Both the position numbers and the translations under genes were made by a program. This document shows, piece by piece, positions 1 through 64,000 of a DNA stretch of 64,000 nucleotides. Each line of letters starts with the position of its first letter. Positions within the stretch are counted from its first letter, which is position 1. Under the pieces are notes generated by a model. It made no database searches, had not been told where the DNA came from, and was given only the letters and a program-made list of their open reading frames with translations. Source of the DNA: Escherichia coli (GTDB taxonomy: Bacteria > Pseudomonadota > Gammaproteobacteria > Enterobacterales > Enterobacteriaceae); NCBI RefSeq assembly GCF_003334405.1, contig NZ_QOWM01000007.1, one strand, 5' to 3'.

Positions 1-34
1 GAACGCCCTGAAAGCGGCGAATATCGATATTTAA
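1..34 (+). CDS. gyrB: DNA gyrase subunit B, 3' end only (partial)
   Basis: Frame 2 translates ...NALKAANIDI then TAA at 32-34, matching the GyrB C-terminus as I recall it; the upstream part lies outside the window. Confidence 0.75.
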   Translation, partial: NALKAANIDI

Positions 35-54
35 TGGCGCTAACCATGCGAGCG

Positions 55-155
55 TGCCTGATGCGCTACGCTTATCAGGCCTACGAAAATCTTGCAATGT
101 ATTGAATTTTCATGATTTTGTAGGCCGGATAAGGCGTTCACGCCGCATCCGGCAA
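55..155. repeat. Pair of REP (repetitive extragenic palindromic) elements in inverted orientation
   Basis: gcctgatgcgctacgcttatcaggcctac and gtaggccggataaggcgttcacgccgcatccggc match the E. coli REP consensus. Confidence 0.6.
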
Positions 156-168
156 GAAGCTATAAGAA

Positions 169-198
169 AAGGGCGGAGATCATCTCCGCCCTTTTTAT
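169..198 (+). terminator. Rho-independent terminator downstream of gyrB
   Basis: Hairpin gggcggagatcatctccgccc followed by a T-run (ctttttattt). Confidence 0.6.
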
Positions 199-273
199 TT
201 CTGCAATCCGCAATTATCATCCCGCAAATCTATACTTTTTGGGTCAACACGTAACGCTTTACAGGTGATTATC

Positions 274-672
274 ATGGGGCTTTTTGATGAAGTTGTCGGT
301 GCCTTTCTGAAAGGCGATGCGGGGAAATATCAGGCTATTTTAAGTTGGGTTGAGGAGCAGGGCGGCATTCAGGTGCTGCTGGAAAAACTGCAAAGTGGCG
401 GCTTAGGGGCCATTCTCTCAACCTGGCTGAGTAATCAACAGGGCAATCAATCGGTTAGTGGCGAGCAACTGGAATCGGCGCTCGGCACAAATGCGGTGTC
501 CGATCTCGGGCAAAAACTTGGCGTGGATACCAGTACAGCTTCCATTTTACTGGCAGAACAATTGCCGAAGATTATTGATGCGCTCTCACCGCAAGGTGAA
601 GTGTCACCACAAGCCAATAACGATCTGCTTTCCGCAGGCATGGAACTGCTGAAAGGGAAACTCTTCCGCTAA
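274..672 (+). CDS. yidB: DUF937-family protein YidB
   Basis: ORF 265..672 trimmed to MGLFDEVVGAF... (132 aa); sequence recognised as YidB. Confidence 0.85.
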   Translation: MGLFDEVVGAFLKGDAGKYQAILSWVEEQGGIQVLLEKLQSGGLGAILSTWLSNQQGNQSVSGEQLESALGTNAVSDLGQKLGVDTSTASILLAEQLPKIIDALSPQGEVSPQANNDLLSAGMELLKGKLFR

Positions 673-675
673 GCA

Positions 676-716
676 AAAAGGGAGCACGCAACGCGCGTTG
701 CATCCCCCTTTTCCCT
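676..716 (+). terminator. Terminator-like hairpin after yidB
   Basis: Perfect palindrome gcaacgcgcgttgc flanked by aaaaggg / ccccctttt arms. Confidence 0.4.
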
Positions 717-786
717 CGGGTGTTGTACTGATTTTTGAGCGGAATCGCGTTAGCATGGGTCAGGAACCAATCTACCTGGGGAACTC

Positions 787-1599
787 ATGGCTATTAAACT
801 CATTGCTATCGATATGGATGGCACCCTTCTGCTGCCCGATCACACCATTTCACCCGCCGTTAAAAATGCGATTGCCGCAGCTCGCGCCCGTGGCGTGAAT
901 GTCGTGCTAACGACGGGTCGCCCGTATGCAGGTGTGCACAACTACCTGAAAGAGCTGCATATGGAACAGCCGGGCGACTACTGCATTACTTATAACGGCG
1001 CGCTGGTACAGAAGGCCGCTGATGGTAGCACCGTGGCGCAAACTGCTCTCAGCTATGACGACTATCGTTTCCTGGAAAAACTCTCTCGCGAAGTCGGTTC
1101 TCATTTCCACGCCCTGGACCGCACCACGCTGTACACCGCCAACCGTGATATCAGCTACTACACGGTGCATGAATCCTTCGTTGCCACCATTCCGCTGGTG
1201 TTCTGCGAAGCGGAGAAAATGGACCCCAATACCCAGTTCCTGAAAGTGATGATGATTGATGAACCCGCCATCCTCGACCAGGCTATCGCGCGTATTCCGC
1301 AGGAAGTGAAAGAGAAATATACCGTGCTGAAAAGTGCGCCGTACTTCCTCGAAATCCTCGATAAACGCGTTAACAAAGGTACGGGGGTGAAATCACTGGC
1401 CGACGTGTTAGGTATTAAACCGGAAGAAATCATGGCGATTGGCGATCAGGAAAACGATATCGCAATGATTGAATATGCAGGCGTCGGTGTGGCGATGGAT
1501 AACGCTATTCCTTCAGTGAAAGAAGTGGCGAACTTTGTCACCAAATCTAACCTTGAAGATGGCGTGGCGTTTGCTATTGAGAAGTATGTGCTGAATTAA
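787..1599 (+). CDS. yidA: Sugar phosphatase YidA (HAD superfamily, Cof-type)
   Basis: 270-aa ORF with the HAD motif IAIDMDGTLL near the N-terminus and GDQENDIAM near the C-terminus. Confidence 0.95.
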   Translation: MAIKLIAIDMDGTLLLPDHTISPAVKNAIAAARARGVNVVLTTGRPYAGVHNYLKELHMEQPGDYCITYNGALVQKAADGSTVAQTALSYDDYRFLEKLSREVGSHFHALDRTTLYTANRDISYYTVHESFVATIPLVFCEAEKMDPNTQFLKVMMIDEPAILDQAIARIPQEVKEKYTVLKSAPYFLEILDKRVNKGTGVKSLADVLGIKPEEIMAIGDQENDIAMIEYAGVGVAMDNAIPSVKEVANFVTKSNLEDGVAFAIEKYVLN

Positions 1600-1606
1600 T
1601 CTGTGG

Positions 1607-1637
1607 GCGGGCAAACAGCATAAACGCGTTTGCCCGC
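1607..1637. terminator. Hairpin between convergent yidA and yidX
   Basis: gcgggcaaac ... gtttgcccgc stem (10 bp) between the two stop codons. Confidence 0.5.
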
Positions 1638-1644
1638 TTACTGA

Positions 1645-2301
1645 TTATTGGTTTACTGCATATACAACCAGAAATTGCAGCGGTGCAGTAATGATGTCCA
1701 GCGTAACAGTCACTGGCAGTAATGCTGCGGAAACACCATCCGGAATGCCTCTGGGTGAATAGTATTCATAAAATCGCACTTTAAATGGATGGTAGAACGC
1801 CATCACCTTTGAGTAATCCATGTTTTTATTTTTCTCATGGATTGTGCCTTTTAGGTTTTCCAGTGACCTGGTACAGTGTTGAACACCACAGGCAAAACCA
1901 TAATGCGTTGCCAGTGCCTTTTCTTCTTCGTTATTCCAGTAGTAGTAAAGCGATATTGTGCCGGTAAATTTCTTTTTCCCCGCATTTAAAACAAATCTTG
2001 CGTCATCGGCAACCTGAATATTGTGCCGGTTAAGTGCTGGATCATTGAGCATCTTAACGATGTCATCGGCACCATCAGTGATAAGGTAATCCAGCGATTC
2101 CCCTACAAAAACATAGCCTTTTGTTCCATTACTATCTTTTGCCTGCGATAGCCCAGTGATGGTGTCTGACTGCGATTGATACTTTCCTGAACTACCCTTT
2201 GCGGTATGGGAAACCAGAGCATACGAGATACAGCCTGAAAGCATCAGCGCCAGTGGGAATAAACCGGCAGCCTTAAAAAATCCCTTAAAATTCAACTTCA
2301 T
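1645..2301 (-). CDS. yidX: Predicted lipoprotein YidX
   Basis: ORF 1645..2418 trimmed to [24 protein letters not shown]... (218 aa); signal peptide with lipobox LSGC. Confidence 0.85.
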
Positions 2302-2438
2302 GATTAATCCTTTAAACGAGTAGCTAAGCCGTTGAAAGCATACTCTTCTTTCCCTCCTGTTTAGCGCCTGATATCCCTTTTCAGATTTCTGCCCGACGCA
2401 TGTCATTTTTTTATGCATTGTTCTTTTTGTGATCTAAA

Positions 2439-2514
2439 TTGTAGTACAACAATATAAGTTTGTACTACATTACACGCACGGCAAACGCGAACGTCATCAC
2501 GCTGGTACTACAAA
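2439..2514. promoter_or_regulatory. dgo promoter region with three TTGTA-N-TACAA-like operator repeats (candidate DgoR sites)
   Basis: ttgtagtacaa (2439-2449, perfect inverted repeat), ttgtactaca (2460-2469) and gtactacaa (2506-2514), all within 140 bp upstream of the dgoR ATG. Confidence 0.55.
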
Positions 2515-2578
2515 GTTGCCGCGTTATGCATCGATCGGGGTAAAGTAGAGAAGAACATACAGAGCACAAGGACTCTCC

Positions 2579-3268
2579 ATGACTCTCAATAAAACCGATC
2601 GCATTGTCATTACGCTGGGTAAACAGATCGTTCACGGCAAATACGTGCCAGGCTCGCCGCTTCCGGCTGAGGCGGAACTCTGTGAGGAGTTTGCAACCTC
2701 GCGCAACATCATCCGTGAGGTGTTCCGTTCGCTGATGGCGAAGCGGCTGATTGAAATGAAACGTTATCGCGGGGCGTTTGTGGCACCGCGTAACCAGTGG
2801 AATTACCTCGACACTGACGTACTGCAATGGGTGCTGGAAAATGACTACGACCCACGGCTTATCAGTGCCATGAGCGAAGTGCGAAATCTGGTGGAACCGG
2901 CGATTGCCCGTTGGGCAGCAGAGCGCGCGACTTCCAGCGATCTGGCGCAGATTGAATCGGCGCTGAACGAGATGATTGCCAACAATCAGGACCGCGAAGC
3001 GTTTAACGAAGCGGATATTCGCTACCACGAGGCGGTGCTGCAGTCGGTGCATAACCCGGTGTTACAGCAACTTAGCATTGCGATCAGTTCGCTGCAGCGG
3101 GCGGTTTTTGAACGAACCTGGATGGGCGATGAGGCCAACATGCCGCAAACGCTCCAGGAACATAAGGCGCTGTTCGATGCGATACGACATCAGGACGGCG
3201 ATGCGGCAGAGCAGGCGGCGCTTACCATGATCGCCAGCTCGACACGAAGGTTAAAGGAAATCACATGA
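2579..3268 (+). CDS. dgoR: GntR/FadR-family repressor of the D-galactonate operon
   Basis: 229-aa ORF with an N-terminal winged-HTH region (PLPAEAELCEEFATSRNIIREVF); first gene of the dgo operon. Confidence 0.95.
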   Translation: MTLNKTDRIVITLGKQIVHGKYVPGSPLPAEAELCEEFATSRNIIREVFRSLMAKRLIEMKRYRGAFVAPRNQWNYLDTDVLQWVLENDYDPRLISAMSEVRNLVEPAIARWAAERATSSDLAQIESALNEMIANNQDREAFNEADIRYHEAVLQSVHNPVLQQLSIAISSLQRAVFERTWMGDEANMPQTLQEHKALFDAIRHQDGDAAEQAALTMIASSTRRLKEIT

Positions 3269-4143
3269 CAGCTCGCTACATCGCAATTGACTGGGGATCG
3301 ACCAATCTGCGCGCCTGGCTTTATCAGGGCGACCACTGCCTGGAGAGCAGGCAATCAGAAGCAGGCGTCACGCGCCTGAACGGAAAATCTCCGGCTGCGG
3401 TGTTAGCAGAAGTCACGACCGACTGGCGTGAAGAGAAAACGCCAGTGGTAATGGCAGGAATGGTTGGCAGCAACGTCGGCTGGAAAGTTGCACCGTATTT
3501 ATCTGTTCCTGCCTGTTTTTCGTCTATTGGCGAACAATTAACGTCAGTTGGCGACAATATCTGGATTATTCCCGGATTATGTGTCTCTCATGACGATAAC
3601 CACAATGTGATGCGCGGCGAAGAAACACAATTGATCGGCGCGCGAGCTCTGGCTCCTTCCTCTCTTTATGTCATGCCCGGAACCCATTGCAAATGGGTGC
3701 AGGCCGATAGCCAGCAAATCAACGATTTTCGCACCGTGATGACCGGTGAATTACATCATTTACTGTTAAATCACTCATTGATTGGCGCAGGTTTGCCGCC
3801 GCAGGAAAACTCTGCCGATGCCTTCACAGCTGGCCTTGAGCGTGGTCTTAATACGCCCGCCATATTGCCGCAGCTTTTTGAAGTTCGCGCCTCGCATGTG
3901 CTGGGAACACTTCCCCGCGAACAGGTCAGCGAATTTCTCTCTGGTTTGTTGATTGGCGCAGAGGTCGCCAGTATGCGCGACTATGTGGCCCATCAACACG
4001 CCATCACCCTTGTCGCCGGAACATCGCTGACCGCGCGCTACCAGCAAGCCTTTCAGGCGATGGGTTGCGACGTGACGGCGGTGGCGGGCGACACGGCATT
4101 TCAGGCTGGTATAAGGAGCATCGCTCATGCAGTGGCAAACTAA
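3265..4143 (+). CDS. dgoK: 2-dehydro-3-deoxygalactonokinase
   Basis: 292-aa ORF; ATGA overlap with the dgoR stop; recognised DgoK sequence. Confidence 0.95.
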   Translation: MTARYIAIDWGSTNLRAWLYQGDHCLESRQSEAGVTRLNGKSPAAVLAEVTTDWREEKTPVVMAGMVGSNVGWKVAPYLSVPACFSSIGEQLTSVGDNIWIIPGLCVSHDDNHNVMRGEETQLIGARALAPSSLYVMPGTHCKWVQADSQQINDFRTVMTGELHHLLLNHSLIGAGLPPQENSADAFTAGLERGLNTPAILPQLFEVRASHVLGTLPREQVSEFLSGLLIGAEVASMRDYVAHQHAITLVAGTSLTARYQQAFQAMGCDVTAVAGDTAFQAGIRSIAHAVAN

Positions 4144-4744
4144 ACTCCCGCTGATCGCCATTTTGCGCGGTATTACGCCCGACGAGGCGCTGGCGCATGT
4201 TGGCGCGGTGATTGACGCCGGGTTCGACGCGGTTGAAATCCCGCTGAATTCCCCACAATGGGAGCAAAGCATTCCCGCCATCGTTGATGCGTACGGCGAC
4301 AAGGCGTTGATTGGCGCAGGTACGGTACTGAAACCTGAACAGGTCGATGCGCTCGCCAGGATGAGCTGTCAGCTCATCGTTACGCCCAATATCCATAGTG
4401 AAGTGATCCGCCGTGCGGTGGGCTACGGCATGACCGTCTGCCCCGGCTGCGCGACGGCGACCGAAGCCTTTACCGCGCTCGAAGCGGGCGCGCAGGCGCT
4501 GAAAATATTTCCGTCATCGGCTTTTGGTCCGCAATACATCAAAGCGTTAAAAGCGGTATTGCCATCGGACATCGCAGTCTTTGCCGTTGGCGGCGTGACG
4601 CCAGAAAACCTGGCGCAGTGGATAGACGCAGGTTGTGCAGGGGCGGGCTTAGGCAGCGATCTCTATCGCGCCGGGCAATCCGTAGAGCGCACCGCGCAGC
4701 AGGCAGCAGCATTTGTTAAGGCGTATCGAGAGGCAGTGCAATGA
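4127..4744 (+). CDS. dgoA: 2-dehydro-3-deoxy-6-phosphogalactonate aldolase
   Basis: 205-aa ORF; Shine-Dalgarno aaggag 9 bp upstream; overlaps the dgoK 3' end by 17 bp. Confidence 0.95.
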
Positions 4745-5889
4745 AAATCACCAAAATTACCACGTATCGTTTACCTCCCCGCTGGATGTTCCTGAAAATT
4801 GAAACCGATGAAGGCGTGGTCGGTTGGGGCGAGCCCGTGATCGAAGGCCGCGCCCGTACGGTGGAAGCGGCAGTTCACGAGCTGGGTGACTATTTGATTG
4901 GTCAGGATCCATCGCGCATCAATGACTTATGGCAAGTGATGTATCGCGCCGGATTCTATCGCGGCGGTCCGATCCTGATGAGCGCCATCGCCGGGATTGA
5001 CCAGGCGTTATGGGATATCAAAGGTAAAGTGCTGAATGCGCCGGTCTGGCAACTGATGGGCGGCCTGGTTCGCGACAAAATTAAAGCCTACAGTTGGGTT
5101 GGCGGCGATCGTCCGGCGGATGTTATCGACGGCATTAAAACGCTACGCGAAATCGGCTTCGATACCTTCAAACTGAACGGTTGTGAAGAACTGGGGCTAA
5201 TTGATAACTCCCGCGCGGTAGATGCGGCGGTTAACACCGTGGCACAAATTCGTGAAGCTTTTGGCAATCAGATTGAGTTTGGTCTTGATTTCCACGGTCG
5301 CGTCAGCGCGCCGATGGCGAAAGTGCTGATTAAAGAACTGGAGCCGTATCGCCCGCTGTTTATTGAGGAGCCGGTGCTGGCGGAACAAGCCGAATACTAC
5401 CCGAAACTGGCGGCACAAACGCATATTCCACTGGCGGCGGGTGAACGCATGTTCTCACGCTTCGATTTTAAACGCGTGCTGGAGGCAGGTGGTATTTCGA
5501 TTCTGCAACCGGATCTCTCCCACGCGGGCGGTATTACCGAATGCTACAAAATCGCCGGAATGGCAGAAGCCTATGACGTGACCCTTGCGCCGCACTGTCC
5601 GCTCGGACCGATTGCACTGGCGGCTTGCCTGCATATCGACTTTGTTTCCTATAACGCCGTACTTCAGGAACAAAGTATGGGAATTCATTACAACAAAGGC
5701 GCGGAGTTACTCGACTTTGTGAAAAACAAAGAAGACTTCAGCATGGTCGGCGGCTTCTTTAAACCGTTAACGAAACCGGGCTTAGGCGTGGAAATCGACG
5801 AAGCTAAAGTGATTGAGTTCAGTAAAAATGCCCCGGACTGGCGTAATCCGCTCTGGCGTCATGAAGATAACAGCGTAGCAGAGTGGTAA
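4741..5889 (+). CDS. dgoD: D-galactonate dehydratase (enolase superfamily)
   Basis: 382-aa ORF; ATGA overlap with dgoA; recognised DgoD sequence. Confidence 0.95.
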
Positions 5890-6008
5890 TTCCTGCCACG
5901 TAAGCCCCTCATCGGGCACTAAAACAGCAATACAAAAATATAACCCTCTGTAAATTACAGGGCATGGTGAGCGGCTTCGCTATGCCCAAAATCTGGAGAA
6001 AGCTCGCT

Positions 6009-7301
6009 ATGGATATTCCCGTTAATGCAGCAAAGCCGGGGCGTCGGCGTTATCTGACGCTGGTGATGATCTTTATTACGGTAGTCATTTGTTATGTCGA
6101 CCGCGCCAACCTGGCCGTGGCTTCCGCCCATATTCAGGAAGAGTTCGGCATTACCAAAGCGGAAATGGGCTATGTATTTTCGGCCTTCGCCTGGCTTTAT
6201 ACGCTATGTCAGATCCCCGGCGGTTGGTTTTTAGATCGCGTAGGTTCTCGCGTGACTTATTTTATTGCGATATTTGGCTGGTCAGTGGCGACTTTATTCC
6301 AGGGCTTTGCCACGGGCTTAATGTCATTAATTGGTCTGCGCGCGATAACCGGTATTTTCGAAGCGCCTGCTTTCCCGACCAATAACCGGATGGTGACCAG
6401 CTGGTTCCCGGAACATGAACGCGCTTCTGCCGTTGGTTTTTATACGTCTGGTCAGTTTGTCGGTCTGGCGTTTCTGACGCCGCTGCTGATCTGGATTCAG
6501 GAGATGTTGAGCTGGCACTGGGTGTTCATTGTCACTGGTGGTATCGGCATTATCTGGTCGCTGATTTGGTTTAAGGTTTATCAGCCGCCGCGCCTGACCA
6601 AAGGTATCAGCAAAGCTGAACTGGATTACATTCGTGATGGCGGCGGTCTGGTGGATGGTGATGCGCCGGTGAAGAAAGAGGCGCGTCAGCCGTTAACAGC
6701 CAAAGACTGGAAACTGGTGTTCCATCGTAAACTGATCGGCGTTTATCTTGGGCAATTTGCGGTGGCTTCTACACTGTGGTTTTTCTTAACCTGGTTCCCG
6801 AACTATTTAACCCAGGAAAAAGGAATCACGGCGCTGAAAGCAGGCTTTATGACCACGGTGCCATTCCTCGCGGCGTTTGTCGGCGTCCTGCTCTCTGGCT
6901 GGGTAGCGGATCTGCTGGTACGTAAGGGCTTTTCACTGGGCTTTGCGCGTAAAACGCCGATTATCTGCGGCTTGCTGATCTCCACCTGCATTATGGGCGC
7001 TAACTACACTAACGATCCGATGATGATTATGTGCCTGATGGCGCTGGCATTCTTCGGTAACGGTTTTGCTTCGATTACCTGGTCGCTGGTTTCTTCTCTG
7101 GCACCGATGCGCCTGATTGGTTTAACCGGCGGCGTGTTTAACTTCGCCGGTGGTCTGGGCGGCATCACCGTTCCGCTGGTGGTGGGGTACCTGGCGCAGG
7201 GTTACGGTTTCGCACCTGCACTGGTTTATATCTCCGCCGTCGCGTTGATTGGCGCGCTCTCTTATATCCTGCTGGTGGGCGATGTGAAGCGCGTTGGCTA
7301 A
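6009..7301 (+). CDS. dgoT: D-galactonate:H+ symporter (MFS)
   Basis: ORF 5964..7301 trimmed to [15 protein letters not shown]... (430 aa); multi-helix hydrophobic MFS-type protein. Confidence 0.9.
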
Positions 7302-8362
7302 TCCTTCAACTGTGGAATATGTGCCACACCACTGCGCATAATCCACTTTCTTAAAGCCGGTGCGGTCAGGCATCGGCTTTTTACTATCTTGCCGAAGAGT
7401 TTTAAACGCAGTTTGCGGGTGGCGCGCCAGTAAGCGGTATTGAGCTTCTCTGGCTGCTTCAGTAACACCGAACGCAGAATGTCTGTGCTATCCAGCGCAT
7501 AGCTAATCCCCTCCAGCGAGCTGGCGCTGATAAATCCCGCCGCTTCACCAATCAGAAAGGCGTTGTCCTTACCGCAGACAAAATCCTGCCAGCGCGAGGG
7601 AAACAGCACCGTGCATTTTTCGCTTTTCACCGTCTTACCAAACTGGAACTGAAAGGCGCTCATTTTCTCTTTCAGCGTCGTGAAACGCGTCTGACCGTCT
7701 TTCATTGGATAGGCACCGCCAAAGATAAAATAACCGTCTTTGCTGATACTCCATGAATAACAGTTAGTTATCGAATTATCAAAGATGCAGGAGTAGAACG
7801 GCACCGGATGTTTCTCCGCGAACCACTGCTGGATAGCGACATATTTACGGATTTGATGATCCGGGTAGAGATGTCGCCGCACCATCGAGTTTGCGCCATC
7901 GGCACCGACCAGATAGCGGGCGGTAATATGTTGCTCCCAGCCGTCTGCACGAAAAATGACATGCCATTTATCATCCTCACGCCAGATTTTTCGGCACAGG
8001 CTGTCGTGATAAACCTCAACGCTGGCGGGGATCAGCGATTTCATCCACAAGTCGAAAGCATGGCGATTAATATTGATATAGCTTCGCTGGTAGTTACGCT
8101 TGAGCGATGCGGCGACGTCGACGGTTTTGACGCTGAAAATCTGCGGATTAGCGATCACATCGACAGGAAGCGTCAGCCCATCGCGAATAAAAGATCGCTG
8201 CGCGTCCGGTGCCAGCAGACCGCCGCAGGGTTTGCTGAAACCTTCAGTACCACACTGGTGCTTTTTATCCAGCGCGATCACCTGCATTTTGCCTGCTAAC
8301 TTTCGTGCCAACGCCGATCCTGCCGGGCCGAGGCCAATAATCGCCACGTCGAAATGTTCCAT
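7298..8362 (-). CDS. cbrA: FAD-dependent oxidoreductase CbrA (colicin E2 tolerance protein)
   Basis: ORF 7298..8383 trimmed to [19 protein letters not shown]... (354 aa); N-terminal GxGxxG dinucleotide-binding motif; start could also be 8383. Confidence 0.85.
7355..7382 (+). terminator. Terminator-like hairpin after dgoT
   Basis: gccggtgcggtcaggcatcggc stem followed by ttttt. Confidence 0.45.
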
Positions 8363-8426
8363 CTTTTCACTCACATTCATCACGATGGCAAAAGACTATT
8401 GTCTGAAAGTGAAGTCCTTGTGAAGT

Positions 8427-9677
8427 ATGATGGCGGGACCCGTTTTGTATCAGGACCGCGCCATGAAACAGATAACCTTTGCTCCCCGTAATCACCTGCT
8501 CACCAATACCAATACCTGGACGCCCGACAGCCAGTGGCTGGTATTTGACGTGCGTCCTTCTGGCGCGTCGTTTACCGGCGAGACCATTGAGCGTGTGAAT
8601 ATCCATACCGGCGAGGTCGAGGTTATCTATCGCGCGTCACAGGGCGCACACGTCGGCGTGGTGACCGTTCATCCGAAGTCAGAGAAATATGTTTTCATCC
8701 ACGGCCCGGAAAATCCTGATGAAACATGGCATTACGACTTCCATCATCGGCGCGGAGTGATTGTTGAAGGCGGCAAGATGAGTAACCTTGATGCGATGGA
8801 TATTACCGCGCCGTATACGCCAGGAGTGCTGCGCGGCGGCAGCCATGTGCATGTCTTTAGCCCGAACGGTGAAAGGGTGAGCTTTACCTATAACGACCAT
8901 GTAATGCATGAACTCGATCCGGCGCTGGATTTGCGAAACGTCGGTGTTGCTGCGCCGTTTGGCCCGGTCAACGTACAAAAGCAGCATCCGCGTGAATACA
9001 GCGGTAGCCACTGGTGCGTGCTGGTGAGCAAAACCACGCCCACGCCACAGCCTGGCAGTGATGAAATCAATCGTGCTTATGAAGAAGGATGGGTAGGAAA
9101 TCACGCGCTGGCATTTATTGGCGACACACTTTCGCCAAAGGGCGAGAAAGTGCCGGAGCTGTTTATCGTTGAGTTACCGCAAGATGAAGCTGGCTGGAAA
9201 GCGGCAGGTGATGCGCCGTTAAGCGGAACGGAAACAACCCTGCCCGCGCCACCGCGTGGCGTCGTGCAGCGACGTTTAACCTTTACCCACCATCGGGCTT
9301 ATCCGGGGTTAGTCAACGTCCCGCGCCACTGGGTGCGCTGTAATCCGCAGGGTACACAAATCGCGTTTTTAATGCGAGATGATAACGGCATTGTGCAACT
9401 GTGGCTTATCTCGCCACAGGGCGGCGAGCCGCGCCAGTTAACCCATAACAAAACGGATATTCAGTCTGCATTTAACTGGCATCCGTCAGGAGAATGGTTG
9501 GGCTTTGTGCTGGATAATCGAATTGCTTGTGCCCATGCGCAAAGCGGCGAGGTTGAGTATTTAACCGAACACCACGCCAATTCACCTTCTGCGGACGCCG
9601 TGGTCTTCTCGCCGGATGGTCAGTGGCTGGCGTGGATGGAAGGCGGCCAGCTGTGGATCACCGAAACTGATCGCTAA
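8427..9677 (+). CDS. yidR: Uncharacterised protein YidR (DUF3748-like)
   Basis: 416-aa ORF recognised as YidR; true start may be the second ATG at 8430. Confidence 0.85.
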   Translation: MMAGPVLYQDRAMKQITFAPRNHLLTNTNTWTPDSQWLVFDVRPSGASFTGETIERVNIHTGEVEVIYRASQGAHVGVVTVHPKSEKYVFIHGPENPDETWHYDFHHRRGVIVEGGKMSNLDAMDITAPYTPGVLRGGSHVHVFSPNGERVSFTYNDHVMHELDPALDLRNVGVAAPFGPVNVQKQHPREYSGSHWCVLVSKTTPTPQPGSDEINRAYEEGWVGNHALAFIGDTLSPKGEKVPELFIVELPQDEAGWKAAGDAPLSGTETTLPAPPRGVVQRRLTFTHHRAYPGLVNVPRHWVRCNPQGTQIAFLMRDDNGIVQLWLISPQGGEPRQLTHNKTDIQSAFNWHPSGEWLGFVLDNRIACAHAQSGEVEYLTEHHANSPSADAVVFSPDGQWLAWMEGGQLWITETDR

Positions 9678-9678
9678 A

Positions 9679-10011
9679 TCAGTTATCAGGCATTCTGGCC
9701 GGTGGAATAACCGCATTGGTGGCTTGCGCGTTGGCTTCGCTTTTTTCAACGCGCGAGCGCACCGAGCTGTCTTTGCGGAACACATCCCACGGCAGTAAAA
9801 GCGTGTCCATCACAGCGGTAAACGGCATATCGAGAATCGCCAGCGACTTAGTGCCCCAGTTGGTTTCATCGTCGCCAATCATGGTTGCGCTGGCGCGGGT
9901 GCCGGGATACGTTCCTTCTTTCCCTCCGGTATGGGACATCACGCTGGAGCATCCTCCGAGTAATGTCATTCCGCTGCATATCATGAACGCTAACAACACA
10001 TTTCTTATCAT
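9679..10011 (-). CDS. yidQ: Predicted lipoprotein YidQ (DUF1375)
   Basis: ORF 9679..10086 trimmed to MIRNVLLAFMICSGMTLLGGCSS... (110 aa); lipobox LLGGC. Confidence 0.8.
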   Translation of the reverse strand: MIRNVLLAFMICSGMTLLGGCSSVMSHTGGKEGTYPGTRASATMIGDDETNWGTKSLAILDMPFTAVMDTLLLPWDVFRKDSSVRSRVEKSEANAQATNAVIPPARMPDN

Positions 10012-10185
10012 AATAAATTCATCTGTTGATCGTGGGTGTTGGCCTGATGAGTTATAGCGATCCCTTGCTGAAAATAACATCATCATTACGTCGCACTGTG
10101 GCGGCTATCGCACTTTAACGTTTCGTGCTGCCCCCTCAGTCTATGCAATAGACCATAAACTGCAAAAAAAAGTCCGCTGATAAGG

Positions 10186-10214
10186 CTTGAAAAGTTCATT
10201 TCCAGACCCATTTT
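10186..10214 (+). promoter_or_regulatory. Sigma-32 heat-shock promoter of ibpAB
   Basis: CTTGAAA (10186-10192), 14-bp spacer, CCCATTTT (10207-10214), matching the sigma-32 consensus CTTGAAA-N13-15-CCCCATnT; about 100 bp upstream of ibpA. Confidence 0.65.
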
Positions 10215-10316
10215 TACATCGTAGCCGATGAGGACGCGCCTGATGGGTGTTCTGGCTACCTGACCTGTCCATTGTGGAAGGTCTTACATTCTCGCTGATT
10301 TCAGGAGCTATTGATT

Positions 10317-10730
10317 ATGCGTAACTTTGATTTATCCCCGCTTTACCGTTCTGCTATTGGATTTGACCGTTTGTTTAACCACTTAGAAAACAACCAGAGC
10401 CAGAGTAATGGCGGCTACCCTCCGTATAACGTTGAACTGGTAGACGAAAACCATTACCGCATTGCTATCGCTGTGGCTGGTTTTGCTGAGAGCGAACTGG
10501 AAATTACCGCCCAGGATAATCTGCTGGTGGTGAAAGGTGCTCACGCCGACGAACAAAAAGAGCGCACCTATCTGTACCAGGGCATCGCTGAACGCAACTT
10601 TGAACGCAAATTCCAGTTAGCTGAGAACATTCATGTTCGTGGTGCTAACCTGGTAAATGGTTTGCTGTATATCGATCTCGAACGCGTGATTCCGGAAGCG
10701 AAAAAACCGCGCCGTATCGAAATCAACTAA
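10317..10730 (+). CDS. ibpA: Small heat-shock protein IbpA (alpha-crystallin family)
   Basis: 137-aa [20 protein letters not shown]... recognised as IbpA; Shine-Dalgarno aggag at 10303-10307; the ORF-track start at 10311 is an upstream TTG. Confidence 0.95.
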
Positions 10731-10841
10731 TTCCCTAAGGCCGCCTGGCGCGGCCTGACATCTCCATGCTCGCCGTCAGGGAGCATATGCGAATCTTCGG
10801 ATTTGCAGGTACTTACTCGCTTCTTAGAAGGAGAAATGACT

Positions 10842-11270
10842 ATGCGTAACTTCGATTTATCCCCACTGATGCGTCAATGGATCGGTTTTGACAAACTGGC
10901 CAACGCACTGCAAAACGCCGGTGAAAGCCAGAGCTTCCCGCCGTACAACATTGAGAAAAGCGACGATAACCACTACCGCATTACCCTTGCGCTGGCAGGT
11001 TTCCGTCAGGAAGATTTAGAGATTCAACTGGAAGGTACGCGCCTGAGCGTAAAAGGCACGCCGGAGCAGCCAAAAGAAGAGAAAAAATGGCTGCATCAAG
11101 GGCTTATGAATCAGCCATTTAGCCTGAGCTTTACGCTGGCTGAAAATATGGAAGTCTCTGGCGCAACCTTCGTAAACGGTTTACTGCATATTGATTTAAT
11201 TCGTAATGAGCCTGAACCCATCGCAGCGCAGCGTATCGCTATCAGCGAACGTCCCGCGTTAAATAGCTAA
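10842..11270 (+). CDS. ibpB: Small heat-shock protein IbpB
   Basis: ORF 10803..11270 trimmed to [20 protein letters not shown]... (142 aa); paralogue of the adjacent IbpA. Confidence 0.95.
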
Positions 11271-11285
11271 CTAGCTATTCTCTTT

Positions 11286-11313
11286 GCCCCGCCATTCTGG
11301 TGGGGCTTTTTTT
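11286..11313 (+). terminator. Rho-independent terminator after ibpB
   Basis: gccccgcca-ttc-tggtggggc hairpin followed by ttttttt. Confidence 0.6.
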
Positions 11314-11465
11314 GTCTTACTTACTCAACAATGCGTTAAATTTCGACTGTTTAAGATATTTCGGCACGTTCTTTCCCGTGATAATGTGCGCTATAAGGCA
11401 AATCTGCTTCACCGATTCAGCCATAATCCGTAGCAATTAAAATGTTATCTCAAGAGAAATGGACG

Positions 11466-13127
11466 ATGAGTGATATAGCATTAACGGTCAGTATTCTGGC
11501 TTTGGTGGCAGTCGTCGGTTTGTTTATCGGCAACGTCAAATTTCGCGGCATAGGATTAGGTATTGGCGGCGTGCTGTTTGGTGGGATCATCGTCGGCCAT
11601 TTTGTTTCTCAGGCGGGGATGACATTAAGTAGCGATATGCTGCATGTTATTCAGGAATTTGGCCTGATCCTGTTCGTTTATACTATCGGGATTCAGGTAG
11701 GGCCGGGCTTCTTTGCCTCATTGCGCGTCTCCGGATTACGCCTCAACCTGTTTGCTGTTCTGATCGTCATCATCGGTGGTCTGGTTACCGCCATCCTGCA
11801 TAAACTGTTTGATATTCCACTGCCGGTAGTGCTGGGGATTTTCTCCGGTGCGGTTACCAATACGCCAGCGCTGGGGGCAGGGCAGCAGATTTTGCGCGAC
11901 CTGGGTACACCAATGGAAATGGTCGATCAGATGGGGATGAGTTACGCGATGGCGTATCCATTCGGCATTTGCGGGATTTTGTTCACCATGTGGATGTTGC
12001 GGGTTATTTTCCGCGTCAATGTCGAGACAGAAGCTCAGCAGCACGAGTCTTCACGCACCAATGGCGGCGCGCTGATCAAGACTATCAATATTCGCGTTGA
12101 GAACCCTAACCTGCATGATTTAGCCATTAAAGATGTACCGATTCTCAACGGCGACAAAATTATCTGCTCGCGTCTGAAACGCGAAGAAACCCTAAAAGTT
12201 CCTTCGCCAGATACCATTATCCAACTGGGCGATTTGCTGCATCTGGTGGGTCAGCCAGCGGATTTACATAATGCGCAACTGGTGATTGGTCAGGAGGTCG
12301 ATACTTCGCTGTCCACGAAAGGCACTGATTTGCGCGTCGAGCGTGTGGTGGTCACCAATGAAAACGTGCTCGGAAAACGTATTCGCGACCTGCACTTTAA
12401 AGAACGCTATGACGTTGTTATCTCGCGCCTGAACCGTGCCGGGGTCGAACTGGTCGCCAGTGGCGATATCAGCCTGCAGTTCGGCGATATCCTCAATCTG
12501 GTGGGGCGTCCGTCCGCAATTGATGCCGTTGCCAATGTGCTGGGGAATGCGCAGCAAAAACTGCAACAGGTTCAGATGCTGCCAGTGTTTATTGGCATCG
12601 GGCTAGGCGTATTGTTAGGTTCTATTCCCGTCTTTGTGCCAGGATTCCCGGCCGCGTTGAAACTGGGGCTGGCGGGCGGACCGCTGATTATGGCGTTGAT
12701 CCTCGGGCGTATCGGCAGTATCGGCAAGCTGTACTGGTTTATGCCGCCAAGCGCCAACCTCGCGCTGCGGGAGCTGGGGATCGTGCTGTTCCTCTCGGTC
12801 GTTGGTCTGAAATCTGGTGGGGATTTTGTGAATACCCTGGTCAATGGCGAAGGGCTAAGCTGGATTGGTTATGGTGCCCTGATCACCGCCGTTCCGCTGA
12901 TTACTGTTGGCATTCTGGCGCGGATGTTAGCCAAAATGAATTACCTGACCATGTGCGGGATGCTGGCAGGTTCCATGACCGATCCTCCGGCGCTGGCGTT
13001 TGCTAATAATCTTCATCCAACCAGCGGTGCGGCGGCGCTCTCTTACGCCACTGTCTATCCGTTGGTAATGTTCCTGCGCATTATCACCCCCCAATTACTG
13101 GCGGTGCTCTTCTGGAGTATCGGTTAA
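11466..13127 (+). CDS. yidE: Putative transporter YidE (aspartate:alanine exchanger-type fold with central TrkA-C domains)
   Basis: ORF 11442..13127 trimmed to [18 protein letters not shown]... (553 aa); hydrophobic halves flank a soluble middle region. Confidence 0.9.
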
Positions 13128-13840
13128 CTCTTTTCCGGGTGGAGTCGCCGTAAATGGTACTCCACCTGGTATTCGCTGGCATTTCTGAACATCACTGAAT
13201 AATTCAAAAACTCCCCGCTCTCGCTATATGACAACGAGGTGATCCGCAGCAGTGGCGTGTGTTCCGCTACCTTCATTTGCCGCGCCAGCAGTCTATCGGC
13301 GAGCACTGGCGTCAGGCTTTCATAATTACCGCCAATCAAAATCCCGCACTCTTGTTCAATATATTCAAACTTCGACCCTTCCAGATGTTGCAGCGAAAGA
13401 TTACGGAACAGTTTTACCGGCATATAGCTGTCTTCCAGCATCAGCGGTTTCCCTTCCACAAAACGAACGCGACGGGAGAAGTAGATCTGCTCGTTGATTT
13501 GAATCCGTAACTGGCTGGCAATGGCCGGAGGCGCAGGCATGATTTCAAAAATCAGCACCTGGCTGGTGACCGTTTTTCCCTGCCGTTTTAACACCTCCAC
13601 CAGCCCGGTCAGACTGGCGGTTTGATGCAGTACATCTTTGCGCACCAGGTAAGTGCCACTACCGTGGCGGCGGACCACCAGCCCCCACGCTACCAGCAGG
13701 TCAATGGCTTTACGGATGGTCATCCGCGATACCGCAAACTCTTCCGCCAGCTTTTTTTCACCGGGAAGAAGGCTGTTTAGCGTGAAATCTGCGGAGTTAA
13801 GTCGAATTCTTAACCGCTCCGCAATGCTTTTGTAGATCAT
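13124..13840 (-). CDS. yidP: GntR-family transcriptional regulator YidP
   Basis: ORF 13124..13999 trimmed to [14 protein letters not shown]... (238 aa); N-terminal HTH ([25 protein letters not shown]) plus UTRA-like C-terminal domain; 3' end overlaps the yidE stop by 4 bp. Confidence 0.85.
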
Positions 13841-14135
13841 CTCTAGATCTCTTTTTTGCCTGCAAGCCCGGGTAATGCGCACACAAGTTCTGCTTAATCG
13901 ATTGAAAAAACATCTTTTTTTTAAAGATGTGTTCGATGCTGTGTACCTGTGCTCACAGAGGTCTACTTTTTCGCGAAAACGTAGATCTCTACCGCCCAAC
14001 GAAAAGCATGAAAGCGATCACGAATCCCATTGGGTCGTCATGTTCTGCCGATCGCATCTTCCTATCCTCGCTCCAGGCCTGCCGCATAACCAATCAGGCT
14101 TCCTACTTACAGAATTGAGAAAAGAGGATGTGGAA

Positions 14136-17456
<3,321 letters not shown>

Positions 17457-17622
17457 TTTAATATCCCTCCGGCGAATTATGCTCACAACCTGAACTTAAC
17501 AGAAAACAATCCGTTCAGGGATACGACGTTTGTATTTTAAGAATCTGACTGCCTGACCCGACGCATTTTACCTCTCCCTATATTCATGCGTCCGGGACAT
17601 AAACATAAATAAGGGCTATGAG

Positions 17623-19338
17623 ATGAATTCGTTACAAATCTTGAGTTTTGTCGGTTTTACGCTGCTGGTGGCGGTGATCACCTGGTGGAAGGTCCGCAAA
17701 ACAGATACCGGATCGCAACAAGGCTATTTTCTTGCCGGACGTTCACTAAAAGCGCCGGTTATTGCCGCTTCGTTAATGCTAACCAACCTTTCCACGGAAC
17801 AACTGGTCGGCCTTTCCGGGCAGGCCTACAAAAGCGGCATGTCGGTGATGGGCTGGGAAGTGACTTCAGCGGTGACGCTGATCTTCCTCGCGCTAATCTT
17901 TTTACCGCGCTATCTGAAGCGCGGCATTGCCACCATCCCCGATTTTCTGGAGGAACGTTATGATAAAACGACGCGTATTATCATCGACTTCTGCTTCCTA
18001 ATTGCCACCGGCGTCTGCTTTCTGCCGATTGTTCTCTACTCCGGCGCGTTGGCGCTCAACAGCCTGTTTCACGTCGGGGAATCGCTACAGATTTCTCACG
18101 GTGCGGCTATCTGGCTACTGGTAATTTTGCTTGGTCTGGCGGGAATTTTGTATGCGGTGATCGGCGGACTGCGCGCAATGGCAGTGGCGGACTCCATCAA
18201 CGGTATTGGGCTGGTTATCGGCGGGTTGATGGTGCCGGTATTTGGCCTGATCGCGATGGGCAAGGGCAGCTTTATGCAGGGCATTGAGCAACTCACCACC
18301 GTTCACGCCGAGAAATTAAACTCAATCGGTGGCCCGACCGATCCCTTGCCGATTGGCGCGGCATTTACCGGTTTGATTCTGGTGAACACCTTTTACTGGT
18401 GTACAAATCAGGGCATCGTGCAACGCACGCTGGCGTCAAAAAGCCTGGCGGAAGGGCAAAAGGGGGCGCTGTTAACGGCGGTGCTGAAAATGCTCGACCC
18501 GCTGGTACTGGTGCTGCCAGGGTTGATTGCGTTTCATCTGTATCAGGATTTACCGAAAGCCGACATGGCCTACCCGACGCTGGTCAATAACGTTCTGCCA
18601 GTGCCAATGGTGGGTTTCTTCGGCGCGGTGTTATTTGGTGCGGTGATCAGTACCTTCAACGGCTTTCTGAATAGCGCCAGTACGTTATTCAGTATGGGTA
18701 TTTACCGTCGCATCATTAACCAGAATGCCGAGCCGCAGCAGCTGGTCACCGTCGGGCGCAAATTTGGTTTCTTTATCGCTATCGTTTCGGTGCTGGTCGC
18801 GCCGTGGATCGCCAACGCGCCGCAGGGGCTGTATAGCTGGATGAAACAGCTCAACGGCATTTACAACGTGCCGCTGGTTACCATCATCATTATGGGCTTT
18901 TTCTTCCCGCGCATCCCGGCGCTGGCGGCAAAAGTAGCGATGGGGATTGGCATAATCAGCTACATCACCATCAACTATCTGGTGAAGTTCGACTTCCATT
19001 TCCTCTATGTGCTGGCCTGTACGTTCTGCATCAACGTGGTCGTGATGCTGGTGATCGGTTTTATCAAACCGCGCGCCACGCCGTTCACCTTCAAAGATGC
19101 GTTTGCGGTGGACATGAAACCGTGGAAAAACGTCAAGATCGCGTCAATTGGCATCCTGTTCGCGATGATTGGCGTCTATGCCGGGCTGGCTGAATTCGGC
19201 GGCTACGGTACGCGCTGGTTAGCGATGATCAGTTATTTCATTGCCGCCGTAGTGATTGTCTACCTGATTTTTGACAGCTGGCGGCATCGTCACGACCCAG
19301 CCGTAACCTTTACTCCCGACGGGAAGGATAGCCTATGA
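17623..19338 (+). CDS. yidK: Sodium:solute symporter (SSS family) YidK
   Basis: 571-aa polytopic membrane protein recognised as YidK. Confidence 0.9.
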   Translation: MNSLQILSFVGFTLLVAVITWWKVRKTDTGSQQGYFLAGRSLKAPVIAASLMLTNLSTEQLVGLSGQAYKSGMSVMGWEVTSAVTLIFLALIFLPRYLKRGIATIPDFLEERYDKTTRIIIDFCFLIATGVCFLPIVLYSGALALNSLFHVGESLQISHGAAIWLLVILLGLAGILYAVIGGLRAMAVADSINGIGLVIGGLMVPVFGLIAMGKGSFMQGIEQLTTVHAEKLNSIGGPTDPLPIGAAFTGLILVNTFYWCTNQGIVQRTLASKSLAEGQKGALLTAVLKMLDPLVLVLPGLIAFHLYQDLPKADMAYPTLVNNVLPVPMVGFFGAVLFGAVISTFNGFLNSASTLFSMGIYRRIINQNAEPQQLVTVGRKFGFFIAIVSVLVAPWIANAPQGLYSWMKQLNGIYNVPLVTIIIMGFFFPRIPALAAKVAMGIGIISYITINYLVKFDFHFLYVLACTFCINVVVMLVIGFIKPRATPFTFKDAFAVDMKPWKNVKIASIGILFAMIGVYAGLAEFGGYGTRWLAMISYFIAAVVIVYLIFDSWRHRHDPAVTFTPDGKDSL

Positions 19339-20828
19339 AACGCCCCAATTTTCTGTTCGTCATGACCGATACCCAGGCCACCAATATGGTCGGTTGCTAT
19401 AGCGGTAAACCGCTGAATACGCAAAATATTGATAGTCTGGCGGCGGAAGGTATTCGCTTTAATTCCGCCTACACCTGTTCACCGGTTTGTACGCCTGCAC
19501 GGGCCGGACTATTTACCGGTATCTACGCTAACCAGTCCGGCCCGTGGACCAACAACGTCGCGCCAGGCAAAAACATCTCCACTATGGGGCGCTACTTTAA
19601 GGATGCCGGCTATCACACCTGTTACATCGGCAAATGGCATCTCGACGGTCATGACTATTTCGGCACTGGCGAGTGTCCGCCGGAGTGGGACGCTGATTAC
19701 TGGTTCGATGGGGCGAACTATCTTAGCGAACTGACGGAAAAAGAGATTAGCCTGTGGCGCAATGGCCTAAACAGCGTCGAAGATTTACAGGCGAACCATA
19801 TCGACGAAACCTTCACCTGGGCGCATCGTATCAGCAATCGGGCGGTGGATTTTCTGCAACAGCCTGCGCGCGCAGACGAGCCTTTCCTGATGGTGGTTTC
19901 GTATGATGAGCCGCATCACCCGTTCACCTGTCCGGTGGAGTATTTAGAGAAATACGCTGATTTTTACTACGAGCTGGGCGAGAAAGCACAGGATGACCTG
20001 GCTAACAAACCGGAACATCACCGCTTATGGGCGCAGGCGATGCCATCGCCAGTCGGTGATGACGGGCTTTATCACCATCCGCTCTATTTTGCCTGTAATG
20101 ACTTTGTTGATGACCAAATCGGACGGGTCATCAATGCCTTAACGCCAGAGCAACGTGAAAATACGTGGGTTATTTATACCTCCGATCACGGCGAAATGAT
20201 GGGCGCACATAAGCTGATCAGTAAAGGGGCGGCGATGTATGACGACATCACCCGCATTCCGCTGATCATCCGTTCGCCGCAAGGGGAGCGGCGACAGGTC
20301 GATACGCCAGTCAGTCATATCGATTTACTGCCGACAATGATGGCGCTGGCAGATATTGAAAAACCAGAGATTCTGCCGGGGGAAAATATCCTTGCCGTGA
20401 AAGAGCCACGCGGCGTGATGGTGGAATTTAACCGCTACGAGATTGAGCATGACAGCTTTGGCGGTTTTATTCCGGTGCGTTGCTGGGTGACGGATGACTT
20501 TAAACTGGTACTCAACCTCTTCACCAGTGATGAACTTTACGATCGCCGTAATGACCCAAATGAAATGCATAACCTGATCGATGATATCCGTTTTGCAGAC
20601 GTTCGCAGCAAAATGCATGACGCCTTATTGGATTACATGGACAAAATTCGCGATCCGTTCCGCAGTTACCAATGGAGTCTGCGTCCGTGGCGTAAAGATG
20701 CACGGCCGCGCTGGATGGGGGCGTTTCGTCCACGTCCACAAGATGGCTATTCGCCAGTTGTACGCGACTATGACACCGGCCTACCGACACAAGGGGTGAA
20801 GGTGGAGGAGAAAAAACAGAAGTTCTGA
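19335..20828 (+). CDS. yidJ: Putative sulfatase YidJ
   Basis: 497-aa ORF; N-terminal sulfatase signature around CSPVCTPARAGLFTG (the C-x-P-x-R formylglycine motif); ATGA overlap with yidK. Confidence 0.9.
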   Translation: MKRPNFLFVMTDTQATNMVGCYSGKPLNTQNIDSLAAEGIRFNSAYTCSPVCTPARAGLFTGIYANQSGPWTNNVAPGKNISTMGRYFKDAGYHTCYIGKWHLDGHDYFGTGECPPEWDADYWFDGANYLSELTEKEISLWRNGLNSVEDLQANHIDETFTWAHRISNRAVDFLQQPARADEPFLMVVSYDEPHHPFTCPVEYLEKYADFYYELGEKAQDDLANKPEHHRLWAQAMPSPVGDDGLYHHPLYFACNDFVDDQIGRVINALTPEQRENTWVIYTSDHGEMMGAHKLISKGAAMYDDITRIPLIIRSPQGERRQVDTPVSHIDLLPTMMALADIEKPEILPGENILAVKEPRGVMVEFNRYEIEHDSFGGFIPVRCWVTDDFKLVLNLFTSDELYDRRNDPNEMHNLIDDIRFADVRSKMHDALLDYMDKIRDPFRSYQWSLRPWRKDARPRWMGAFRPRPQDGYSPVVRDYDTGLPTQGVKVEEKKQKF

Positions 20829-20874
20829 CGATAATGCCCGCTGATGATCACCCGGCGGGCATTATTCAGGCTGC

Positions 20875-21324
20875 TTAAACCAGTGAACCGCCGGTCAGGA
20901 AGGAAAAGATAAGGAATATCAGCAAAATGCTGCACACGATGCCGATACCAAAAAGCAAGGTATGGAAAGCCAGCGTCCCGCCGCCAAAAACCAGCGCGCC
21001 GCGAATGCCCCAGCGATTTTCCTTACGCATACCGCCAATAAATGCGCAAAGTAGCGCAGCAATGGCCAGTGCGATACCGCTTTGATTGAGGATTTTATCG
21101 ACATCTACGTCCTCTTTTTTCTCCACGGTGGTAATTTTTTCGCCTTTTATTCCGGCGAGAAGACCTCTTTTAATTTCAGCCGTTTTGTCCGCCACGATGC
21201 TTTCAAACGTTGGCGGTGGTGCGGAGAAAGGGCCGAATGAAAAGTGGATAATCCCCATCATTAAAGCGATGGCACCGAACAGCATGCCCAATGAACTGAT
21301 TTTATTTTGAGCTATGATACCCAT
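20875..21324 (-). CDS. yidI: Small inner-membrane protein YidI
   Basis: ORF 20875..21432 trimmed to MGIIAQNKISSLGMLFGAIALMMG... (149 aa). Confidence 0.8.
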   Translation of the reverse strand: MGIIAQNKISSLGMLFGAIALMMGIIHFSFGPFSAPPPTFESIVADKTAEIKRGLLAGIKGEKITTVEKKEDVDVDKILNQSGIALAIAALLCAFIGGMRKENRWGIRGALVFGGGTLAFHTLLFGIGIVCSILLIFLIFSFLTGGSLV

Positions 21325-21431
21325 CTGACCTCCTTGTAGCGGATGGCAAAAGCATATCAGGAAACGGGCGGACGAAATTCTTAAAAAAACCGCTAAAGGT
21401 AGAGCGTTAGTGAAATTGCAAAGGAGCAACA

Positions 21432-21779
21432 ATGAAAATTTCCCGCCTCGGAGAAGCGCCTGATTACCGCTTCTCGCTGGCTAATGAGCGTACTTTTCTG
21501 GCGTGGATCCGTACTGCACTAGGATTTCTGGCGGCGGGGGTTGGGCTTGATCAACTTGCGCCAGATTTCGCCACGCCCGTCATTCGCGAACTGCTGGCGT
21601 TGTTGTTGTGTCTGTTTTCCGGCGGGTTAGCGATGTATGGCTACTTGCGCTGGTTACGCAATGAAAAAGCGATGCGTCTGAAAGAGGACCTGCCCTACAC
21701 CAACAGCTTATTAATCATTAGCTTAATATTGATGGTCGTGGCGGTGATCGTTATGGGACTGGTGTTGTATGCCGGATAG
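21432..21779 (+). CDS. yidH: DUF202 inner-membrane protein YidH
   Basis: 115-aa ORF recognised as YidH. Confidence 0.85.
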   Translation: MKISRLGEAPDYRFSLANERTFLAWIRTALGFLAAGVGLDQLAPDFATPVIRELLALLLCLFSGGLAMYGYLRWLRNEKAMRLKEDLPYTNSLLIISLILMVVAVIVMGLVLYAG

Positions 21780-22131
21780 CCGCAAAGCCAGACGCATTGC
21801 CGACCCAGGACTGCAGCCGGAGCGCACATCACTGGCGTGGTTTCGTACCATGCTGGGCTACGGCGCGTTGATGGCGTTGGCTATCAAACACAACTGGCAC
21901 CAGGCGGGCATGTTATTCTGGATTTCGATTGGCATTCTCGCCATCGTGGCGCTGATCCTCTGGCACTACACCCGTAATCGCAATTTAATGGATGTCACGA
22001 ATAGCGATTTTTCCCAATTTCACGTAGTCCGTGACAAATTTTTGATCTCCCTCGCGGTGTTATCTCTCGCAATACTGTTTGCTGTAACGCATATACATCA
22101 ACTTATCGTATTTATTGAGAGAGTCGCATGA
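21769..22131 (+). CDS. yidG: DUF202 inner-membrane protein YidG
   Basis: 120-aa ORF; overlaps the yidH 3' end by 11 bp. Confidence 0.85.
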   Translation: MPDSRKARRIADPGLQPERTSLAWFRTMLGYGALMALAIKHNWHQAGMLFWISIGILAIVALILWHYTRNRNLMDVTNSDFSQFHVVRDKFLISLAVLSLAILFAVTHIHQLIVFIERVA

Positions 22132-22625
22132 CAGGAAGTCAGGTCATTGATGCTGAAGAGGACAGGCATAAACTGGTTGTAGAGTACAAGGATGCTCTGC
22201 AACCTGCCGATTTTTATCACAATTTCAAACAGCGGGGCATCCGCTCCGTACAGCTCATTCCCTATCTTGAATTTGATGACCGGGGCGATCTGACGGCCGC
22301 TTCGGTGACAGCAGAGCTGTGGGGGAAATTTTTAATTGCCCTGTTCGAGTGTTGGGTGCGGGCAGATATCAGTCGTATCTCGATTGAGCTTTTTGACGCC
22401 ACCTTACAAAAATGGTGTGGCAGCGAAAACCCGCAACCGCGCTGTGACTGCCAGGCGTGCGACTGGCATCGCCTGTGCCCGCACGCTCGGCAGGAGACGC
22501 CAGACAGCGTGCTTTGTGCGGGCTATCAGGCGTTTTATTCTTACTCCGCACCGCATATGCGGGTGATGCGTGATCTGATAAAGCAGCATCGTTCTCCCAT
22601 GGAGCTGATGACGATGCTGCGGTGA
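22128..22625 (+). CDS. yidF: YidF, Cys-rich protein resembling the C-terminal auxiliary-cluster domain of anaerobic sulfatase-maturating enzymes
   Basis: 165-aa ORF with CDCQACDWHRLC and a further Cys pair; no CxxxCxxC radical-SAM motif; ATGA overlap with yidG. Confidence 0.8.
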   Translation: MTGSQVIDAEEDRHKLVVEYKDALQPADFYHNFKQRGIRSVQLIPYLEFDDRGDLTAASVTAELWGKFLIALFECWVRADISRISIELFDATLQKWCGSENPQPRCDCQACDWHRLCPHARQETPDSVLCAGYQAFYSYSAPHMRVMRDLIKQHRSPMELMTMLR

Positions 22626-22632
22626 CGTGCGC

Positions 22633-23817
22633 TTAAACGGGCTGCCCCTGATGCGACATCCGCGTCGCCAGCGGCAGCCAGCACAGCACGATCAACAATC
22701 CCATTAAGGTCATCAACAACCCCAGGCTGCCCTGACCGGTTTGCGGCAACATCGCAGAGAGCGACGCCAGCACGCCGGAACCAATGTTTTGCAGACCGCC
22801 GACCAGCGCGCCAGCCGTGCCCGCCAGGAAGGGGAACGGCTCCATCGCGCCGCTGGTCGCCAGCGGAAACAGCATCCCGGCACCGAAAAAGAACAGCGCG
22901 GCGGGAACGAGCAGCGTCCAGACATTCATCACGCCAAACCAGTCGGGGATCCACATCAGCAAGCCAGCCAGCAGGCAGCAGATAACCGACTGCCACATTA
23001 ACGTGGAGAAGCGTTTATTGGGACGTCCGGCAAACCATGCGCCAAAAAACGCTGCCGGAATCGGCAGAATAAACAAAATACTGACCGTCATACTGCTCAG
23101 CCCTAACACCGCGCCCATCAGCACGCCGGAGCAGGCTTCAAAGGCGGCAATCCCGGCCAGACCGCCAATCAGCATCAGCAAATAACAGTTAAAACCGCTG
23201 TTACCGAAAAGCGTTTTATAACTGGTAAGCAGGCGCGTGCGCGGTGCATCGACCGGACGCGTTTCCGGCATCCAGCGGGCCATACTGAAGGTCACACCAG
23301 CACAAAGAACCAACAAAAAGAGATAACAGGCGCGCCAGTTCCACATCGTATCCAGCAGACCGCCGATTAGCGGTGCGAGCAACGGACTGACGAGAATCCC
23401 CATGTTTAACAGGCTGTTAGCATGGCGCAACTGTGTCCGTTCATATAAATCTCGCGGTAAAGTACGCGCCATTACGCCGCCAACGCCGGTGCCCATCCCC
23501 TGCATCGCGCTGGCGGCAATCAACACCGTCAAACTGGAGGTCGTGACCGCGACCAGCGTTGCCAGCATAAAAATGGACATTCCGACGAGGATCACCGGTC
23601 GGCGGCCCACGCGGTCGGAAATCGGGCCATAAAACAGCTGTGAGACACCGTAAGTCAGCAGATAAGCGCCCATTACGCTCTGCACCGCCCCTTCACGGAC
23701 GTTGAGATCGCGCGCCATATCGGCAATAGCTGGAATATAAATGGTTTGCGCCATCTGACCGACGGCCACGAGTAATACCAACATCAATAACAAATTGACG
23801 TTTCTTTGCCTTTTCAT
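22633..23817 (-). CDS. emrD: Multidrug efflux MFS transporter EmrD
   Basis: ORF 22633..23823 trimmed to MKRQRNVNLLLMLVLLVAVGQMAQ... (394 aa). Confidence 0.9.
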   Translation of the reverse strand: MKRQRNVNLLLMLVLLVAVGQMAQTIYIPAIADMARDLNVREGAVQSVMGAYLLTYGVSQLFYGPISDRVGRRPVILVGMSIFMLATLVAVTTSSLTVLIAASAMQGMGTGVGGVMARTLPRDLYERTQLRHANSLLNMGILVSPLLAPLIGGLLDTMWNWRACYLFLLVLCAGVTFSMARWMPETRPVDAPRTRLLTSYKTLFGNSGFNCYLLMLIGGLAGIAAFEACSGVLMGAVLGLSSMTVSILFILPIPAAFFGAWFAGRPNKRFSTLMWQSVICCLLAGLLMWIPDWFGVMNVWTLLVPAALFFFGAGMLFPLATSGAMEPFPFLAGTAGALVGGLQNIGSGVLASLSAMLPQTGQGSLGLLMTLMGLLIVLCWLPLATRMSHQGQPV

Positions 23818-23991
23818 TATCACGGATGCTTTTATAAAAATAATTAGAATAAGTCACTACGCATTCCCATAAATGCGGGAGAGGAATCTATCACATTGAT
23901 GAATGTTAGCCAGATATACGCCAGGAATGGGGAATTGTTTAGCGGCAGAATATGTAAACAAAAGCGGCAATAAATGTTGCCGGGAGAGATG

Positions 23992-24028
23992 GTAGGGCGG
24001 ATAAGATGCGTCAGCATCGCATCCGACA
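23992..24028. repeat. REP element
   Basis: gtagggcggataagatgcgtcagcatcgcatccgaca resembles the REP consensus. Confidence 0.5.
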
Positions 24029-24042
24029 CCAACCCGCACGCT

Positions 24043-24077
24043 AAATATAAAAGGGGAGCGGTTTCCCGCTCCCCTTT
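24043..24077 (-). terminator. Rho-independent terminator of the tisAB transcript
   Basis: aaggggagcgg-ttt-cccgctcccctt hairpin 20 bp past the tisB stop, followed on the minus strand by a T-run. Confidence 0.6.
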
Positions 24078-24096
24078 GGTGCGACTTGAATCTGAA

Positions 24097-24186
24097 TTAC
24101 TTCAGGTATTTCAGAACAGCATCAAGCAGTTGCAGTGCTGCAACAATGAGTTTGAGGATAAGAATGGCGATATCCACCAGGTTCAT
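24097..24186 (-). CDS. tisB: Type I toxin TisB (29-aa membrane peptide, SOS-induced)
   Basis: Minus-strand translation gives MNLVDIAILILKLIVAALQLLDAVLKYLK then stop; too short for the ORF track. Confidence 0.9.
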   Translation of the reverse strand: MNLVDIAILILKLIVAALQLLDAVLKYLK

Positions 24187-24420
24187 ACGCGTCTCCTGTG
24201 GTTCAGGAGCACTGCCAGCTGACGTACCTTTCCGCTGCCTGTTGCCAGCTGTTGTGCACGCGGTATCTCAAGGAGAAACGTTGTGCTTGTTGACATAACA
24301 CAGTGTGCTCACGCGGGGTTAAGGCGCTGACGGCACCACCCGTTTCAGCCAGGACTTAGTGCGCCGGGTAACGATGCGGCCCCCGCATAACACATTGCGT
24401 ACAGTGATATTATAGAAGTT

Positions 24421-24440
24421 TACTGTATAAATAAACAGTA
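24421..24440. promoter_or_regulatory. LexA operator (SOS box) of the tisAB/istR locus
   Basis: tactgtataaataaacagta, a perfect 20-bp palindrome matching the CTGT-N8-ACAG consensus, about 235 bp upstream of tisB. Confidence 0.85.
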
Positions 24441-24546
24441 ATATTTGGACAAAACGCAAACTGTGATCGATACTCAACTATGCACTAAATACGTCAAAAT
24501 TCGTGCCGAAATTGCGCGTTCTGCGCGGAACACGTATACTTTCAGT

Positions 24547-24622
24547 GTTGACATAATACAGTGTGCTTTGCGGTTACCAGCCGCAGGCGACTGACGAAAC
24601 CTCGCTCCGGCGGGGTTTTTTG
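24547..24622 (+). ncRNA. istR: Candidate IstR-1 antitoxin sRNA (boundaries approximate)
   Basis: Candidate -10 tatact at 24535-24540; a 21-nt segment (24547-24567) repeats the tisAB leader segment 24319-24339; ends at a hairpin plus gggtttttt at 24601-24622. Confidence 0.5.
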
Positions 24623-24750
24623 TTATCTGCAATTCAGTACAAAACGTGATCAACCCCTCAATTTTCCCTTGCTGAAAAATTTTCCATTGTCTCCCCTGTA
24701 AAGCTGTGCTTGTATAAATATTGTTAAACACAAAACCAACAAGGTCCCCA

Positions 24751-24849
24751 ATGACTACTTCCATGCTCAACGCAAAACTACTACCAACTGCGCCATCCGC
24801 CGCAGTGGTCGTCGTGCGTGTGGTGGTGGTCGTCGGCAATGCGCCGTAG
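24751..24849 (+). CDS. ivbL: ilvB operon leader peptide
   Basis: Translates MTTSMLNAKLLPTAPSAAVVVVRVVVVVGNAP, with the Val/Leu-rich run typical of a branched-chain amino acid attenuation leader. Confidence 0.9.
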   Translation: MTTSMLNAKLLPTAPSAAVVVVRVVVVVGNAP

Positions 24850-24873
24850 GGACTGGAACAACACACGATTCCA

Positions 24874-24907
24874 AAACCCCGCCGGCGCAAACCGGGCGGG
24901 GTTTTTC
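24874..24907 (+). terminator. ilvBN attenuator terminator
   Basis: aaaaccccgcc-ggcgcaaaccg-ggcggggttttt: GC stem flanked by A- and T-runs, 25 bp after the ivbL stop. Confidence 0.75.
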
Positions 24908-24954
24908 GTTTAAGCACCTCCCGGAAAGTCGGCCCAGAAGAAAAGGACTGGAGC

Positions 24955-26643
24955 ATGGCAAGTTCGGGCACAACATCGACGCGTAAGCGCTTTACCGGCG
25001 CAGAATTTATCGTTCATTTCCTGGAACAGCAGGGCATTAAGATTGTGACAGGCATTCCGGGCGGTTCTATCCTGCCTGTTTACGATGCCTTAAGCCAAAG
25101 CACGCAAATCCGCCATATTCTGGCCCGTCATGAACAGGGCGCGGGCTTTATCGCTCAGGGAATGGCGCGCACCGACGGTAAACCGGCGGTCTGTATGGCC
25201 TGTAGCGGACCGGGTGCGACTAACCTGGTGACCGCCATTGCCGATGCGCGGCTGGACTCCATCCCGCTGATTTGCATCACTGGTCAGGTTCCCGCCTCGA
25301 TGATCGGCACCGACGCCTTCCAGGAAGTGGACACCTACGGCATCTCTATCCCCATCACCAAACACAACTATCTGGTCAGACATATCGAAGAACTCCCGCA
25401 GGTCATGAGCGATGCCTTCCGCATTGCGCAATCAGGCCGCCCAGGCCCGGTGTGGATAGACATTCCTAAGGATGTGCAAACGGCAGTTTTTGAGATTGAA
25501 ACACAGCCCGCTATGGCAGAAAAAGCCGCCGCCCCCGCCTTTAGCGAAGAAAGCATTCGTGACGCAGCGGCGATGATTAACGCTGCCAAACGCCCGGTGC
25601 TTTATCTGGGCGGCGGTGTGATCAATGCGCCCGCACGGGTGCGTGAACTGGCGGAGAAAGCGCAACTGCCTACCACCATGACTTTAATGGCGCTGGGCAT
25701 GTTGCCAAAAGCGCATCCGTTGTCGCTGGGTATGCTGGGGATGCACGGCGTGCGCAGCACCAACTATATTTTGCAGGAGGCGGATTTGTTGATAGTGCTC
25801 GGTGCGCGTTTTGATGACCGGGCGATTGGCAAAACCGAGCAGTTCTGTCCGAATGCCAAAATCATTCATGTCGATATCGACCGTGCAGAGCTGGGTAAAA
25901 TCAAGCAGCCGCACGTGGCGATTCAGGCGGATGTTGATGACGTGCTGGCGCAGTTGATCCCGCTGGTGGAAGCGCAACCGCGTGCAGAGTGGCACCAGTT
26001 GGTAGCGGATTTGCAGCGTGAGTTTCCGTGTCCAATCCCGAAAGCGTGCGATCCGTTAAGCCATTACGGCCTGATCAACGCCGTTGCCGCCTGTGTCGAT
26101 GACAATGCAATTATCACCACCGACGTTGGTCAGCATCAGATGTGGACCGCGCAAGCTTATCCGCTCAATCGCCCACGCCAGTGGCTGACCTCCGGTGGGC
26201 TGGGCACGATGGGTTTTGGCCTGCCTGCGGCGATTGGCGCTGCGCTGGCGAACCCGGATCGCAAAGTGTTGTGTTTCTCCGGCGACGGCAGCCTGATGAT
26301 GAATATTCAGGAGATGGCGACCGCCAGTGAAAATCAGCTGGATGTCAAAATCATTCTGATGAACAACGAAGCGCTGGGGCTGGTGCATCAGCAACAGAGT
26401 CTGTTCTACGAGCAAGGCGTTTTTGCCGCCACCTATCCGGGCAAAATCAACTTTATGCAGATTGCCGCCGGATTCGGCCTCGAAACCTGTGATTTGAATA
26501 ACGAAGCCGATCCGCAGGCTTCATTGCAGGAAATCATCAATCGCCCTGGCCCGGCGCTGATCCATGTGCGCATTGATGCCGAAGAAAAAGTTTACCCGAT
26601 GGTGCCGCCAGGTGCGGCGAATACTGAAATGGTGGGGGAATAA
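24955..26643 (+). CDS. ilvB: Acetolactate synthase I large subunit (ThDP-dependent)
   Basis: 562-aa ORF; Shine-Dalgarno aaggactggag; recognised IlvB sequence. Confidence 0.95.
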   Translation: MASSGTTSTRKRFTGAEFIVHFLEQQGIKIVTGIPGGSILPVYDALSQSTQIRHILARHEQGAGFIAQGMARTDGKPAVCMACSGPGATNLVTAIADARLDSIPLICITGQVPASMIGTDAFQEVDTYGISIPITKHNYLVRHIEELPQVMSDAFRIAQSGRPGPVWIDIPKDVQTAVFEIETQPAMAEKAAAPAFSEESIRDAAAMINAAKRPVLYLGGGVINAPARVRELAEKAQLPTTMTLMALGMLPKAHPLSLGMLGMHGVRSTNYILQEADLLIVLGARFDDRAIGKTEQFCPNAKIIHVDIDRAELGKIKQPHVAIQADVDDVLAQLIPLVEAQPRAEWHQLVADLQREFPCPIPKACDPLSHYGLINAVAACVDDNAIITTDVGQHQMWTAQAYPLNRPRQWLTSGGLGTMGFGLPAAIGAALANPDRKVLCFSGDGSLMMNIQEMATASENQLDVKIILMNNEALGLVHQQQSLFYEQGVFAATYPGKINFMQIAAGFGLETCDLNNEADPQASLQEIINRPGPALIHVRIDAEEKVYPMVPPGAANTEMVGE

Positions 26644-26646
26644 GCC

Positions 26647-26937
26647 ATGCAAAACACAACTCATGACAACGTAATTCTGGAGCTCACCGTTCGCAACCAT
26701 CCGGGCGTAATGACCCACGTTTGTGGCCTTTTTGCCCGCCGCGCTTTTAACGTTGAAGGCATTCTTTGTCTGCCGATTCAGGACAGCGACAAAAGCCATA
26801 TCTGGCTACTGGTCAATGACGACCAGCGTCTGGAGCAGATGATAAGCCAAATCGATAAGCTGGAAGATGTCGTGAAAGTGCAGCGTAATCAGTCCGATCC
26901 GACGATGTTTAACAAGATCGCGGTGTTTTTTCAGTAA
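26647..26937 (+). CDS. ilvN: Acetolactate synthase I small (regulatory, ACT-domain) subunit
   Basis: 96-aa ORF 3 bp after the ilvB stop. Confidence 0.95.
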
Positions 26938-26960
26938 CCGCTCAAGGCTTGAACAACATC

Positions 26961-26994
26961 GCGCTTATCGTTAAGGTAAGCGCGTATTTTTTTT
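26961..26994 (+). terminator. Rho-independent terminator after ilvN
   Basis: gcgctta-tcgttaagg-taagcgc hairpin followed by tatttttttt. Confidence 0.55.
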
Positions 26995-27012
26995 ACCCGC
27001 CAGGACAAGACC

Positions 27013-27603
27013 ATGATCACCGTTGCCCTTATAGACGATCACCTCATCGTCCGCTCCGGCTTTGCGCAGCTGCTGGGGCTGGAACCTGATTTGCAGGTAG
27101 TTGCCGAGTTTGGTTCGGGGCGCGAGGCGCTGGCGGGGCTGCCGGGGCGCGGTGTGCAGGTGTGTATTTGCGATATCTCCATGCCCGATATCTCCGGTCT
27201 GGAGCTGCTAAGCCAGCTGCCGAAAGGTATGGCGACGATTATGCTCTCCGTTCACGACAGTCCTGCGCTGGTTGAGCAGGCGCTTAACGCGGGGGCACGC
27301 GGCTTTCTTTCCAAACGCTGTAGCCCGGATGAACTCATTGCTGCGGTGCATACGGTTGCCACGGGCGGCTGTTATCTGACGCCGGATATTGCCATTAAAC
27401 TGGCATCCGGTCGTCAGGACCCGCTAACCAAACGTGAACGCCAGGTGGCGGAAAAACTGGCGCAAGGAATGGCGGTGAAAGAGATTGCCGCCGAACTGGG
27501 CTTGTCACCGAAAACGGTACACGTCCATCGCGCCAATCTGATGGAAAAACTGGGCGTCAGTAACGACGTAGAGCTGGCGCGCCGCATGTTTGATGGCTGG
27601 TGA
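27013..27603 (+). CDS. uhpA: Response regulator UhpA (NarL/FixJ family)
   Basis: 196-aa ORF with a receiver domain (IALIDDH...) and a C-terminal LuxR-type HTH. Confidence 0.95.
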
Positions 27604-29105
27604 TGAAGACGTTGTTCTCCCGCTTAATTACCGTTATTGCCTGCTTTTTTATCTTCTCTGCCGCATGGTTTTGCCTGTGGAGTATCAGCCTGCATCTGGT
27701 TGAGCGCCCTGATATGGCGGTGCTGTTATTTCCGTTTGGTCTGCGTCTGGGGCTAATGCTGCAATGCCCGCGCGGATACTGGCCCGTATTGCTGGGCGCG
27801 GAGTGGCTGCTGATTTACTGGCTAACGCAGGCGGTCGGTTTAACCCATTTTCCGTTATTGATGATCGGTAGTTTACTGACGTTACTGCCCGTAGCGCTGA
27901 TCTCGCGCTATCGCCATCAGCGTGACTGGCGCACCTTGCTGTTACAGGGGGCGGCGTTAACGGCGGCGGCGTTGTTGCAGTCGCTGCCCTGGCTTTGGCA
28001 CGGCAAAGAGTCGTGGAATGCGCTGTTGCTGACTTTAACTGGCGGCCTGACGCTGGCCCCGATATGTCTGGTGTTCTGGCACTATCTCGCCAATAACACC
28101 TGGCTGCCGCTCGGTCCGTCACTGGTTTCTCAGCCAATCAACTGGCGCGGGCGACATCTGGTCTGGTACTTGCTGCTGTTTGTTATCAGTCTCTGGCTCC
28201 AGTTGGGATTGCCGGACGAACTGTCGCGCTTTACGCCATTCTGTCTGGCGCTGCCGATTATCGCGCTGGCCTGGCACTATGGTTGGCAAGGGGCGCTGAT
28301 TGCGACGTTGATGAACGCCATCGCGCTGATCGCCAGTCAAACCTGGCGCGATCATCCGGTGGATTTATTGCTCTCGCTGCTGGTGCAAAGTCTGACAGGG
28401 TTGTTGCTTGGCGCTGGCATCCAGCGGTTGCGTGAACTTAACCAGTCGCTGCAAAAGGAACTGGCGCGCAATCAGCATCTGGCTGAACGGTTGCTGGAAA
28501 CCGAAGAGAGCGTGCGCCGTGATGTGGCGCGTGAGCTGCATGATGATATCGGTCAGACCATCACTGCTATTCGTACTCAGGCGGGCATTGTTCAGCGGCT
28601 GGCGGCAGATAACGCCAGCGTGAAGCAGAGCGGGCAGCTCATCGAACAACTATCGCTGGGCGTTTACGACGCGGTGCGCCGTTTGTTGGGTCGGTTACGT
28701 CCGCGCCAGTTGGATGATCTCACCCTGGAGCAGGCCATCCGCTCACTGATGCGGGAAATGGAGCTGGAAGGGCGCGGTATTGTCAGCCATCTCGAATGGC
28801 GAATCGATGAATCAGCGTTAAGCGAAAACCAGCGCGTGACGCTGTTTCGTGTCTGCCAGGAAGGGCTGAACAACATTGTGAAACATGCTGATGCCAGCGC
28901 GGTCACCCTGCAAGGCTGGCAGCAGGATGAACGGTTGATGCTGGTTATTGAAGACGATGGCAGCGGTTTGCCGCCGGGTTCCGGGCAACAAGGTTTTGGC
29001 CTCACCGGAATGCGCGAGCGCGTAACGGCGCTGGGTGGCACATTACACATTTCCTGTCTGCACGGCACGCGTGTCAGCGTTTCTCTACCTCAACGCTATG
29101 TCTAA
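27603..29105 (+). CDS. uhpB: Sensor histidine kinase UhpB
   Basis: Membrane N-terminal half and a C-terminal kinase containing the H-box ELHDDIGQ; ATG at 27603 overlaps the uhpA stop (the ORF-track start at 27600 is GTG). Confidence 0.9.
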
Positions 29106-29114
29106 GGTTTGATG

Positions 29115-30434
29115 ATGTTGCCGTTTCTGAAAGCGCCTGCCGATGCGCCATTAATGACTGATAAATATGAAATTGATGCCCGCTATCGCTACTGGCGTCG
29201 GCATATTCTGCTGACCATCTGGCTGGGTTACGCGCTGTTTTACTTCACGCGGAAAAGTTTTAACGCCGCCGTACCAGAAATCCTTGCTAACGGCGTGCTC
29301 AGCCGTAGCGATATCGGCCTGTTAGCGACCCTGTTTTACATTACCTATGGCGTGTCGAAGTTTGTCTCCGGCATTGTCAGCGATCGCTCAAATGCCCGTT
29401 ATTTTATGGGGATAGGGCTTATCGCCACGGGCATTATCAACATTCTGTTTGGCTTCTCGACGTCGCTATGGGCGTTTGCCGTGCTCTGGGTGCTGAACGC
29501 CTTTTTCCAGGGCTGGGGTTCACCGGTGTGTGCGCGTCTGTTAACGGCCTGGTATTCACGTACCGAGCGCGGCGGTTGGTGGGCATTATGGAACACGGCG
29601 CATAACGTCGGCGGCGCACTCATTCCCATTGTGATGGCAGCGGCTGCGCTGCATTACGGCTGGCGTGCCGGGATGATGATTGCTGGTTGTATGGCGATAG
29701 TCGTGGGGATTTTTCTCTGCTGGCGGCTACGCGATCGCCCGCAGGCGTTAGGTTTACCGGCGGTCGGTGAATGGCGACACGACGCGCTGGAAATTGCTCA
29801 ACAACAAGAAGGGGCAGGGTTGACGCGTAAAGAGATCCTCACCAAATATGTGTTGCTGAATCCGTATATCTGGCTGCTTTCGTTTTGCTATGTGCTGGTC
29901 TATGTGGTCCGGGCGGCGATCAACGACTGGGGCAATTTGTATATGTCCGAGACACTGGGCGTCGATCTGGTCACGGCGAATACGGCAGTGACGATGTTTG
30001 AACTGGGCGGATTTATCGGTGCGCTGGTAGCCGGTTGGGGCTCGGACAAATTGTTTAACGGCAACCGAGGGCCGATGAATTTGATTTTCGCCGCCGGAAT
30101 TTTGCTTTCAGTCGGCTCCCTGTGGCTGATGCCATTTGCCAGCTACGTGATGCAGGCAACCTGCTTCTTCACCATTGGTTTTTTTGTCTTTGGCCCACAG
30201 ATGTTAATCGGTATGGCGGCGGCAGAGTGTTCCCACAAAGAGGCGGCAGGGGCGGCGACGGGGTTTGTCGGCTTGTTTGCTTATCTGGGGGCGTCGCTTG
30301 CTGGTTGGCCGCTGGCGAAAGTACTCGATACCTGGCACTGGAGCGGATTTTTTGTGGTTATCTCTATCGCCGCCGGGATTTCCGCACTGCTGTTACTGCC
30401 CTTTTTGAACGCCCAGACACCGCGCGAAGCGTGA
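29115..30434 (+). CDS. uhpC: Glucose-6-phosphate sensor UhpC (MFS, organophosphate:phosphate antiporter family)
   Basis: ORF 29109..30434 (TTG) trimmed to MLPFLKAPADAPLMTDKYEID... (439 aa); paralogue of the adjacent UhpT. Confidence 0.9.
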   Translation: MLPFLKAPADAPLMTDKYEIDARYRYWRRHILLTIWLGYALFYFTRKSFNAAVPEILANGVLSRSDIGLLATLFYITYGVSKFVSGIVSDRSNARYFMGIGLIATGIINILFGFSTSLWAFAVLWVLNAFFQGWGSPVCARLLTAWYSRTERGGWWALWNTAHNVGGALIPIVMAAAALHYGWRAGMMIAGCMAIVVGIFLCWRLRDRPQALGLPAVGEWRHDALEIAQQQEGAGLTRKEILTKYVLLNPYIWLLSFCYVLVYVVRAAINDWGNLYMSETLGVDLVTANTAVTMFELGGFIGALVAGWGSDKLFNGNRGPMNLIFAAGILLSVGSLWLMPFASYVMQATCFFTIGFFVFGPQMLIGMAAAECSHKEAAGAATGFVGLFAYLGASLAGWPLAKVLDTWHWSGFFVVISIAAGISALLLLPFLNAQTPREA

Positions 30435-30571
30435 TGCATCTCACCTTTTCACTTCATATCCGGCAAAACTAAGAAATTTTCCAGGTTTTGCCTGGACGCT
30501 ATCTCAGGCCTGATTTGCTGCTGATTTTTACAATGCATGCCTCACGCAGGTATTCATTTCAGGAGTAACCC

Positions 30572-31963
30572 ATGCTGGCTTTCTTAAACCAGGTTCGCAA
30601 GCCGACCCTGGACCTTCCGCTCGAAGTGCGGCGCAAAATGTGGTTCAAACCGTTCATGCAATCCTACCTGGTGGTCTTTATCGGCTACCTGACGATGTAC
30701 CTGATTCGCAAGAACTTTAACATCGCGCAGAACGATATGATTTCGACCTACGGGTTGAGCATGACGCAGCTGGGGATGATCGGCCTGGGTTTCTCCATCA
30801 CTTATGGCGTGGGTAAAACGCTGGTTTCCTACTACGCCGACGGCAAAAACACCAAACAATTCCTGCCGTTCATGCTGATCCTCTCTGCTATTTGTATGCT
30901 GGGCTTCAGTGCCAGTATGGGCAGCGGCTCGGTTAGCCTGTTCCTGATGATTGCCTTCTACGCCTTAAGCGGCTTTTTCCAGAGTACCGGCGGTTCGTGC
31001 AGTTACTCCACCATCACCAAATGGACGCCGCGTCGTAAACGCGGGACATTCCTCGGTTTCTGGAATATTTCTCACAACCTTGGCGGTGCAGGCGCAGCAG
31101 GTGTGGCGCTGTTCGGGGCAAATTACCTGTTCGATGGCCATGTCATCGGCATGTTTATCTTCCCGTCGATTATCGCGCTGATTGTCGGTTTTATCGGCCT
31201 GCGTTACGGCAGCGACTCCCCGGAATCTTATGGCCTCGGCAAAGCTGAAGAACTGTTCGGCGAGGAGATCAGCGAAGAGGACAAAGAGACAGAATCTACC
31301 GATATGACCAAGTGGCAGATCTTTGTTGAGTATGTGCTGAAAAACAAAGTGATCTGGCTGCTGTGCTTCGCCAACATTTTCCTCTATGTGGTACGTATTG
31401 GTATCGACCAGTGGTCAACCGTATACGCGTTCCAGGAACTGAAACTCTCTAAAGCGGTGGCGATTCAGGGCTTTACGCTGTTTGAAGCTGGTGCGCTGGT
31501 CGGTACGCTGCTGTGGGGCTGGCTCTCTGACCTGGCGAACGGTCGCCGTGGCCTGGTGGCCTGCATCGCGCTGGCGCTGATTATCGCCACGCTCGGTGTG
31601 TATCAACATGCCAGTAACGAATATATCTATCTGGCTTCTCTCTTTGCGTTGGGTTTCCTGGTCTTTGGCCCGCAATTGTTGATTGGTGTGGCTGCTGTTG
31701 GCTTTGTACCTAAAAAAGCGATTGGCGCTGCCGATGGTATTAAAGGCACCTTTGCTTACCTGATTGGTGACAGCTTTGCCAAGTTAGGTCTGGGAATGAT
31801 TGCCGATGGGACGCCGGTATTCGGCCTTACCGGCTGGGCAGGCACCTTCGCCGCGCTGGATATCGCCGCGATTGGTTGTATCTGCCTGATGGCGATAGTG
31901 GCGGTAATGGAAGAACGCAAAATCCGCCGCGAGAAAAAAATTCAGCAGTTGACAGTGGCATAA
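30572..31963 (+). CDS. uhpT: Hexose-6-phosphate:phosphate antiporter UhpT
   Basis: 463-aa ORF; Shine-Dalgarno aggag at 30561-30565; recognised UhpT sequence. Confidence 0.95.
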
Positions 31964-31981
31964 ACGTAACTGGTGACTTTT

Positions 31982-32007
31982 GCCCGGCATGACGCCGGGC
32001 TTTTTTT
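31982..32007. terminator. Terminator hairpin between convergent uhpT and ade
   Basis: gcccggcatgacgccgggc hairpin followed by ttttttt. Confidence 0.7.
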
Positions 32008-32008
32008 A

Positions 32009-33775
32009 TTATTCCGTGACTTCCAGCGTAGTGAAGGCAAACTTCTCGCCATCAAATAGCCCCTGACTGGTTAGTTTTAGCGCGGGGATCACTGGCAGAG
32101 AAAGAAACGCCATCTGAATAAACGGCTCATCGGGTAACGGACCGCATTCACGGGCGGCGGCTTTCAAGGCGTCAATTTGTTCCGCCAGCGACTGCGCCGT
32201 GTCGGTGCTCATCAGCCCGGCAATGGGTAACGGCAGATGACTTTGTACCTGGCCGTTACGTACCACGCACAGCCCGCCGCCATCCTGAATCACCTGATTG
32301 ACCGCCAGCGCCATCTCTTCGGCACTGCGACCGATCACCACAATATTATGGCTGTCATGGCTGACCGTCGCAGCCAGCGCACCTTCATTCAGTCCAAAGC
32401 CGCCAAGCAAACCACAAGCCGGAGCCAGCCGTTGCCCGTAACGCTCAAGTACGGCAATAAAGCTCACATCATCGCGATCAAAACCATTTTCGCTGTAGAC
32501 GCTGGAGTGGGAGTGCGTAATCAATTCGTTATGGATGACGTCAATGACCCGATAGCGTTTTCCGGGCGTAAATTGCAGGGCAAAGTCGCTGGCGGAAACT
32601 GGCTGGCGGGCAATGGTGTTGCCATATGGCGGAGCGGATTGTGCCAGTCTCGCCGACTCTTCCGCCTGTAAGGTTTGCGCATCAATCGGCTCGCCTTTCA
32701 CCAGTACCTGCTGCACCGTGACCTTACGCGCATCGCTCAACAGGACGATATCGGCCTGCTTGCCGGGTGCCAGTAAGCCGAGGTGATTCAGACCAAAGTG
32801 GCGCGCCGTCGACCAGCTGGCGACGCGATATGCCACATGCAGCGGCACATTGTGTTGTTCGATCAGGCGGCGAATTAAGGCATCGATGTGTCCTTCATGG
32901 GCGATCTCCCACGGGTTACGGTCATCGGTACAGAGCATGCATTGCGGGCTGTTAAATTCGTTGATCAACGGTGCCAGCGCGTTGAGATTGCGGGCAGCGG
33001 ACCCTTCGCGGATCATCAACGACATGCCGAGTTGTAATTTCCGGCGTCCTTCTTCCAGCTGATAACTTTCGTGGCAGTTTTCAATACCCGCAGTAATATA
33101 GGCGTTAAGTTCTTTACCACCCAAACCCGGGCAGTGACCGTCCAGCGTCAGGTGGCGAAATGCATCCAGTTTATCGAGCAGCGCATTCTGCCCGCTAATT
33201 ACGCCAGGGTAGTCCATCATTTCTGCAAGGCCGGTAACCTGCGGATGGTCCCGCCAGGCGAGCATCTGTTCAAGGGTAAAACTGGCACCGTTAACATCGC
33301 AGCCTTCCAGGGCGGGTACGCAAGAGCTGACCTGTAAGTACTGGTTTTGCCTTGCCTGTTCGGCACAGCGGGCAAACCAGGCGAATCCGGCTTCGCCCAT
33401 CACGTTGACGATTTCATGAGGGTCGCAAATAACGGTCGTCAGGCCGCGCGGCAGGGTAGCGGTTTCAAAAGTGACCGGCGTCATCATGCTGGATTCAATA
33501 TGCAGGTGAGCATCAATAAACCCTGGCACCGCCGTTGCGCCGCGAGCATCAATCCGCTGCAAAGCCGGAGCATCAGTGTATTCTGCGCCAACACCGGCAA
33601 TGTAACGTCCTTTAATCACAATTGGGCCGGAAATTTCTCCGCCATTGATCAGGTCGAGAATAGAGACATTATCAATAATATAATCGGCAACAGCGTCGCC
33701 ACGGGAAACGGCTAACAATTCCTGGTATTCAGCCCGGCTAATGTGATGAAATTTATGGTTAATAGAATTATTCAT
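32009..33775 (-). CDS. ade: Adenine deaminase
   Basis: 588-aa ORF with amidohydrolase metal-binding motifs ([13 protein letters not shown]). Confidence 0.95.
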
Positions 33776-33949
33776 ATTTTTCTCATTTTGATTTTATCAA
33801 TTTGATTATTATTTATCATAAAGAAACGTCGCGAGATTATTAAAGAATATCCATTAATGTGCAATTGAAATGTGATAATTATCACTGAACCGTTGTTGTC
33901 ATTTGTTTTACAAAAGCAAGGGATTAAATCTCCTCCAATGGACAAAAAA

Positions 33950-35284
33950 ATGAATAATGACAATACCGATTACGTGAGTAATGAATCAGGGACGCTTTCG
34001 CGATTATTTAAACTACCTCAGCATGGGACCACCGTCCGCACAGAATTGATTGCGGGGATGACCACTTTTTTAACCATGGTGTACATCGTTTTTGTGAACC
34101 CGCAAATCCTCGGCGCGGCACAAATGGACCCGAAAGTGGTGTTTGTTACCACCTGTTTGATTGCCGGTATCGGCAGTATTGCGATGGGGATATTTGCTAA
34201 CTTACCCGTGGCGCTGGCTCCGGCAATGGGGCTGAACGCCTTCTTTGCCTTCGTGGTCGTGGGGGCGATGGGCATCTCCTGGCAGACCGGGATGGGCGCA
34301 ATATTCTGGGGCGCAGTTGGACTATTTTTGCTCACGCTGTTTCGTATCCGGTACTGGATGATCTCCAACATTCCCTTAAGTTTACGTATTGGTATCACCA
34401 GCGGAATTGGATTATTTATCGCCTTAATGGGATTAAAAAATACTGGCGTTATTGTCGCCAATAAAGACACGCTGGTGATGATTGGCGATTTAAGTTCTCA
34501 CGGCGTGTTGTTAGGTATTTTAGGGTTTTTTATTATAACCGTGTTGTCATCACGTCATTTTCATGCCGCGGTGCTGGTTTCTATTGTGGTGACGTCTTGC
34601 TGTGGATTATTTTTCGGTGATGTTCATTTTAGCGGCGTCTATTCCATTCCGCCTGATATTAGCGGCGTCATTGGTGAAGTAGATTTGAGCGGCGCGTTAA
34701 CACTTGAACTCGCCGGTATCATTTTCTCCTTTATGCTGATCAACCTATTTGATTCATCAGGAACATTAATTGGTGTAACTGATAAAGCGGGCTTAATAGA
34801 TGGTAACGGTAAATTCCCCAATATGAATAAGGCGCTGTATGTTGATAGCGTCAGTTCGGTGGCGGGTGCGTTTATCGGCACCTCGTCTGTTACTGCCTAT
34901 ATTGAAAGTACTTCTGGTGTGGCAGTCGGTGGCCGCACGGGGCTGACTGCGGTTGTGGTTGGCGTTATGTTCCTGTTGGTTATGTTCTTCTCACCGCTGG
35001 TGGCGATAGTTCCTCCTTACGCAACCGCCGGAGCGTTAATCTTTGTTGGCGTGCTGATGACTTCGAGCCTGGCGCGCGTTAACTGGGATGATTTTACCGA
35101 ATCGGTGCCTGCGTTTATTACCACGGTGATGATGCCCTTTACTTTCTCGATCACCGAAGGGATTGCACTCGGCTTTATGTCGTACTGCATCATGAAAGTA
35201 TGCACCGGGCGCTGGCGCGATCTGAACCTGTGTGTGGTGGTGGTCGCAGCTCTGTTTGCACTGAAGATTATTCTGGTGGATTAG
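33950..35284 (+). CDS. adeQ: Adenine permease (NCS2/AzgA family)
   Basis: ORF 33872..35284 trimmed to MNNDNTDYVSNESGTLSRLF... (444 aa); an alternative ATG lies at 33938. Confidence 0.85.
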   Translation: MNNDNTDYVSNESGTLSRLFKLPQHGTTVRTELIAGMTTFLTMVYIVFVNPQILGAAQMDPKVVFVTTCLIAGIGSIAMGIFANLPVALAPAMGLNAFFAFVVVGAMGISWQTGMGAIFWGAVGLFLLTLFRIRYWMISNIPLSLRIGITSGIGLFIALMGLKNTGVIVANKDTLVMIGDLSSHGVLLGILGFFIITVLSSRHFHAAVLVSIVVTSCCGLFFGDVHFSGVYSIPPDISGVIGEVDLSGALTLELAGIIFSFMLINLFDSSGTLIGVTDKAGLIDGNGKFPNMNKALYVDSVSSVAGAFIGTSSVTAYIESTSGVAVGGRTGLTAVVVGVMFLLVMFFSPLVAIVPPYATAGALIFVGVLMTSSLARVNWDDFTESVPAFITTVMMPFTFSITEGIALGFMSYCIMKVCTGRWRDLNLCVVVVAALFALKIILVD

Positions 35285-35336
35285 TAACTGGCGAGGGTTT
35301 CCAGATATCATGAGTTCTGATTACGCAGGAGAACTC

Positions 35337-35789
35337 ATGATCTGGATAATGCTCGCCACGCTGGCGGTAGTGTTTGTGGTTGGTTTTCGGGTGCTGACAT
35401 CCGGGGCCAGAAAAGCGATTCGCCGTCTCAGCGATCGGCTGAACATCGATGTCGTACCCGTGGAGTCGATGGTCGATCAAATGGGAAAGTCAGCTGGTGA
35501 CGAATTTTTACGTTATTTGCATCGTCCGGATGAGTCGCACCTGCAAAACGCCGCGCAGGTGTTGCTCATCTGGCAAATTGTCATTGTCGATGGTAGCGAA
35601 CAGAACCTGCTGCAATGGCATCGGATTTTACAAAAAGCTCGCCTCGCCGCGCCGATTACCGACGCTCAGGTCAGGCTGGCGCTAGGTTTTCTGCGCGAAA
35701 CCGAACCTGAAATGCAGGATATTAATGCTTTTCAGATGCGCTATAACGCGTTCTTTCAGCCTGCCGAGGGCGTTCACTGGTTGCATTGA
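35337..35789 (+). CDS. yicN: DUF1198 protein YicN
   Basis: ORF 35310..35789 trimmed to MIWIMLATLAVVFVVG... (150 aa); single N-terminal transmembrane helix. Confidence 0.8.
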   Translation: MIWIMLATLAVVFVVGFRVLTSGARKAIRRLSDRLNIDVVPVESMVDQMGKSAGDEFLRYLHRPDESHLQNAAQVLLIWQIVIVDGSEQNLLQWHRILQKARLAAPITDAQVRLALGFLRETEPEMQDINAFQMRYNAFFQPAEGVHWLH

Positions 35790-35795
35790 AACCGT

Positions 35796-35866
35796 TTCGT
35801 CTTATCAGCCTACAGACCGCGCCTGACCTGTCGGGTGGATAAGACGTTCACGCCGCATCCGGTAAT
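35796..35866. repeat. Pair of REP elements
   Basis: cgtcttatcagcctac ... ggataagacgttcacgccgcatccgg match the REP consensus; they overlap the spurious 5' extension of the nepI ORF. Confidence 0.5.
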
Positions 35867-35999
35867 CTTTGCCCTGTTCCGTTTCGATCTTAACTCCAGC
35901 TCAAGCAACACCGTAAAAGTTGCAAAAACGTTAAATGCGTCACACATTTCAATGTTAAAGTGGTCGGCTTTTCCCCTGAAACATGCCACGGGTAACACC

Positions 36000-37190
36000 A
36001 TGAGTGAATTTATTGCCGAAAACCGCGGCGCGGATGCCATCACCCGACCGAACTGGTCAGCCGTTTTCTCGGTGGCGTTTTGTGTCGCCTGTCTGATTAT
36101 CGTTGAGTTTTTGCCCGTCAGTTTGTTGACGCCAATGGCCCAGGATTTAGGCATTTCGGAAGGGGTTGCCGGGCAATCGGTGACCGTGACCGCCTTTGTG
36201 GCAATGTTTGCCAGTTTGTTTATTACCCAGACAATTCAGGCTACTGACCGCCGCTACGTTGTTATTTTGTTTGCCGTTTTGCTGACGCTCTCCTGCTTGC
36301 TGGTTTCCTTTGCTAACTCATTCAGTTTGCTTTTAATCGGTCGTGCCTGTCTGGGGCTGGCGCTGGGCGGGTTCTGGGCGATGTCGGCGTCGCTGACCAT
36401 GCGTCTGGTGCCGCCGCGTACGGTGCCGAAGGCGCTGTCGGTGATCTTCGGCGCGGTTTCTATTGCGCTGGTGATTGCCGCGCCGTTGGGCAGTTTTTTA
36501 GGCGAGCTTATCGGTTGGCGCAATGTCTTTAATGCGGCGGCGGTGATGGGCGTGCTGTGTATTTTCTGGATTATCAAATCATTGCCTTCACTGCCAGGCG
36601 AACCCTCGCATCAGAAACAAAATACTTTCCGCTTATTACAACGTCCGGGTGTGATGGCAGGGATGATCGCCATCTTCATGTCTTTCGCCGGGCAGTTTGC
36701 TTTCTTCACGTATATTCGCCCGGTGTATATGAACCTGGCGGGATTCGGCGTGGATGGCTTAACGCTGGTGCTGTTGAGTTTTGGTATCGCCAGCTTTATT
36801 GGTACGTCGCTTTCGTCGTTCATTCTTAAACGTTCGGTAAAACTGGCCTTAGCAGGCGCGCCGTTAATACTGGCTGTGAGTGCGTTGGTACTGACGTTGT
36901 GGGGAAGCGATAAAATCGTTGCTACCGGCGTGGCGATTATCTGGGGGCTAACTTTTGCATTGGTTCCCGTCGGCTGGTCAACGTGGATCACCCGCTCGCT
37001 GGCCGATCAGGCAGAAAAAGCCGGGTCTATTCAGGTGGCGGTTATTCAGCTTGCTAATACCTGTGGCGCGGCAATCGGCGGTTATGCGCTGGATAATATT
37101 GGTCTGACTTCGCCGTTGATGTTGTCCGGCACATTGATGTTGCTGACTGCATTGTTGGTTACTGCAAAGGTGAAAATGAAGAAATCCTGA
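36000..37190 (+). CDS. nepI: Purine ribonucleoside efflux pump NepI (MFS)
   Basis: ORF 35835..37190 trimmed to [23 protein letters not shown]... (396 aa). Confidence 0.9.
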
Positions 37191-37230
37191 TATCAGGTAA
37201 AGAAGCGTTGGTCAGTAGTTGTTGCTGTTC

Positions 37231-37524
37231 TTACATATCCGGGCATTCTACCTTACCCAACGCTTCCCAATAATTGCTCTGATTATTACGTTCCATCGCC
37301 ACGATGGCCTCGCGTATATGTTGTTTATTGTTTTCATCTGACAACATTAACTTTTCCCACGCTTCATCTGATAATGACGCCTGTGGCGTGCAAATTTTAC
37401 GTAAATCTTGTAATACCGTGGTTTTCTCTTTTGCGGACTGCAGTGAGCTAAAAGGCGACTCGGCGTATACGATGCCTGGCATAGCGAAAAAAGTGAAAAT
37501 AAGCAGTAGTGTCGTTGGTTTCAT
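37231..37524 (-). CDS. yicS: Uncharacterised secreted protein YicS
   Basis: 97-aa ORF with an N-terminal signal peptide (MKPTTLLLIFTFFAMPGIVYA). Confidence 0.85.
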   Translation of the reverse strand: MKPTTLLLIFTFFAMPGIVYAESPFSSLQSAKEKTTVLQDLRKICTPQASLSDEAWEKLMLSDENNKQHIREAIVAMERNNQSNYWEALGKVECPDM

Positions 37525-37745
37525 GGATTCAACCTTTTACAAATGTGTATCGAATGAAGCATAAGTGTAGTTTGCTTTCATCGCTCTCATCATGCTGTAC
37601 GAAACGCGCTTGCGTGGTCAGTAAGAAGTGCCAGACTTTATATTCCACTTTTATTCCTTTTTATTCTTATCGATAGCGTTTCGTTTTTTAAACCGCAGCG
37701 ACCTTACCGCTATAGTCAGGTAATCATTAATAAAAGGATAAAAAA

Positions 37746-38564
37746 ATGAAACTGACAACACATCATCTACGGACAGGGGCCGCATTATTGCTGGCCGGAA
37801 TTCTGCTGGCAGGTTGCGACCAGAGTAGCAGCGATGCAAAACACATTAAAGTTGGCGTTATAAATGGCGCAGAACAAGATGTCGCGGAAGTCGCTAAAAA
37901 GGTGGCAAAAGAGAAATATGGCCTCGATGTTGAACTGGTAGGATTTAGCGGTTCGTTGCTACCGAACGATGCGACAAATCATGGCGAACTTGATGCGAAT
38001 GTCTTCCAGCATCGACCCTTTCTTGAACAAGATAATCAGGCGCATGGTTATAAACTGGTAGCGGTGGGAAATACGTTTGTCTTCCCTATGGCGGGTTATT
38101 CCAAAAAAATCAAAACCGTGGCGCAAATAAAAGAAGGCGCGACAGTGGCGATCCCCAACGACCCGACCAACCTTGGTCGCGCACTTTTACTGTTGCAAAA
38201 AGAGAAGCTAATTACTCTGAAAGAGGGAAAAGGGTTATTACCTACCGCGCTGGATATAACCGATAATCCTCGTCATTTGCAGATTATGGAACTCGAGGGG
38301 GCGCAGCTCCCGCGCGTACTGGATGATCCCAAAGTTGATGTAGCGATTATCAGCACCACTTACATTCAGCAGACCGGGCTTTCTCCGGTGCACGACAGCG
38401 TATTTATTGAAGATAAGAATTCGCCGTATGTGAATATTTTGGTGGCACGGGAAGATAATAAGAATGCAGAAAACGTGAAGGAATTTCTGCAATCTTATCA
38501 ATCACCCGAAGTCGCTAAAGCGGCAGAAACCATTTTTAACGGTGGCGCGGTGCCTGGCTGGTAA
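37746..38564 (+). CDS. nlpA: Lipoprotein-28 NlpA (methionine-binding family)
   Basis: 272-aa ORF; signal peptide with lipobox LLAGC. Confidence 0.95.
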   Translation: MKLTTHHLRTGAALLLAGILLAGCDQSSSDAKHIKVGVINGAEQDVAEVAKKVAKEKYGLDVELVGFSGSLLPNDATNHGELDANVFQHRPFLEQDNQAHGYKLVAVGNTFVFPMAGYSKKIKTVAQIKEGATVAIPNDPTNLGRALLLLQKEKLITLKEGKGLLPTALDITDNPRHLQIMELEGAQLPRVLDDPKVDVAIISTTYIQQTGLSPVHDSVFIEDKNSPYVNILVAREDNKNAENVKEFLQSYQSPEVAKAAETIFNGGAVPGW

Positions 38565-38567
38565 TTC

Positions 38568-39491
38568 TCACTTATGCCGCGCCGGACGATTTATTTTTCT
38601 GGCGCGGCGACGGGAATCCATTGAAATCAAAATCACCGATGACAGAATCAGCAGCGTTCCCAGCCAGTCCGGTAATGTGAACGTGATCCCCAGCAACAGC
38701 AAAGAGAGTAGCGCGCTACTTAATGGTTCTGCACAGCTCAAAATGCTGGCTTTTGGACCGCCAATTAATTGTGCTCCTTTCAGGTACAGACTAAATGTCA
38801 GGGACGTACCAATGACCACCAAATAAAAAAACGCCAGAATCAAACTGCCGTTAACGACAAAGTTTGTTCCTTGTCTGGCATAAAAAGGCAACAGAATCAG
38901 ACCGCCAATCAGCATACTCCAGCCGACGACTGGTAACGTGCCATAGCGGGCAATTAGCGTTGAGGGATAGGTGGTATAGAATGCAGCAGCAAATGCCGAG
39001 GCAATGCCCCAGAACAACGCGGCAGGAGAGATCGATAATGACGTCGGATTACCGTGTGTCACCAATAAAAAAGTCCCGACCAGCGATGTCAAAATAGCGC
39101 AGAAAACCAGAATGCCCGGGCGCGATTTACGCACCAGTGAGAACCAGGCGACGATAATCGTCGGTGAGAGGAATTGCAGCACCGTTGCCGTGGCTGCGTT
39201 CGATTTTTCGATGGTTAGCAAAAAAGTGAGCTGTACAGTTAGCGCGCCAACCACGGAAAAAATCAGCAGGCTAATGGCATCTTTATGATTGTTAATAATA
39301 GAAAAGATTTTATCGCCATGAACAAATGACAGCGTCAGTAGAATCAAACCGGCGAATATCAAACGCGTCATAGTCAAAAACTGCGACGACATCTGGCTTT
39401 GCTCCATGATGTATTGCGCGCAGACCCCTGAACTTCCCCACAACACGGCGGCAATCAGAACGTTCAGCATCCCCTTTCTGGTGGAACCCAT
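38568..39491 (-). CDS. yicL: EamA/DMT-family inner-membrane transporter YicL
   Basis: 307-aa polytopic membrane ORF recognised as YicL. Confidence 0.9.
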
Positions 39492-39601
39492 TTTTCCCTC
39501 TGCATACTGTTTTGTCGTTTATGTATGCAGGCATGATAGCAAAAATGGCGAGGATGGCTCTGTTTGCGCCACGCCGATTTTTCTTAGCCCAGACTGGTGA
39601 G

Positions 39602-40786
39602 CTAAATATCTTTAATAAACAGCAGGCAAATCATCGCAATACCCAACATCCCTATCGCCAGCCAGAACAACGCATGGTAGCTCCAGATTTCAACCATAAT
39701 TCCGTCAACAGAGCCGGCGATAATCCAGCCGACGCGTGAAGTATTTGCATATAACGTTGTCGCAGAGCCTATTTTTTCAGGCATCAAGTCCTGAAAATAA
39801 AGCATGCCGATACCACAGAGAATACCAAGGAAGATGGCATTAAGAATTTGCAATTCCAGCTCAACCGCCGGAGTCGTCGCCATGAGTACGCTGGCGTAAA
39901 AACACATTCCACTCACGATAGCAATGAGCATTAATAGTCGCTTGCCAATACGTTTCATGTAATAGCCTGCGATTAACATCATCGGAATTTCCAGACCGGC
40001 AGCGATACCAATCATTTCTCCAGCCAGTTTATCGGTTAGATGCAGTTCATCAATAATAAATAGCGGCATATTTATCATGTAGAGATTATTCGCCGCCCAC
40101 ATCATTGAACAGACCACAAAAAGTAGCCGCGTATCCCGCTTCCTGTGGGTGGAGGGTAAAATTTCTACGGGTTGGGTAACGACAGGAATATTTCTTTGTA
40201 TTGATGGCAAAAACAACCAGACTATCAGTCCGCAAACAACAAATGCGATGGCAGCGGTGAGATACATCACTTTAAAACTAAATCCCATTGCCAGTTCATA
40301 AGCGAGCGGTGGCCCGATAACCCAGGCAAGCGAGATCTGAGCACGTAAAAATGTACTGAACATGACCGTCTCACGGCCTGTTCTGTCGGCGTGTTCACGG
40401 GCGAGGGCGAACATTTGCGGGTTTGCGGTGGAAGCAAAACTACTCAGAAGTACGCCCGTTGAGAGGAGAATGAAGTAGTTGCGATTCCACGCAAAAAGCG
40501 TGCAGGCCAGCACTCCAAATAAGCAACATAGCAGAATCAGTAATTTACGGTCGCCTTGTTTATCGGAGTGCCTTGCCAGAAATTGACTGACCAGAATTCC
40601 CATAATAGCGCTACCGGTGAAGAAAAAACCTACCATTATAGGACGGGCTTTCAGTTCATCTGCGAGGAATATACTTAGGGTAGGAGTCTGAAGAGCGCCC
40701 GCAATACCCGTCAGAAAGGCGACAAGTAAAAATGCCGCGGCAGTGAGATCAAGTATTTTTGATGGAGTGGTAGCCGTTTTTTGCAT
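39602..40786 (-). CDS. setC: Sugar efflux transporter SetC (MFS)
   Basis: 394-aa ORF recognised as SetC. Confidence 0.9.
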   Translation of the reverse strand: MQKTATTPSKILDLTAAAFLLVAFLTGIAGALQTPTLSIFLADELKARPIMVGFFFTGSAIMGILVSQFLARHSDKQGDRKLLILLCCLFGVLACTLFAWNRNYFILLSTGVLLSSFASTANPQMFALAREHADRTGRETVMFSTFLRAQISLAWVIGPPLAYELAMGFSFKVMYLTAAIAFVVCGLIVWLFLPSIQRNIPVVTQPVEILPSTHRKRDTRLLFVVCSMMWAANNLYMINMPLFIIDELHLTDKLAGEMIGIAAGLEIPMMLIAGYYMKRIGKRLLMLIAIVSGMCFYASVLMATTPAVELELQILNAIFLGILCGIGMLYFQDLMPEKIGSATTLYANTSRVGWIIAGSVDGIMVEIWSYHALFWLAIGMLGIAMICLLFIKDI

Positions 40787-41422
40787 TCTTCTGAATCACC
40801 GGGCGAAAAAATATAACTGAGTTACAAATAAGTACCAGTCGAATGAGTATTGTATTAAGAATTTTTGAGTATCGCTGATACAACCAGAAAGCAATGCTAG
40901 CGCAATATTATAGGGCCAGCAATTGAGATTATTAGTAAAAGCATGTTAAGAATTAATTACCGAATTTATATATTAATTATAGTAAGGCAATGAGCTATTT
41001 TTGATAGTAAAAATAAAACAAGTTGATTTGATATATTAAATGAACAAATTAATCTTGATGGCAGTCTGATTATTGGTGAAGTTTATAGTCAGTTTTTTTC
41101 GCCAGCGGTTAAAGAAATAGAATAGTCGTATAAAAAAGGGTGTTCTGGGGCGAGTAAAACAACATCTTCACCTTAATGGCGATACAGTTGGCTGAGAGTC
41201 AGCAGGGGGGCAAATCACCTGCAAATAAACACGGCGCATACTGGCGTGAATATCGCGGATGCGTTCGAGGACAGAAGAACCGACAGGCGGATTCTTCAGC
41301 CGCTCATCGTCCATCACAAAACCTTAGACCAGGTATTCCTGAAGCCGATTGAATATTGAGCAGTAGAAAATATCTGGATTGACAGTATTACAAGGGGTTG
41401 GAGAACGTCAGGAGAGGCATTT

Positions 41423-41517
41423 TGGCGGAAGATCACAGGAGTCGAACCTGCCCGGGACCGCTGGCGGCCCCAACTGGATTTGAAGTCCAGCCGCCTCACC
41501 GGAGACGACGATCTTCC
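41423..41517 (-). tRNA. selC: tRNA-Sec (selenocysteine tRNA, UCA anticodon)
   Basis: Minus strand reads GGAAGATCGTCGTCTCCGGTGAGGCGGCTGGACTTCAAATCCAGTTGGGGCCGCCAGCGGTCCCGGGCAGGTTCGACTCCTGTGATCTTCCGCCA, the E. coli selC sequence, 95 nt including the encoded CCA. Confidence 0.95.
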
Positions 41518-41809
41518 GCGCCTCGATTGCTACATGGAGGCGGGGCGCATTATAGCTACTTCCTTGAGTTTCTACATCCCCCAGATCAGTTTTTTCCGCC
41601 TAATACACGCAGCGTATTATCACGAAAGCATTATAGTTCATATAAAATCCATATTTTACAATGATATATGAGCGGAATTAACGCTACCACGATCACATAA
41701 AACAAGAATCATAAATTAATAACCAGATATCGGAATATTCGCTCTCACAGGGATGGTTTACAAAATGCGTTATCGGTCTCAGCACCCCTATAGCATCAAG
41801 GAAAAGTAG

Positions 41810-43192
41810 ATGAAGAGTGAAGTGTTGTCCGTTAAAGAGAAAATTGGTTATGGCATGGGAGACGCCGCCAGCCACATTATTTTCGATAACGTAATGTTAT
41901 ATATGATGTTCTTTTATACCGATATTTTTGGCATTCCTGCCGGATTTGTCGGAACCATGTTTTTGGTCGCTCGTGCACTGGATGCGATTTCCGATCCTTG
42001 CATGGGGTTGTTGGCCGATCGAACGCGCTCTCGCTGGGGTAAATTTCGTCCGTGGGTACTGTTTGGCGCACTGCCATTTGGGATCGTCTGTGTACTGGCC
42101 TATAGCACGCCAGATCTCAGTATGAACGGAAAAATGATTTATGCAGCAATTACTTACACCCTACTTACCTTACTTTATACCGTCGTCAATATCCCTTACT
42201 GCGCATTGGGTGGTGTAATCACCAATGACCCGACTCAGCGTATCTCGCTGCAATCCTGGCGTTTTGTGCTGGCGACCGCGGGAGGCATGCTTTCTACGGT
42301 TCTGATGATGCCACTGGTTAATTTAATTGGTGGTGATAATAAACCACTCGGTTTCCAGGGTGGTATCGCGGTCCTTTCCGTGGTGGCATTCATGATGCTG
42401 GCATTCTGTTTCTTCACCACTAAAGAACGCGTTGAAGCACCACCTACAACGACGTCTATGCGGGAAGATTTACGTGATATCTGGCAAAACGACCAGTGGC
42501 GGATTGTCGGTTTACTAACCATTTTCAATATCCTGGCGGTGTGCGTACGCGGTGGAGCGATGATGTATTACGTCACATGGATTTTGGGTACGCCGGAAGT
42601 GTTTGTCGCTTTTCTCACCACTTATTGCGTGGGTAACCTGATTGGTTCCGCTCTGGCAAAACCGCTGACCGACTGGAAATGTAAAGTCACTATTTTCTGG
42701 TGGACGAACGCCCTGCTGGCAGTGATTAGCCTCGCGATGTTCTTTGTTCCCATGCAGGCCAGCATCACTATGTTTGTCTTCATCTTCGTGATTGGTGTGT
42801 TGCATCAACTGGTGACACCTATCCAGTGGGTAATGATGTCCGATACCGTCGACTACGGCGAGTGGTGCAATGGTAAACGCCTGACCGGGATCAGTTTTGC
42901 TGGCACGCTGTTTGTGCTCAAACTGGGGTTGGCCTTCGGCGGCGCTCTTATCGGCTGGATGCTGGCTTATGGCGGATATGATGCGGCAGAAAAAGCGCAG
43001 AACAGCGCCACGATTAGCATCATTATTGCGCTATTCACGATTGTTCCGGCGATCTGTTATTTGCTGAGCGCGATTATCGCTAAACGCTACTACTCACTCA
43101 CGACGCACAATCTGAAAACCGTTATGGAACAGCTGGCCCAGGGCAAACGCCGTTGCCAGCAACAATTCACCTCTCAAGAAGTGCAGAACTAA
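41810..43192 (+). CDS. yicJ: GPH-family glycoside transporter (putative xyloside permease)
   Basis: 460-aa ORF recognised as YicJ. Confidence 0.9.
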   Translation: MKSEVLSVKEKIGYGMGDAASHIIFDNVMLYMMFFYTDIFGIPAGFVGTMFLVARALDAISDPCMGLLADRTRSRWGKFRPWVLFGALPFGIVCVLAYSTPDLSMNGKMIYAAITYTLLTLLYTVVNIPYCALGGVITNDPTQRISLQSWRFVLATAGGMLSTVLMMPLVNLIGGDNKPLGFQGGIAVLSVVAFMMLAFCFFTTKERVEAPPTTTSMREDLRDIWQNDQWRIVGLLTIFNILAVCVRGGAMMYYVTWILGTPEVFVAFLTTYCVGNLIGSALAKPLTDWKCKVTIFWWTNALLAVISLAMFFVPMQASITMFVFIFVIGVLHQLVTPIQWVMMSDTVDYGEWCNGKRLTGISFAGTLFVLKLGLAFGGALIGWMLAYGGYDAAEKAQNSATISIIIALFTIVPAICYLLSAIIAKRYYSLTTHNLKTVMEQLAQGKRRCQQQFTSQEVQN

Positions 43193-43201
43193 GGAACGGC
43201 A

Positions 43202-45520
43202 ATGAAAATTAGCGATGGAAACTGGTTGATTCAACCTGGCCTCAATTTGATTCACCCGCTTCAGGTGTTCGAGGTTGAACAGCAGGGTAATGAAATGGTG
43301 GTCTATGCTGCCCCCCGTGATGTGCGTGAACGTACCTGGCAGCTTGATACGCCTTTATTTACGCTGCGCTTTTTCTCCCCACAGGAAGGTATTGTCGGTG
43401 TACGGATTGAGCATTTTCAGGGGGCGCTGAATAACGGTCCTCATTACCCACTCAATATTTTGCAGGACGTGAAGGTCACAATCGAAAACACAGAGCGTTA
43501 TGCTGAGTTTAAAAGTGGCAACTTAAGTGCGCGTGTCAGCAAAGGTGAGTTCTGGTCACTGGATTTTCTGCGCAACGGCGAACGTATTACCGGTAGTCAG
43601 GTGAAAAATAATGGCTACGTGCAGGACACGAATAATCAACGAAATTATATGTTTGAGCGGCTGGATCTTGGCGTTGGCGAAACAGTTTATGGTCTGGGAG
43701 AGCGCTTCACTGCCCTGGTGCGCAATGGTCAAACGGTAGAGACCTGGAACCGGGACGGCGGCACAAGTACTGAACAGGCGTATAAAAATATCCCGTTCTA
43801 CATGACTAACCGTGGTTATGGGGTACTGGTCAATCATCCCCAATGCGTCTCTTTTGAAGTGGGATCGGAGAAAGTCTCCAAAGTGCAGTTCAGCGTTGAG
43901 AGTGAATATCTCGAATACTTTGTTATCGACGGTCCGACGCCGAAAGCGGTACTTGATCGTTATACCCGCTTTACTGGTCGTCCGGCGCTGCCGCCCGCGT
44001 GGTCCTTCGGTCTGTGGCTAACCACTTCATTTACCACCAACTACGACGAGGCGACAGTAAACAGCTTTATCGATGGTATGGCGGAACGCAATCTGCCACT
44101 GCATGTTTTCCACTTTGACTGTTTCTGGATGAAAGCCTTCCAGTGGTGCGATTTTGAGTGGGACCCGCTGACTTTCCCGGACCCGGAAGGGATGATCCGC
44201 CGCCTGAAAGCGAAAGGGCTGAAAATCTGCGTCTGGATTAACCCCTATATCGGGCAAAAATCCCCCGTCTTTAAAGAGTTACAAGAGAAAGGCTATTTAC
44301 TCAAACGCCCGGACGGTTCGCTGTGGCAGTGGGATAAATGGCAGCCAGGTCTGGCGATTTATGACTTTACCAATCCGGATGCCTGCACATGGTACGCCGA
44401 CAAACTGAAAGGTCTGGTCGCGATGGGCGTTGATTGCTTTAAGACCGACTTTGGCGAACGTATCCCAACCGATGTTCAGTGGTTTGACGGTTCCGATCCG
44501 CAGAAAATGCATAACCATTATGCGTACATCTACAACGAACTGGTGTGGAACGTGCTCAAGGACACCGTTGGTGAGGAAGAAGCCGTCTTGTTTGCCCGCT
44601 CGGCCTCCGTTGGTGCGCAGAAATTCCCGGTACACTGGGGTGGTGACTGTTACGCTAACTACGAATCAATGGCGGAAAGCCTGCGCGGTGGTTTGTCTAT
44701 TGGCCTTTCAGGTTTTGGCTTCTGGAGCCACGATATCGGCGGCTTTGAAAATACCGCTCCGGCACACGTTTACAAACGCTGGTGCGCGTTTGGTTTGCTC
44801 TCCAGCCATAGCCGTTTACATGGCAGCAAATCTTATCGTGTGCCGTGGGCCTACGATGATGAGTCCTGTGATGTGGTGCGCTTCTTCACGCAACTGAAAT
44901 GCCGCATGATGCCGTATCTGTATCGTGAAGCTGCGCGTGCAAACACGCGGGGTACGCCGATGATGCGGGCCATGATGATGGAGTTCCCGGACGATCCGGC
45001 TTGTGATTACCTTGACCGTCAATACATGTTAGGCGACAACGTGATGGTTGCGCCGGTGTTCACTGAAGCGGGCGATGTGCAGTTCTACCTGCCGGAAGGT
45101 CGCTGGACACACCTGTGGCACAACGATGAACTCGACGGTAGTCGCTGGCATAAACAGCAGCACAGCTTCCTGAGTCTGCCCGTTTATGTGCGTGATAACA
45201 CTCTACTGGCGCTGGGCAACAACGATCAACGTCCCGATTACGCGTGGCACGAAGGCACGGCATTCCACCTCTTTAATCAGCAAGACGGGCATGAAGCCGT
45301 CTGTGAAGTGCCCGCTGCTGACGGTTCGGTGATCTTTACTCTAAAAGCAACACGTACTGGTAACACGATTACTGTGATTGGTGCGGGCGAGGCGAGGAAC
45401 TGGACACTGTGCTTGCGCAATGTTGTGAAAGTAAATGGTCTGCAAGGCGGTTCGCAGGCTGAAAGTGAGCAGGGGCTGGTGGTGAAGCCTCAAGGGAATG
45501 CGCTGACAATTACGTTGTAA
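43202..45520 (+). CDS. yicI: Alpha-xylosidase (glycoside hydrolase family 31)
   Basis: 772-aa ORF starting 10 bp after yicJ; recognised YicI sequence. Confidence 0.95.
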
Positions 45521-45572
45521 TCTATTGATGGAATGCCGGGTACGTCTGAGTCGTACCCGACGAGATTGATGT

Positions 45573-47282
45573 TTACTGCACCGGCTCCGTCGATGTAACT
45601 TCACCGCTGGAAACGACGCCCGCATTCATGGTTTGAGTCACTTGCTGCTTTGCGGCGTTCACGGCATGCAATTGCCCGCTAACCGTAGGTTTCAGCGGGG
45701 CATTGGCCTGAATATCTCCACTGGCGGTAAGCTGAATATTGCCGTCGCCAGTCAACGGTAATTCAGGCCATCCCCATTGTTGCAAAATATTCACCGGCAC
45801 ACCGCGTCCATTCAGGCTGATATGGGTCTGACGTTGTGGCGTTTGTGAAACACTGGCGGTGGCTTCCAGAATGCCTTTTTCAGTAAATGCACTCAGTTCG
45901 CTGATATTCACCGTGCTGCTGTTGGCGGTCAGCGCCAGCGACGGGCGACGAACATCAACACGATTGAATGTCGCGGCGGCGGCATTCAGATTCGCCGAGC
46001 CACTCCAGACGCCCCATTTATGATCGGTAACCAGCGTCAGGTTGGCACCGTAACCATCGAGCGTGGTGAGCTGCCACGGGAAGTCAGGGTCGATATCAAT
46101 GATCAGATTGCGGCTGGCGCTAAATCTCTTCAGTTGCAGGCTGTTTAACCAACCGGGTGTCGTTTCCATCCACAACTGTTGCCAGTTTTTCGGCAAGGTA
46201 TATTCCAGCCCGGCAATTGCCGCATCATCAAGGATCAACGTTTTCCCGTCACGCAGCCAGTTCCCTGACGTTCTGACCATACCCCCTTCCCAGCGGCTGG
46301 TGAACTGGCGCAGCGCTACGCCCTGCGGGGAAAATTCCGCGTTTATAATCGGGTCAAATAAATGCAGCGAACCATAAATGAACTCGCTAGCGTTCATCGA
46401 CAGTTTGCCTTCTTGTGTCTGCCAGTCATCTTTACTGAAGGTCATGTTGCGCAAGCTGAGATCGAGGTCGGTCACCGCCCAGTCCGGACCTTGCAAACGA
46501 GCATCGATCACTTCCAGGCGACCAATCTGCAACGACGGGACAGAGCGTAATGGCGCAAAGAAGTCGGTTAGCGATTTTTCGCTTTGTAGACGGATATCCG
46601 CCATGCGCAGGTTTTCCACTTGCCAGCTGCCGTCGGCGTTACGCTGCGCGTTTCCGGTTAATGTCCCGCGCGCGATGTCGGCACCCAGGTTAGTCAGCGT
46701 AACGCGATCGTTATCAATACTGCCTTCAATCAGTACATTGGTGGCAGGAACATCATTGAGCGAAAGCGATCCGGCACTAAACTGAATCTGCGCCTTCGTA
46801 CCCAGCACTTTACCGGCTTCTGGTGACCACGGAACCACGCCGCCATTTACCCGCTGCGCGCTCAGTTTCCATTCGCTATTCGGGCTATTAAACGCCATAT
46901 CACGCAGTTGCAGACGATCGGCTTTGAACGGTAGCGGCGCGGTCTGGTCGGTGAGATTCAGCGTCCCGTTTTCCAGCAGGATGGTATCGACATGGCGTGG
47001 TTCGGTCAGTTGCCGACTACTTAGCGCAATGTCGACACTTTTGGCCACCAGGGTCGCGGGCTGGCCATCACGACCAAACGTGACATTCTCCAGCACGATA
47101 TGAGATGGCGCGGAAAAACGGTGATCCATCGCCCCGAAGGCCAGATGATAGTCGCTATTCTCGGAAACCCATGCGCTGATATGTTCTGCTCCCCAGCGGG
47201 TTTGCAGAAGAAAATAGAGGCCAGCGATCACCACTAACAGAGCGATGAGAATGTAGAGAAGCAGCTTCCCAATAAATTTCAT
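45573..47282 (-). CDS. yicH: AsmA-family protein YicH
   Basis: ORF 45573..47306 trimmed to MKFIGKLLLYILIALLVVIAGLYF... (569 aa); N-terminal membrane anchor. Confidence 0.85.
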   Translation of the reverse strand: MKFIGKLLLYILIALLVVIAGLYFLLQTRWGAEHISAWVSENSDYHLAFGAMDHRFSAPSHIVLENVTFGRDGQPATLVAKSVDIALSSRQLTEPRHVDTILLENGTLNLTDQTAPLPFKADRLQLRDMAFNSPNSEWKLSAQRVNGGVVPWSPEAGKVLGTKAQIQFSAGSLSLNDVPATNVLIEGSIDNDRVTLTNLGADIARGTLTGNAQRNADGSWQVENLRMADIRLQSEKSLTDFFAPLRSVPSLQIGRLEVIDARLQGPDWAVTDLDLSLRNMTFSKDDWQTQEGKLSMNASEFIYGSLHLFDPIINAEFSPQGVALRQFTSRWEGGMVRTSGNWLRDGKTLILDDAAIAGLEYTLPKNWQQLWMETTPGWLNSLQLKRFSASRNLIIDIDPDFPWQLTTLDGYGANLTLVTDHKWGVWSGSANLNAAAATFNRVDVRRPSLALTANSSTVNISELSAFTEKGILEATASVSQTPQRQTHISLNGRGVPVNILQQWGWPELPLTGDGNIQLTASGDIQANAPLKPTVSGQLHAVNAAKQQVTQTMNAGVVSSGEVTSTEPVQ

Positions 47283-47402
47283 GGTCTTCCATCCCGTGAA
47301 ATGCACATAAGGGAGTTATGCACGATTTACGCGCAATCCTCAAGGCGGGAATGGTGAAAGAGGTGAGACTGCGGCGGTAATTATCTTACCGCCGCCAGTG
47401 AA

Positions 47403-48794
47403 TTACTGTTTTTCTGGTGGGAAAATCAGATTCAGCACGATGGCAGTAATACCGCCCGCGGCGATCCCGGAGGAGAGCAGGTTTTTCAGCCATTCAGGGG
47501 CAAACTGCAAAATCAGCGGCTGCTGAGACACGCCCAGACCAACCGCCAGCGACAGCGCGATAATCAGAATCGCCCGACGGTTCAGCGGCTCACGAGAAAC
47601 GATACGCACACCGGAGGCGGCGATGGTGCCAAACATTACAAGCGTTGCGCCGCCCAGAACCGGTTCTGGAATGTGTTGTACAAAACCGCTCACTGCCGGG
47701 AACAGACCCAGCACGATCAACATCAGCGCGACGACAAAACCGACATAGCGGCTGGCAACACCAGTCAACTGGATCACTCCGTTGTTTTGCCCGAAGCAGG
47801 AGTTCGGGAAGGTGTTAAACACCGCCGAAACAAACGAGTTCAGGCCGTTTGCCAGCACGCCACCTTTCAGGCGTTTCATGTACAGCGGACCGGACACTGG
47901 CTGTTCGGAAACGTCAGAGGTCGCCGTGATATCGCCAATGGTTTCCAGCGAAGTGATCATAAAGACCAGCATCAGCGGCAGCAGCAGACTCCATTCAATG
48001 CCAAGACCGTAATAGAGCGGCGTTGGCACCATAATCAGTTCTTGCGTCATCGGTTCGTTGCTTTCTGGCAACATGCCCATAAACCACGCCAGCGCATATC
48101 CGGCCGCCATCGCAATCACCAGTGAGGCCACGCGTAAGTAAGGGTTACGTTGACGGTTAAGCAGGATAATTAAGGCTAAGACCACGCCTGCCAGCAGCAG
48201 ATTTTTCGGTGCGCCGAAGGTGTTATCGCTCATGGCTGCGTAACCGCCGCCAATGGACGTTAACCCAACCTGAATTAGCGACAGGCCGATAATCATCACC
48301 ACAACGCCAGAAACCAGCGGCGTAATAATGCGGCGCGCCAGATGCAGAACGCGGGAGATCACCATCTCGGTGCAACTTGCCAGCATCAACGTGCCGAACA
48401 AAGCCGCCATCATGGTAGGAACATCAGCACCACCGGTTTTCAGCGCGGTACCGCCCATAATCAGCGGGGCAACAAAGTTGAAGCTGGTGCCCTGAATAGA
48501 CAACAGCCCGGAGCCAACCGGACCCCAGGCCTTAATTTGAATAATCGATGCCACACCGGAGGCAAACAGCGACATACTAATAATGTGTTGCGTGTCTTGT
48601 GCCGGTAAACCCAGCGCCTGGCAGATTAATAGCGCTGGCGTGATCACCGCAACGAACATCGCCAGCAGATGCTGACAGGCGGCAAACAGGGTTTGAGGAA
48701 GCGGCGGACGATCTTCAAGACGGTAAATCAGTTCGCTGTTTTGAGTCTGCGCAACCGGTTGCGCATTTTCTGACTCGAGGGTGGAAACAGACAT
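47403..48794 (-). CDS. xanP: Xanthine permease (NCS2 family)
   Basis: ORF 47403..48803 trimmed to [16 protein letters not shown]... (463 aa). Confidence 0.9.
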
Positions 48795-49073
48795 CGAAAA
48801 CAATCCCGTGGTAGCAAAGCGGGCATTTTAGCTGACCGAAAGAGAAAAGCAAACGTTTGCCACATCCTCATCTAAATATTTAAATGAGATAAATGCACTT
48901 TTTTATATAACTTTTGGTATTTTTCTGCTTAAAATCCATGCCATTTGTTCATTAACAGCTGAGAATTTGACCCAGGAAAGCATAACTCGATACCCGTCAT
49001 AGTTCATGAAGTTGCCACTGCGCGATGAAGTATGACGAGTATGAAAGAGTGATGCGGATACAAAGGAGTAACT

Positions 49074-50279
49074 ATGTTTCATCTCGATACTTTAGCAACG
49101 CTTGTTGCCGCAACGCTGACGTTGCTGCTCGGGCGTAAGTTGGTCCATTCCGTCTCCTTTTTGAAGAAATACACCATACCGGAACCTGTTGCGGGTGGTT
49201 TGTTGGTGGCGCTGGCGCTACTAGTACTGAAAAAAAGCATGGGCTGGGAAGTCAACTTTGATATGTCCCTGCGCGATCCGTTAATGCTGGCTTTCTTCGC
49301 CACCATTGGCCTGAACGCCAACATTGCCAGTTTGCGTGCCGGTGGGCGTGTGGTTGGCATCTTCTTGATTGTGGTTGTTGGTCTGTTGGTGATGCAAAAT
49401 GCCATTGGCATTGGTATGGCTAGCCTGTTAGGGCTTGATCCGCTGATGGGGCTGTTGGCCGGTTCTATTACGCTTTCCGGCGGTCACGGTACGGGCGCTG
49501 CGTGGAGTAAATTGTTCATTGAACGTTATGGCTTCACCAATGCGACGGAAGTGGCGATGGCCTGTGCAACGTTCGGTCTGGTGCTGGGCGGCTTGATTGG
49601 CGGTCCGGTGGCGCGCTATCTGGTGAAACACTCCACCACGCCGAACGGTATTCCGGATGACCAGGAAGTCCCGACGGCGTTTGAAAAGCCGGATGTGGGC
49701 CGCATGATCACCTCGTTGGTGCTGATTGAAACTATCGCGCTGATTGCTATCTGCCTGACGGTGGGGAAAATTGTTGCGCAACTTTTGGCTGGCACTGCTT
49801 TTGAACTGCCGACCTTCGTCTGTGTACTGTTTGTTGGCGTGATTCTGAGCAACGGTCTGTCAATAATGGGCTTTTACCGCGTCTTTGAGCGTGCGGTATC
49901 CGTGCTGGGTAACGTAAGCTTGTCGTTGTTCCTGGCGATGGCGTTGATGGGGCTGAAACTGTGGGAGCTGGCTTCGCTGGCGCTGCCGATGCTGGCGATT
50001 CTGGTGGTACAGACCATCTTCATGGCGTTGTATGCCATCTTCGTTACCTGGCGCATGATGGGCAAAAACTACGATGCGGCAGTGCTGGCTGCGGGTCACT
50101 GTGGTTTTGGCCTCGGTGCAACGCCAACGGCAATCGCCAACATGCAGGCGATCACTGAACGCTTTGGCCCGTCGCACATGGCGTTTTTGGTGGTGCCGAT
50201 GGTCGGTGCGTTCTTTATCGATATCGTCAATGCGCTGGTAATTAAGTTGTATTTGATGTTGCCGATTTTTGCCGGTTAA
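49074..50279 (+). CDS. gltS: Sodium/glutamate symporter
   Basis: 401-aa ORF recognised as GltS. Confidence 0.95.
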   Translation: MFHLDTLATLVAATLTLLLGRKLVHSVSFLKKYTIPEPVAGGLLVALALLVLKKSMGWEVNFDMSLRDPLMLAFFATIGLNANIASLRAGGRVVGIFLIVVVGLLVMQNAIGIGMASLLGLDPLMGLLAGSITLSGGHGTGAAWSKLFIERYGFTNATEVAMACATFGLVLGGLIGGPVARYLVKHSTTPNGIPDDQEVPTAFEKPDVGRMITSLVLIETIALIAICLTVGKIVAQLLAGTAFELPTFVCVLFVGVILSNGLSIMGFYRVFERAVSVLGNVSLSLFLAMALMGLKLWELASLALPMLAILVVQTIFMALYAIFVTWRMMGKNYDAAVLAAGHCGFGLGATPTAIANMQAITERFGPSHMAFLVVPMVGAFFIDIVNALVIKLYLMLPIFAG

Positions 50280-50322
50280 CCGATGAAGCGGCGGTAGAAG
50301 TGCCGCCGCAACAAAGACAAAT

Positions 50323-50410
50323 GCCTGATACGCTTCGCTTATCAAGCCTGCGTATTGATTCATAATTTATTGAATTTGTAGGGTGAATCGCATCCGGCAG
50401 GAAGGTAGGG
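50323..50410. repeat. REP elements
   Basis: gcctgatacgcttcgcttatcaagcctgcg and gtagggtgaatcgcatccggcag are REP-like palindromic units. Confidence 0.45.
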
Positions 50411-50444
50411 TAACCTGAAATGGCGGTCTTCTCACTGCCGCCTT

Positions 50445-52526
50445 TTACGCATTCGAGTAACGTTCTGTCTCCGGCATCCAGCGTTCTATCAAGGCTTTTG
50501 CCTGTTGTGGGTAACGTTCGTGAATATGTCGCGCCAGGCGCTGAACTTCCGGGATCATCGCCTGATCGCGCAGTAAATCCGCCACTTTAAATTCAGCATT
50601 ACCCGTCTGACGCGTGCCTAACAATTCGCCAGGGCCGCGAATCTCCAGATCTTTTTGCGCAATCACAAAACCGTCGTTACTGTCGCGCAGCACTTGCAGG
50701 CGAATTTGCGCCGTTTTAGAAAGCGGCGTTTTGTAGAGCAGCACGCAGTGAGAAGCCACCGCGCCACGACCTACGCGCCCGCGCAGCTGGTGTAACTGCG
50801 CCAGACCCAGACGCTCAGGGTTTTCGATAATCATCAGGCTGGCGTTAGGCACATCAACACCGACTTCAATAACGGTAGTGGCAACCAGCAGATGTAGCTC
50901 ACCTTGTTTAAACGACGCCATCACCGCCTGTTTCTCGGCTGGTTTCATCCGCCCGTGTACCAGGCCAACATTCAATTCTGGTAGCGCCAGTTTCAACTCT
51001 TCCCAGGTAGCTTCCGCCGCCTGCGCTTCCAGTAACTCTGACTCTTCAATCAACGTACAAACCCAGTACGCCTGACGACCTTCAGTTATGCAGGCGTGGC
51101 GCACGCGGTCAATGATGTCGGTACGGCGGGTATCAGGAATAGCGACCGTAGTCACTGGCGTGCGGCCTGGCGGCAGCTCATCTATCACCGAGGTATCGAG
51201 ATCGGCATACGCCGTCATTGCCAGCGTGCGGGGGATCGGCGTGGCGGTCATGATCAACTGATGCGGATGGAAGCCCTGCTGCTGGCCTTTCTCCCACAAT
51301 GCCAGACGCTGATGCACGCCAAAACGATGCTGTTCGTCGATAATCACCAGCGCCAGGCCGTTAAACTGCACCTGTTCCTGGAAGATGGCGTGTGTACCGA
51401 CAATCATCTGCACCTGACCGCTGGCGATGGCTTCCTGCTGAGACAGTCGCGCTTTGCCTTTCTGCTTACCGGCGAGCCAGCCCACTTTGATACCGAGCGG
51501 TGCAAACCAGTTGCGGAAGTTATTGGCGTGCTGCTCGGCGAGTAATTCGGTTGGTGCCATCAGTGCCACCTGTTTGCCGTGGGCAATCGCACGCAGCGCG
51601 GCGAGGGCGGCGACCAGCGTTTTACCGGAACCTACATCGCCCTGTACCAGGCGCATCATCGGCACATCCAGCGCCATATCATGCTCGATCTCCGCCACTA
51701 CGCGTGCCTGTGCGCCCGTTGGCTTGAACGGTAAGGCGGCGAGGAGTTTATTTTTCAGCGTGTCATTGGCGCTCAGCGGCTGGGCATGAAAACGCTGTGC
51801 TCCGGCACGTAAGGCTAACATGCTGAGGTTGTGCGCCAGCAGTTCTTCCAGAATCAGACGACGTTGCGCCGGATGCTGCCCGGTTTCCAGATCGCTAAGC
51901 TGTAGCGTCGGTGGCGGGCGGTGCAAAGTGCGCAACGCTTCCGGTAGCGTCATCATTCCTTGTGACAGTTCCGGCGGCAGGAGTTCTTCAATGGCGCAGG
52001 TGTCGAGCAGATCCAGCGCCTGGTCGGTTAATTTACGCAGCGTGGCCTGCTTTACGCCTTCCGTTGTTGGATAAACCGGCGTGAGCGTTTCCTGTAATTC
52101 TGGCGTGCTGAGATCGCCCTGCACGCGGTATTCCGGGTGGATCATCTCCGCACCATATTTACCGCGCTTTGCTTCGCCATAAGCCAGTACACGGCGGCCC
52201 GTCGCCAGGCTATTTTTCATTGCCGCGCTGAAATTGAAAAAGCGCATGGTGAGGATGCCGGAACCGTCGCTGATCTGGCAGGTCATCATCCGCCGACCGC
52301 CGAAGGAGATATTGCAGTTCAGCACTTCGCCTTCCACCGTGGCATAAACGCCCGGCAGTAGTTCTCCGATGGGGTAGAGATGGGTGCGATCTTCGTAGCG
52401 CAGGGGAAGGTGTAAGAGTAAATCCTGCACGGTATGCAGGTTGATTTTCGCCAGTTTGTTACTAAGCGCTGCGCCAACGCCCGTTAGGGAACTGAGCGGG
52501 ACAGTATCTAACAGGCGGCCTTTCAT
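50445..52526 (-). CDS. recG: ATP-dependent DNA helicase RecG
   Basis: ORF 50445..52559 trimmed to MKGRLLDTVPLSSLTGVG... (693 aa); Walker A motif GDVGSGKT and DEQH box present. Confidence 0.95.
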   Translation of the reverse strand: MKGRLLDTVPLSSLTGVGAALSNKLAKINLHTVQDLLLHLPLRYEDRTHLYPIGELLPGVYATVEGEVLNCNISFGGRRMMTCQISDGSGILTMRFFNFSAAMKNSLATGRRVLAYGEAKRGKYGAEMIHPEYRVQGDLSTPELQETLTPVYPTTEGVKQATLRKLTDQALDLLDTCAIEELLPPELSQGMMTLPEALRTLHRPPPTLQLSDLETGQHPAQRRLILEELLAHNLSMLALRAGAQRFHAQPLSANDTLKNKLLAALPFKPTGAQARVVAEIEHDMALDVPMMRLVQGDVGSGKTLVAALAALRAIAHGKQVALMAPTELLAEQHANNFRNWFAPLGIKVGWLAGKQKGKARLSQQEAIASGQVQMIVGTHAIFQEQVQFNGLALVIIDEQHRFGVHQRLALWEKGQQQGFHPHQLIMTATPIPRTLAMTAYADLDTSVIDELPPGRTPVTTVAIPDTRRTDIIDRVRHACITEGRQAYWVCTLIEESELLEAQAAEATWEELKLALPELNVGLVHGRMKPAEKQAVMASFKQGELHLLVATTVIEVGVDVPNASLMIIENPERLGLAQLHQLRGRVGRGAVASHCVLLYKTPLSKTAQIRLQVLRDSNDGFVIAQKDLEIRGPGELLGTRQTGNAEFKVADLLRDQAMIPEVQRLARHIHERYPQQAKALIERWMPETERYSNA

Positions 52527-52531
52527 GGCGC

Positions 52532-53221
52532 TTACCCTGCGGCCTGCATGGTGGACCACCAGTCAGCATCAGCTTCGATCTCGCCTTGCTGATTGACGTG
52601 GGGGTAAGGCAGGCCTTTGCGTTTTGCGACTTTCGCCAGCACCGGATAGCCGCCTTCAAACAACAGGCGTTGTTGCTCTGCTTCCGGCAACATGCTGTTT
52701 TCACGCAGGTACATGCCTGCATTTTGCCGCTGACGCTGGGCTTCGTAAAGAATGAGGGCTGAGGCAACGGAAACATTCAGCGACTGCACCATGCCGATCA
52801 TCGGAATGATGATGTCCTGATCCGCCAGGGCCAATGCTTCCTGCGTGATGCCCGTTTTCTCCTGTCCCATCAAAATGCAGGTCGGGCGAGTGTAATCAAT
52901 TTCGCGGAAATCGACAGCATTATCAGAAAGATGGGTTGCCAGAATCTGCATGCCCTGGCCTTTCAGATGAGCGACGGCATCGCCAATGGTGCGGTGTGTT
53001 TTCACCTGTACCCAGCTGTTACTACCCGCCGCTGCCGAAGCCATGGTGCGCATCCGGCTACCAGGCCAGACGGCGTGAACTTCATGTACGCCAACGGCAT
53101 CTGCGGTACGAATAATCGCAGAAACGTTATGAGGTTTGTGGACCTGCTCCATGCAGACGGTCAGGTCAGGCTGCCGCCTGGCGAGCATTTCGCAGATGCG
53201 TGCATAACGTGTTGGGTTCAT
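52532..53221 (-). CDS. trmH: tRNA (Gm18) 2'-O-methyltransferase
   Basis: 229-aa SPOUT-family ORF immediately downstream of spoT. Confidence 0.95.
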   Translation of the reverse strand: MNPTRYARICEMLARRQPDLTVCMEQVHKPHNVSAIIRTADAVGVHEVHAVWPGSRMRTMASAAAGSNSWVQVKTHRTIGDAVAHLKGQGMQILATHLSDNAVDFREIDYTRPTCILMGQEKTGITQEALALADQDIIIPMIGMVQSLNVSVASALILYEAQRQRQNAGMYLRENSMLPEAEQQRLLFEGGYPVLAKVAKRKGLPYPHVNQQGEIEADADWWSTMQAAG

Positions 53222-53227
53222 AAAACA

Positions 53228-55336
53228 TTAATTTCGGTTTCGGGTGACTTTAATCACGTCTGGCATCACGCGGATTTTGCGCATGATATTCGCCAGATGC
53301 ACACGGTCACGAGCGGTCAGACGAATAAAGGCGCTGTAGACGCGACCATCTTTCTCTTCCGTATTCAAACTTTGAATATTCGAGGTCGTGGTGTTAATTG
53401 CCGCCGTCAGGTTTGCCAGCGCACCCTGATGATTGAACATCTCCACCTTGATTTCGGTGATGAATTCCTGCGCCGTCTCTTTATCCCATTCCACAGCCAT
53501 AAACTTCTCTGGCTCTTTCTGGTAGCCACGGATGTTACGGCAGGATTCATGGTGGATCACCAGACCTTTACCGGGGCTGACGTGGGCGATAATCGGGTCG
53601 CCAGGAATAGGGCGGCAGCATTTCGCAAAGGTGATCAGCACGCCATCGGCACCTTTAATTGGCAGATGTCCGTGACTTTGGGTTGCCGGTGGAATGGAGG
53701 CGTCCCCATGTTGTAGATTTTTCGCGACCACCACGCTCATTGCGTTACCAAGGCCGATTTCAGCCAGCAGATCGTCAAGCGTTGCCAGCTTCATGCGATC
53801 CAGCTCGCGCTGAATATTTTCCTGCGGGATTTCATTCAGCTTACGGCTACCACCCAAAGCATGGTTGAGCAGACGACGGCCCAGGCTTACAGAATCATCA
53901 CGCTTGAGGTTTTTCAGCAACTGACGAATTTTGGCGCGCGCTTTTGAGCTAACGACAAAGTTCAGCCACGCGGCATTCGGGCGAGCGCCCGGTGCGGTAA
54001 TGATTTCAACGGTTTGACCGCTGGTAAGCGGCTGCGACAGCGGGTAAGGCTGGCGGTCAACGCGTGCGCCCACGCAGGCATGACCGATATCGGTATGCAC
54101 TGCATAAGCGAAGTCGACGGGCGTTGCACCGGCAGGCAGCTCGACAATGCGCCCTTCCGGTGTGAAAACGTAAATCTCATCCGGGAAGAGATCGGATTTA
54201 ACGCTCTCGATAAATTCAAACGAACTACCGGCGCTCTGTTGCAGCTCCAGCAGGCTTTGCATCCAGCGCTGGGCGCGGATTTGTGCGGTAGTACTGGTTT
54301 CGCCGTGCTCTTTATAAGCCCAGTGCGCGGCAACACCCATCTCCGCCATCTGATCCATATCTTCGGTACGGATCTGGACCTCAACCGGCACGCCGTGCGG
54401 GCCAATCATCGAGGTGTGCAAAGACTGATAGCCGTTCGCTTTTGGAATGGCGATATAGTCTTTCACGCGGCCCGGACGCGGCTTGTACAGGCTGTGCATC
54501 TGGCCCAGCACGCGATAACAGGTGTCAGAATCATTGACGATCACGCGGAAAGCGTAGATGTCCATGATTGAGTGAAAACGCTGCTCTTTGAGCACCATTT
54601 TGCAGTAAATCGAATAAAGATGCTTTTCGCGACCACTGACGCGGCACGGTATTCCCGCTTCCTGCAAACGCCCTTCGATTTCAGAAAGAATCTTCTGGAT
54701 CATCTCTTTACGGTTGCCGCGCGCGGCTTTCACCACTTCTTTGATTACGCGATAACGGTTGGGATACAGCGCCTCAAAACCCAGCTCTTCGAGTTCGGTT
54801 TTAATGTGGTGGATACCTAAACGGTGCGCCAGCGGGCTGTAAATTTCGAGAGTTTCACGGGCGATGCGGCGACGTTTGTCCGGGCGAAGTGAGCCCAGCG
54901 TGCGCATGTTGTGGGTACGGTCGGCAAGTTTGATGAGGATGACGCGGATATCCTGCACCATCGCCATAATCATCTTGCGAAAGTTTTCGGCCTGCGCCTC
55001 TTTCTTATCGCGGAACTTGAGTTTATCAAGTTTCGACACCCCCTCTACCAGCTCGGCGACGCTTTTACCAAAAAGCTGTTCCATATCCTGGTAGGTGGCG
55101 GGAGTATCTTCAATCACGTCATGCAGCAGCGCCGCCATCAGCGTTTCATAGTCGAGTTTCATCTCGGCCAGAATGCAGGCAACCGCTACCGGGTGCGTGA
55201 TATAGGGTTCACCGCTTGAACGTGTTTGCCCCTCGTGAGCATCACGTGCAACGAGATACGCCTGCCGCAGACGCTTGATTTGGTCTTCCGGCAGGTAGGT
55301 TTGAATCAGTTGATTCAGGCTTTCAAACAGATACAA
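53228..55336 (-). CDS. spoT: Bifunctional (p)ppGpp synthetase / hydrolase SpoT
   Basis: 702-aa ORF; HD-domain motif LLHDVIEDT in the N-terminal hydrolase region. Confidence 0.95.
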   Translation of the reverse strand: MYLFESLNQLIQTYLPEDQIKRLRQAYLVARDAHEGQTRSSGEPYITHPVAVACILAEMKLDYETLMAALLHDVIEDTPATYQDMEQLFGKSVAELVEGVSKLDKLKFRDKKEAQAENFRKMIMAMVQDIRVILIKLADRTHNMRTLGSLRPDKRRRIARETLEIYSPLAHRLGIHHIKTELEELGFEALYPNRYRVIKEVVKAARGNRKEMIQKILSEIEGRLQEAGIPCRVSGREKHLYSIYCKMVLKEQRFHSIMDIYAFRVIVNDSDTCYRVLGQMHSLYKPRPGRVKDYIAIPKANGYQSLHTSMIGPHGVPVEVQIRTEDMDQMAEMGVAAHWAYKEHGETSTTAQIRAQRWMQSLLELQQSAGSSFEFIESVKSDLFPDEIYVFTPEGRIVELPAGATPVDFAYAVHTDIGHACVGARVDRQPYPLSQPLTSGQTVEIITAPGARPNAAWLNFVVSSKARAKIRQLLKNLKRDDSVSLGRRLLNHALGGSRKLNEIPQENIQRELDRMKLATLDDLLAEIGLGNAMSVVVAKNLQHGDASIPPATQSHGHLPIKGADGVLITFAKCCRPIPGDPIIAHVSPGKGLVIHHESCRNIRGYQKEPEKFMAVEWDKETAQEFITEIKVEMFNHQGALANLTAAINTTTSNIQSLNTEEKDGRVYSAFIRLTARDRVHLANIMRKIRVMPDVIKVTRNRN

Positions 55337-55354
55337 GGGCGACCCGCTTTGTGA

Positions 55355-55630
55355 TTAACGACGACCTTCAGCAATAGCGGTAACGGCTTGTAATTCAGCG
55401 GCTTCCTGCTCTTGCTGTTCCTGGCGTTCGCGAACGTCGAGGATCTGGTTGTTGATCAGACCTTCTTCGATTTCGCGCAGCGCGATTACAGTGGTTTTAT
55501 CGTTTTCTTCCGGTACCAGCGGATCCTTTCCGCCTACCTGCATCTGACGAGCGCGACGCGCGGCGACCAGTACCAGGTCAAAACGGTTACCAATTTTCTC
55601 TACAGCGTCCTGAACAGTTACGCGTGCCAT
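55355..55630 (-). CDS. rpoZ: RNA polymerase omega subunit
   Basis: 91-aa [21 protein letters not shown]... recognised as RpoZ. Confidence 0.95.
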
Positions 55631-55684
55631 ACTTAAAAAGCTCCACAGGTGAAGAAATGACTGGGCATGATACTGAAATCAGGT

Positions 55685-58862
<3,178 letters not shown>

Positions 58863-59153
58863 GGTTCTCTCCCTAAAAATCTGTCTGGCAGGGTAGCGAT
58901 TTGTGCGTATTGTCACGATTGAGATTTTTTAAGGTGAGAGGAAATTGATAACTTGTAGTTATGTGAAATCGCTATTTTCTGTAGCGTAGATGCATTCTTC
59001 TGACTTCTTGTCTGAGAAAATGCATAAGAAAAAATAGGTTAAAATTGAGGGGTGGAAAAGAAAGGTGCAATGTTTAGCCATTGTGTTCACCGCACCTGGA
59101 CTTTGGCTTACGCATCGGGTATCTCAATCAACAAAAAGAGTTTTTAGTTTCTG

Positions 59154-59978
59154 CTATTTCTTCTCTGTAATTTTTACACTGTTTTCCAACTGCTTGATGC
59201 TGACCTGCGGGGTCGGCAACTCCTCAGGCATGGTTCCGCCAAGTTCCTGAATGGTTTGCATCACCTTGCTACCCACGTCAAAGTGTGTGGTATTAGCTTG
59301 CTGTTTTGAATTCACGCCATCCCGCTTGAGTTTTTCTTCTGTTTGGGTAGCTCGAAAGAGATTAGCCGCCAGTTCTGTTGAACCCATATGATCCAGGATC
59401 TTCTGATTCTTTTTCAGCCCCTTCCGCTGATGAATAGCTTTCTGATCTAATCCACCATACAGCCCCTGGTAACCATGATTCTGAAATATGGCGAAATCAG
59501 TAGCTGTCGCTACCCCAGCTTGCTGTGCTGCCTCAACCAATTGTTTGTTATGTTCTTTCAACTCATTTCTCAGAAACAGACGCTTTTCGTCTTCACGAAG
59601 TTGCTTAAATGCTTCATCGTCAGCAAGCTCCTGCCGTCGGGTCTGGATAGCAAAATAAGTCTGCCCTGCCGCAATGACCGGTTTCGCAGGGTCGCCGTTT
59701 TGTACTACCAGGTAACAGGCATAGCGGGAGAGTACGATGTCTTTTAATGCTCTTTTGGCATTTGAGCCAATTTTGACCATATCGAGGATCTCCTCGAAAT
59801 GGTCATCAATTGTGTGACCACTGTTCTCACAGGCTTCTTTGGCGCGCGTTAATACAGGTATAAAGTGACGATACTCTGAATAACCCAGTAGTTTCCCAAG
59901 TTGTCTTGCTGACCATTGTTCTGCTCCGTTTGCATTAATCAGTTTTATCTCTTCAAAAGGTTGATGATGTTCGTTCAT
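59154..59978 (-). CDS. dinD: DNA-damage-inducible protein D
   Basis: ORF 59154..59990 trimmed to MNEHHQPFEEIKLINANGAEQ... (274 aa). Confidence 0.9.
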   Translation of the reverse strand: MNEHHQPFEEIKLINANGAEQWSARQLGKLLGYSEYRHFIPVLTRAKEACENSGHTIDDHFEEILDMVKIGSNAKRALKDIVLSRYACYLVVQNGDPAKPVIAAGQTYFAIQTRRQELADDEAFKQLREDEKRLFLRNELKEHNKQLVEAAQQAGVATATDFAIFQNHGYQGLYGGLDQKAIHQRKGLKKNQKILDHMGSTELAANLFRATQTEEKLKRDGVNSKQQANTTHFDVGSKVMQTIQELGGTMPEELPTPQVSIKQLENSVKITEKK

Positions 59979-60021
59979 TGCCCACTCCATGTGATATCAA
60001 TTGCAAAGAAAGTAAATCTGT

Positions 60022-60041
60022 AACTGTATTTATATACAGTT
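60022..60041. promoter_or_regulatory. LexA operator upstream of dinD
   Basis: aactgtatttatatacagtt, a CTGT-N8-ACAG palindrome, 44 bp upstream of the dinD start. Confidence 0.7.
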
Positions 60042-60133
60042 GTGAGTATCTCACGTTCTCAGTGTGCTGGGCAAAAAAACATCGCAAAATCTGGAGCAGG
60101 CACGAAAAACAGAATTGAAAGTTGCGGGGAAGA

Positions 60134-60166
60134 AAAATGCCGCTCTGTTTGAGTGGGCGGCATTTG
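60134..60166 (-). terminator. Terminator-like hairpin after yicC
   Basis: aatgccgc...gcggcatt hairpin 35 bp past the yicC stop, followed on the minus strand by a T-run. Confidence 0.5.
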
Positions 60167-60199
60167 TGAAGGCTGAAAAGTAAGAATTGGCGTTACGAG

Positions 60200-61063
60200 T
60201 TATTCAATATTCTGAATCTGCTCGCGCATCTGCTCAATCAACACTTTCAGCTCAATCGCGGAGTTTGTCACTTCGGCATTGATAGACTTCGACGCAAGAG
60301 TGTTCGACTCGCGGTTGAACTCCTGCATCATAAAGTCCAGACGACGACCAACGGCTTCTTTTTTCTTCAGAATGTTGTAGGTCTCTTTGACATGCGCTTC
60401 GAGGCGGTCCAGTTCTTCGGCAACGTCAATTCGTTGTGCCAGCAGAACCAACTCCTGCTCCAGACGGTTGTTTTCCAACTGAACCTGAGCATCTTCCAGC
60501 TTCGCGACCAAGCGTTCACGCTGCCATTGCAGGATTTCCGGCATATGGGAGCGGACTTTGACCACTTCGGCGGTGACGCCTTCCAGACGCTGCTCGATCA
60601 ATGCTTTCAGTGCCTGACCTTCGGTTTCGCGCGCGACAATAAAGTCGTCCAGCGTACCATCCAGCGCCGCGAGAATTTCAGCGGCAATGGCGTCAAGATC
60701 CTGCTCCTGGGCTGCCATCACGCCCGGCCAGCGTAGAATATCAACCGGGTTGATTTCCCCTTCGTCACTCTGCATTTTTACCCAGTTCGCGGCAGTTACC
60801 AGCTGTTTAGCCAGTTTTTCGTTGAGGATCAGCTCACCTTGCGCGCTAACATCTGGCTCATAGCGCAGGGTACATTCCACTTTACCGCGCGTCAGGCGAG
60901 AACGAATACGCTCGCGAACGACAGGTTCAAGGCTACGGAACTGCTCCGGCAGACGAAAGTAAGTTTCCAGATAACGCTGGTTTACCGAGCGCATTTCCCA
61001 GGTTGCGCTCCCCCATTCACCCTTGATTTCACGCCGGGCGTAGGCGGTCATACTGCGGATCAT
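60200..61063 (-). CDS. yicC: YicC-family protein (UPF0701)
   Basis: 287-aa ORF recognised as YicC. Confidence 0.9.
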   Translation of the reverse strand: MIRSMTAYARREIKGEWGSATWEMRSVNQRYLETYFRLPEQFRSLEPVVRERIRSRLTRGKVECTLRYEPDVSAQGELILNEKLAKQLVTAANWVKMQSDEGEINPVDILRWPGVMAAQEQDLDAIAAEILAALDGTLDDFIVARETEGQALKALIEQRLEGVTAEVVKVRSHMPEILQWQRERLVAKLEDAQVQLENNRLEQELVLLAQRIDVAEELDRLEAHVKETYNILKKKEAVGRRLDFMMQEFNRESNTLASKSINAEVTNSAIELKVLIEQMREQIQNIE

Positions 61064-61189
61064 AGACGTTCCTGTTTATAAAAGGAGAGGTGGAAGGATT
61101 ATAGCCATCGATGCCTTGTCAGGATAGGAATAACCGCCGGAAGTCCGTATAATGCGCAGCCACATTTGTTTCAAGCCGGAGATTTCAAT

Positions 61190-61906
61190 ATGCGTCCAGC
61201 AGGCCGTAGCAATAATCAGGTGCGTCCCGTTACCCTGACTCGTAACTATACAAAACATGCAGAAGGCTCGGTGCTGGTCGAATTTGGCGATACCAAAGTG
61301 TTGTGTACCGCCTCTATTGAAGAAGGCGTGCCGCGCTTCCTGAAAGGTCAGGGCCAGGGCTGGATCACCGCAGAGTACGGCATGCTGCCACGTTCTACCC
61401 ACACCCGTAACGCTCGTGAAGCGGCGAAAGGTAAGCAGGGTGGACGCACAATGGAAATCCAGCGTCTGATCGCCCGTGCGCTTCGCGCGGCAGTAGATTT
61501 GAAAGCGCTGGGTGAGTTCACCATTACGCTGGACTGCGACGTGCTTCAGGCTGATGGTGGCACGCGTACCGCTTCGATTACGGGTGCCTGTGTGGCGCTG
61601 GCAGATGCGCTACAGAAGCTGGTGGAAAACGGCAAGCTGAAAACCAACCCGATGAAAGGGATGGTAGCCGCGGTTTCTGTCGGGATTGTGAACGGCGAAG
61701 CGGTTTGCGATCTGGAATACGTTGAAGACTCTGCCGCAGAGACCGACATGAACGTAGTGATGACCGAAGACGGGCGCATCATTGAAGTGCAGGGGACGGC
61801 AGAAGGCGAGCCGTTCACCCATGAAGAGCTACTCACCTTGTTGGCGCTGGCCCGAGGGGGAATCGAATCCATTGTAGCGACGCAGAAGGCGGCGCTGGCA
61901 AACTGA
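61190..61906 (+). CDS. rph: Ribonuclease PH, full-length wild-type form
   Basis: ORF 61166..61906 (TTG) trimmed to the [17 protein letters not shown]... (238 aa), ending ...[16 protein letters not shown]; not the 228-aa truncated rph-1 form. Confidence 0.95.
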
Positions 61907-61912
61907 TTTTTA

Positions 61913-61938
61913 AGGCGACTGATGAGTCGCTTTTTTTT
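61913..61938 (+). terminator. pyrE attenuator terminator
   Basis: gcgact-gatg-agtcgc hairpin followed by tttttttt, starting 7 bp after the rph stop and 33 bp before the pyrE ATG. Confidence 0.7.
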
Positions 61939-61970
61939 GTCTGTAGAAAAGTAAGATGAGGAGCGAAGGC

Positions 61971-62612
61971 ATGAAACCATATCAGCGCCAGTTTATTGAA
62001 TTTGCGCTTAGCAAGCAGGTGTTAAAGTTTGGCGAGTTTACGCTGAAATCCGGGCGTAAAAGCCCCTATTTCTTCAACGCCGGGCTGTTTAATACCGGGC
62101 GCGACCTGGCACTGTTAGGCCGTTTTTACGCTGAAGCATTGGTGGACTCCGGCATTGAGTTCGATCTGCTGTTTGGCCCTGCTTACAAAGGGATCCCGAT
62201 TGCCACCACAACCGCCGTGGCGTTGGCGGAGCATCATGACCTGGACCTGCCGTACTGCTTTAACCGCAAAGAGGCAAAAGACCACGGTGAAGGCGGCAAT
62301 CTGGTTGGTAGCGCGTTACAAGGACGCGTAATGCTGGTAGATGATGTGATCACCGCCGGAACGGCGATTCGTGAGTCGATGGAAATTATTCAGGCCAATG
62401 GCGCGACGCTTGCTGGCGTGTTGATTTCGCTCGATCGTCAGGAACGGGGGCGCGGCGAGATTTCGGCGATTCAGGAAGTTGAGCGTGATTACAACTGCAA
62501 AGTGATCTCTATCATCACCCTGAAAGATCTGATTGCTTACCTGGAAGAGAAGCCGGAAATGGCGGAACATCTGGCGGCGGTTAAGGCCTATCGCGAAGAG
62601 TTTGGCGTTTAA
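61971..62612 (+). CDS. pyrE: Orotate phosphoribosyltransferase
   Basis: ORF 61956..62612 trimmed to [21 protein letters not shown]... (213 aa); PRPP-binding motif [14 protein letters not shown]. Confidence 0.95.
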
Positions 62613-62648
62613 AGAAACTCGCCGGATGAAAATTCATCCGGCGTCATA

Positions 62649-63245
62649 TTACTGCAACTGCGCGGCAATTAGCGGCCAGCGGGCGTCAAAATCATCCGTC
62701 GGGCGGTATTTAAATTCGCTGCGGACAAAACGTGACAGCATACCTTCACAGAAGGCCAGGATCTGGCTTGCCAGCAGGGTTTCATCGGTGGTGTAACCTT
62801 CACCCTCACGCATTCTCTTTTCACGCAATACCTGGCGCAGCTGCGCTTCAATACGCTCGAACAGCTGGTTGATGCGCCCTTGCAGGCGATCCTGTTCAAA
62901 CATTAGCGCATGACCAGTGAGGATGCGGGTCAGGCCAGGATTACGCTCACCAAAACCGAGAAGCAGCAACACAATCAGACGCAGGCGCGCTGTGGTGTCT
63001 TTCTCATCTTTCAGAATCAGATTGATGCGAGTAATCAGGCTATCTTCGATAAACTCAATCAGGCTATCGAACATGCGGGTCTTACTGGGGAAGTGGCGAT
63101 ACAGTGCCGCTTCGGAAACGCCGACAGAGGCGGCCAGTTTTGCCGTCGTGATACGTTGGCTTCCATCGCTGGATTCCAGCATCAGCGCCAGAGACTGAAG
63201 TATTTCCTCGCGACGGTTCCTTTTCGCAGTTTGTTTTTCTGCCAT
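62649..63245 (-). CDS. slmA: Nucleoid occlusion factor SlmA (TetR family)
   Basis: ORF 62649..63287 trimmed to [20 protein letters not shown]... (198 aa); N-terminal TetR-type HTH. Confidence 0.9.
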
Positions 63246-63351
63246 GTTACAAAATACCCCTGAAAATAAGCACTTGCCAGGCGGCACCCACGCTATGACC
63301 GCAAACGAAATGTTTGCGGCTATGTTATGACGTTATTCGGATGCGTATGTG

Positions 63352-63810
63352 TTACTGACGACCAGAGTGACCAAAGCCGCCTTCACCGCGGTCGGTGGCG
63401 TCGAAATCTTCCACCAGATTAAATTCAGCCTGTACTACCGGAACAAAAATCATCTGGGCGATGCGTTCGCCAGGTTGAATGGTGAAGCTGTCCTGACCAC
63501 GGTTCCACACGGAAATCATCAACTGGCCCTGATAGTCGGAATCGATCAATCCTACCAGGTTACCAAGCACGATACCGTGCTTATGTCCCAATCCGGAGCG
63601 CGGCAGCATCATTGCCGCCAGTGAAGGATCGGCAATATGAATCGCCAGCCCGGTCGGAACCAGCGTAGTGTCACCCGGAGCCAGTTCTACGGCGTCGTCG
63701 AGACAGGCACGCAGGTCAAGTCCGGCAGAGCCAGAGGTGGCATAAGTCGGGAGCGGAAATTCCTTCCCAACGCGCGGGTCCAGAATCTTAACGTCGATTT
63801 TTTTCATCAT
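63352..63810 (-). CDS. dut: dUTP diphosphatase
   Basis: 152-aa [15 protein letters not shown]... recognised as Dut; start could be the second ATG at 63807. Confidence 0.95.
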
Positions 63811-64000
63811 AACGGGTCACGATCTCGTCGAGTAATAATTGGCCAAGGAGCTCTTTGCGCTCAAGCGGTAAGACTTTATCTCCGTCCTGCCAGAAAAGGT
63901 GTAATGCGTTGTTGTCGCTGTTAAATCCTTGAGTTGGCTGGGAAACATCGTTCGCGCAGATCAGATCAAGGTTTTTACGGATACGTTTTTGCCGGGCGTA
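63788..64000 (-). CDS. coaBC: Phosphopantothenoylcysteine decarboxylase / synthetase, 3' end only (partial)
   Basis: Minus-strand frame ends ...[16 protein letters not shown] then TAA, overlapping the dut start; the N-terminus lies beyond the window end. Confidence 0.75.

Follow-up and report, generated by a model that had tools for sequence, protein, structure and literature searches.

The window analysed here is a stretch of 64,000 nucleotides of the Escherichia coli chromosome, collinear with positions 3.878–3.814 Mb of K-12 MG1655 on the reverse strand. Palindromic units of the REP type are found in it at four places: between gyrB and yidB (locus 1, positions 54–155), between ysdE and tisB (locus 2, positions 23990–24029), between yicN and nepI (locus 3, positions 35796–35863) and between gltS and recG (locus 4, positions 50321–50398). 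By the K-12 annotation, each locus is intergenic and lies 3′ of at least one annotated gene, and every copy terminates a transcription unit on its 3′ side. The corresponding K-12 stretch has no annotated transposase gene. An earlier note on this DNA had placed REP units in the same four ranges and spoke of "at least four" such regions; at the sensitivity used there are exactly four. The note had put the second one between emrD and tisB. It is indeed intergenic and adjoins tisB, but its true neighbours are ysdE and tisB, and it is situated upstream of emrD.

The four loci are considered to belong to the classical REP (palindromic unit)/BIME family of enterobacteria, with a probability of about 95%. 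Loci 1 and 2 are intact, and loci 3 and 4 are mutated, decayed remnants.

Identification of the repeat units

A covariance model (termed R1) was built from 42 K-12 REPs located outside the window and was run with filters off over both strands (128 kb). This corresponds to the scan with a REP consensus model that the earlier note had proposed. Five matches are significant, with E-values between 6e-13 and 2e-3, and every one of them falls within one of the four loci. The next-best match (E = 0.57) is the opposite strand of a Y palindrome, and there was no further match with E < 0.5 in the 128 kb. Two matches at E about 1 (positions 44840–44856 and 60375–60393) are inside the yicI and yicC coding sequences and were treated as chance; a half-site at positions 10038–10051 is a lone 14-mer and was set aside. 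No comparable scores were seen in shuffled or coding sequence.

A two-arm consensus scan detected 5 units in the window, compared with a mean of 0.15 (maximum 2) in 200 Markov-1 simulations. A fixed-loop consensus pattern gave no match in the window because the loop length differs among Y, Z1 and Z2 units. When 300 kb of unrelated K-12 DNA was compared with the window by blastn, similarities appeared only at positions 55–158 (19 matches), 23992–24028 (2 matches) and 35798–35876 (10 matches). A repeat search over the whole window recovered a single REP pair (family D16); the other repeat families that it returned resemble chance matches in coding DNA. The density of loci, one per 16 kb, is close to that of the K-12 sample (one per 15 kb), where 42 REP units were found at 20 loci in 300 kb and all 42 are between annotated genes.

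The predicted structures are in accordance with this. In the 42 independent K-12 REPs, 96.5% of the cells pair, with compensatory G-C/U-A swaps at four pairs. Units in the window fold with z-scores of −3.4 to −4.4 and the conserved internal mismatch bulge is visible in the folds. Loci 3 and 4, taken as whole elements, give z = −1.8 and −1.7. The GTAG foot, or its complement CTAC, is present at positions 81–84 (CTAC), 120–123, 23992–23995, 35808–35811 (CTAC) and 50375–50378, but loci 3 and 4 lack it in their main units. Three other features by which REPs are recognized, namely repetition, extragenic position and a bulged palindrome that matches the Y, Z1 or Z2 consensus, are present.

Alternatively, the palindromes might have no relation to REPs and be hairpins formed by chance or normal intrinsic terminators. 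Gene ends, where intrinsic (Rho-independent) terminators as well as the REPs of the window are located, often carry short GC-rich hairpins, and the matches at loci 3 and 4 are weak (E = 7e-4 and 2e-3). However, the model was built externally and the simulations yielded far fewer units than observed. The REPs also lack U-tracts, and separate, true terminator hairpins adjoin them (positions 166–199 and 24050–24077). In addition, the alignments to full BIMEs take in the linkers, and E. coli O157:H7 retains an intact GTAG at the position of the mutated Y foot of locus 3. For loci 1 and 2 this explanation is refuted by the present data, and for the set as a whole its probability is close to nil.

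REP names were taken from a published table (a paper supplement), as the RefSeq NC_000913.3 table has no repeat_region features. REP279 and the gltS–recG element are absent from that published table. One of its rows ties the yicH:yicI terminator hairpin (K-12 3,832,172–3,832,209; window positions 45535–45561) to "REP277", a link that is uncertain. This hairpin has a REP-like TGCCGG start, but is without a GTAG foot and a CTTATC arm. The REP model gives it at most 1 bit, and nothing similar to it occurs in the K-12 sample; it was rejected as a Y, Z1 or Z2 REP.

Structure of the four loci

Locus 1 begins with a Z1-type REP on the plus strand (positions 54–86; R1 46.8 bits, E = 3e-9) whose GTAG foot appears as the CTAC at positions 81–84. 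Bases 56–85 match the published Z1 sequence GCCTGATGCGCTACGCTTATCAGGCCTACG exactly (PMC11208160), and the RNA hairpin has a predicted stability of −13.2 kcal/mol (z = −3.4). The Z1 unit is followed by the L linker (positions 87–117), which can be aligned to its counterparts in five further BIME-1 elements of K-12 and has an IHF-like core, CAATGTATTGAAT, at positions 95–107. The core pattern alone is not specific (12 matches against 5.6 expected). From the literature, BIME-1 L linkers carry an IHF site and bind IHF (PMC3333891). A Y-type REP, inverted relative to Z1, completes the element (positions 118–155, minus strand; R1 62.1 bits, E = 6e-13). It has an intact GTAG at positions 120–123, differs from the published Y by one loop base (PMC11208160) and forms a hairpin of −20.9 kcal/mol with the conserved internal bulge present. 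Z1 and Y are arranged tail-to-tail across the linker, and the full length aligns with the five K-12 BIME-1 elements. The locus corresponds to REP280 of the published table (K-12 3,877,587–3,877,684; window positions 55–152). Judged by its sequence, locus 1 is an intact canonical BIME-1, composed of Z1, an L linker with a predicted IHF-type site, and an inverted Y.

On the plus strand, 3′ of the BIME-1, there is a hairpin resembling an intrinsic terminator (positions 166–199; −23.3 kcal/mol, z = −5.8) followed by a U-run, UUUUUAUUU. Owing to its short loop, it escaped a pattern scan. Its position after the BIME-1 places the BIME inside the gyrB 3′ UTR.

A segment of locus 1 (positions 77–119, minus strand) matches Rfam ES036 (RF02751) with 44.8 bits, above the gathering threshold of 37.6 bits, and could be read as a discrete small RNA gene (ES036/CssrF) and not as a BIME linker. 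However, the K-12 stretches searched contain four other BIME-1 elements, and ES036 also matches the L linker in two of them (L004 positions 15606–15647 and 32310–32352), which indicates that it models a dispersed, REP-flanked repeat segment and not a unique gene. A search of positions 1–400 also gave no promoter-like site. A separate small RNA gene is thus very improbable, and the segment is treated here as part of the BIME-1.

Locus 2 is a solitary intact REP on the minus strand (positions 23990–24029; R1 35 bits, E = 2e-6) with GTAG at positions 23992–23995. It is flanked by ysdE (positions 23899–23973, plus strand) and by the tisB terminator (positions 24050–24077, minus strand). The hairpin has a predicted energy of −19.7 kcal/mol (z = −4.4), and the unit resembles those between ybhJ and ybhC in K-12, GTCGGATGCGATGC...GCATCTTATCCGAC. 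On the tisB strand it is 3′ of the intrinsic terminator of tisB, so that transcription may seldom reach it from this direction.

Locus 3 consists of two parts. The first is the tail half of a Z2-type unit (positions 35796–35812, plus strand), CGTCTTATCAG-CCTACA with a one-base deletion, which begins 7 nt 3′ of the yicN stop codon and has no head half. It gives only 8.3 bits by itself, which is not significant, and its assignment relies on alignment to full BIMEs, in particular to the Z2 tail of the malE–malF BIME. The second is a decayed Y-type unit (positions 35830–35863, minus strand; R1 24.4 bits, E = 7e-4, core at positions 35837–35860) with a foot of GTCG (positions 35830–35833) in place of GTAG; with the Y unit at positions 119–155, to which its identity is 86%, it makes up family D16. 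REP278 of the published table (K-12 3,841,877–3,841,945) corresponds to window positions 35794–35862.

Locus 4 has the order of a BIME-1 but aligns with BIME-1 elements only partially. Its Z1-type unit is decayed (positions 50321–50353, plus strand; R1 22.7 bits, E = 2e-3, and BIME-1 alignment), with a foot of GCAG (CTGC at positions 50348–50351) in place of GTAG. The alignment and the linker motif define an L linker (positions 50354–50374) that is 10 nt shorter than the consensus; it keeps an IHF-like core, TAATTTATTGAAT (positions 50363–50375), the final base of which overlaps the Y remnant. This Y remnant (positions 50375–50398, minus strand) is recognized from the BIME-1 alignment and gives a non-significant 5.8 bits alone; GTAG is intact, and a 13-nt internal deletion has removed stem and loop sequence. 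K-12 carries 3 extra bases in this region. The decayed BIME-1 is contained in a 132-nt segment (positions 50290–50421) that is missing from the "empty-site" alleles of strains AVS0542 and 18b, as shown by alignment; GGCGG is present at both edges of the segment, so that its boundary is ambiguous by 5 nt.

The inverted pairs that had been anticipated are thus complete at positions 54–155 and partial at positions 35796–35863 and 50321–50398, but the unit at positions 23990–24029 is single.

Several open reading frames start within these repeats, as the earlier note had proposed. The extended nepI frame starts from a GTG at position 35835, inside the Y REP and 55 codons 5′ of the annotated ATG (position 36000). 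A phantom frame of 66 amino acids (positions 54–254) starts at the Z1 head and another (positions 40–141, minus strand) starts inside Y. A 167-amino acid frame antisense to gltS starts at positions 50361–50363, in the linker of the decayed BIME.

Relation to known repeat systems and possible roles

BIME-1 (RIP/RIB) elements are single-copy, with inverse Z1 and Y units and a long L linker with an IHF-type core. Locus 1 has each of these, and shares the sequence, GTAG foot, bulged palindrome, Z1-L-Y order and 3′-end position of BIME-1 without any difference. Locus 4 is a degraded copy, set apart by its GCAG foot, shorter linker and incomplete Y. Locus 3 resembles BIME-2 (Y/Z2 with short linkers, usually in tandem; gyrase-cleaved; naRNA4/REP325 type) in that Y is tail-to-tail with a Z2-type tail, as in the malE–malF BIME. 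However, it has half a Z2 only, is one copy and not a tandem array, and has a mutated Y foot; it does not qualify as a BIME-2. No match to Rfam naRNA4 (RF02564) was found in the window; this family matches five Y/Z2 pairs elsewhere in K-12. The REPINs of Pseudomonas and other bacteria are likewise inverted REP doublets, thought to be mobilized in trans by a single-copy Y1 (HUH) transposase, the RAYT (PMC3116915, PMC2817692), but they belong to a different sequence family, and the E. coli RAYT gene, TnpA_REP, is outside the window. In an active REPtron, the RAYT gene would have REPs on its flanks.

A REP unit may be described as an imperfect palindrome of 29–37 nt that has GTAG at its foot and an internal bulge of mismatched bases that is conserved. 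From the literature, TnpA_REP, a Y1 transposase encoded by a single-copy gene, would cut such units in the form of single-stranded DNA hairpins and join them. GTAG is essential for binding and cleavage by the E. coli enzyme (PMC8266576). A unit that is truncated, or whose foot reads GTCG or GCAG, should have lost its ability to act as a substrate of this enzyme. In transcripts, REPs would form stable hairpins able to stop 3′→5′ exonucleases and to bring about partial termination, which is often Rho-dependent; on DNA, the L linker of a BIME-1 may bind IHF, as the literature suggests. REPs have been described as mRNA stabilizers and partial Rho-dependent terminators, with effects that are context-dependent and often absent (bioRxiv 10.64898/2026.03.23.713779).

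At locus 3, the half-Z2/Y hairpin close to the yicN stop codon could couple translation termination to mRNA fate. Work ascribed to Liang and co-workers in 2015 reportedly found such coupling for stop-proximal REPs, in connection with tmRNA.

The units may also be REPs by descent that are neutral, selfish leftovers without a host function at the four loci, especially loci 3 and 4. This has an appreciable though less than even chance. The GTAG feet of these two loci are mutated and the stems truncated, and their whole-element folds are no better than those of shuffled sequences; the folds thus speak against a structural role that is still maintained at these two loci. Some E. coli genomes dispense with each of the four loci, and the literature shows no uniform effect of REPs on mRNA half-life. 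On the other hand, the BIME-1 after gyrB is intact, with at least 95% identity in most genomes, and retains a conserved L linker with the IHF-type core; REPs have also been associated genome-wide with upstream-biased expression in the literature.

Distribution and strain variation

In 5,426 E. coli genomes, a 300-base query containing the BIME matched 205,329 chromosomal places but only 166 that are on plasmids, with a median of at least 40 places per genome. Among 72,556 plasmid records 473 have a match, as have 62 among 50,697 phage records, the best of these matches being mislabelled chromosomes, chromosomal contigs or transduced host DNA. The repeats had been called a signature of E. coli-type chromosomes "rather than mobile DNA". 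Statistically the chromosomal signature holds, but the second part is loosely worded: REPs are not strictly absent from plasmids, and in the literature they count as mobile elements in their own right, of the non-autonomous kind (PMC3333891, PMC8266576). Nor is the exact Y sequence specific to E. coli; E. albertii, Citrobacter and Pseudocitrobacter are among the matches listed.

All four loci differ among E. coli strains. The window allele is covered to at least 80% in 4605, 4356, 3668 and 1873 of the 5,426 genomes for loci 1 to 4, respectively, and the gltS–recG and gyrB–yidB loci have both filled and empty alleles. In O157:H7 a RelE/ParE toxin-antitoxin module begins directly after the Y unit, and in strain NU14 tisB/istR is absent beside a REP remnant. 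As other strains have structural polymorphisms at each of the four loci, it is conceivable, if rather unlikely, that REPs are actual junctions for the gain or loss of strain-specific DNA.

The Z1 unit of locus 1 also contains ATCAGGCCTAC (positions 74–84), an exact 11-nt natural target of IS621, and in one strain IS621 is inserted exactly in Z1, at ATCAGGCCT^AC.

The repeats are known, textbook E. coli biology, and finding them does not by itself provide new biology. They mark the window as native enterobacterial chromosome, and their recognition keeps gene callers from extending open reading frames, as with nepI, or from calling phantom ones. The intact Z1 (positions 54–86), with its exact target for the IS621 bridge-RNA recombinase, represents a predictable insertion point, one that is occupied in one strain.

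Identification of REP units in four intergenic regions

The window is collinear over its full length with the reverse strand of E. coli K-12 MG1655 (NC_000913.3; K-12 position = 3,877,739 minus window position), with 99.985% identity at window positions 1–32,739 and 99.24% in the remainder. An earlier note placed REP-type units at 55–155, 23992–24028, 35796–35866 and 50323–50410. When the sequence is read, the REP arms GCCKGATGCG and CTTATCMGGCCTAC are visible in all four ranges. According to the K-12 annotation, locus 1 lies between the end of gyrB (1–34, +) and yidB (274–672, +), locus 2 between ysdE (23899–23973, +; preceded by emrD, 22633–23817, −) and tisB (24097–24186, −), locus 3 between yicN (35337–35789, +) and nepI (36000–37190, +), and locus 4 between gltS (49074–50279, +) and recG (−, end near 50448).

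To avoid circularity, an independent K-12 sample of six 50-kb stretches (300 kb) far from the window was scanned with a two-arm REP consensus. This yielded 42 genuine REP units at 20 intergenic loci; one false match within rpnC and one duplicate were discarded. The proposed stem is paired in 96.5% of cells in these units, compared with 31%–44% when the partner columns are slid 1–3 positions, and four stem pairs display compensatory changes, e.g. G-C to U-A in 17 sequences. A covariance model (termed R1) was made from the alignment of the 42 units and used to search the whole window with filters off.

R1 shows five matches with E ≤ 0.002: the Y unit of locus 1 (118–155, −, 62.1 bits), the Z1 unit of locus 1 (54–86, +, 46.8 bits), the locus 2 unit (23990–24029, −, 35.0 bits), the Y core of locus 3 (35837–35860, −, 24.4 bits) and a Z1-type unit of locus 4 (50321–50353, +, 22.7 bits). 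The sixth-ranked match (E = 0.57) is the Y palindrome read in reverse, and the remainder are noise; the partial units of loci 3 and 4 alone give 8.3 and 5.8 bits, which is not significant. The two-arm scan finds 5 units in the window, whereas 200 simulated sequences average 0.15 (at most 2), and blastn against the K-12 sample gives matches only at 55–158, 23992–24028 and 35798–35876. The agreement of these three approaches thus confirms the REP-type units in the four ranges, and the loci are textbook REP/BIME repeats. Where at least four regions had been proposed, there are exactly four at the sensitivity used, i.e. one locus per 16 kb, equal to the density in the K-12 sample (one per 15 kb).

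REP/BIME elements have been catalogued in K-12 already and the finding is not new. A supplementary table of a 2026 preprint (bioRxiv 10.64898/2026.03.23.713779) includes two of the four loci as tandem elements: REP280 (gyrB-yidB, K-12 3,877,587–3,877,684, window 55–152) and REP278 (yicN-nepI, K-12 3,841,877–3,841,945, window 35794–35862), the latter overlapped by 27 nt by a “NusG minus” region. One row appears to link a yicH:yicI hairpin to “REP277”. The hairpin between the convergent yicI and yicH genes (45535–45561) is GCCGGGTACG-TCTGAGT-CGTACCCGAC, with an A in its 3′ arm where K-12 has a G. It gives ≤1 bit with R1 and was not counted as a Y, Z1 or Z2 REP.

Structure of the four loci

Locus 1 (54–155) is an intact BIME-1. 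The inverted pair is present, with Z1 (+) and Y (−) arranged tail-to-tail across a 31-nt L linker, and the element aligns base for base with K-12 BIME-1 at cueO-gcd, uvrB-ybhK, rhlE-ybiA, ybiO-glnQ and yqeA-yqeB. Comparison with the sequences in PMC11208160 shows positions 56–85 to be identical to the Z1 query and the Y unit to deviate from its published counterpart at a single loop base. The linker keeps the CAATnTATTGAATTT block, which includes an IHF-type core. Downstream, at 166–199, a strong hairpin and its U-run resemble a terminator; the BIME is thus within the gyrB 3′ UTR.

The L linker is matched at 77–119 (−) by Rfam ES036/CssrF (RF02751), a family entered as an sRNA gene, which also matches BIME-1 linkers at 15606–15647 and 32310–32352 of a comparison locus (L004); Rfam naRNA4 (RF02564) matches Y/Z2 pairs of BIME-2. 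Both families in effect model dispersed repeats, and their matches should therefore not be taken as unique sRNA genes. Two records labelled “Campylobacter phage”, A18a and A11a (MG065686.1, MG065691.1), include a stretch with 100% identity to the gyrB-yidB BIME region of E. coli (window 50–160) and four REP-matching places apiece; E. coli DNA is probably present in both.

Locus 2 (23990–24029) consists of one unit whose GTAG foot, the tetranucleotide at the stem base, is intact. It begins 17 nt past the ysdE stop and, on the opposite strand, lies just past the tisB terminator (24050–24077). Locus 3 (35796–35863) can be aligned with the malE-malF BIME. Its Y unit (−) has the foot GTCG in place of GTAG, and Z2 is represented by its tail half alone, which begins 7 nt past the yicN stop; the two tails are predicted to pair in a composite hairpin. 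Locus 4 (50321–50398) is a degraded BIME-1: the Z1 foot is GCAG, the L linker is 10 nt below consensus length with the IHF-type core retained, and the Y unit has lost 13 nt from its stem and loop. In this Y remnant K-12 is three bases longer than the window.

Strain variation and chromosomal distribution

Each of the 5,426 complete E. coli genomes has a match to the first 3 kb of the window. Coverage of the window allele reaches ≥80% in 4605 of them at locus 1, 4356 at locus 2, 3668 at locus 3 and 1873 at locus 4.

Another allele of gyrB-yidB is without the BIME. UTAK-12 (NZ_CP168981.1, ~520–1815 of locus L010) carries IS621 (IS110 family) inside Z1, inserted exactly at ATCAGGCCT^AC, the natural IS621 bridge-RNA target (PMC11208160); the target 11-mer has one exact copy in the window, at 74–84. 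The variable part of the ysdE-tisB spacer is at ~23984–24700 (compared with loci L011 and L012). In CREC-591 the solitary REP is replaced by another GC-rich palindromic repeat (~175 nt), and NU14, where tisB/istR is absent, retains a decayed REP remnant after ysdE. In O157:H7 (FRIK2455, L013) yicN and nepI are separated by a module of a RelE/ParE toxin gene and an HTH antitoxin-like gene, which begins directly after a Y unit with intact GTAG (window 35864 onward). At gltS-recG the element is present in some strains and absent from others. Empty-site alleles (L015, L017) are without positions 50290–50421 and have a 33-nt spacer with a single hairpin; the 132 extra bases of the window hold the decayed BIME-1 along with a second hairpin, and GGCGG occurs at each edge.

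The earlier reading of REPs as a chromosome signature, rather than mobile DNA, is true statistically: a 300-base query with the BIME matches 205,329 places on E. coli chromosomes (median at least 40 per genome) versus 166 on plasmids. PLSDB gives matches in 473 of 72,556 records, the best being Mb-sized and evidently chromosomes or chromids. Of 50,697 records in a phage collection, 62 have a match; among those listed, many are chromosomal contigs, transduced host DNA (e.g. lambda bio phage) or foreign-DNA records. Two points qualify the reading: the exact Y sequence is not confined to E. coli, having many copies in E. albertii, Citrobacter and Pseudocitrobacter among the matches listed, and REPs are themselves regarded as non-autonomous mobile DNA (PMC3333891, PMC8266576).

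Differences from K-12 amount to only 5 positions up to ~41,000, versus ~1% beyond selC (tRNA-Sec, 41427–41517); this jump suggests that a mosaic boundary created by recombination lies near selC. Rfam gathering-threshold matches to the ROSE_2 thermoregulator upstream of ibpA (10251–10323, +) and the IstR antitoxin RNA (24492–24621, +) are as expected for this K-12 region.

Proposed function and spurious open reading frames

E. coli has ~600 REP units in 355 annotated elements (PMC8266576; bioRxiv 10.64898/2026.03.23.713779). The mechanism proposed for the four loci draws on the literature. TnpA_REP cuts and rejoins REP units as single-stranded hairpins, and the E. coli enzyme tolerates no GTAG mutation (PMC8266576); the units at loci 1 and 2 with a GTAG foot would thus still be potential substrates, unlike the main units of loci 3 and 4. 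Intact single units fold well, with z of −3.4 to −4.4, but the degraded loci 3 and 4 as whole elements do not (−1.8 and −1.7). Loci 3 and 4 are probably relics.

IHF sites are frequent in BIME-1 linkers and BIME-2 are gyrase targets (PMC3333891, PMC6379681). Once transcribed, REPs can shield the mRNA upstream of them from 3′ exonucleases and bring about partial Rho-dependent termination, with strongly context-dependent effects (bioRxiv 10.64898/2026.03.23.713779). Locus 1 may bind IHF and have a 3′-UTR role, and locus 2 may act as a 3′-UTR hairpin.

The proposal that REPs create spurious open reading frame starts, including the nepI 5′ extension, holds. The mechanical nepI open reading frame starts at a GTG (35835) within the Y unit of locus 3, 55 codons before the annotated start codon (36000), and the N-terminus of the extension is translated REP. 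Three further open reading frames start within loci 1 and 4: 54–254 at the head of Z1, 40–141 (−) within Y of locus 1, and a 167-aa frame antisense to gltS at 50361–50363 in the degraded linker of locus 4. The practical use of the finding is in annotation hygiene.

Follow-up and report, generated by a model that had tools for sequence, protein, structure and literature searches.

The dgo control region at the start of the window (the whole 64-kb stretch of DNA analysed) contains three related palindromes, of which two (S1 and S2) are the published DgoR operators IR1 and IR2 at the galactonate-inducible promoter P1, and the third (S3) is probably a weaker DgoR operator tied to a downstream basal promoter, here called P2. 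The assignment of S3 is based on three properties: its conservation is similar to that of S2, it is never perfect, and it lies at a fixed distance of 38 bp from the −10-like hexamer TAAAGT. We consider it very likely that DgoR acts from S1 and S2 on P1 as published and that S3 serves in addition as a weaker third operator of a basal promoter with TAAAGT as its −10 element.

Positions 2300–2600 of the window are 100% identical to the yidX–dgoR intergenic region of E. coli K-12 BW25113 and C600, and by this sequence identity the DNA is the K-12 dgo control region and not merely a related one. Gene names were taken from the RefSeq annotation of the near-identical BW25113 locus, window coordinates being locus coordinates minus 3701. 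The 277-bp intergenic region (2302–2578) is bordered by the divergent neighbour yidX (1645–2301, minus strand; RefSeq annotation) and by dgoR (2579–3268, plus strand), which encodes a GntR/FadR-family repressor and is the first gene of dgoRKADT. The regulated structural genes dgoK (3265–4143), dgoA (4127–4744), dgoD (4741–5889) and dgoT (5964–7301) follow on the plus strand; these genes and dgoR were assigned from open reading frames and the RefSeq annotation. Over the first 8,600 bp, the window and the RefSeq BW25113 locus show 3 differences, all single bases relative to the BW25113 substr. CHXR1G20 record (545, 4364 and 8100; G in the record and T, A and T, respectively, in the window), the one at 4364 falling within dgoA. 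The 2300–2600 region has a match in 5,425 of 5,426 complete E. coli genomes; in about 400 of these 5,425, no single match spans 80% or more of the 301-bp control region. In E. coli 2018-05-2CC (NZ_AP027877.1, 3001–3250), the entire dgoRKADT operon is gone, and yidX is followed immediately by a 3′ dgoT remnant and cbrA.

A scan of the whole 64-kb window with the motif TTGTANTACAA, allowing at most one mismatch, returned five matches compared with 1.33 expected from shuffled sequence. Three of the five lie inside 75 bp; at the shuffled rate, the Poisson probability of at least three matches in any 75-bp stretch of the window is about 5e-7. All three are situated in the dgo regulatory region adjoining dgoR and fit the DgoR palindrome TTGTA-N-TACAA: S1 (TTGTAGTACAA, 2439–2449) without mismatch and starting at −140 from the dgoR ATG at 2579, S2 (TTGTACTACAT, 2460–2470) with one mismatch and starting at −119, and S3 (TGGTACTACAA, 2503–2513), likewise with one mismatch, starting at −76. 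An independent repeat search gave the same relations: 2440–2449 is 100% complementary to 2460–2469, as is 2439–2447 to 2505–2513, and GTACTACA occurs as a direct repeat at 2462 and 2505. The three related sites upstream of dgoR proposed in an earlier sequence-only reading of this DNA were thus all recovered, and its label 'perfect' is correct for S1 alone, a 5+5 inverted repeat about a central base. The site that it described as being in reverse orientation is real, but such a label is nearly meaningless for palindromes; the difference consists of the central base (C in S2 and S3, G in S1) and of one half-site mismatch in each of S2 and S3. Likewise, the interval 2421–2578 that it assigned to the repeats is the part of the intergenic region from the CRP site to the ATG, whereas the sites themselves occupy only 2439–2513. 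The other two one-mismatch matches in the window, TTGTTTTACAA at 33903–33913 in the adeQ–adeD divergent intergenic region, with a broken GTA core, and TTGTACTACCA at 59700–59710 within dinD, are probably due to chance. A further direct repeat in the control region, TTATGCAT (2411 and 2524), was dropped since it showed no cross-species conservation.

The consensus described for operators of the FadR subfamily, with DgoR as a named example, is a palindrome of TKGT and ACMA boxes in which GT and AC are 3 nt apart (PMC4494728). The three sites read TTGT-AGT-ACAA (S1), TTGT-ACT-ACAT (S2) and TGGT-ACT-ACAA (S3); the GT-N3-AC core is present in all of them, and all match this TKGT/ACMA palindrome with its 3-nt gap. 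The proposal that they are GntR/FadR-type operators is supported by this match and by the regulator itself, which combines an N-terminal GntR wHTH domain (PF00392, residues 7–68, 7e-14) with an all-helical C-terminal FCD domain (PF07729, residues 98–218, 3e-27). PDB entry 7c7e matches DgoR over all 229 residues (E=3.7e-149). The closest NCBIfam models are NanR, LldR, GlcC and PdhR, each scoring under its cut-off, as expected of a paralogue.

The inverted repeats IR1 and IR2 of the dgoRKADT control region are reportedly to be credited to Singh et al. 2019, Arya et al. 2021, Singh et al. 2025 and Belliveau et al. 2018. DgoR has been characterised by the Chaba laboratory as a dimeric repressor of the FadR subfamily that D-galactonate frees from DNA (PMC11705089, PMC12288454). 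The published IR1 22-mer CTAAATTGTAGTACAACAATAT (PMC11705089) maps to 2434–2455 of the window, IR2 is described there as having one mismatch, and the 52-nt EMSA probe GA149 of the same laboratory maps to 2429–2480, with S1 and S2 inside and S3 outside. On these coordinates, S1 is the published operator IR1 and S2 is IR2. D-galactonate-relieved binding of DgoR was shown for the 52-nt probe carrying S1 and S2 only (PMC11705089), and also for a fragment spanning −145 to −110 (PMC6003448). Independently of the work of the Chaba laboratory, Sort-Seq combined with DNA-affinity mass spectrometry identified a repressor footprint at −140 to −110, corresponding to 2439–2469 of the window, with DgoR enriched; deletion of dgoR abolishes the footprint, and so does galactonate (Belliveau et al. 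2018, PMC6003448).

The same study located the wild-type −10 hexamer, a non-optimal TACATT, within −120 to −100, and a class II CRP site with TGTGA between −160 and −140 and its right half over the −35 region (Belliveau et al. 2018, PMC6003448). In the window, the −10 hexamer of this CRP-dependent promoter P1 is found at 2466–2471 on the plus strand, which would place the P1 start at approximately 2477–2479. The CRP site occupies 2425–2446 (column identity 0.81 in the cross-species alignment described below), with its left half TGTGA at 2428–2432 and a weak right half that overlaps S1; its centre at 2435.5 is 41–43 bp from the start so predicted, and TGTGATC precedes S1 in most species. It follows from the published positions of the footprint, the −10 element and the CRP site that S1 lies over the right CRP half-site and over the main promoter's −35 region, and S2 over the −10 hexamer TACATT of this promoter. 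Since dgoR is the first gene of the operon under DgoR control, repression of this promoter from S1 and S2 amounts to autoregulation. The claim that the repressor autoregulates from several operators therefore agrees both with the published binding of DgoR to S1 and S2 as IR1 and IR2 and with a prediction of all three sites for b4479 in 2015.

A Dam site (GATC, 2431–2434) is located inside the CRP half-site (TGTGATC), 5 bp from S1, and 77 of the 78 species have a GATC no more than 12 nt ahead of S1. In Salmonella, a single hemimethylated GATC upstream of dgoR has been linked to Dam-dependent ON/OFF heterogeneity (PMC7708049); A2432 of the present GATC is at −147 from the ATG, equal to the figure given for the Salmonella site. 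Occupancy by DgoR or CRP could protect the GATC at 2431–2434 from Dam. Between S1 and S2, the hexamer TATAAG (2453–2458) matches the −10 consensus at 5 of 6 positions and lacks cross-species conservation (spacer column identity 0.46). This hexamer may belong to the 'three overlapping RNAP sites' that Sort-Seq uncovered in the dgoR deletion strain (PMC6003448). A scan of 2250–2650 for consensus sigma-70 promoters and terminators found none; P1 and P2 are therefore both weak matches, and this simple scan neither supports nor refutes them.

The conservation of the three sites was assessed at the dgoR loci of 80 species representatives, mostly Enterobacteriaceae, with DgoR identities of 79–99%; 78 of them had enough upstream sequence. 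The 79 distinct sequences were aligned with MAFFT, and mean pairwise column identity was used as the measure. Nearly all of the 78 species have S1, S2 and S3 near −140, −119 and −76, and the S1/S2 pair has a spacing of exactly 21 bp in 77 of them. In these 77, S1 is perfect in 72 and S2 in none. For S3, 66 of the 77 species show no more than one mismatch and 75 no more than two, and it is perfect in none, although, as the species are related, this does not represent 77 independent observations. S3 starts 43 bp after S2 in 69 of the 77 and 42–44 bp after it in all. Column identity is 0.98 for S1, 0.91 for S2 and 0.86 for S3, compared with 0.46 and 0.43 for the spacers, 0.43–0.58 for the S3 flanks and 0.37 upstream of the CRP site; a phylogenetic footprint at the orthologous loci is thus present for S1/S2 and for S3. 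Within S3, there is no variation at G2505, T2506 and C2511, and conservation reaches at least 97% at A2507, A2512 and A2513; the conserved columns are the palindrome positions T-GTA-T-CAA. This pattern argues that S3 is under purifying selection with a signature of the DgoR motif. The mismatch of S3 falls at position 2 in Escherichia, Salmonella, Klebsiella and Citrobacter; most other genera deviate at position 8. Over the 301 bp, two divergent E. coli lineages differ at 17 and 21 places, none of them within S1, S2 or S3, and several of them just beside the sites, at 2451, 2458, 2473, 2474 and 2515. One contig titled 'Chryseobacterium sp. 18061' (CACSKA010000004.1) has a dgoR gene whose product is 90% identical to E. 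coli DgoR, together with the enterobacterial S1/S2 layout; this assembly is probably mislabelled or contaminated.

Downstream of S3, Sort-Seq revealed a second RNA-polymerase site at −70 to −30 from the ATG that is visible in glucose (Belliveau 2018, PMC6003448). It corresponds to 2509–2549 of the window and reaches the right half of S3 (−76 to −66). Within it, we assign a candidate −10-like element of P2, GGG-TAAAGT with a G at −14, to 2538–2546 on the plus strand (hexamer TAAAGT at 2541–2546), on the basis of conservation and of its location in the Sort-Seq site. The conserved block GGTAAAGTA at 2539–2547, which extends to GGGTAAAGTA at 2538–2547, has a column identity of 0.89. An unaltered TAAAGT occurs in 76 of 78 species, and in the same number its first base lies exactly 38 bp after that of S3; the 27 bp between the two elements are poorly conserved in sequence, and the ATG follows TAAAGT at a variable distance of 32–57 bp. 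In the eight species with an S2–S3 spacing of 42 or 44 bp, the S3–TAAAGT distance is still 38 bp. As the former spacing varies and the latter is fixed, it is the downstream element, more than S1 and S2, to which the position of S3 is locked. In Affinibrenneria, TAAAGT and the spacing are kept although S3 has decayed to four mismatches. The hexamer would place the P2 start at about 2552–2554 and the centre of S3 near −45 (about −50 to −40) of P2. Relative to the predicted P1 start, S3 lies at about +25 to +36, that is, in the P1 leader. The expectation that the repeats overlap the promoter rather than fall in the transcribed leader consequently stands for S1 and S2, but not for S3, which is found in the P1 leader just upstream of the second RNA-polymerase site. 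A leader RNA element as the reason for the conservation of S3 and TAAAGT was rejected, since RNAalifold on 20 diverse leaders gave 0 pairs and no consensus structure.

S3 has been predicted before. In a RegPrecise-style reconstruction of the DgoR regulon, Suvorova, Korostelev and Gelfand listed three DgoR sites for E. coli b4479 in 2015, CTAAATTGTAGTACAACAATA, TAAGTTTGTACTACATTACAC and CACGCTGGTACTACAAAGTTG (PLoS One, PMC4494728, S1 File), and these 21-mers are exactly S1, S2 and S3, S3 being CACGCTGGTACTACAAAGTTG. The finding of the sequence-only reading, including the third site, was therefore already in print as a prediction. Three DgoR sites each were also listed for E. fergusonii, Enterobacter sp. 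638, Cronobacter, Klebsiella, Shigella, Salmonella and Serratia (PMC4494728). In the DgoR_SFL row of that table, the IR1 equivalent of Shigella flexneri SF3769 is TTGTAGCGCAA, with two changes in the right half-site, and S2 and S3 are intact (PMC4494728); judged from the sequence, the IR1 change may be a derepressing operator mutation. The model of the Chaba laboratory comprises two operators, S1 and S2 only (PMC11705089), and Belliveau et al. observed a repressor-type footprint at −140 to −110 alone, with none reported at −76 to −66 (PMC6003448). Reg-Seq names a DgoR 'upstream site' and a 'right site' in a text without coordinates, so that they cannot be mapped to S2 or S3 (PMC7567609). A search of the DgoR literature, Singh et al. 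2019 (J Bacteriol 201:e00281-18) aside, returned no published experiment on S3, a literature search for a DgoR 'IR3' returned no match, and the P22 pid/dgo papers and the arXiv Reg-Seq follow-up contain nothing on dgo operators.

The published data give the following picture of P1. A DgoR dimer binds each of S1 (IR1) and S2 (IR2), covering the CRP site with the −35 region and the −10 element of a CRP-activated class II promoter (PMC11705089, PMC6003448), and the occupation of these sites without D-galactonate therefore shuts out RNA polymerase and CRP. D-galactonate binds DgoR and causes it to leave the DNA. To this we add a hypothetical role of S3, based on the layout described above. S3, in the P1 leader and at a fixed distance upstream of the putative second, basal promoter P2 with its −10 element TAAAGT, would most likely mediate negative autoregulation of P2, and might also act as a roadblock or as a cooperative reinforcement. 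As an imperfect operator, S3 would set the steady-state amount of DgoR such that S1 and S2 stay occupied, and its invariable defect fits such a set-point role, in which a weak operator on a basal promoter would maintain enough DgoR to saturate the stronger S1. Since the RNA-polymerase site of P2 is active in glucose with DgoR bound and no repressor footprint is reported there, repression via S3 can be at most partial. Going further, S3 may be a functional third operator that belongs to a second basal promoter, not to the known inducible one, and that is kept imperfect in every species, with lineage-specific defects tuning the DgoR set-point or, less likely, with DgoR activating P2; we put this forward as a plausible conjecture rather than a probable one.

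Several alternatives have to be weighed against S3 as a weaker DgoR operator of P2. The cluster might be a chance pile-up of A/T-rich palindromes in intergenic DNA, as the two additional one-mismatch matches in the window (33903 and 59700) illustrate. However, three matches in 75 bp against an expectation of 1.33 per 64 kb (p ~5e-7), the preservation of position and sequence across approximately 77 species and the experimentally shown binding to S1 and S2 make this so improbable as to be negligible, and it was rejected as already refuted by conservation and published binding data. More worthy of consideration, and yet somewhat unlikely, is the notion that S3 serves P1 only, where it could be a roadblock near +30 or an auxiliary operator steadying DgoR on S1 and S2 through contacts of dimers that share one helix face, in the manner of lac O1/O2/O3 cooperativity. 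The centre spacings of 21, 43 and 64 bp, equivalent to approximately 2, 4 and 6 helical turns, are the sole feature favouring looping or cooperativity, and the 21-bp spacing is invariant while that of 43 bp is kept in 69 of 77 species. In contrast, DgoR is reported to be dimeric (PMC11705089) with no higher oligomer known, a loop of 43–64 bp would be very tight, and it is the S2–S3 distance that shifts by 1 bp in eight species, never the distance from S3 to TAAAGT.

The remaining two alternatives concern what binds S3 and to which effect. S3 may not be a DgoR site at all and may be kept as a part of the P2 promoter (UP or −35-proximal), as the site of another regulator or as a leader RNA element, which we regard as unlikely. 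The half-site TGGTA of its E. coli form resembles half-sites of other FadR-family regulators, which would be consistent with this explanation. The same holds for its constant deviation from the palindrome by at least one mismatch and for the published work, in which, Singh et al. 2019 aside, we found no DgoR binding to S3. However, the conserved columns are exactly the palindrome positions, a symmetry unexpected of a promoter element or a one-sided site; an independent comparative study called the same site for DgoR (PMC4494728), and the 20 diverse leaders yielded 0 pairs in RNAalifold. Alternatively, DgoR bound at about −45 could aid RNA polymerase at P2 and thereby sustain its own synthesis while repressing P1. 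FadR, a repressor of the fad genes that also activates fabA when bound close to −40, provides a model for such an activation. The invariant 38 bp to TAAAGT and the centre of S3 near −45 of the putative P2 start are compatible with it, as is the observation that the downstream RNA-polymerase site, whose extent of −70 to −30 enters the right half of S3, drives expression in glucose with DgoR bound to DNA (PMC6003448). Nevertheless, DgoR is described throughout the literature as a repressor with no sign of activation (PMC11705089, PMC6003448, PMC12288454), a site at −50 to −40 can also repress by blocking the −35 region or alpha-CTD contacts, and the P2 start used in this argument is a predicted one, which makes an activating S3 very unlikely. 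We hence favour S3 as a weaker, repressing DgoR operator of the basal promoter P2.

Motif, regulator and autoregulation have all been published, as has even the third site. What our comparison appears to add are modest refinements, namely the breadth of S3 conservation, its constant imperfection and its fixed spacing to TAAAGT; the analysis shows that a reading from sequence alone recovers a real operator cluster, and little beyond that. Among the sugar-acid regulators of the GntR/FadR family, DgoR is the best studied, and S1 and S2 are its textbook operators. The loose end is S3, which is conserved about as well as IR2, is rigidly spaced to a −10-like element, and is missing from the two-operator model and from the 52-nt affinity probe. 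Should DgoR bind S3, a third site would have to be taken into account in the affinities measured so far and in models of dgo autoregulation and leakiness, including those of the Dam- and CRP-linked ON/OFF heterogeneity of Salmonella. If our reading of S3 is true, the dgo region would comprise two promoters and three operators, compared with the published one promoter and two operators.

The operators of FadR, PdhR, LldR, GlcC and ExuR resemble those of DgoR in being A/T-rich TKGT/ACMA palindromes that bind one dimer each, with an effector that releases the DNA. In contrast to FadR-subfamily operators in general, the DgoR sites have the core TTGTA-N-TACAA, and three of them, not one, are arranged over two promoter elements. 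Multi-operator autoregulated repressors with graded site strength are known from lac (O1/O2/O3) and gal (OE/OI). With these, the dgo region has in common one strong and two weaker sites, spacings in helical phase and a site beyond the main start; it differs in showing no sign of DgoR tetramers or looping, in far shorter distances and in the locking of S3 to a putative second promoter. Compared with the published K-12 dgo model, S1/S2, the CRP site that Belliveau et al. assigned to class II and the −10 hexamer TACATT are the same here, and S3 is absent from that model. The study of Suvorova et al. from 2015 contains the same three sites as a prediction on about a dozen genomes in which promoters are not mentioned (PMC4494728), and the present comparison extends it to 78 species and to the spacing between S3 and the downstream −10-like hexamer.

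Follow-up and report, generated by a model that had tools for sequence, protein, structure and literature searches.

The DNA analysed here is a 64-kb window of Escherichia coli that is 100% identical to E. coli K-12 MG1655. Three genes, cbrA, yidR, and yidQ, lie in it between dgoT and ibpA, and this 3.3-kb region was found at a coverage of at least 80% in 5415 of 5426 complete E. coli genomes. dgoT (5964..7301, + strand) encodes the D-galactonate transporter and is the last gene of dgoRKADT. It is followed by cbrA, formerly known as yidS (7298..8362, − strand), which encodes a 354 aa protein. The two genes are convergent, and the junction sequence revealed that their stop codons overlap, with 4 nt shared between the genes. 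yidR (8463..9677, + strand, with the start annotated by PGAP) is divergent from cbrA and encodes a 404 aa protein of the DUF3748 family. yidQ (9679..10011, − strand) encodes a 110 aa lipoprotein of the DUF1375 (YceK/YidQ) family and is convergent with yidR, the two stop codons being 1 nt apart. Beyond yidQ, the trio is flanked by ibpA (from 10317, + strand), which is separated from it by a divergent yidQ/ibpA control region (10012..10316). A ROSE-type RNA thermometer of ibpA is annotated by RefSeq at 10251-10323 (+ strand; Rfam RF01832, 100.4 bits), and an Rfam scan of positions 7000-10500 found nothing else above threshold. The ORF list, the RefSeq annotation, and the junction sequences agree with the gene identities, order, and strands of a preliminary description of this DNA, including both convergent junctions and the divergent pair. 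A role of the gene products in a defence system was also considered and rejected, as none of the three proteins matched PADLOC.

The spacing at the dgoT/cbrA and yidR/yidQ junctions is too tight for terminators to lie between the genes. This arrangement implies overlapping antisense transcripts and not co-regulation. Both pairs appear as convergent overlapping transcript pairs in an E. coli RNA-seq listing.

Synteny and independence of the three genes

Gene order was compared in 80 Enterobacterales species, in which every locus was picked via yidR. The order yidR-yidQ-ibpAB was retained in 79 of them. cbrA adjoined yidR in approximately 19 species and was located upstream of dgoR in 5; it was absent from the fetched locus in the remaining species, where it may be present elsewhere in the genome. 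In species without dgo at the locus, yidA lies directly upstream of yidR, and the slot between yidA and yidR takes varied inserts. The 54-bp dgoT-yidR spacing of about 30 genera was considered as a sign of an ancestral dgo-yidR operon; this was downgraded, as yidA or other genes are equally distant from yidR where dgo is missing. The three genes are thus not kept together as a cluster across the 80 species: yidR and yidQ remain paired, and cbrA departs.

An exact copy of the CreB-binding cre-tag, TTCACAAGGACTTCAC, was located at 8409..8424 (− strand), 47 nt upstream of the cbrA ATG. The consensus of this site is TTCACnnnnnnTTCAC (PMC3660660), and a consensus search of the 64-kb window returned this one exact match against 0.13 expected. 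At each location of cbrA, also in other genera, an exact cre-tag precedes the gene by 40-50 nt. Since the cre-tag accompanies cbrA to its other location, it is a feature of cbrA and not of the trio. The preliminary description took the tight spacing as a suggestion of shared regulation. This proposal was not supported, because the strands of cbrA, yidR, and yidQ alternate, which makes co-transcription impossible, cbrA is unlinked in synteny, and the cre-tag follows cbrA alone. The interval is therefore very probably a set of three independent, separately transcribed E. coli core genes rather than a functional module. All three are already annotated core genes of E. coli K-12, and they should not be handled as one unit. 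cbrA would be a movable resident of the variable yidA-yidR slot that brings its own promoter and exact cre-tag, and yidR-yidQ would be a long-established convergent pair with a fixed place next to ibpAB across Enterobacterales. The 100-bp divergent region between cbrA and yidR would be the only regulatory DNA common to any members of the trio.

The constancy of yidR-yidQ-ibpAB in 79 of the 80 species can also be explained by function. According to this explanation, YidR, YidQ, and IbpAB work together as one unit in envelope or proteostasis stress, and the position beside the small heat-shock operon reflects that role. YidR would be a propeller that binds peptides or unfolded proteins, similar to the gating propellers of S9 peptidases or TolB, and YidQ would be a stress-induced lipoprotein. 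The relatives of YidR at the sequence level are indeed peptide-handling propellers, and heat-shock genes are the constant neighbours of yidR. Two papers place yidQ and yidR in the sigma-E regulon, among genes with induction at 3 h after a shift to stress, and overexpression of yidQ reduces viability. In Salmonella, RamA and SoxS are reported to bind the ibpA/yidQ intergenic region. However, a search with the pattern GAACTT-N15-18-TCNNA found no canonical sigma-E site near yidQ or yidR, and neither gene is mentioned in the main text of the Rhodius sigma-E regulon paper. The colicin M envelope-stress tables include ibpB and lack both yidR and yidQ (PMC3599342). YidR also lacks a peptidase domain and a signal peptide. 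YidR homologues from outside Enterobacterales were inspected for their neighbours, and neither an HSP20 nor a DUF1375 gene was called beside them, so the linkage may be a gene order inherited within one order. As yidR-yidQ-ibpAB was not seen outside Enterobacterales, inherited gene order is the simplest reading, and a common stress unit is unlikely.

Properties and putative roles of the gene products

CbrA matches the NCBIfam equivalog NF008519 over its full length (685 bits, cutoff 303). It also matches TIGR02032 of the geranylgeranyl-reductase family (E 3.6e-33) with 115.5 bits, which is under the cutoff of 158.8. Since CbrA does not reach the curated cutoff set for this generic subfamily, its profile matches mark it as a divergent branch of the geranylgeranyl-reductase family. 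These matches confirmed the earlier assignment of CbrA as an FAD-type oxidoreductase. A PDB sequence search revealed no close solved structure for CbrA, and the best match was a Baeyer-Villiger monooxygenase (E 4e-5). A review citing Barreteau 2020 states that CbrA saturates undecaprenyl phosphate, lipid I, and lipid II at their alpha-isoprene unit, and that colicin M cannot cleave the saturated lipid carriers (PMC8469651). cbrA is under positive control of CreBC, and colicin M induces it (log2 4.3) along with creD, cbrB, and cbrC (PMC3599342). The preliminary description attributed colicin E2 tolerance to CbrA, which is a misassignment: cbrA is the colicin M gene, whereas cbrC is the colicin E2 gene (PMC3599342). 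Its statement that none of the genes has a biochemical function fails for CbrA, according to that review, and stands for yidR and yidQ, which are still poorly characterised. cbrA would thus encode a CreBC-activated FAD-dependent reductase that makes undecaprenyl-phosphate carriers colicin M-proof. It should be listed neither as an uncharacterised gene nor as a colicin E2 gene.

YidQ matches NCBIfam NF008628 with 211.9 bits (cutoff 91) and PF07119 with an E value of 1.5e-8. It carries a signal peptide and the lipobox L-G-G-C, whose Cys21 is encoded at 9949-9951, and C21-S22-S23 is invariant in 28 orthologues. Its description as a small lipoprotein was therefore correct. The structure model of YidQ is of low confidence (pLDDT 67, pTM 0.38), too low for fold matches to be informative, and a PDB sequence search returned nothing significant. 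YidQ was found in the outer-membrane vesicles of a tolA mutant. It is probably a small DUF1375 lipoprotein of the outer membrane.

YidR matches Pfam PF12566 (DUF3748) across the whole model (E 8.6e-58), as do all 51 aligned members, and its assignment to this family was upheld. The structure prediction and fold search recommended in the preliminary description gave a confident 7-bladed PD40-type beta-propeller (pLDDT 97.1, pTM 0.94), which is built of beta strands from residue 25 to 401 and two short helices. Foldseek and a profile search of the PDB identified the PD40 propellers of S9 peptidases, TolB, and DPP-IV as the nearest solved folds, and no close solved structure was found in the PDB. 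In the family alignment, R96, G121, G125, G126, and Y143 are invariant, and H128, H130, and D145 are nearly so. Two family-specific motifs, R-G-G-[ST]-H-x-H and T-Y-x-D, may form a putative ligand- or metal-binding site. The N-terminal sequence contains no hydrophobic stretch or signal peptide, and YidR is predicted to be a cytoplasmic, stand-alone propeller.

The DUF3748 propeller family comprises 187 clusters at 50% identity (E <= 1e-30) from Enterobacterales, Planctomycetota, Bacteroidota, and green algae. P0124, the closest YidR homologue outside enterics (49% identity), is surrounded by a GFO/IDH/MocA oxidoreductase, a BNR protein, sulfatases, and a fucosidase, which is a carbohydrate-degradation context. 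It is the sole informative case among five distant homologues, as the other four lie on short metagenomic contigs with uninformative neighbours. In one high-throughput study, a yidR knockout showed poor growth on gluconate and on galacturonate, and the expression of yidR correlated with that of dgoT, dgoD, dgoR, and dgoK (PMC5293155). Our best guess, on account of this knockout phenotype, is that YidR takes part in acidic-sugar (aldonate and uronate) catabolism. The dgo-yidR adjacency is weaker evidence than it might seem, because the yidA-yidR slot accepts various inserts. The DUF3748 propeller family, with its conserved His/Arg/Tyr motif, is a modest lead.

A more specific possibility is that YidR is a cytoplasmic lyase of unsaturated or oligomeric uronates, comparable to the PL22 oligogalacturonate lyase (Ogl), in which the H-x-H pair binds Mn2+ at the centre of the propeller. 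PL22 enzymes are cytoplasmic Mn2+ propellers with such an HxH ligand pair. In YidR, H128-x-H130 is near-invariant and belongs to the best-conserved motif, Arg, Tyr, and Asp residues close by are conserved as well, and the poor growth of the knockout on galacturonate (PMC5293155) would fit. Its poor growth on gluconate is not explained by a uronate lyase, however, and monomeric galacturonate needs no lyase. The Pfam model Pectate_lyase22 matched 0 of the 51 family members, which ruled out YidR as a PL22 member at the sequence-profile level. Ogl was not among the best 50 Foldseek matches in the PDB or the best 60 listed matches of the PDB profile search. A PL22-like activity of YidR is accordingly quite improbable.

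The Klebsiella vaccine literature offers another account, in which YidR is a surface-exposed adhesion factor with a role in "hyperadherence" and an ATP/GTP-binding protein. The vaccine papers ascribe hyperadherence and adhesion to YidR, which they regard as a conserved virulence factor, and they chose it as a surface-associated antigen and reported protection in mice. The enterobacterial protein begins with MKQITFAPRNHLLTNTNTW, without a hydrophobic signal sequence or lipobox. This absence is informative, since several distant YidR homologues do have lipoprotein or signal peptides. The structure model predicts a compact soluble propeller, and the Walker A motif [AG]x4GK[ST] is absent from both the 404-aa and 416-aa forms. 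The hyperadherence label presumably goes back to a subsystem that took its name from the neighbouring yidE. A surface adhesin is the least probable account of YidR and can hardly be maintained; YidR has been used as a vaccine antigen on an assumed surface exposure to which its sequence gives no support.

The cbrA/yidR intergenic region

The start of yidR determines the size of this region. With the start at 8463 annotated by PGAP, the cbrA-yidR gap is 100 bp; with an upstream ATG at 8427, the ORF is 416 aa and the gap is 64 bp. The 64-bp gap given in the preliminary description is true for the 8427 start only. A Shine-Dalgarno-like AGGA (8452..8455, + strand) is positioned 7 nt before the 8463 ATG. 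In the YidR family alignment, the N-terminus coincides with MKQITF, which favours the start at 8463, and most Citrobacter have in-frame stops between the upstream ATG and the yidR start. The ATG at 8427 is probably not used, and older annotations probably place the yidR start 36 nt too far upstream.

A consensus scan proposed two candidate sigma-70 promoters, and these 2 matches against a shuffled expectation of 3.3 for the scanned region are not above chance. The candidate cbrA promoter (TTCACA-18-AATAGT; 8395..8424, − strand) would have the first half of the cre-tag as its −35 hexamer. In the candidate yidR promoter (CTGAAA-17-TATGAT; 8403..8431, + strand), the −10 hexamer would overlap the 8427 ATG, and the spacer would be cre-tag in 16 of its 17 bases. 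The block CCTGAAAGTGAAGTCCTTGTGAAGTATGAT at the candidate yidR promoter is near-invariant in Escherichia, Citrobacter, and Pseudocitrobacter. From the placement of the cre-tag, it can be hypothesized that CreB bound there could activate cbrA and hinder yidR.

In most genera without cbrA at this site, a conserved hairpin covers the ribosome-binding site of yidR, and E. coli retains only its 3' half. The hairpin lies on the sense strand (about −20 to −30 kcal/mol) and starts approximately 15 nt past the stop of the upstream gene, whichever gene that is. Its 3' arm includes the yidR Shine-Dalgarno sequence, and the comparison of upstream regions showed that the AGGA at 8452..8455 in E. coli is homologous to the AGGG of this arm in other genera. 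A dispersed REP-like repeat was rejected as its identity, as exactly one copy occurred per examined locus, always just before yidR. The hairpin, a second modest lead, is a conserved candidate for a regulatory RNA and has no entry in Rfam.

Together with the preferred role of YidR in acidic-sugar catabolism, a wider but tentative scheme can be proposed. In most Enterobacteriaceae, yidR would be expressed only through the conserved RNA hairpin. In the Escherichia/Citrobacter lineage, a module of the cbrA promoter and cre-tag would have taken the place of the hairpin 5' arm. The loss of this arm would have freed the yidR ribosome-binding site and put a CreB site within a new yidR promoter. This combination of a hairpin-gated yidR, rewiring by cbrA insertion, and a cytoplasmic YidR related to acidic sugars is possible, with the odds against it as a whole. 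If true, it would represent regulatory rewiring through gene insertion, and the "surface" vaccine antigen YidR would be intracellular.

Comparison with known systems

CbrA is the same gene as the colicin M resistance lipid reductase CbrA (YidS) of K-12, with 100% identity and no difference; the N-terminal GxGxxG FAD fold and the exact upstream cre-tag are present in both. The cre-tag over the −35 hexamer of the candidate cbrA promoter has a layout similar to that of a pho box. YidQ is a named member of the YceK/YidQ (DUF1375) lipoproteins and has the conserved lipobox and the conserved hydrophobic helix LDMPFTAVMDTLLLPWD. The yidR/yidQ stops, 1 nt apart, and the 4-nt dgoT/cbrA overlap resemble excludon-type convergent pairs, but no sign of mutually exclusive expression or RNase III processing was found for either pair. 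YidR differs from S9 and DPP-IV peptidases in lacking the catalytic alpha/beta-hydrolase domain that comes after the propeller, and its matches cover only the propeller parts of these enzymes. It differs from TolB in lacking the N-terminal alpha/beta domain and signal peptide, and its TIGR02800 score is 17 bits against a cutoff of 343. It has no sequence-profile relation to the PL22 oligogalacturonate lyase (3C5M), which was outside the best Foldseek matches. Compared with the PD40 propellers of S9 peptidases, DPP-IV, TolB, and tricorn, YidR adds its own DUF3748 region with the RGG-x-H-x-H and TYxD motifs.

Layout and synteny of cbrA, yidR and yidQ

The grouping of cbrA, yidR and yidQ is a real observation, but these are already known, functionally unrelated genes, and one of them, cbrA, has already been biochemically characterized. 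The sequence of the window is that of E. coli K-12 MG1655. When 3.3 kb around the three genes were used as a query, K-12 records matched with 100% identity; among 5426 complete E. coli genomes, 5415 contain the region at a coverage of at least 80%. Coordinates were taken from the RefSeq annotation of the locus (L001), shifted onto the window (window = locus + 999), and from the list of open reading frames. dgoT (5964-7301, plus strand) is convergent with cbrA (7298-8362, minus strand) and overlaps it by 4 nt, cbrA is divergent from yidR (8463-9677, plus strand), and yidR is convergent with yidQ (9679-10011, minus strand), with one base separating their stop codons. ibpA starts at 10317 on the plus strand, and its ROSE thermometer occupies 10251-10323. 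The RefSeq annotation and the reading frames agree with all gene orientations in the preliminary description. Two pseudogenes are annotated by RefSeq downstream of yidP at 14136-16300 (L001:13137-15301); one is a PTS IIB gene interrupted by an internal stop, the other a hypothetical gene with a frameshift. This stretch resembles the known glv region of K-12.

Synteny was compared in 80 species-level Enterobacterales loci that were fetched via YidR, onto which twelve E. coli proteins were mapped. The order yidR(+) yidQ(-) ibpA(+) ibpB(+) was found in 79 of the 80 loci, from Escherichia to Serratia, Yersinia, Erwinia, and Mixta, and the single exception is a locus where the contig ends. The conserved pair is yidR-yidQ, together with ibpAB. 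cbrA adjoins yidR divergently in only about 19 loci (Escherichia, Citrobacter, Pseudocitrobacter, and a few others), so that the independent distribution named beforehand as evidence against the grouping was found for this gene. In five loci (L021, L030, L032, L037, and L039) cbrA is divergent from dgoR, at the opposite end of the dgo operon, which indicates that, within the yidA-yidR slot, cbrA adjoins the dgo operon on one side or the other. These loci, in which cbrA is accompanied by a CreB-binding site (cre-tag), come from Superficieibacter, Phytobacter, Kosakonia sp. S29, and Enterobacter sp. BIGb0383. In the remaining loci, cbrA was not found inside the fetched locus. In about 30 genera dgoT and yidR share a strand, with some 54 bp from the end of dgoT to yidR, and in loci that lack dgo the place of dgoT is taken by yidA or another gene. 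Because the placements of cbrA, dgo, and yidA vary in this way, the yidA-yidR interval is a variable slot and cbrA a movable occupant.

The tight spacing of the three genes had been taken as a sign of shared regulation. This idea is rejected because it fails the synteny comparison, and the alternating strands make the genes three transcription units. The YidR homologues examined outside Enterobacterales had no called HSP20 or DUF1375 neighbour; hence, the pairing of yidR-yidQ with ibpAB may be merely an inherited gene order.

Control regions and the start of yidR

The region between cbrA and yidR contains an exact cre-tag, TTCACAAGGACTTCAC, at 8409-8424 on the minus strand, which matches the consensus confirmed in PMC3660660. 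It is the only exact copy in the 64 kb, against 0.13 expected. Where cbrA stands beside dgoR in other genera, the cre-tag is likewise found 40-50 nt upstream of the gene. Since the tag keeps this distance from the relocated gene and a relic persists in Salmonella arizonae, it is assigned, by its placement in these sequences, to cbrA. The relic, in S. enterica subsp. arizonae (L014:1732-1747), comprises an exact cre-tag and the conserved promoter block, still upstream of yidR. No cbrA remnant is detectable at that site, which instead holds cytochrome-c-maturation-like genes, as judged from N-terminal sequences only.

Consensus matching gave two candidate promoters, although the number of such matches in the scanned region did not exceed the shuffled expectation. 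In the candidate for cbrA, TTCACA-18-AATAGT, the -35 element coincides with the cre-tag. In the candidate for yidR, CTGAAA-17-TATGAT (8403-8431), the tag forms 16 of the 17 spacer bases on the opposite strand. The promoter and cre-tag block hardly varies among Escherichia, Citrobacter, and Pseudocitrobacter. With these overlapping candidate promoters, CreB binding could switch cbrA on while hindering yidR.

The size of this region depends on the start of yidR. The 64-bp gap reported previously holds only with the ATG at 8427 (416-aa reading frame); with the PGAP start at 8463 (404 aa), the gap is 100 bp. The family-wide YidR alignment starts at MKQITF, which corresponds to the ATG at 8463, and most enterobacterial orthologues are 408 aa long. 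In most Citrobacter species, translation from the upstream ATG would run into in-frame stop codons before reaching the equivalent of the 8463 start, and AGGA stands 7 nt upstream of the 8463 ATG. On these grounds the 8463 start is favoured, and the older upstream start in many database entries (416 or 415 aa) is probably wrong. The extension specific to the 8427 start (8427-8462, plus strand) would include MMAGPVLYQDRA. The candidate -10 hexamer TATGAT (8426-8431) overlaps the 8427 ATG, which would lie outside the mRNA if this hexamer is in use.

At the convergent junctions dgoT/cbrA and yidR/yidQ there is no room for terminators, and a list of convergent transcript overlaps from E. coli RNA-seq includes both pairs (PMC12288877). 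This points to antisense overlap, not co-regulation, as the meaning of the tight spacing. A weak terminator-like hairpin lies inside cbrA at 8246-8262 (plus strand), antisense to the gene. It could limit dgoT read-through towards yidR, and such read-through might account for the published correlation of yidR and dgo expression. Near ibpA, the -35 region of the heat-shock promoter (10187-10198, CTTGAAAAGTTC) comes close to a palindrome, and its reading on the yidQ strand, GAACTTTTCAAG, includes the sigma-E-like GAACTT, for which no matching -10 element was found at the right distance.

A conserved hairpin upstream of yidR

At least 35 of the 80 species loci have a GC-rich hairpin 4-12 nt ahead of the yidR start, and nearly all of these loci have no cbrA beside yidR. 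The hairpin lies on the sense strand about 5-45 nt upstream of yidR (loci L015-L081; for example, L024:7581-7607), one copy per locus, and begins about 15 nt past the stop of whatever gene is upstream. Typically it reads TACCCTGATGCG-loop-CGCATCAGGGTA and folds at -17 to -31 kcal/mol. Its 3' arm contains the AGGG Shine-Dalgarno sequence of yidR, which the hairpin buries. In a covariation analysis of 38 sequences, 94.5% of the hairpin cells paired, against 29-41% with the partner slid, and three pairs were changed on both sides. The covariation score was 0.141 versus 0.055 in shuffles, and 0 of 500 shuffles reached this value. The same sequences held 14 G-U or U-G cells, which would not pair if the other strand were the transcript; selection therefore acts on the structure of the sense RNA. 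A T run after the hairpin gives it a terminator-like look in a few species. The hairpin has no Rfam entry. In E. coli only its 3' half is left, GTATCAGGAC, at 8446-8456.

The three proteins

The preliminary description linked cbrA to colicin E2. This was wrong, since cbrA is the colicin M gene and cbrC the colicin E2 tolerance gene (PMC3599342); in RefSeq the product is called 'colicin M resistance lipid reductase CbrA'. The statement that none of the genes has a biochemical function also fails for CbrA. According to a passage in a 2021 review (PMC8469651, citing Barreteau et al. 2020), CbrA-overproducing cells owe their resistance to a saturated alpha-isoprene unit in C55-P and in lipids I and II, which colicin M then cannot hydrolyse.

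YidQ is a 110-aa DUF1375 YceK/YidQ lipoprotein. Conservation across 28 orthologues covers C21-S22-S23, MxH, G37-T38, and the hydrophobic helix LDMPFTAVMDTLLLPWD. Serine at +2 suggests, under the general rule, putative sorting to the outer membrane. Outer-membrane vesicles from a tolA mutant contained YidQ, and overexpression of the protein lowers viability. Its structure model is helical and unreliable (pLDDT 67).

A Pfam search with YidR returned DUF3748 only (E 8.6e-58), and a library-wide search found 187 family clusters (50% identity) at E <= 1e-30. Relatives in AFDB come from Planctomycetota, Bacteroidota, Armatimonas, and prasinophyte algae, all uncharacterized. In a 51-member alignment, R96, G121, G125, G126, and Y143 are invariant and R124, H128, H130, T142, D145, R158, and R271 nearly so, giving the motifs G-A-L-R-G-G-[ST]-H-x-H and T-Y-x-D. 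The AlphaFold2 model is all-beta and very confident (pLDDT 97.1, pTM 0.94), and its top Foldseek matches are TolB, DPP-IV, S9 peptidases, a lasso-peptide isopeptidase, and tricorn. With the family profile, matches at about 1e-11 fall on PD40 blades of TolB and S9 peptidases, and the profile of PL22, the oligogalacturonate lyase family, had 0 matches among the family members. Together, the model, the matches, and the profiles predict that YidR is a stand-alone seven-bladed PD40-class propeller with its own conserved site.

In one metabolomics study (PMC5293155), the metabolite profile of the yidR knockout resembled that of dgoT, four dgo genes were among the top expression correlates of yidR, and the yidR mutant grew poorly on gluconate and galacturonate. 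The closest non-enteric homologue is surrounded by an oxidoreductase, a BNR protein, sulfatases, and a fucosidase. The best guess, a tentative one, is that YidR might act in the cytoplasm in the catabolism of acidic sugars.

Klebsiella and EHEC vaccine papers describe YidR as a surface-associated adhesion factor and an ATP/GTP-binding protein. These labels, of which 'ATP/GTP-binding protein' is a legacy name like 'TolB', and the name 'TolB' itself are unsupported by the sequence, because enterobacterial YidR has neither a signal peptide nor a Walker A motif; it also lacks a lipobox. It models as a soluble propeller. In lacking a signal peptide it differs from several of its distant homologues, which carry lipoprotein or signal sequences.

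Follow-up and report, generated by a model that had tools for sequence, protein, structure and literature searches.

Which elements control ibpA and ibpB in this stretch of Escherichia coli DNA, and what is the role of the GC-rich hairpin (H1) that separates the two cistrons? The ibpAB operon is a textbook example of layered heat-shock control: its expression depends on sigma-32 at the promoter, on RNA thermometers, on processing by RNase E, on feedback by IbpA and on proteolysis by Lon. Here we examine how these layers are laid out in the window (the whole stretch of 64 kb that was analysed) and which of them extend to H1. All positions are those of the window and the features are collected in Table 1.

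The identity of the locus is clear. The first-pass annotation, which was made from the letters alone, had named the genes as ibpAB, and this was correct: E. coli genomes are 100% identical over positions 10100-11350 (5418 of 5426 genomes covered), and the RefSeq annotation of an identical E. coli stretch lists ibpA, ibpB and a ROSE feature. The sequence of K-12 MG1655 is identical over positions 10039-11439. The features that had been described were all found in place, including position 10841 as the last base before the ibpB ATG. The ibpA reading frame runs from its ATG at 10317 to the end of its stop codon at 10730, and with the ibpB ATG at 10842 this leaves an intergenic spacer of 111 nt. 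With a probability that we put at roughly 0.9, the control elements seen here are those of the small heat-shock operon ibpA-ibpB of E. coli and work as published. As such the control region is an already known and ordinary system, and the only novelty is the comparative support for H1.

Table 1. Regulatory and coding features of the ibpAB locus, in window coordinates.
Feature	Position	Strand	Details
Sigma-32 (RpoH) promoter of ibpAB	10186..10213	+	CTTGAAA (-35, 10186-10192), N13, ACCCATTT (-10, 10206-10213)
ibpA 5' leader (start inferred)	10219..10316	+	~96-98 nt; SL1 10221-10259, SL2 10262-10283, SL3 10291-10307
ROSE_2 RNA thermometer (Rfam RF01832)	10251..10323	+	100.4 bits, gathering score 65, E = 3.8e-23, full-length; RefSeq ROSE feature at same place
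Term-seq 3' end in ibpA leader	10262	+	3 nt past SL1; K-12 3867477, minus strand; PMC7815308
ibpA CDS	10317..10730	+	137 aa small heat-shock protein; ORF list, RefSeq, K-12 b3687
Contested sigma-54 promoter for ibpB	10652..10667	+	TGGTAAATGGTTTGCT; inside 3' part of ibpA; published
H1	10738..10756	+	AGGCCGC-CUGGC-GCGGCCU; 7 bp, 6 G-C, 5-nt loop; -12.8 kcal/mol; 7 nt past ibpA stop, without U-tract
H2	10766..10786	+	AUGCUCGCC-GUCA-GGGAGCAU; sequence nearly invariant; SD-like GGGAG paired to CUCGCC, bulged G
H3	10788..10807	+	UGCGAAUC-UUCG-GAUUUGCA; sequence variable among species, structure retained
H4, ibpB SD hairpin, ROSE-like thermometer	10808..10841	+	folds; inner pairs conserved
Term-seq 3' end before ibpB	10841	+	base before ibpB AUG, end of extended H4 helix; K-12 3866898, minus strand; PMC7815308
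ibpB CDS	10842..11270	+	142 aa; ORF list, RefSeq, K-12
Operon intrinsic terminator	11286..11313	+	GCCCCGCCA-TTC-TGGTGGGGC + T7; only terminator-like site in 9900-11500

Transcription of the operon is published to be under sigma-32 control (PMC8155344), with TTGAA / CnATnT as the consensus of this factor (PMC9866376). As a sigma-32 promoter we accepted TTGAA(A) at -35 followed, after about 13-15 nt, by CnATnT or CCCCATNT at -10, and this combination is present at 10186-10213. The -10 element ACCCATTT agrees with CCCCATNT at 7 of 8 positions, and the promoter as a whole differs from CTTGAAA-N13-CCCCATNT by a single mismatch. When up to one mismatch is allowed, the composite pattern occurs a single time in the 64-kb window, where chance alone would give 0.03 matches. 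Motif and spacing are identical in 55 out of 77 distinct enterobacterial leaders, and the other leaders show near-variants at the same position. A near-consensus sigma-32 promoter about 100 nt upstream of ibpA had been proposed at the outset; this is supported by the uniqueness of the motif in the window and its conservation among species, and 103 nt lie between the end of the -10 element and the ibpA ATG.

The transcript most probably starts around 10219-10221, which would give a leader of approximately 96-98 nt. That the start lies far upstream of ibpA follows from a published sense-strand 3' end located 55 nt upstream of the ATG. No sigma-70 promoters were detected in a scan of 9900-11500, and hence there is no sign of a competing housekeeping promoter near ibpA.

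The ibpA leader folds into a structure in which the minimum free energy (MFE) and centroid solutions coincide (-34.4 kcal/mol, z = -2.70), and the three stem-loops SL1 to SL3 correspond to those published earlier (bioRxiv 10.1101/2020.04.20.050740). The inner stem of SL1 shows seven covarying pairs among 76 species. The Shine-Dalgarno sequence (SD) AGGAG occupies 10303-10307, 9 nt before the ATG, and is held in SL3: CUC-G-CUG (10291-10297) pairs with CAGGAG (10302-10307). According to the published definition, a ROSE-like element consists of two to four hairpins, the 3'-proximal one of which has the SD imperfectly paired to a U(U/C)GCU motif, and a small heat-shock gene lies downstream (PMC3669281). 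The ibpA leader contains each of these: UCGCU (10292-10296) pairs with AGGAG leaving G10294 bulged, there are three hairpins, and ibpA follows. The comparison loci were retrieved via a 19-mer of SL3, and the invariance of SL3 in this set is partly an artefact of that choice. The long structured leader with an SD and an RNA thermometer, as the first-pass annotation described it, is supported by the ROSE_2 match (100.4 bits against 65) and by a three-hairpin fold as published.

Folding at different temperatures is less telling. In the MFE fold the ibpA SD remains within SL3 from 20 to 50 C. Between 30 and 42 C the cost of opening the SD alone decreases from 4.1 to 3.7 kcal/mol, and that of opening the segment from SD to AUG from 6.9 to 5.1 kcal/mol; in a longer sequence context the mean unpaired probability of the SD does not increase with temperature. 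A comparison of 30 and 42 C folding had been suggested as a check on SD sequestration. The SD is indeed in a hairpin at every temperature, and the thermometer is not refuted, but the shallow drop in opening cost makes the check weakly informative. Because the effect of temperature is shallow and any hairpin weakens with heat, in-silico folding cannot prove thermosensing. Experimental demonstration that access to the ibpA SD depends on heat has been published (PMC3669281). According to the literature, the leader is also the site through which IbpA exerts negative feedback, and SL1 and SL2 support SL3 and influence the repression by IbpA.

Four hairpins, termed H1 to H4, make up the fold of the 111-nt spacer between the genes (z = -2.63; 4 out of 200 shuffles were as stable). 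The same four-hairpin layout was recovered independently in Escherichia, Enterobacter, Salmonella, Klebsiella and Mangrovibacter. H2 has invariant core pairs and covarying base pairs in its stem; this hairpin aligns, below threshold, with the first hairpin of the Rfam ROSE model. H3 shows compensatory changes at all seven counted pairs, and is missing from the Citrobacter freundii group. H4 holds the ibpB SD AAGGAG (10828-10833) by pairing CUC-G-CUUC (10816-10823) with GAAGGAG (10827-10833), and is extended by an outer helix between 10808-10810 and 10839-10841. Across 71 species its seven inner pairs show no change or hardly any. The cost of opening the ibpB SD drops from 7.0 to 5.3 kcal/mol between 30 and 42 C, and in the MFE fold the SD stays inside the hairpin throughout.

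The spacer scores below the gathering score of all ROSE models (ROSE 19.3 against 45, ROSE_3 18.5 against 43 and ROSE_2 15.2 against 65), and a wider Rfam scan gave no spacer match at E <= 1. Structurally, H2-H4 agree with the ROSE-like definition: the last of these hairpins keeps the SD paired to UCGCU (10817-10821) with G10819 bulged, and ibpB lies downstream. An RNA thermometer of ibpB has been published, as has the repression of ibpB translation by IbpA through the ibpB 5' UTR; the idea that ibpB has a leader of its own agrees with this. Among the candidates that were rejected, Rfam also matched H1 to a CRISPR repeat (14.5 bits, E = 3.4) and the spacer to RT-19, both of which we regard as noise. 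A possible leader peptide (a 20-codon ORF at 10786-10848 overlapping the ibpB start) was likewise dismissed: its ATG is present in 41 of 76 spacers and the frame is not conserved.

H1 is the part of the spacer for which the comparison adds most. The sequence GGCCGC-CTGGC-GCGGCC that had been pointed out lies exactly at 10739-10755, and its stem can be extended to 7 bp (10738-10756). In an alignment of 71 species 98.6% of the H1 cells are paired, and this value falls to 42-54% when the register is slid. Four of the seven pairs show changes on both sides in these species. Pair 4 is U·G in 28 sequences; on the opposite strand such pairs would read as A·C mismatches. The covariation observed was reached by 0 of 500 shuffles. 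Of 500 shuffled spacers, 13 contained a local hairpin as strong as H1, and the structures are clearly non-random because of the comparative evidence, the significance of the single sequence being modest. H1 was found in about 74 of the 76 distinct spacers, typically starting 6-7 nt after the ibpA stop (0 to 13 nt across species). It is missing in one species (L005) that has retained H2-H4, which shows that at least one lineage can do without the hairpin. The sub-threshold ROSE matches do not include it. A REP/BIME identity was discarded, as H1 is single copy in the 64-kb window even with up to three mismatches. Judged from the aligned sequences, H1 is a selected sense-strand RNA structure and not a terminator.

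The second half of this statement had also been put forward by the first-pass annotation, from the missing T-run, and it holds in every species compared. The 3' flank of H1 (GACATCTCC, tail GACAUCUCC) has no T-run, and in 75 species the longest run within 10 nt is at most 3, with no more than 4 T in the first 8 bases. A terminator scan of 9900-11500 did not call H1; its sole site is 11286-11306 followed by T7, after ibpB. In published Term-seq data from unstressed cultures (PMC7815308) no 3' end was recorded at H1 (K-12 3866900-3866999), and the mapped end within the spacer is 10841. Coordinates of these ends were converted from K-12 to the window and checked against the identical MG1655 sequence. 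Compared with intrinsic terminators, H1 thus shares the GC-rich 7-bp stem with a 5-nt loop located 3' of a stop codon, and differs by having neither a U-tract in any species nor a mapped 3' end; the true terminator is the one behind ibpB. There a Rho termination region is recorded as well (K-12 3866437, window 11302; PMC7815308). Rfam matches at the terminator (Hrs1, anti-hemB, PrrF and GcvB) were well below threshold and reflect generic terminator resemblance.

The 3' ends that were mapped coincide with the two thermometers. The end at 10262 is covered by 52,389 reads, lies at -55 from ibpA and carries a 'Yes' flag, which we read as Rho-dependence; the end at 10841 is listed for two growth conditions, with 76,140 reads in one and 27,317 in the other (PMC7815308). 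Closed thermometers may be coupled to Rho termination or to exonuclease trimming at these two positions, leaving stable leader fragments. Published ends at both thermometers hint at a link between translational gating and RNA decay in ibpAB.

Processing of the operon mRNA has been described before. According to papers that cite Gaubig et al. 2011, the bicistronic ibpAB mRNA is processed to monocistronic RNAs with involvement of RNase E. The Salmonella TIER-seq tables contain no entry for ibpA or ibpB. A study of RNase III reports that induction of ibpA is lower in an rnc mutant and reports no cleavage in the locus. Inspection by eye of the single-stranded linkers gave no full match to the RNase E motif RN|WUU. 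As a separate observation, the junction between 10841 and 10842 carries the key U at +2 of that motif.

Taken as a whole, the published elements would work together as follows. RNA polymerase with sigma-32 would start at the inferred position 10219-10221, produce one ibpA-ibpB mRNA and end at 11286-11313. In the cold the weak SL3 would block ribosome binding; heat would loosen SL3 and allow binding, and IbpA would add feedback through the leader. For ibpB, H2-H4 in the spacer would provide another control unit of ROSE-like type, whose final hairpin holds the SD in the way that SL3 does. H1 is a separate, evolutionarily maintained stem-loop just past the ibpA stop and has no role as terminator.

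What H1 does in this model is less certain. A role as processing or stability element, as the first-pass annotation suggested, is plausible. The form that we tentatively favor, at somewhat below even odds, is that of a passive protective boundary: during RNase E processing or decay of the bicistronic mRNA it would shield ibpA from 3' exonucleases or cap the ibpB segment, and it would keep the spacer tightly folded. Inter-cistronic stabilisers of this kind, which act in selective RNA processing and stabilisation, are known from the malE-malF REP hairpins and from the operons puf and pap. Like such hairpins, H1 is a stable GC stem-loop of conserved structure that lacks a U-tract and sits right behind the upstream cistron of a processed operon mRNA. 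Unlike the malE-malF REP hairpins it is single copy and not a REP element, and Term-seq of unstressed cells shows no 3' end at H1. As strong ends are seen at 10262 and 10841 and none after H1, the hairpin is not the dominant 3' boundary in unstressed cells. It is possible, albeit doubtful, that H1 is a distinct, structure-only sense-strand module maintained across Enterobacteriaceae outside the thermometer, and that it determines how the two halves of the mRNA, ibpA and ibpB, fare relative to each other.

Other explanations attach H1 to neighboring functions. It might belong to the control unit of ibpB itself, forming with H2-H4 an array that is recognised by IbpA or stabilising the thermometer, much as has been proposed for SL1 and SL2 in the ibpA leader. 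Such an arrangement would fit the published support of SL3 by SL1 and SL2, their effect on IbpA repression and the repression of ibpB by IbpA via the 5' UTR; moreover, H1 and SL1 are each the most stable and 5'-most hairpin of their own array, and H1 is conserved together with the remaining array. We nevertheless consider it unlikely, given that the sub-threshold ROSE matches start at H2, that L005 has H2-H4 without H1, and that H1 is conserved in structure only: its loop and several stem positions vary, a poor fit to a sequence-specific protein site. H1 might also be a translational insulator, a clamp that stops ribosomes ending ibpA from unwinding the ibpB thermometer and prevents coupling or re-initiation. 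The stem usually begins 6-7 nt past the stop codon, which in ribosome footprints is the edge of the terminating ribosome, and both genes are gated by an SD hairpin of their own. With approximately 97 nt already separating the stop codon from the ibpB SD, however, insulation by a hairpin is hardly needed, and the narrow spacing to the stop, which ranges from 0 to 13 nt across species, may reflect shared ancestry. This makes the insulator improbable in our view.

The resemblance of a GC-rich 7-bp stem directly after the stop codon to a terminator raises the question whether H1 reduces transcription into ibpB, either as a pause hairpin or as an intrinsic terminator that is weak or a relic. Duplication of ibpA in Enterobacterales gave rise to ibpB (PMC6834283), and H1 could then be what is left of an ancestral ibpA terminator. 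A U-tract is found in 0 of 75 species, however, the terminator scan made no call, and Term-seq gives no 3' end at H1 despite strong ends elsewhere in the locus; the compensatory changes point to ongoing selection for pairing instead of the decay of a relic. We regard a terminator origin as quite improbable. Very unlikely is the notion that the spacer is mainly the leader of an independent sigma-54 transcript of ibpB, with H1 as its 5'-proximal hairpin. A sigma-54 promoter has been reported at -185 to -168 from ibpB, with a ChIP-PCR signal in an overexpression strain (PMC2831329) and is cited in reviews (PMC8155344), but genome-wide sigma-54 ChIP-seq gave background signal only and called the ibpB promoter misannotated (PMC4591121). 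Since the motif is situated within conserved coding sequence, its conservation is uninformative on promoter function; within the spacer itself, no acceptable match to TGGCAC-N5-TTGCA was found by eye. Finally, a chance palindrome without function could be argued from the 13 of 500 shuffles mentioned above. It is effectively refuted by the presence of H1 in nearly all distinct spacers, where its pairs have undergone compensatory and wobble changes, and by a degree of covariation that none of 500 shuffles attained.

Compared with the systems described before, the ibpA thermometer is the same element as the E. coli ROSE-like thermometer (RF01832; Waldminghaus et al. 2009), identical to K-12 and without difference. 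The ibpB thermometer and the multilayer control of ibpAB (Gaubig, Waldminghaus and Narberhaus 2011) match, as far as the citing papers describe them, in the ROSE-design SD hairpin, the processing and the repression by IbpA; the spacer differs from the Rfam ROSE models in scoring 15-19 bits against cut-offs of 43-65. The increment to this picture is small: in about 75 species H1 is selected as an RNA structure and is no terminator. This makes H1 a clean mutational target for differential expression of the ibpA and ibpB cistrons.

The region under study comprises the ibpA upstream control region, the ibpA gene and the ibpA-ibpB spacer. Positions 10100-11350 match many E. coli chromosomes at 100% identity and are found in 5418 of the 5426 complete genomes; 10039-11439 equals K-12 MG1655 at every base. 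RefSeq lists here yidR, yidQ (on the opposite strand), a ROSE feature (an RNA thermometer class), ibpA, ibpB and yidE. All sequence statements of the first-pass annotation hold at their positions, and it correctly recognised a known system: earlier publications cover the promoter, the ROSE thermometer of ibpA, the thermometer of ibpB, mRNA processing and feedback by IbpA. The sole increment over published knowledge appears to be the comparative evidence on H1, the GC hairpin among the four hairpins of the spacer (H1-H4).

Features of the ibpAB region (SL1-SL3, hairpins of the ibpA leader; SD, Shine-Dalgarno)
Feature	Position	Strand	Description
sigma-32 promoter	10186; 10206-10213	+	CTTGAAA from 10186, 13-nt gap, ACCCATTT at 10206-10213; from sequence
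SL1	10221-10259		leader fold at 37 C
SL2	10262-10283		leader fold at 37 C
SL3	10291-10307		leader fold at 37 C
ibpA SD	10303-10307		AGGAG, 9 nt 5' of ATG
ibpA	10317-10730		RefSeq
claimed sigma-54 promoter for ibpB	10652-10667		TGGTAAATGGTTTGCT; within the ibpA coding sequence, outside the spacer
H1	10738-10756		GGCCGC-CTGGC-GCGGCC at 10739-10755; 7 bp with 10738 and 10756; followed by GACATCTCC
H2	10766-10786		GCUCGCC-GUCA-GGGAGC
H3	10788-10807		spacer fold
H4	10816-10833		closed by outer helix, 10808-10810 with 10839-10841
ibpB	10842-11270		RefSeq
terminator-like site	11286-11306		followed by seven T; after ibpB; only one in 9900-11500 (scan)

An exact search with the 19-mer of SL3 in one genome per species yielded 86 loci, about 77 of them with ibpA, and 76 distinct spacers. 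Pairs were counted in an alignment of 71 sequences scored against the E. coli structure. In H1, pairing holds for 98.6% of cells; changes on both sides are seen at four of its seven pairs (G-C to A-U or C-G; C-G to G-C or U-A) and no pair is invariant. In addition, the fourth pair is U·G in 28 sequences and the first pair is G·U in ten. Since such pairs become A·C mismatches on the opposite strand, what is selected is the sense RNA rather than palindromic DNA. The same alignment shows compensatory changes at 7/7 pairs of H3, a nearly invariant sequence for H2 and an invariant one for H4. For the spacer structure as a whole, none of 500 shuffles reached the observed pairing or covariation, and pairing fell from 94% to 42-54% when the partners were shifted by 1-3 columns. 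The same four hairpins also emerged when single sequences from Enterobacter, Salmonella, Klebsiella and Mangrovibacter were folded independently. By these comparisons the structure of H1 is under selection, and it lies outside the thermometer-like part of the spacer; matches to the ROSE models begin at H2. In the literature accessible to us (a coverage that leaves out Gaubig et al. 2011) we found no comparative evidence on H1 as a conserved, structure-only, non-terminator hairpin.

Variation of the spacer across species is modular. Among the 76 distinct spacers H1 is absent in Enterobacter sp. BIGb0383 and weak in one other (L079). In nine loci of an Enterobacter clade (Enterobacter/Lelliottia) an extra stretch of about 28 nt lies between H3 and H4, structured inserts of 40-130 nt occupy this site in two Citrobacter loci, and the Citrobacter freundii group has no H3. 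The ibpAB sequence of a genome labelled Chryseobacterium sp. 18061 is nearly identical to that of Citrobacter sp. 18056, which suggests contamination or mislabelling. The SL3 19-mer also matched five non-enterobacterial contigs without ibpA (three from Prevotella, one from Christensenella, and L067); about two chance matches are expected by estimate, and three in Prevotella are odd.

H1 is not a terminator. The first-pass annotation had pointed out that it has no T-run, and this extends to 75 species: no T-run within 10 nt past the stem exceeds three, and the first eight bases include no more than four T. Moreover, Term-seq of unstressed K-12 cultures (PMC7815308) shows no 3' end in K-12 3866900-3866999, the place expected for an H1 end. 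A Rho termination region is recorded at K-12 3866437 (window 11302), in the 3' arm of the terminator hairpin after ibpB; therefore read-through beyond the operon terminator appears to be Rho-sensitive.

Concerning the role of H1, we tentatively favour (with a probability of about 0.4) a passive protective or boundary element in an mRNA with known processing. The lack of a mapped end at H1 argues against H1 as the principal 3' boundary when cells are unstressed, as does the 3' end found at 10841 instead. Competing explanations are that H1 is a disarmed ancestral terminator, that it insulates translation, or that it forms part of an IbpA-responsive array.

Strong RNA 3' ends are present at both thermometers in unstressed cultures (PMC7815308, supplementary files 1 and 3); ibpA is not discussed in the text of that paper. 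The end at 10262 (K-12 3867477; 52,389 reads) lies 3 nt past SL1 and bears a 'Yes', which we interpret as a flag for Rho-dependence. The end at 10841 (K-12 3866898; 76,140 and 27,317 reads in two growth-condition sheets) is the base preceding the ibpB AUG. Based on these positions and the Rho flag, closed thermometers would leave the transcripts untranslated, and untranslated ibpAB transcripts might undergo Rho termination or downstream cutting, followed by trimming back to stable leader structures. The two ends suggest that stable leader fragments remain after untranslated mRNA is terminated or trimmed.

The 111-nt spacer forms four hairpins in which 66 nt are paired (-40.4 kcal/mol, z = -2.6). 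H4 has the same design as SL3: CUC-G-CUUC is paired with GAAGGAG, G10819 is bulged and the SD AAGGAG is masked. The long leader proposed for ibpB agrees with the literature, according to which this 5' UTR also holds an RNA thermometer. This second element has no Rfam annotation, and the spacer alone scores below threshold (ROSE 19.3, ROSE_3 18.5, ROSE_2 15.2 bits). The ibpB element works like ROSE and has its defining motif, yet its model scores fall short of membership. H2 likewise sets an SD-like purine run against a pyrimidine run with a bulged G, and it aligns, below threshold, with hairpin 1 of Rfam ROSE. A 20-codon ORF at 10786-10848, directly after H2 and overlapping the ibpB start, is improbable as a leader peptide: its ATG occurs in 41 of 76 spacers and the frame is not conserved.

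At 37 C the ibpA leader forms three hairpins (-34.4 kcal/mol, z = -2.7), in agreement with the published description of a heat-sensitive third stem-loop that masks the SD, with two others upstream of it (bioRxiv 10.1101/2020.04.20.050740). Rfam ROSE_2 matches over its full length at 10251-10323 (100.4 bits, cut-off 65), so the structured leader ending in the SD indeed fits the known thermometer. In SL3, CUC-G-CUG pairs with CAGGAG, G10294 is bulged, and the ROSE signature U(U/C)GCU (PMC3669281) is present. Across 76 species the SL1 inner stem shows compensatory changes at seven pairs and SL3 is unchanged, partly because the loci were retrieved with the SL3 19-mer itself. The design of SL3 and H4 is also seen in SL2 (CCUGUCC-AUUGU-GGAAGG), where an SD-like purine run faces a pyrimidine run with a bulged G.

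Folding from 20 to 50 C, with the coordinates of the first-pass annotation, places the ibpA SD within SL3 at all temperatures (minimum-energy fold). Between 30 and 42 C the cost of opening the SD drops from 4.1 to 3.7 kcal/mol in ibpA (SD-to-AUG stretch: 6.9 to 5.1) and from 7.0 to 5.3 in ibpB (8.2 to 6.2). The isolated SD hairpins are weak at 30 C (ibpA -5.7, ibpB -6.6 kcal/mol), and within a longer sequence the ibpA SD shows no increase in mean unpaired probability with temperature. The folds thus do not give the result that the first-pass annotation named as a refutation, a free SD at low temperature; the predicted heat effect is shallow, however, and any hairpin weakens with heat. Nearest-neighbour models treat the non-canonical ROSE pairs poorly. 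Functional proof of the thermometer comes from published reporter and probing work.

The sigma-32 promoter placed about 100 nt upstream of ibpA stands: with one mismatch allowed, the composite pattern matches once in the 64 kb against 0.03 expected. In other Enterobacteriaceae CTTGAAA-N13-ACCCATTT is found at the same place in 55 of 77 distinct leaders, 103-110 nt from -10 element to ATG, with recognisable variants in the remainder. Because the -10 element of E. coli ends 103 nt before the ibpA ATG and the start is placed 6-8 nt past it, the leader would measure about 96-98 nt. Indirect support comes from the sense-strand 3' end at 10262, 55 nt 5' of the ATG (PMC7815308): it requires a start farther upstream, and yidQ on the opposite strand lies between ibpA and the next upstream gene on the same strand. 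A promoter scan found no sigma-70-like promoter in 9900-11500. The claimed sigma-54 promoter of ibpB served as a ChIP positive control in one paper (PMC2831329), whereas later genome-wide ChIP-seq gave background signal only and termed it misannotated (PMC4591121).

Follow-up and report, generated by a model that had tools for sequence, protein, structure and literature searches.

The 4-bp tail-to-tail overlap of yidE and yidP in Escherichia coli as a probable product of reading-frame geometry, with Rho-dependent termination of yidE transcription inside yidP

The convergent genes yidE and yidP of Escherichia coli, which encode a putative transporter and a GntR-type regulator, respectively, end in one shared TTAA tetramer. 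In a 64-kb stretch of E. coli DNA, referred to below as the window, this junction was examined by combining direct reading of the sequence with comparison of orthologous loci and with published transcript data. The junction is very probably an ordinary tail-to-tail overlap, 4 nt long, between two real genes, which arises from the geometry of their reading frames and is not a dedicated regulatory device. As the published bicyclomycin data show, yidE transcription enters yidP, and Rho stops most of it there. The overlap itself is already known: it is annotated and belongs to a class that is well described and frequent in this region.

The preliminary description of the window had placed a 4-bp overlap of the two 3' ends at 13124-13127, and the sequence, the open reading frames (ORFs) and the RefSeq annotation all agree with it. 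Positions 13120-13129, read directly from the window, are TCGGTTAACT. The yidE gene ends with ...AGT ATC GGT TAA on the plus strand and yidP with ...GAA AAG AGT TAA on the minus strand (Table 1). At the other end of yidP, the ORF listing runs to a TTG at 13999 (291 aa), whereas annotation and conservation both point to the ATG at 13840 as the start. The RefSeq annotation of K-12 MG1655 gives an identical 4-bp overlap (yidP at 3863899-3864615, yidE at 3864612-3866273), and the same overlap is annotated in EPI300, in O157:H7 and in a divergent human isolate. A 91-nt segment spanning the junction is found as one copy per genome in 5417 of 5426 complete E. coli genomes; a REP-type repeat at the junction was ruled out on account of this single-copy occurrence.

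Table 1. Features of the yidE/yidP junction, its surroundings and the other 4-bp convergent overlaps, in window coordinates
Feature	Position	Strand	Remarks
cbrA/dgoT overlap	7298-7301	convergent	4-bp stop-codon overlap, CTAA
ibpB intrinsic terminator	11286-11313	+	upstream of yidE; 9-bp stem, 7 GC pairs, T7 tail
yidE CDS	11466-13127	+	553 aa; stop TAA 13125-13127; from the ORF list and RefSeq annotation
First strongly C>G stretch of the yidP-sense RNA	12800-12877	-	28 C, 11 G; 250-320 nt inside antisense yidE; predicted Rho site
TTAA tetramer	13124-13127		common to both stop codons; 4-bp tail-to-tail overlap
yidP CDS	13124-13840	-	238 aa; stop TAA 13126-13124; from the translation and RefSeq annotation
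Last four yidP codons (Pro-Glu-Lys-Ser)	13127-13138	-	non-conserved tail beyond the YidP core
Strong inverted repeat/hairpin	13135-13169		starts 8 nt past the yidE stop; within the last 15 yidP codons
C-rich, G-poor stretch	13152-13229	+	22 C vs 11 G, C/G 2.0, from a sliding 78-nt profile; candidate rut-like
Highest Rho score of the published region	13271	+	= MG1655 3864468; 144 nt past the yidE stop
glvG/yidL overlap	16563-16566	convergent	4-bp stop-codon overlap, TTAA
ligB/yicG overlap	58245-58248	convergent	4-bp stop-codon overlap, TTAG

The window is 99.6% identical to MG1655 3813739-3877738, in reverse orientation. Near the junction, the MG1655 annotation and the window alignment relate an MG1655 position g to a window position w by g + w = 3877739. 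The two sequences differ by 236 mismatches and 5 gaps; the first 40 kb contain only 5 SNPs, whereas differences are dense from approximately 41.6 kb onwards (~41600-64000). These dense differences look like a recombination tract, the strain being apparently K-12-like and not MG1655. In the glv genes beside yidP, positions 15238-15240 are CAG in the window strain, whereas MG1655 has at this site the TAG that splits glvC from glvB; with CAG in place of TAG, the window strain, like O157:H7, has glvCB as a single intact PTS gene (14136-15752 in the window). The glvG gene (15752-16390) is truncated as in K-12, with a 212-aa ORF.

Both genes of the overlapping pair are genuine. YidE belongs to the AspT/YidE/YbjL family of putative transporters and matches the NCBIfam equivalog NF003007 from end to end, with 991 bits against a cutoff of 449. 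YidP is a GntR/HutC-type regulator in which both the Pfam GntR domain (residues 3-64) and the UTRA domain (residues 87-224) are complete. Full-length orthologs of the two proteins, at 72-97% identity, occur in dozens of genera, and both genes are present in more than 50 species. One could suspect an annotation artefact, in which one of the frames ends elsewhere or one of the genes is not real, from the fact that yidP is uncharacterised and that the adjoining glv genes are pseudogenes in K-12. However, this suspicion is effectively already refuted and has next to no probability, given the range of full-length orthologs, the end-to-end equivalog match of YidE and the complete domains of YidP; moreover, each of the two ORFs is terminated by its first in-frame stop. 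Literature searches on yidP and yidE found no work on their transcripts or on what YidP does. A SELEX peak given between yidL and yidE sits in glvB and is irrelevant to the junction.

Overlaps of this type are common, both in the vicinity of yidE and in the genome. The MG1655 annotation of the 64-kb region contains 15 convergent junctions, and 4-bp overlaps are present at four of them (Table 1), while gaps close to zero separate yidQ and yidR (1 bp), yicL and nlpA (3 bp), and emrD and yidF (7 bp). Lillo and Krakauer (2007, PMC2174442) counted 58 convergent overlaps in E. coli, gave CTAA, TTAA, CTAG and TTAG as the four possible overlap tetramers, and raised the same question of where the terminators would be; embedded terminators do occur at E. 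coli convergent overlaps (PMC2174442). An overlap of this length is expected by chance, since any gene with T or C in the third position of its last sense codon, before TAA or TAG, offers a stop to one of the three frames on the opposite strand, and an opposing ORF that uses this frame must terminate there. The 4-bp overlap of yidE and yidP is no excess over this expectation. Being formed by two real convergent genes with a shared TTAA, the pair belongs to the class of 4-nt convergent coding sequence (CDS) overlaps defined by a YTAR tetramer, and, as in the surveyed cases (PMC2174442), its termination signals lie inside the CDS of the partner. There is no essential difference from that class, to which yidE/yidP adds an overlap range of 4-54 nt with cores 4-17 nt apart.

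The origin of the overlap length can be followed across genera. A YidP scan with one genome per species yielded 77 loci, and yidP and yidE are convergent in 57 of them, all in Enterobacteriaceae. Among these 57 loci, the annotated genes overlap by 33 nt (n = 18), 21 nt (n = 6), 44 nt (n = 6), 54 nt (n = 5), 4 nt (n = 5), 6 nt (n = 4) or 34 nt (n = 1); gaps of 0-3 nt (n = 6), 34-35 nt (n = 2, both Buttiauxella) and 166 nt (n = 1) account for most of the others, and insertions of 2.1-2.4 kb lie between the two genes in the remaining three. The conserved YidP core ends at ...YQV[D/E]YHLRR[V/I/L]H (residue 234) and is followed by a variable tail of 0-21 residues. These tails are the antisense translation of the conserved YidE C-terminus (e.g., PLTHPPEQHGQ). 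In 27 loci, 12 nt separate the YidP core from the yidE stop; the separation falls within 4-17 nt in 46 of the 57, and E. coli and E. albertii have 11 nt. With a 12-nt linker, TTA is read as Leu and the yidP ORF goes on for 21, 33 or 54 nt; with the 11-nt linker, which is 1 nt shorter, the yidP frame reads TTAA as a stop. Judged from these loci, the tight abutment of yidP and yidE is ancient, and the 4-bp length of the overlap is a frame accident. The annotated length is governed by the yidP frame and by the position of the first antisense stop.

The explanation that we favour is an ordinary overlap set by frame geometry. The T preceding the yidE TAA completes the palindrome TTAA, which presents TAA on the opposite strand. 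With 11 nt between the end of the YidP core and the yidE stop codon, the yidP frame meets this antisense TAA by chance, and in other Enterobacteriaceae, where the genes are equally tight, the 1-nt difference in the linker carries yidP 21-54 nt into yidE. That the abutment has persisted in no fewer than 15 genera may also be due to selection for coupling of the two genes, which counts against the ordinary explanation.

Several loci depart from the common arrangement. In Buttiauxella (L046 6705-6740, L048 6705-6741), yidP stops right at the conserved core (234 aa), and the spacer of 34-35 bp contains a canonical hairpin-plus-T bidirectional terminator (AAAAAGAGATGCCCGTCTAAGCGGGCACCTTAATTT), which makes it a natural separated junction. 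In Kluyvera genomosp. 3 (L039), yidE looks disrupted, with a match that spans 326 aa, and the yidP ORF is extended to 286 aa. The yidP gene of Enterobacter sp. EA-1 (L068) looks disrupted by a frameshift near the C-terminus. In Proteus, Mangrovibacter and Chimaeribacter, yidP occurs without an adjoining yidE. The gene order yidL - glvG glvB glvC <-> yidP -> <- yidE <- ibpB is kept across genera, and in other genera yidP is always divergent from glvCBG, even in Proteus and Mangrovibacter, where yidE is not its neighbour. This gene order suggests that YidP regulates the glv operon (alpha-glucoside PTS and phospho-alpha-glucosidase) and would have no obligate tie to yidE.

The preliminary description had concluded that the overlap leaves no room for a terminator for either gene and that transcription of one must run on into the other. 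There is indeed no intergenic DNA, so that a complete transcript of either gene must enter the partner and termination takes place inside the partner gene; the signals, however, are embedded in the partner CDS, where a hairpin, a C>G stretch and a Rho region are found, and the first conclusion holds for intergenic DNA only. The read-through is documented for the yidE strand. Adams et al. (2021, PMC7815308, Suppl. file 2) report a Rho termination region at MG1655 3864468 (-), classed as 'antisense yidP', with a Rho score of 3.97 (p = 2.2e-13) that is coarse in resolution, as the scores use 800-nt windows. Coverage upstream and downstream of this position is 98 and 41 without bicyclomycin and 391 and 650 with it (PMC7815308); these read counts are small, and as the downstream window extends to the yidP-glvC intergenic region, some of its reads may stem from a glvC promoter. 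Read-through on the yidE strand is therefore sensitive to bicyclomycin in the published data, as for a Rho-dependent terminator.

The composition of the yidE-strand RNA is consistent with Rho loading. The untranslated RNA past the yidE stop has a rut-like composition, and the C>G stretch lies just upstream of the region of highest Rho score. The yidE strand thereby resembles the bicyclomycin-sensitive cases in E. coli in which Rho ends untranslated or antisense RNA beyond a stop codon (PMC7815308); compared with these, the release sites of yidE are known as a broad region and the rut candidate is identified by composition. Once the ribosome has left at the yidE stop, the yidE transcript would expose first the stable hairpin and, after it, untranslated RNA rich in C, and Rho would end most transcription of this strand approximately 100-200 nt into antisense yidP, with the rut site and any role of the hairpin being presumptive. 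For the opposite strand, the published tables (PMC7815308) contain neither a Rho region nor a 3' end. Beyond the yidP stop, the first ~150 nt of RNA are rich in G, and a strong excess of C over G sets in only at 12877-12800; a Rho-dependent end of the yidP transcripts is for this reason predicted a few hundred nt into antisense yidE. The yidP transcripts would thus probably extend over that distance and be ended by Rho as well. A consensus scan for intrinsic terminators near the junction returned weak candidates only, at 13252-13270 (+) and 12582-12563 (-), and both were rejected, as they fold no better than shuffled sequences (z -0.57 and -1.29, respectively). Similarly rejected was a promoter-like site at 13176-13203 (+), directed antisense into yidP (sigma-70-like CTGGCA, 16-nt spacer, AATAAT), which is not significant: it is the sole match in 6 kb, against 6.2 expected from shuffles.

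The most conspicuous structure at the junction is the hairpin at 13135-13169. Its folding energy is -24.2 kcal/mol (z -5.85) in the yidE-sense RNA and -19.0 kcal/mol (z -4.46) in the yidP-sense RNA. The stability on the yidE strand is unusual for a coding sequence and counts against a plain ordinary overlap. The sequence that follows the hairpin is UAUUCGCUGG in the yidE direction and AAAAGAGUUA in the yidP direction, neither of which provides an adequate U tract. A hairpin followed by UAUUCGCUGG is not a canonical intrinsic terminator, and the consensus terminator scan did not pick it up. Its sequence corresponds to the Q-V-E...L-H-P codons of yidP. Across 64 orthologous loci, between 2 and 11 of the 11 pairs can form; the arm over the Q-V-D/E codons is invariant owing to coding constraint, and the search for compensatory changes found one pair with alternative Watson-Crick types among many mismatches, with no convincing covariation. 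An Rfam scan of 12600-13900 at E <= 1 gave no match, and a conserved structured RNA element was rejected on these two grounds. The hairpin is treated here as a lineage-specific structure, which would be confined to Escherichia, Citrobacter, Raoultella and some others; it may pause the polymerase or protect the yidE 3' end.

A hairpin of this kind could alternatively act as an overlapping bidirectional terminator, at which pausing in the absence of a U tract, combined with head-on and trailing polymerase collisions, would produce overlapping 3' ends of the two transcripts. Overlapping bidirectional terminators have reportedly been described by SEnd-seq, by Ju and colleagues in 2019. A collision model for U-tract-less hairpins between convergent E. 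coli genes was presented by Wang et al. (2022, bioRxiv 10.1101/2022.10.23.513370), in which such elements are Rho-independent and collision termination works best for highly expressed pairs. The yidE/yidP junction resembles these elements in having a very stable palindromic hairpin exactly at the boundary of a convergent pair, with the U tract missing on both strands. In contrast to them, termination on the yidE strand is bicyclomycin-sensitive and hence Rho-sensitive, and its peak is displaced by approximately 100 nt beyond the hairpin; coverage of both yidE and yidP is low; and the hairpin lies within translated sequence on the yidP strand and is not conserved in its pairing. Furthermore, the curated Term-seq tables for three growth conditions (PMC7815308) assign no 3' end to yidE or yidP, for which expression is low. 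We therefore regard a collision-driven terminator at this site as decidedly unlikely.

The fate of the hairpin can also be seen in strains that have lost its coding context. The yidP-glvCBG genes are absent from 1144 of 5418 complete E. coli genomes (~21%). In such strains, an 89-bp spacer separates yidE from a convergent yidL (L002 5829-5917 in E. coli AVS0750, corresponding approximately to window positions 13128-13226 and 16590 onward). The spacer is a decayed yidP 3' end in which the hairpin is kept (alignment score 22, against 7 +/- 1.2 for shuffles). A 10-nt deletion in this spacer sets UAUUUCU directly 3' of the hairpin, and yidE may thereby have gained an intrinsic terminator. The yidL product is 288 aa long in the yidP-less strain and 297 aa in K-12. 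The conserved order yidL-glvGBC-yidP-yidE-ibpB, together with the remnant in the yidP-less strains, points to deletion and not insertion, and a yidP-glv island inserted beside yidE was ruled out by the same cross-genus gene order and decayed remnant.

The terminator-free junction could, finally, constitute a functional antisense link, as the preliminary description had raised, or one by transcriptional interference. The yidE RNA, or collisions between RNA polymerases, would then lower YidP and alter control of the glv sugar-uptake operon; heat-shock read-through from ibpAB via yidE would be part of this, and the reverse direction could act likewise. Entry of yidE-strand transcription into yidP, with downstream coverage of 41 against 98 upstream and a rise to 650 with bicyclomycin, fits such a link, as does the retention of the abutment in 46 of the 57 loci. 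So does the transcription that arrives from upstream. According to Adams et al. (2021, PMC7815308), ibpB is a primary entry with a Rho score of 2.56 and coverage of 933 upstream and 114 downstream without bicyclomycin. Approximately 12% of the ibpB coverage thus goes past its terminator into yidE, so ibpAB heat-shock transcription probably feeds into yidE.

A precedent is also available in E. coli: the tail-to-tail pair mscL/arfA is under antisense RNA regulation (PMC10070815). Both are convergent Enterobacterales pairs with complementary 3' regions, and the spacing varies among taxa from overlapping to proximal. For mscL/arfA, however, the regulatory effect has been shown experimentally, and the 3' CDS of arfA contains a stem-loop with RNase III sites (PMC10070815), whereas an antisense effect at yidE/yidP is hypothetical and would join a transporter of unknown substrate to a sugar-operon regulator, with no known connection between them.

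Against a functional link, Rho actively limits the antisense transcript, and the literature searches gave no expression data tying yidE to yidP. One in four convergent pairs of the window has the same geometry. The natural variants bear on the question most directly: the Buttiauxella terminator spacer of 34-35 bp, the insertions of 2.1-2.4 kb at three loci, the occurrence of yidP without yidE in Proteus, Mangrovibacter and Chimaeribacter, and the loss of yidP-glv from ~21% of E. coli genomes argue that any coupling is dispensable and not obligatory. Taken together, an antisense link appears unlikely. A more specific version holds that the abutment is kept by selection, as stress transcription via ibpAB-yidE would cross yidP in antisense when Rho is limiting, lower the GntR-type repressor and so couple protein-folding stress to alpha-glucoside (glv/agl) uptake; we consider it highly doubtful. 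Under the ordinary-overlap explanation, any antisense effect of one gene on its partner would be a weak by-product that is held in check by Rho.

The overlap has little significance in itself. It is a clean textbook case of convergent genes without a spacer, in which the stop codons share one tetramer and transcription is ended by Rho inside the partner gene. If antisense coupling were nevertheless true, yidE/yidP would be one more case of the mscL/arfA type. Across the family, a frame difference of 1 nt in a linker of 12 nt determines the annotated overlap length, from 4 to 54 nt, and overlap size alone should not be taken as a regulatory signal.
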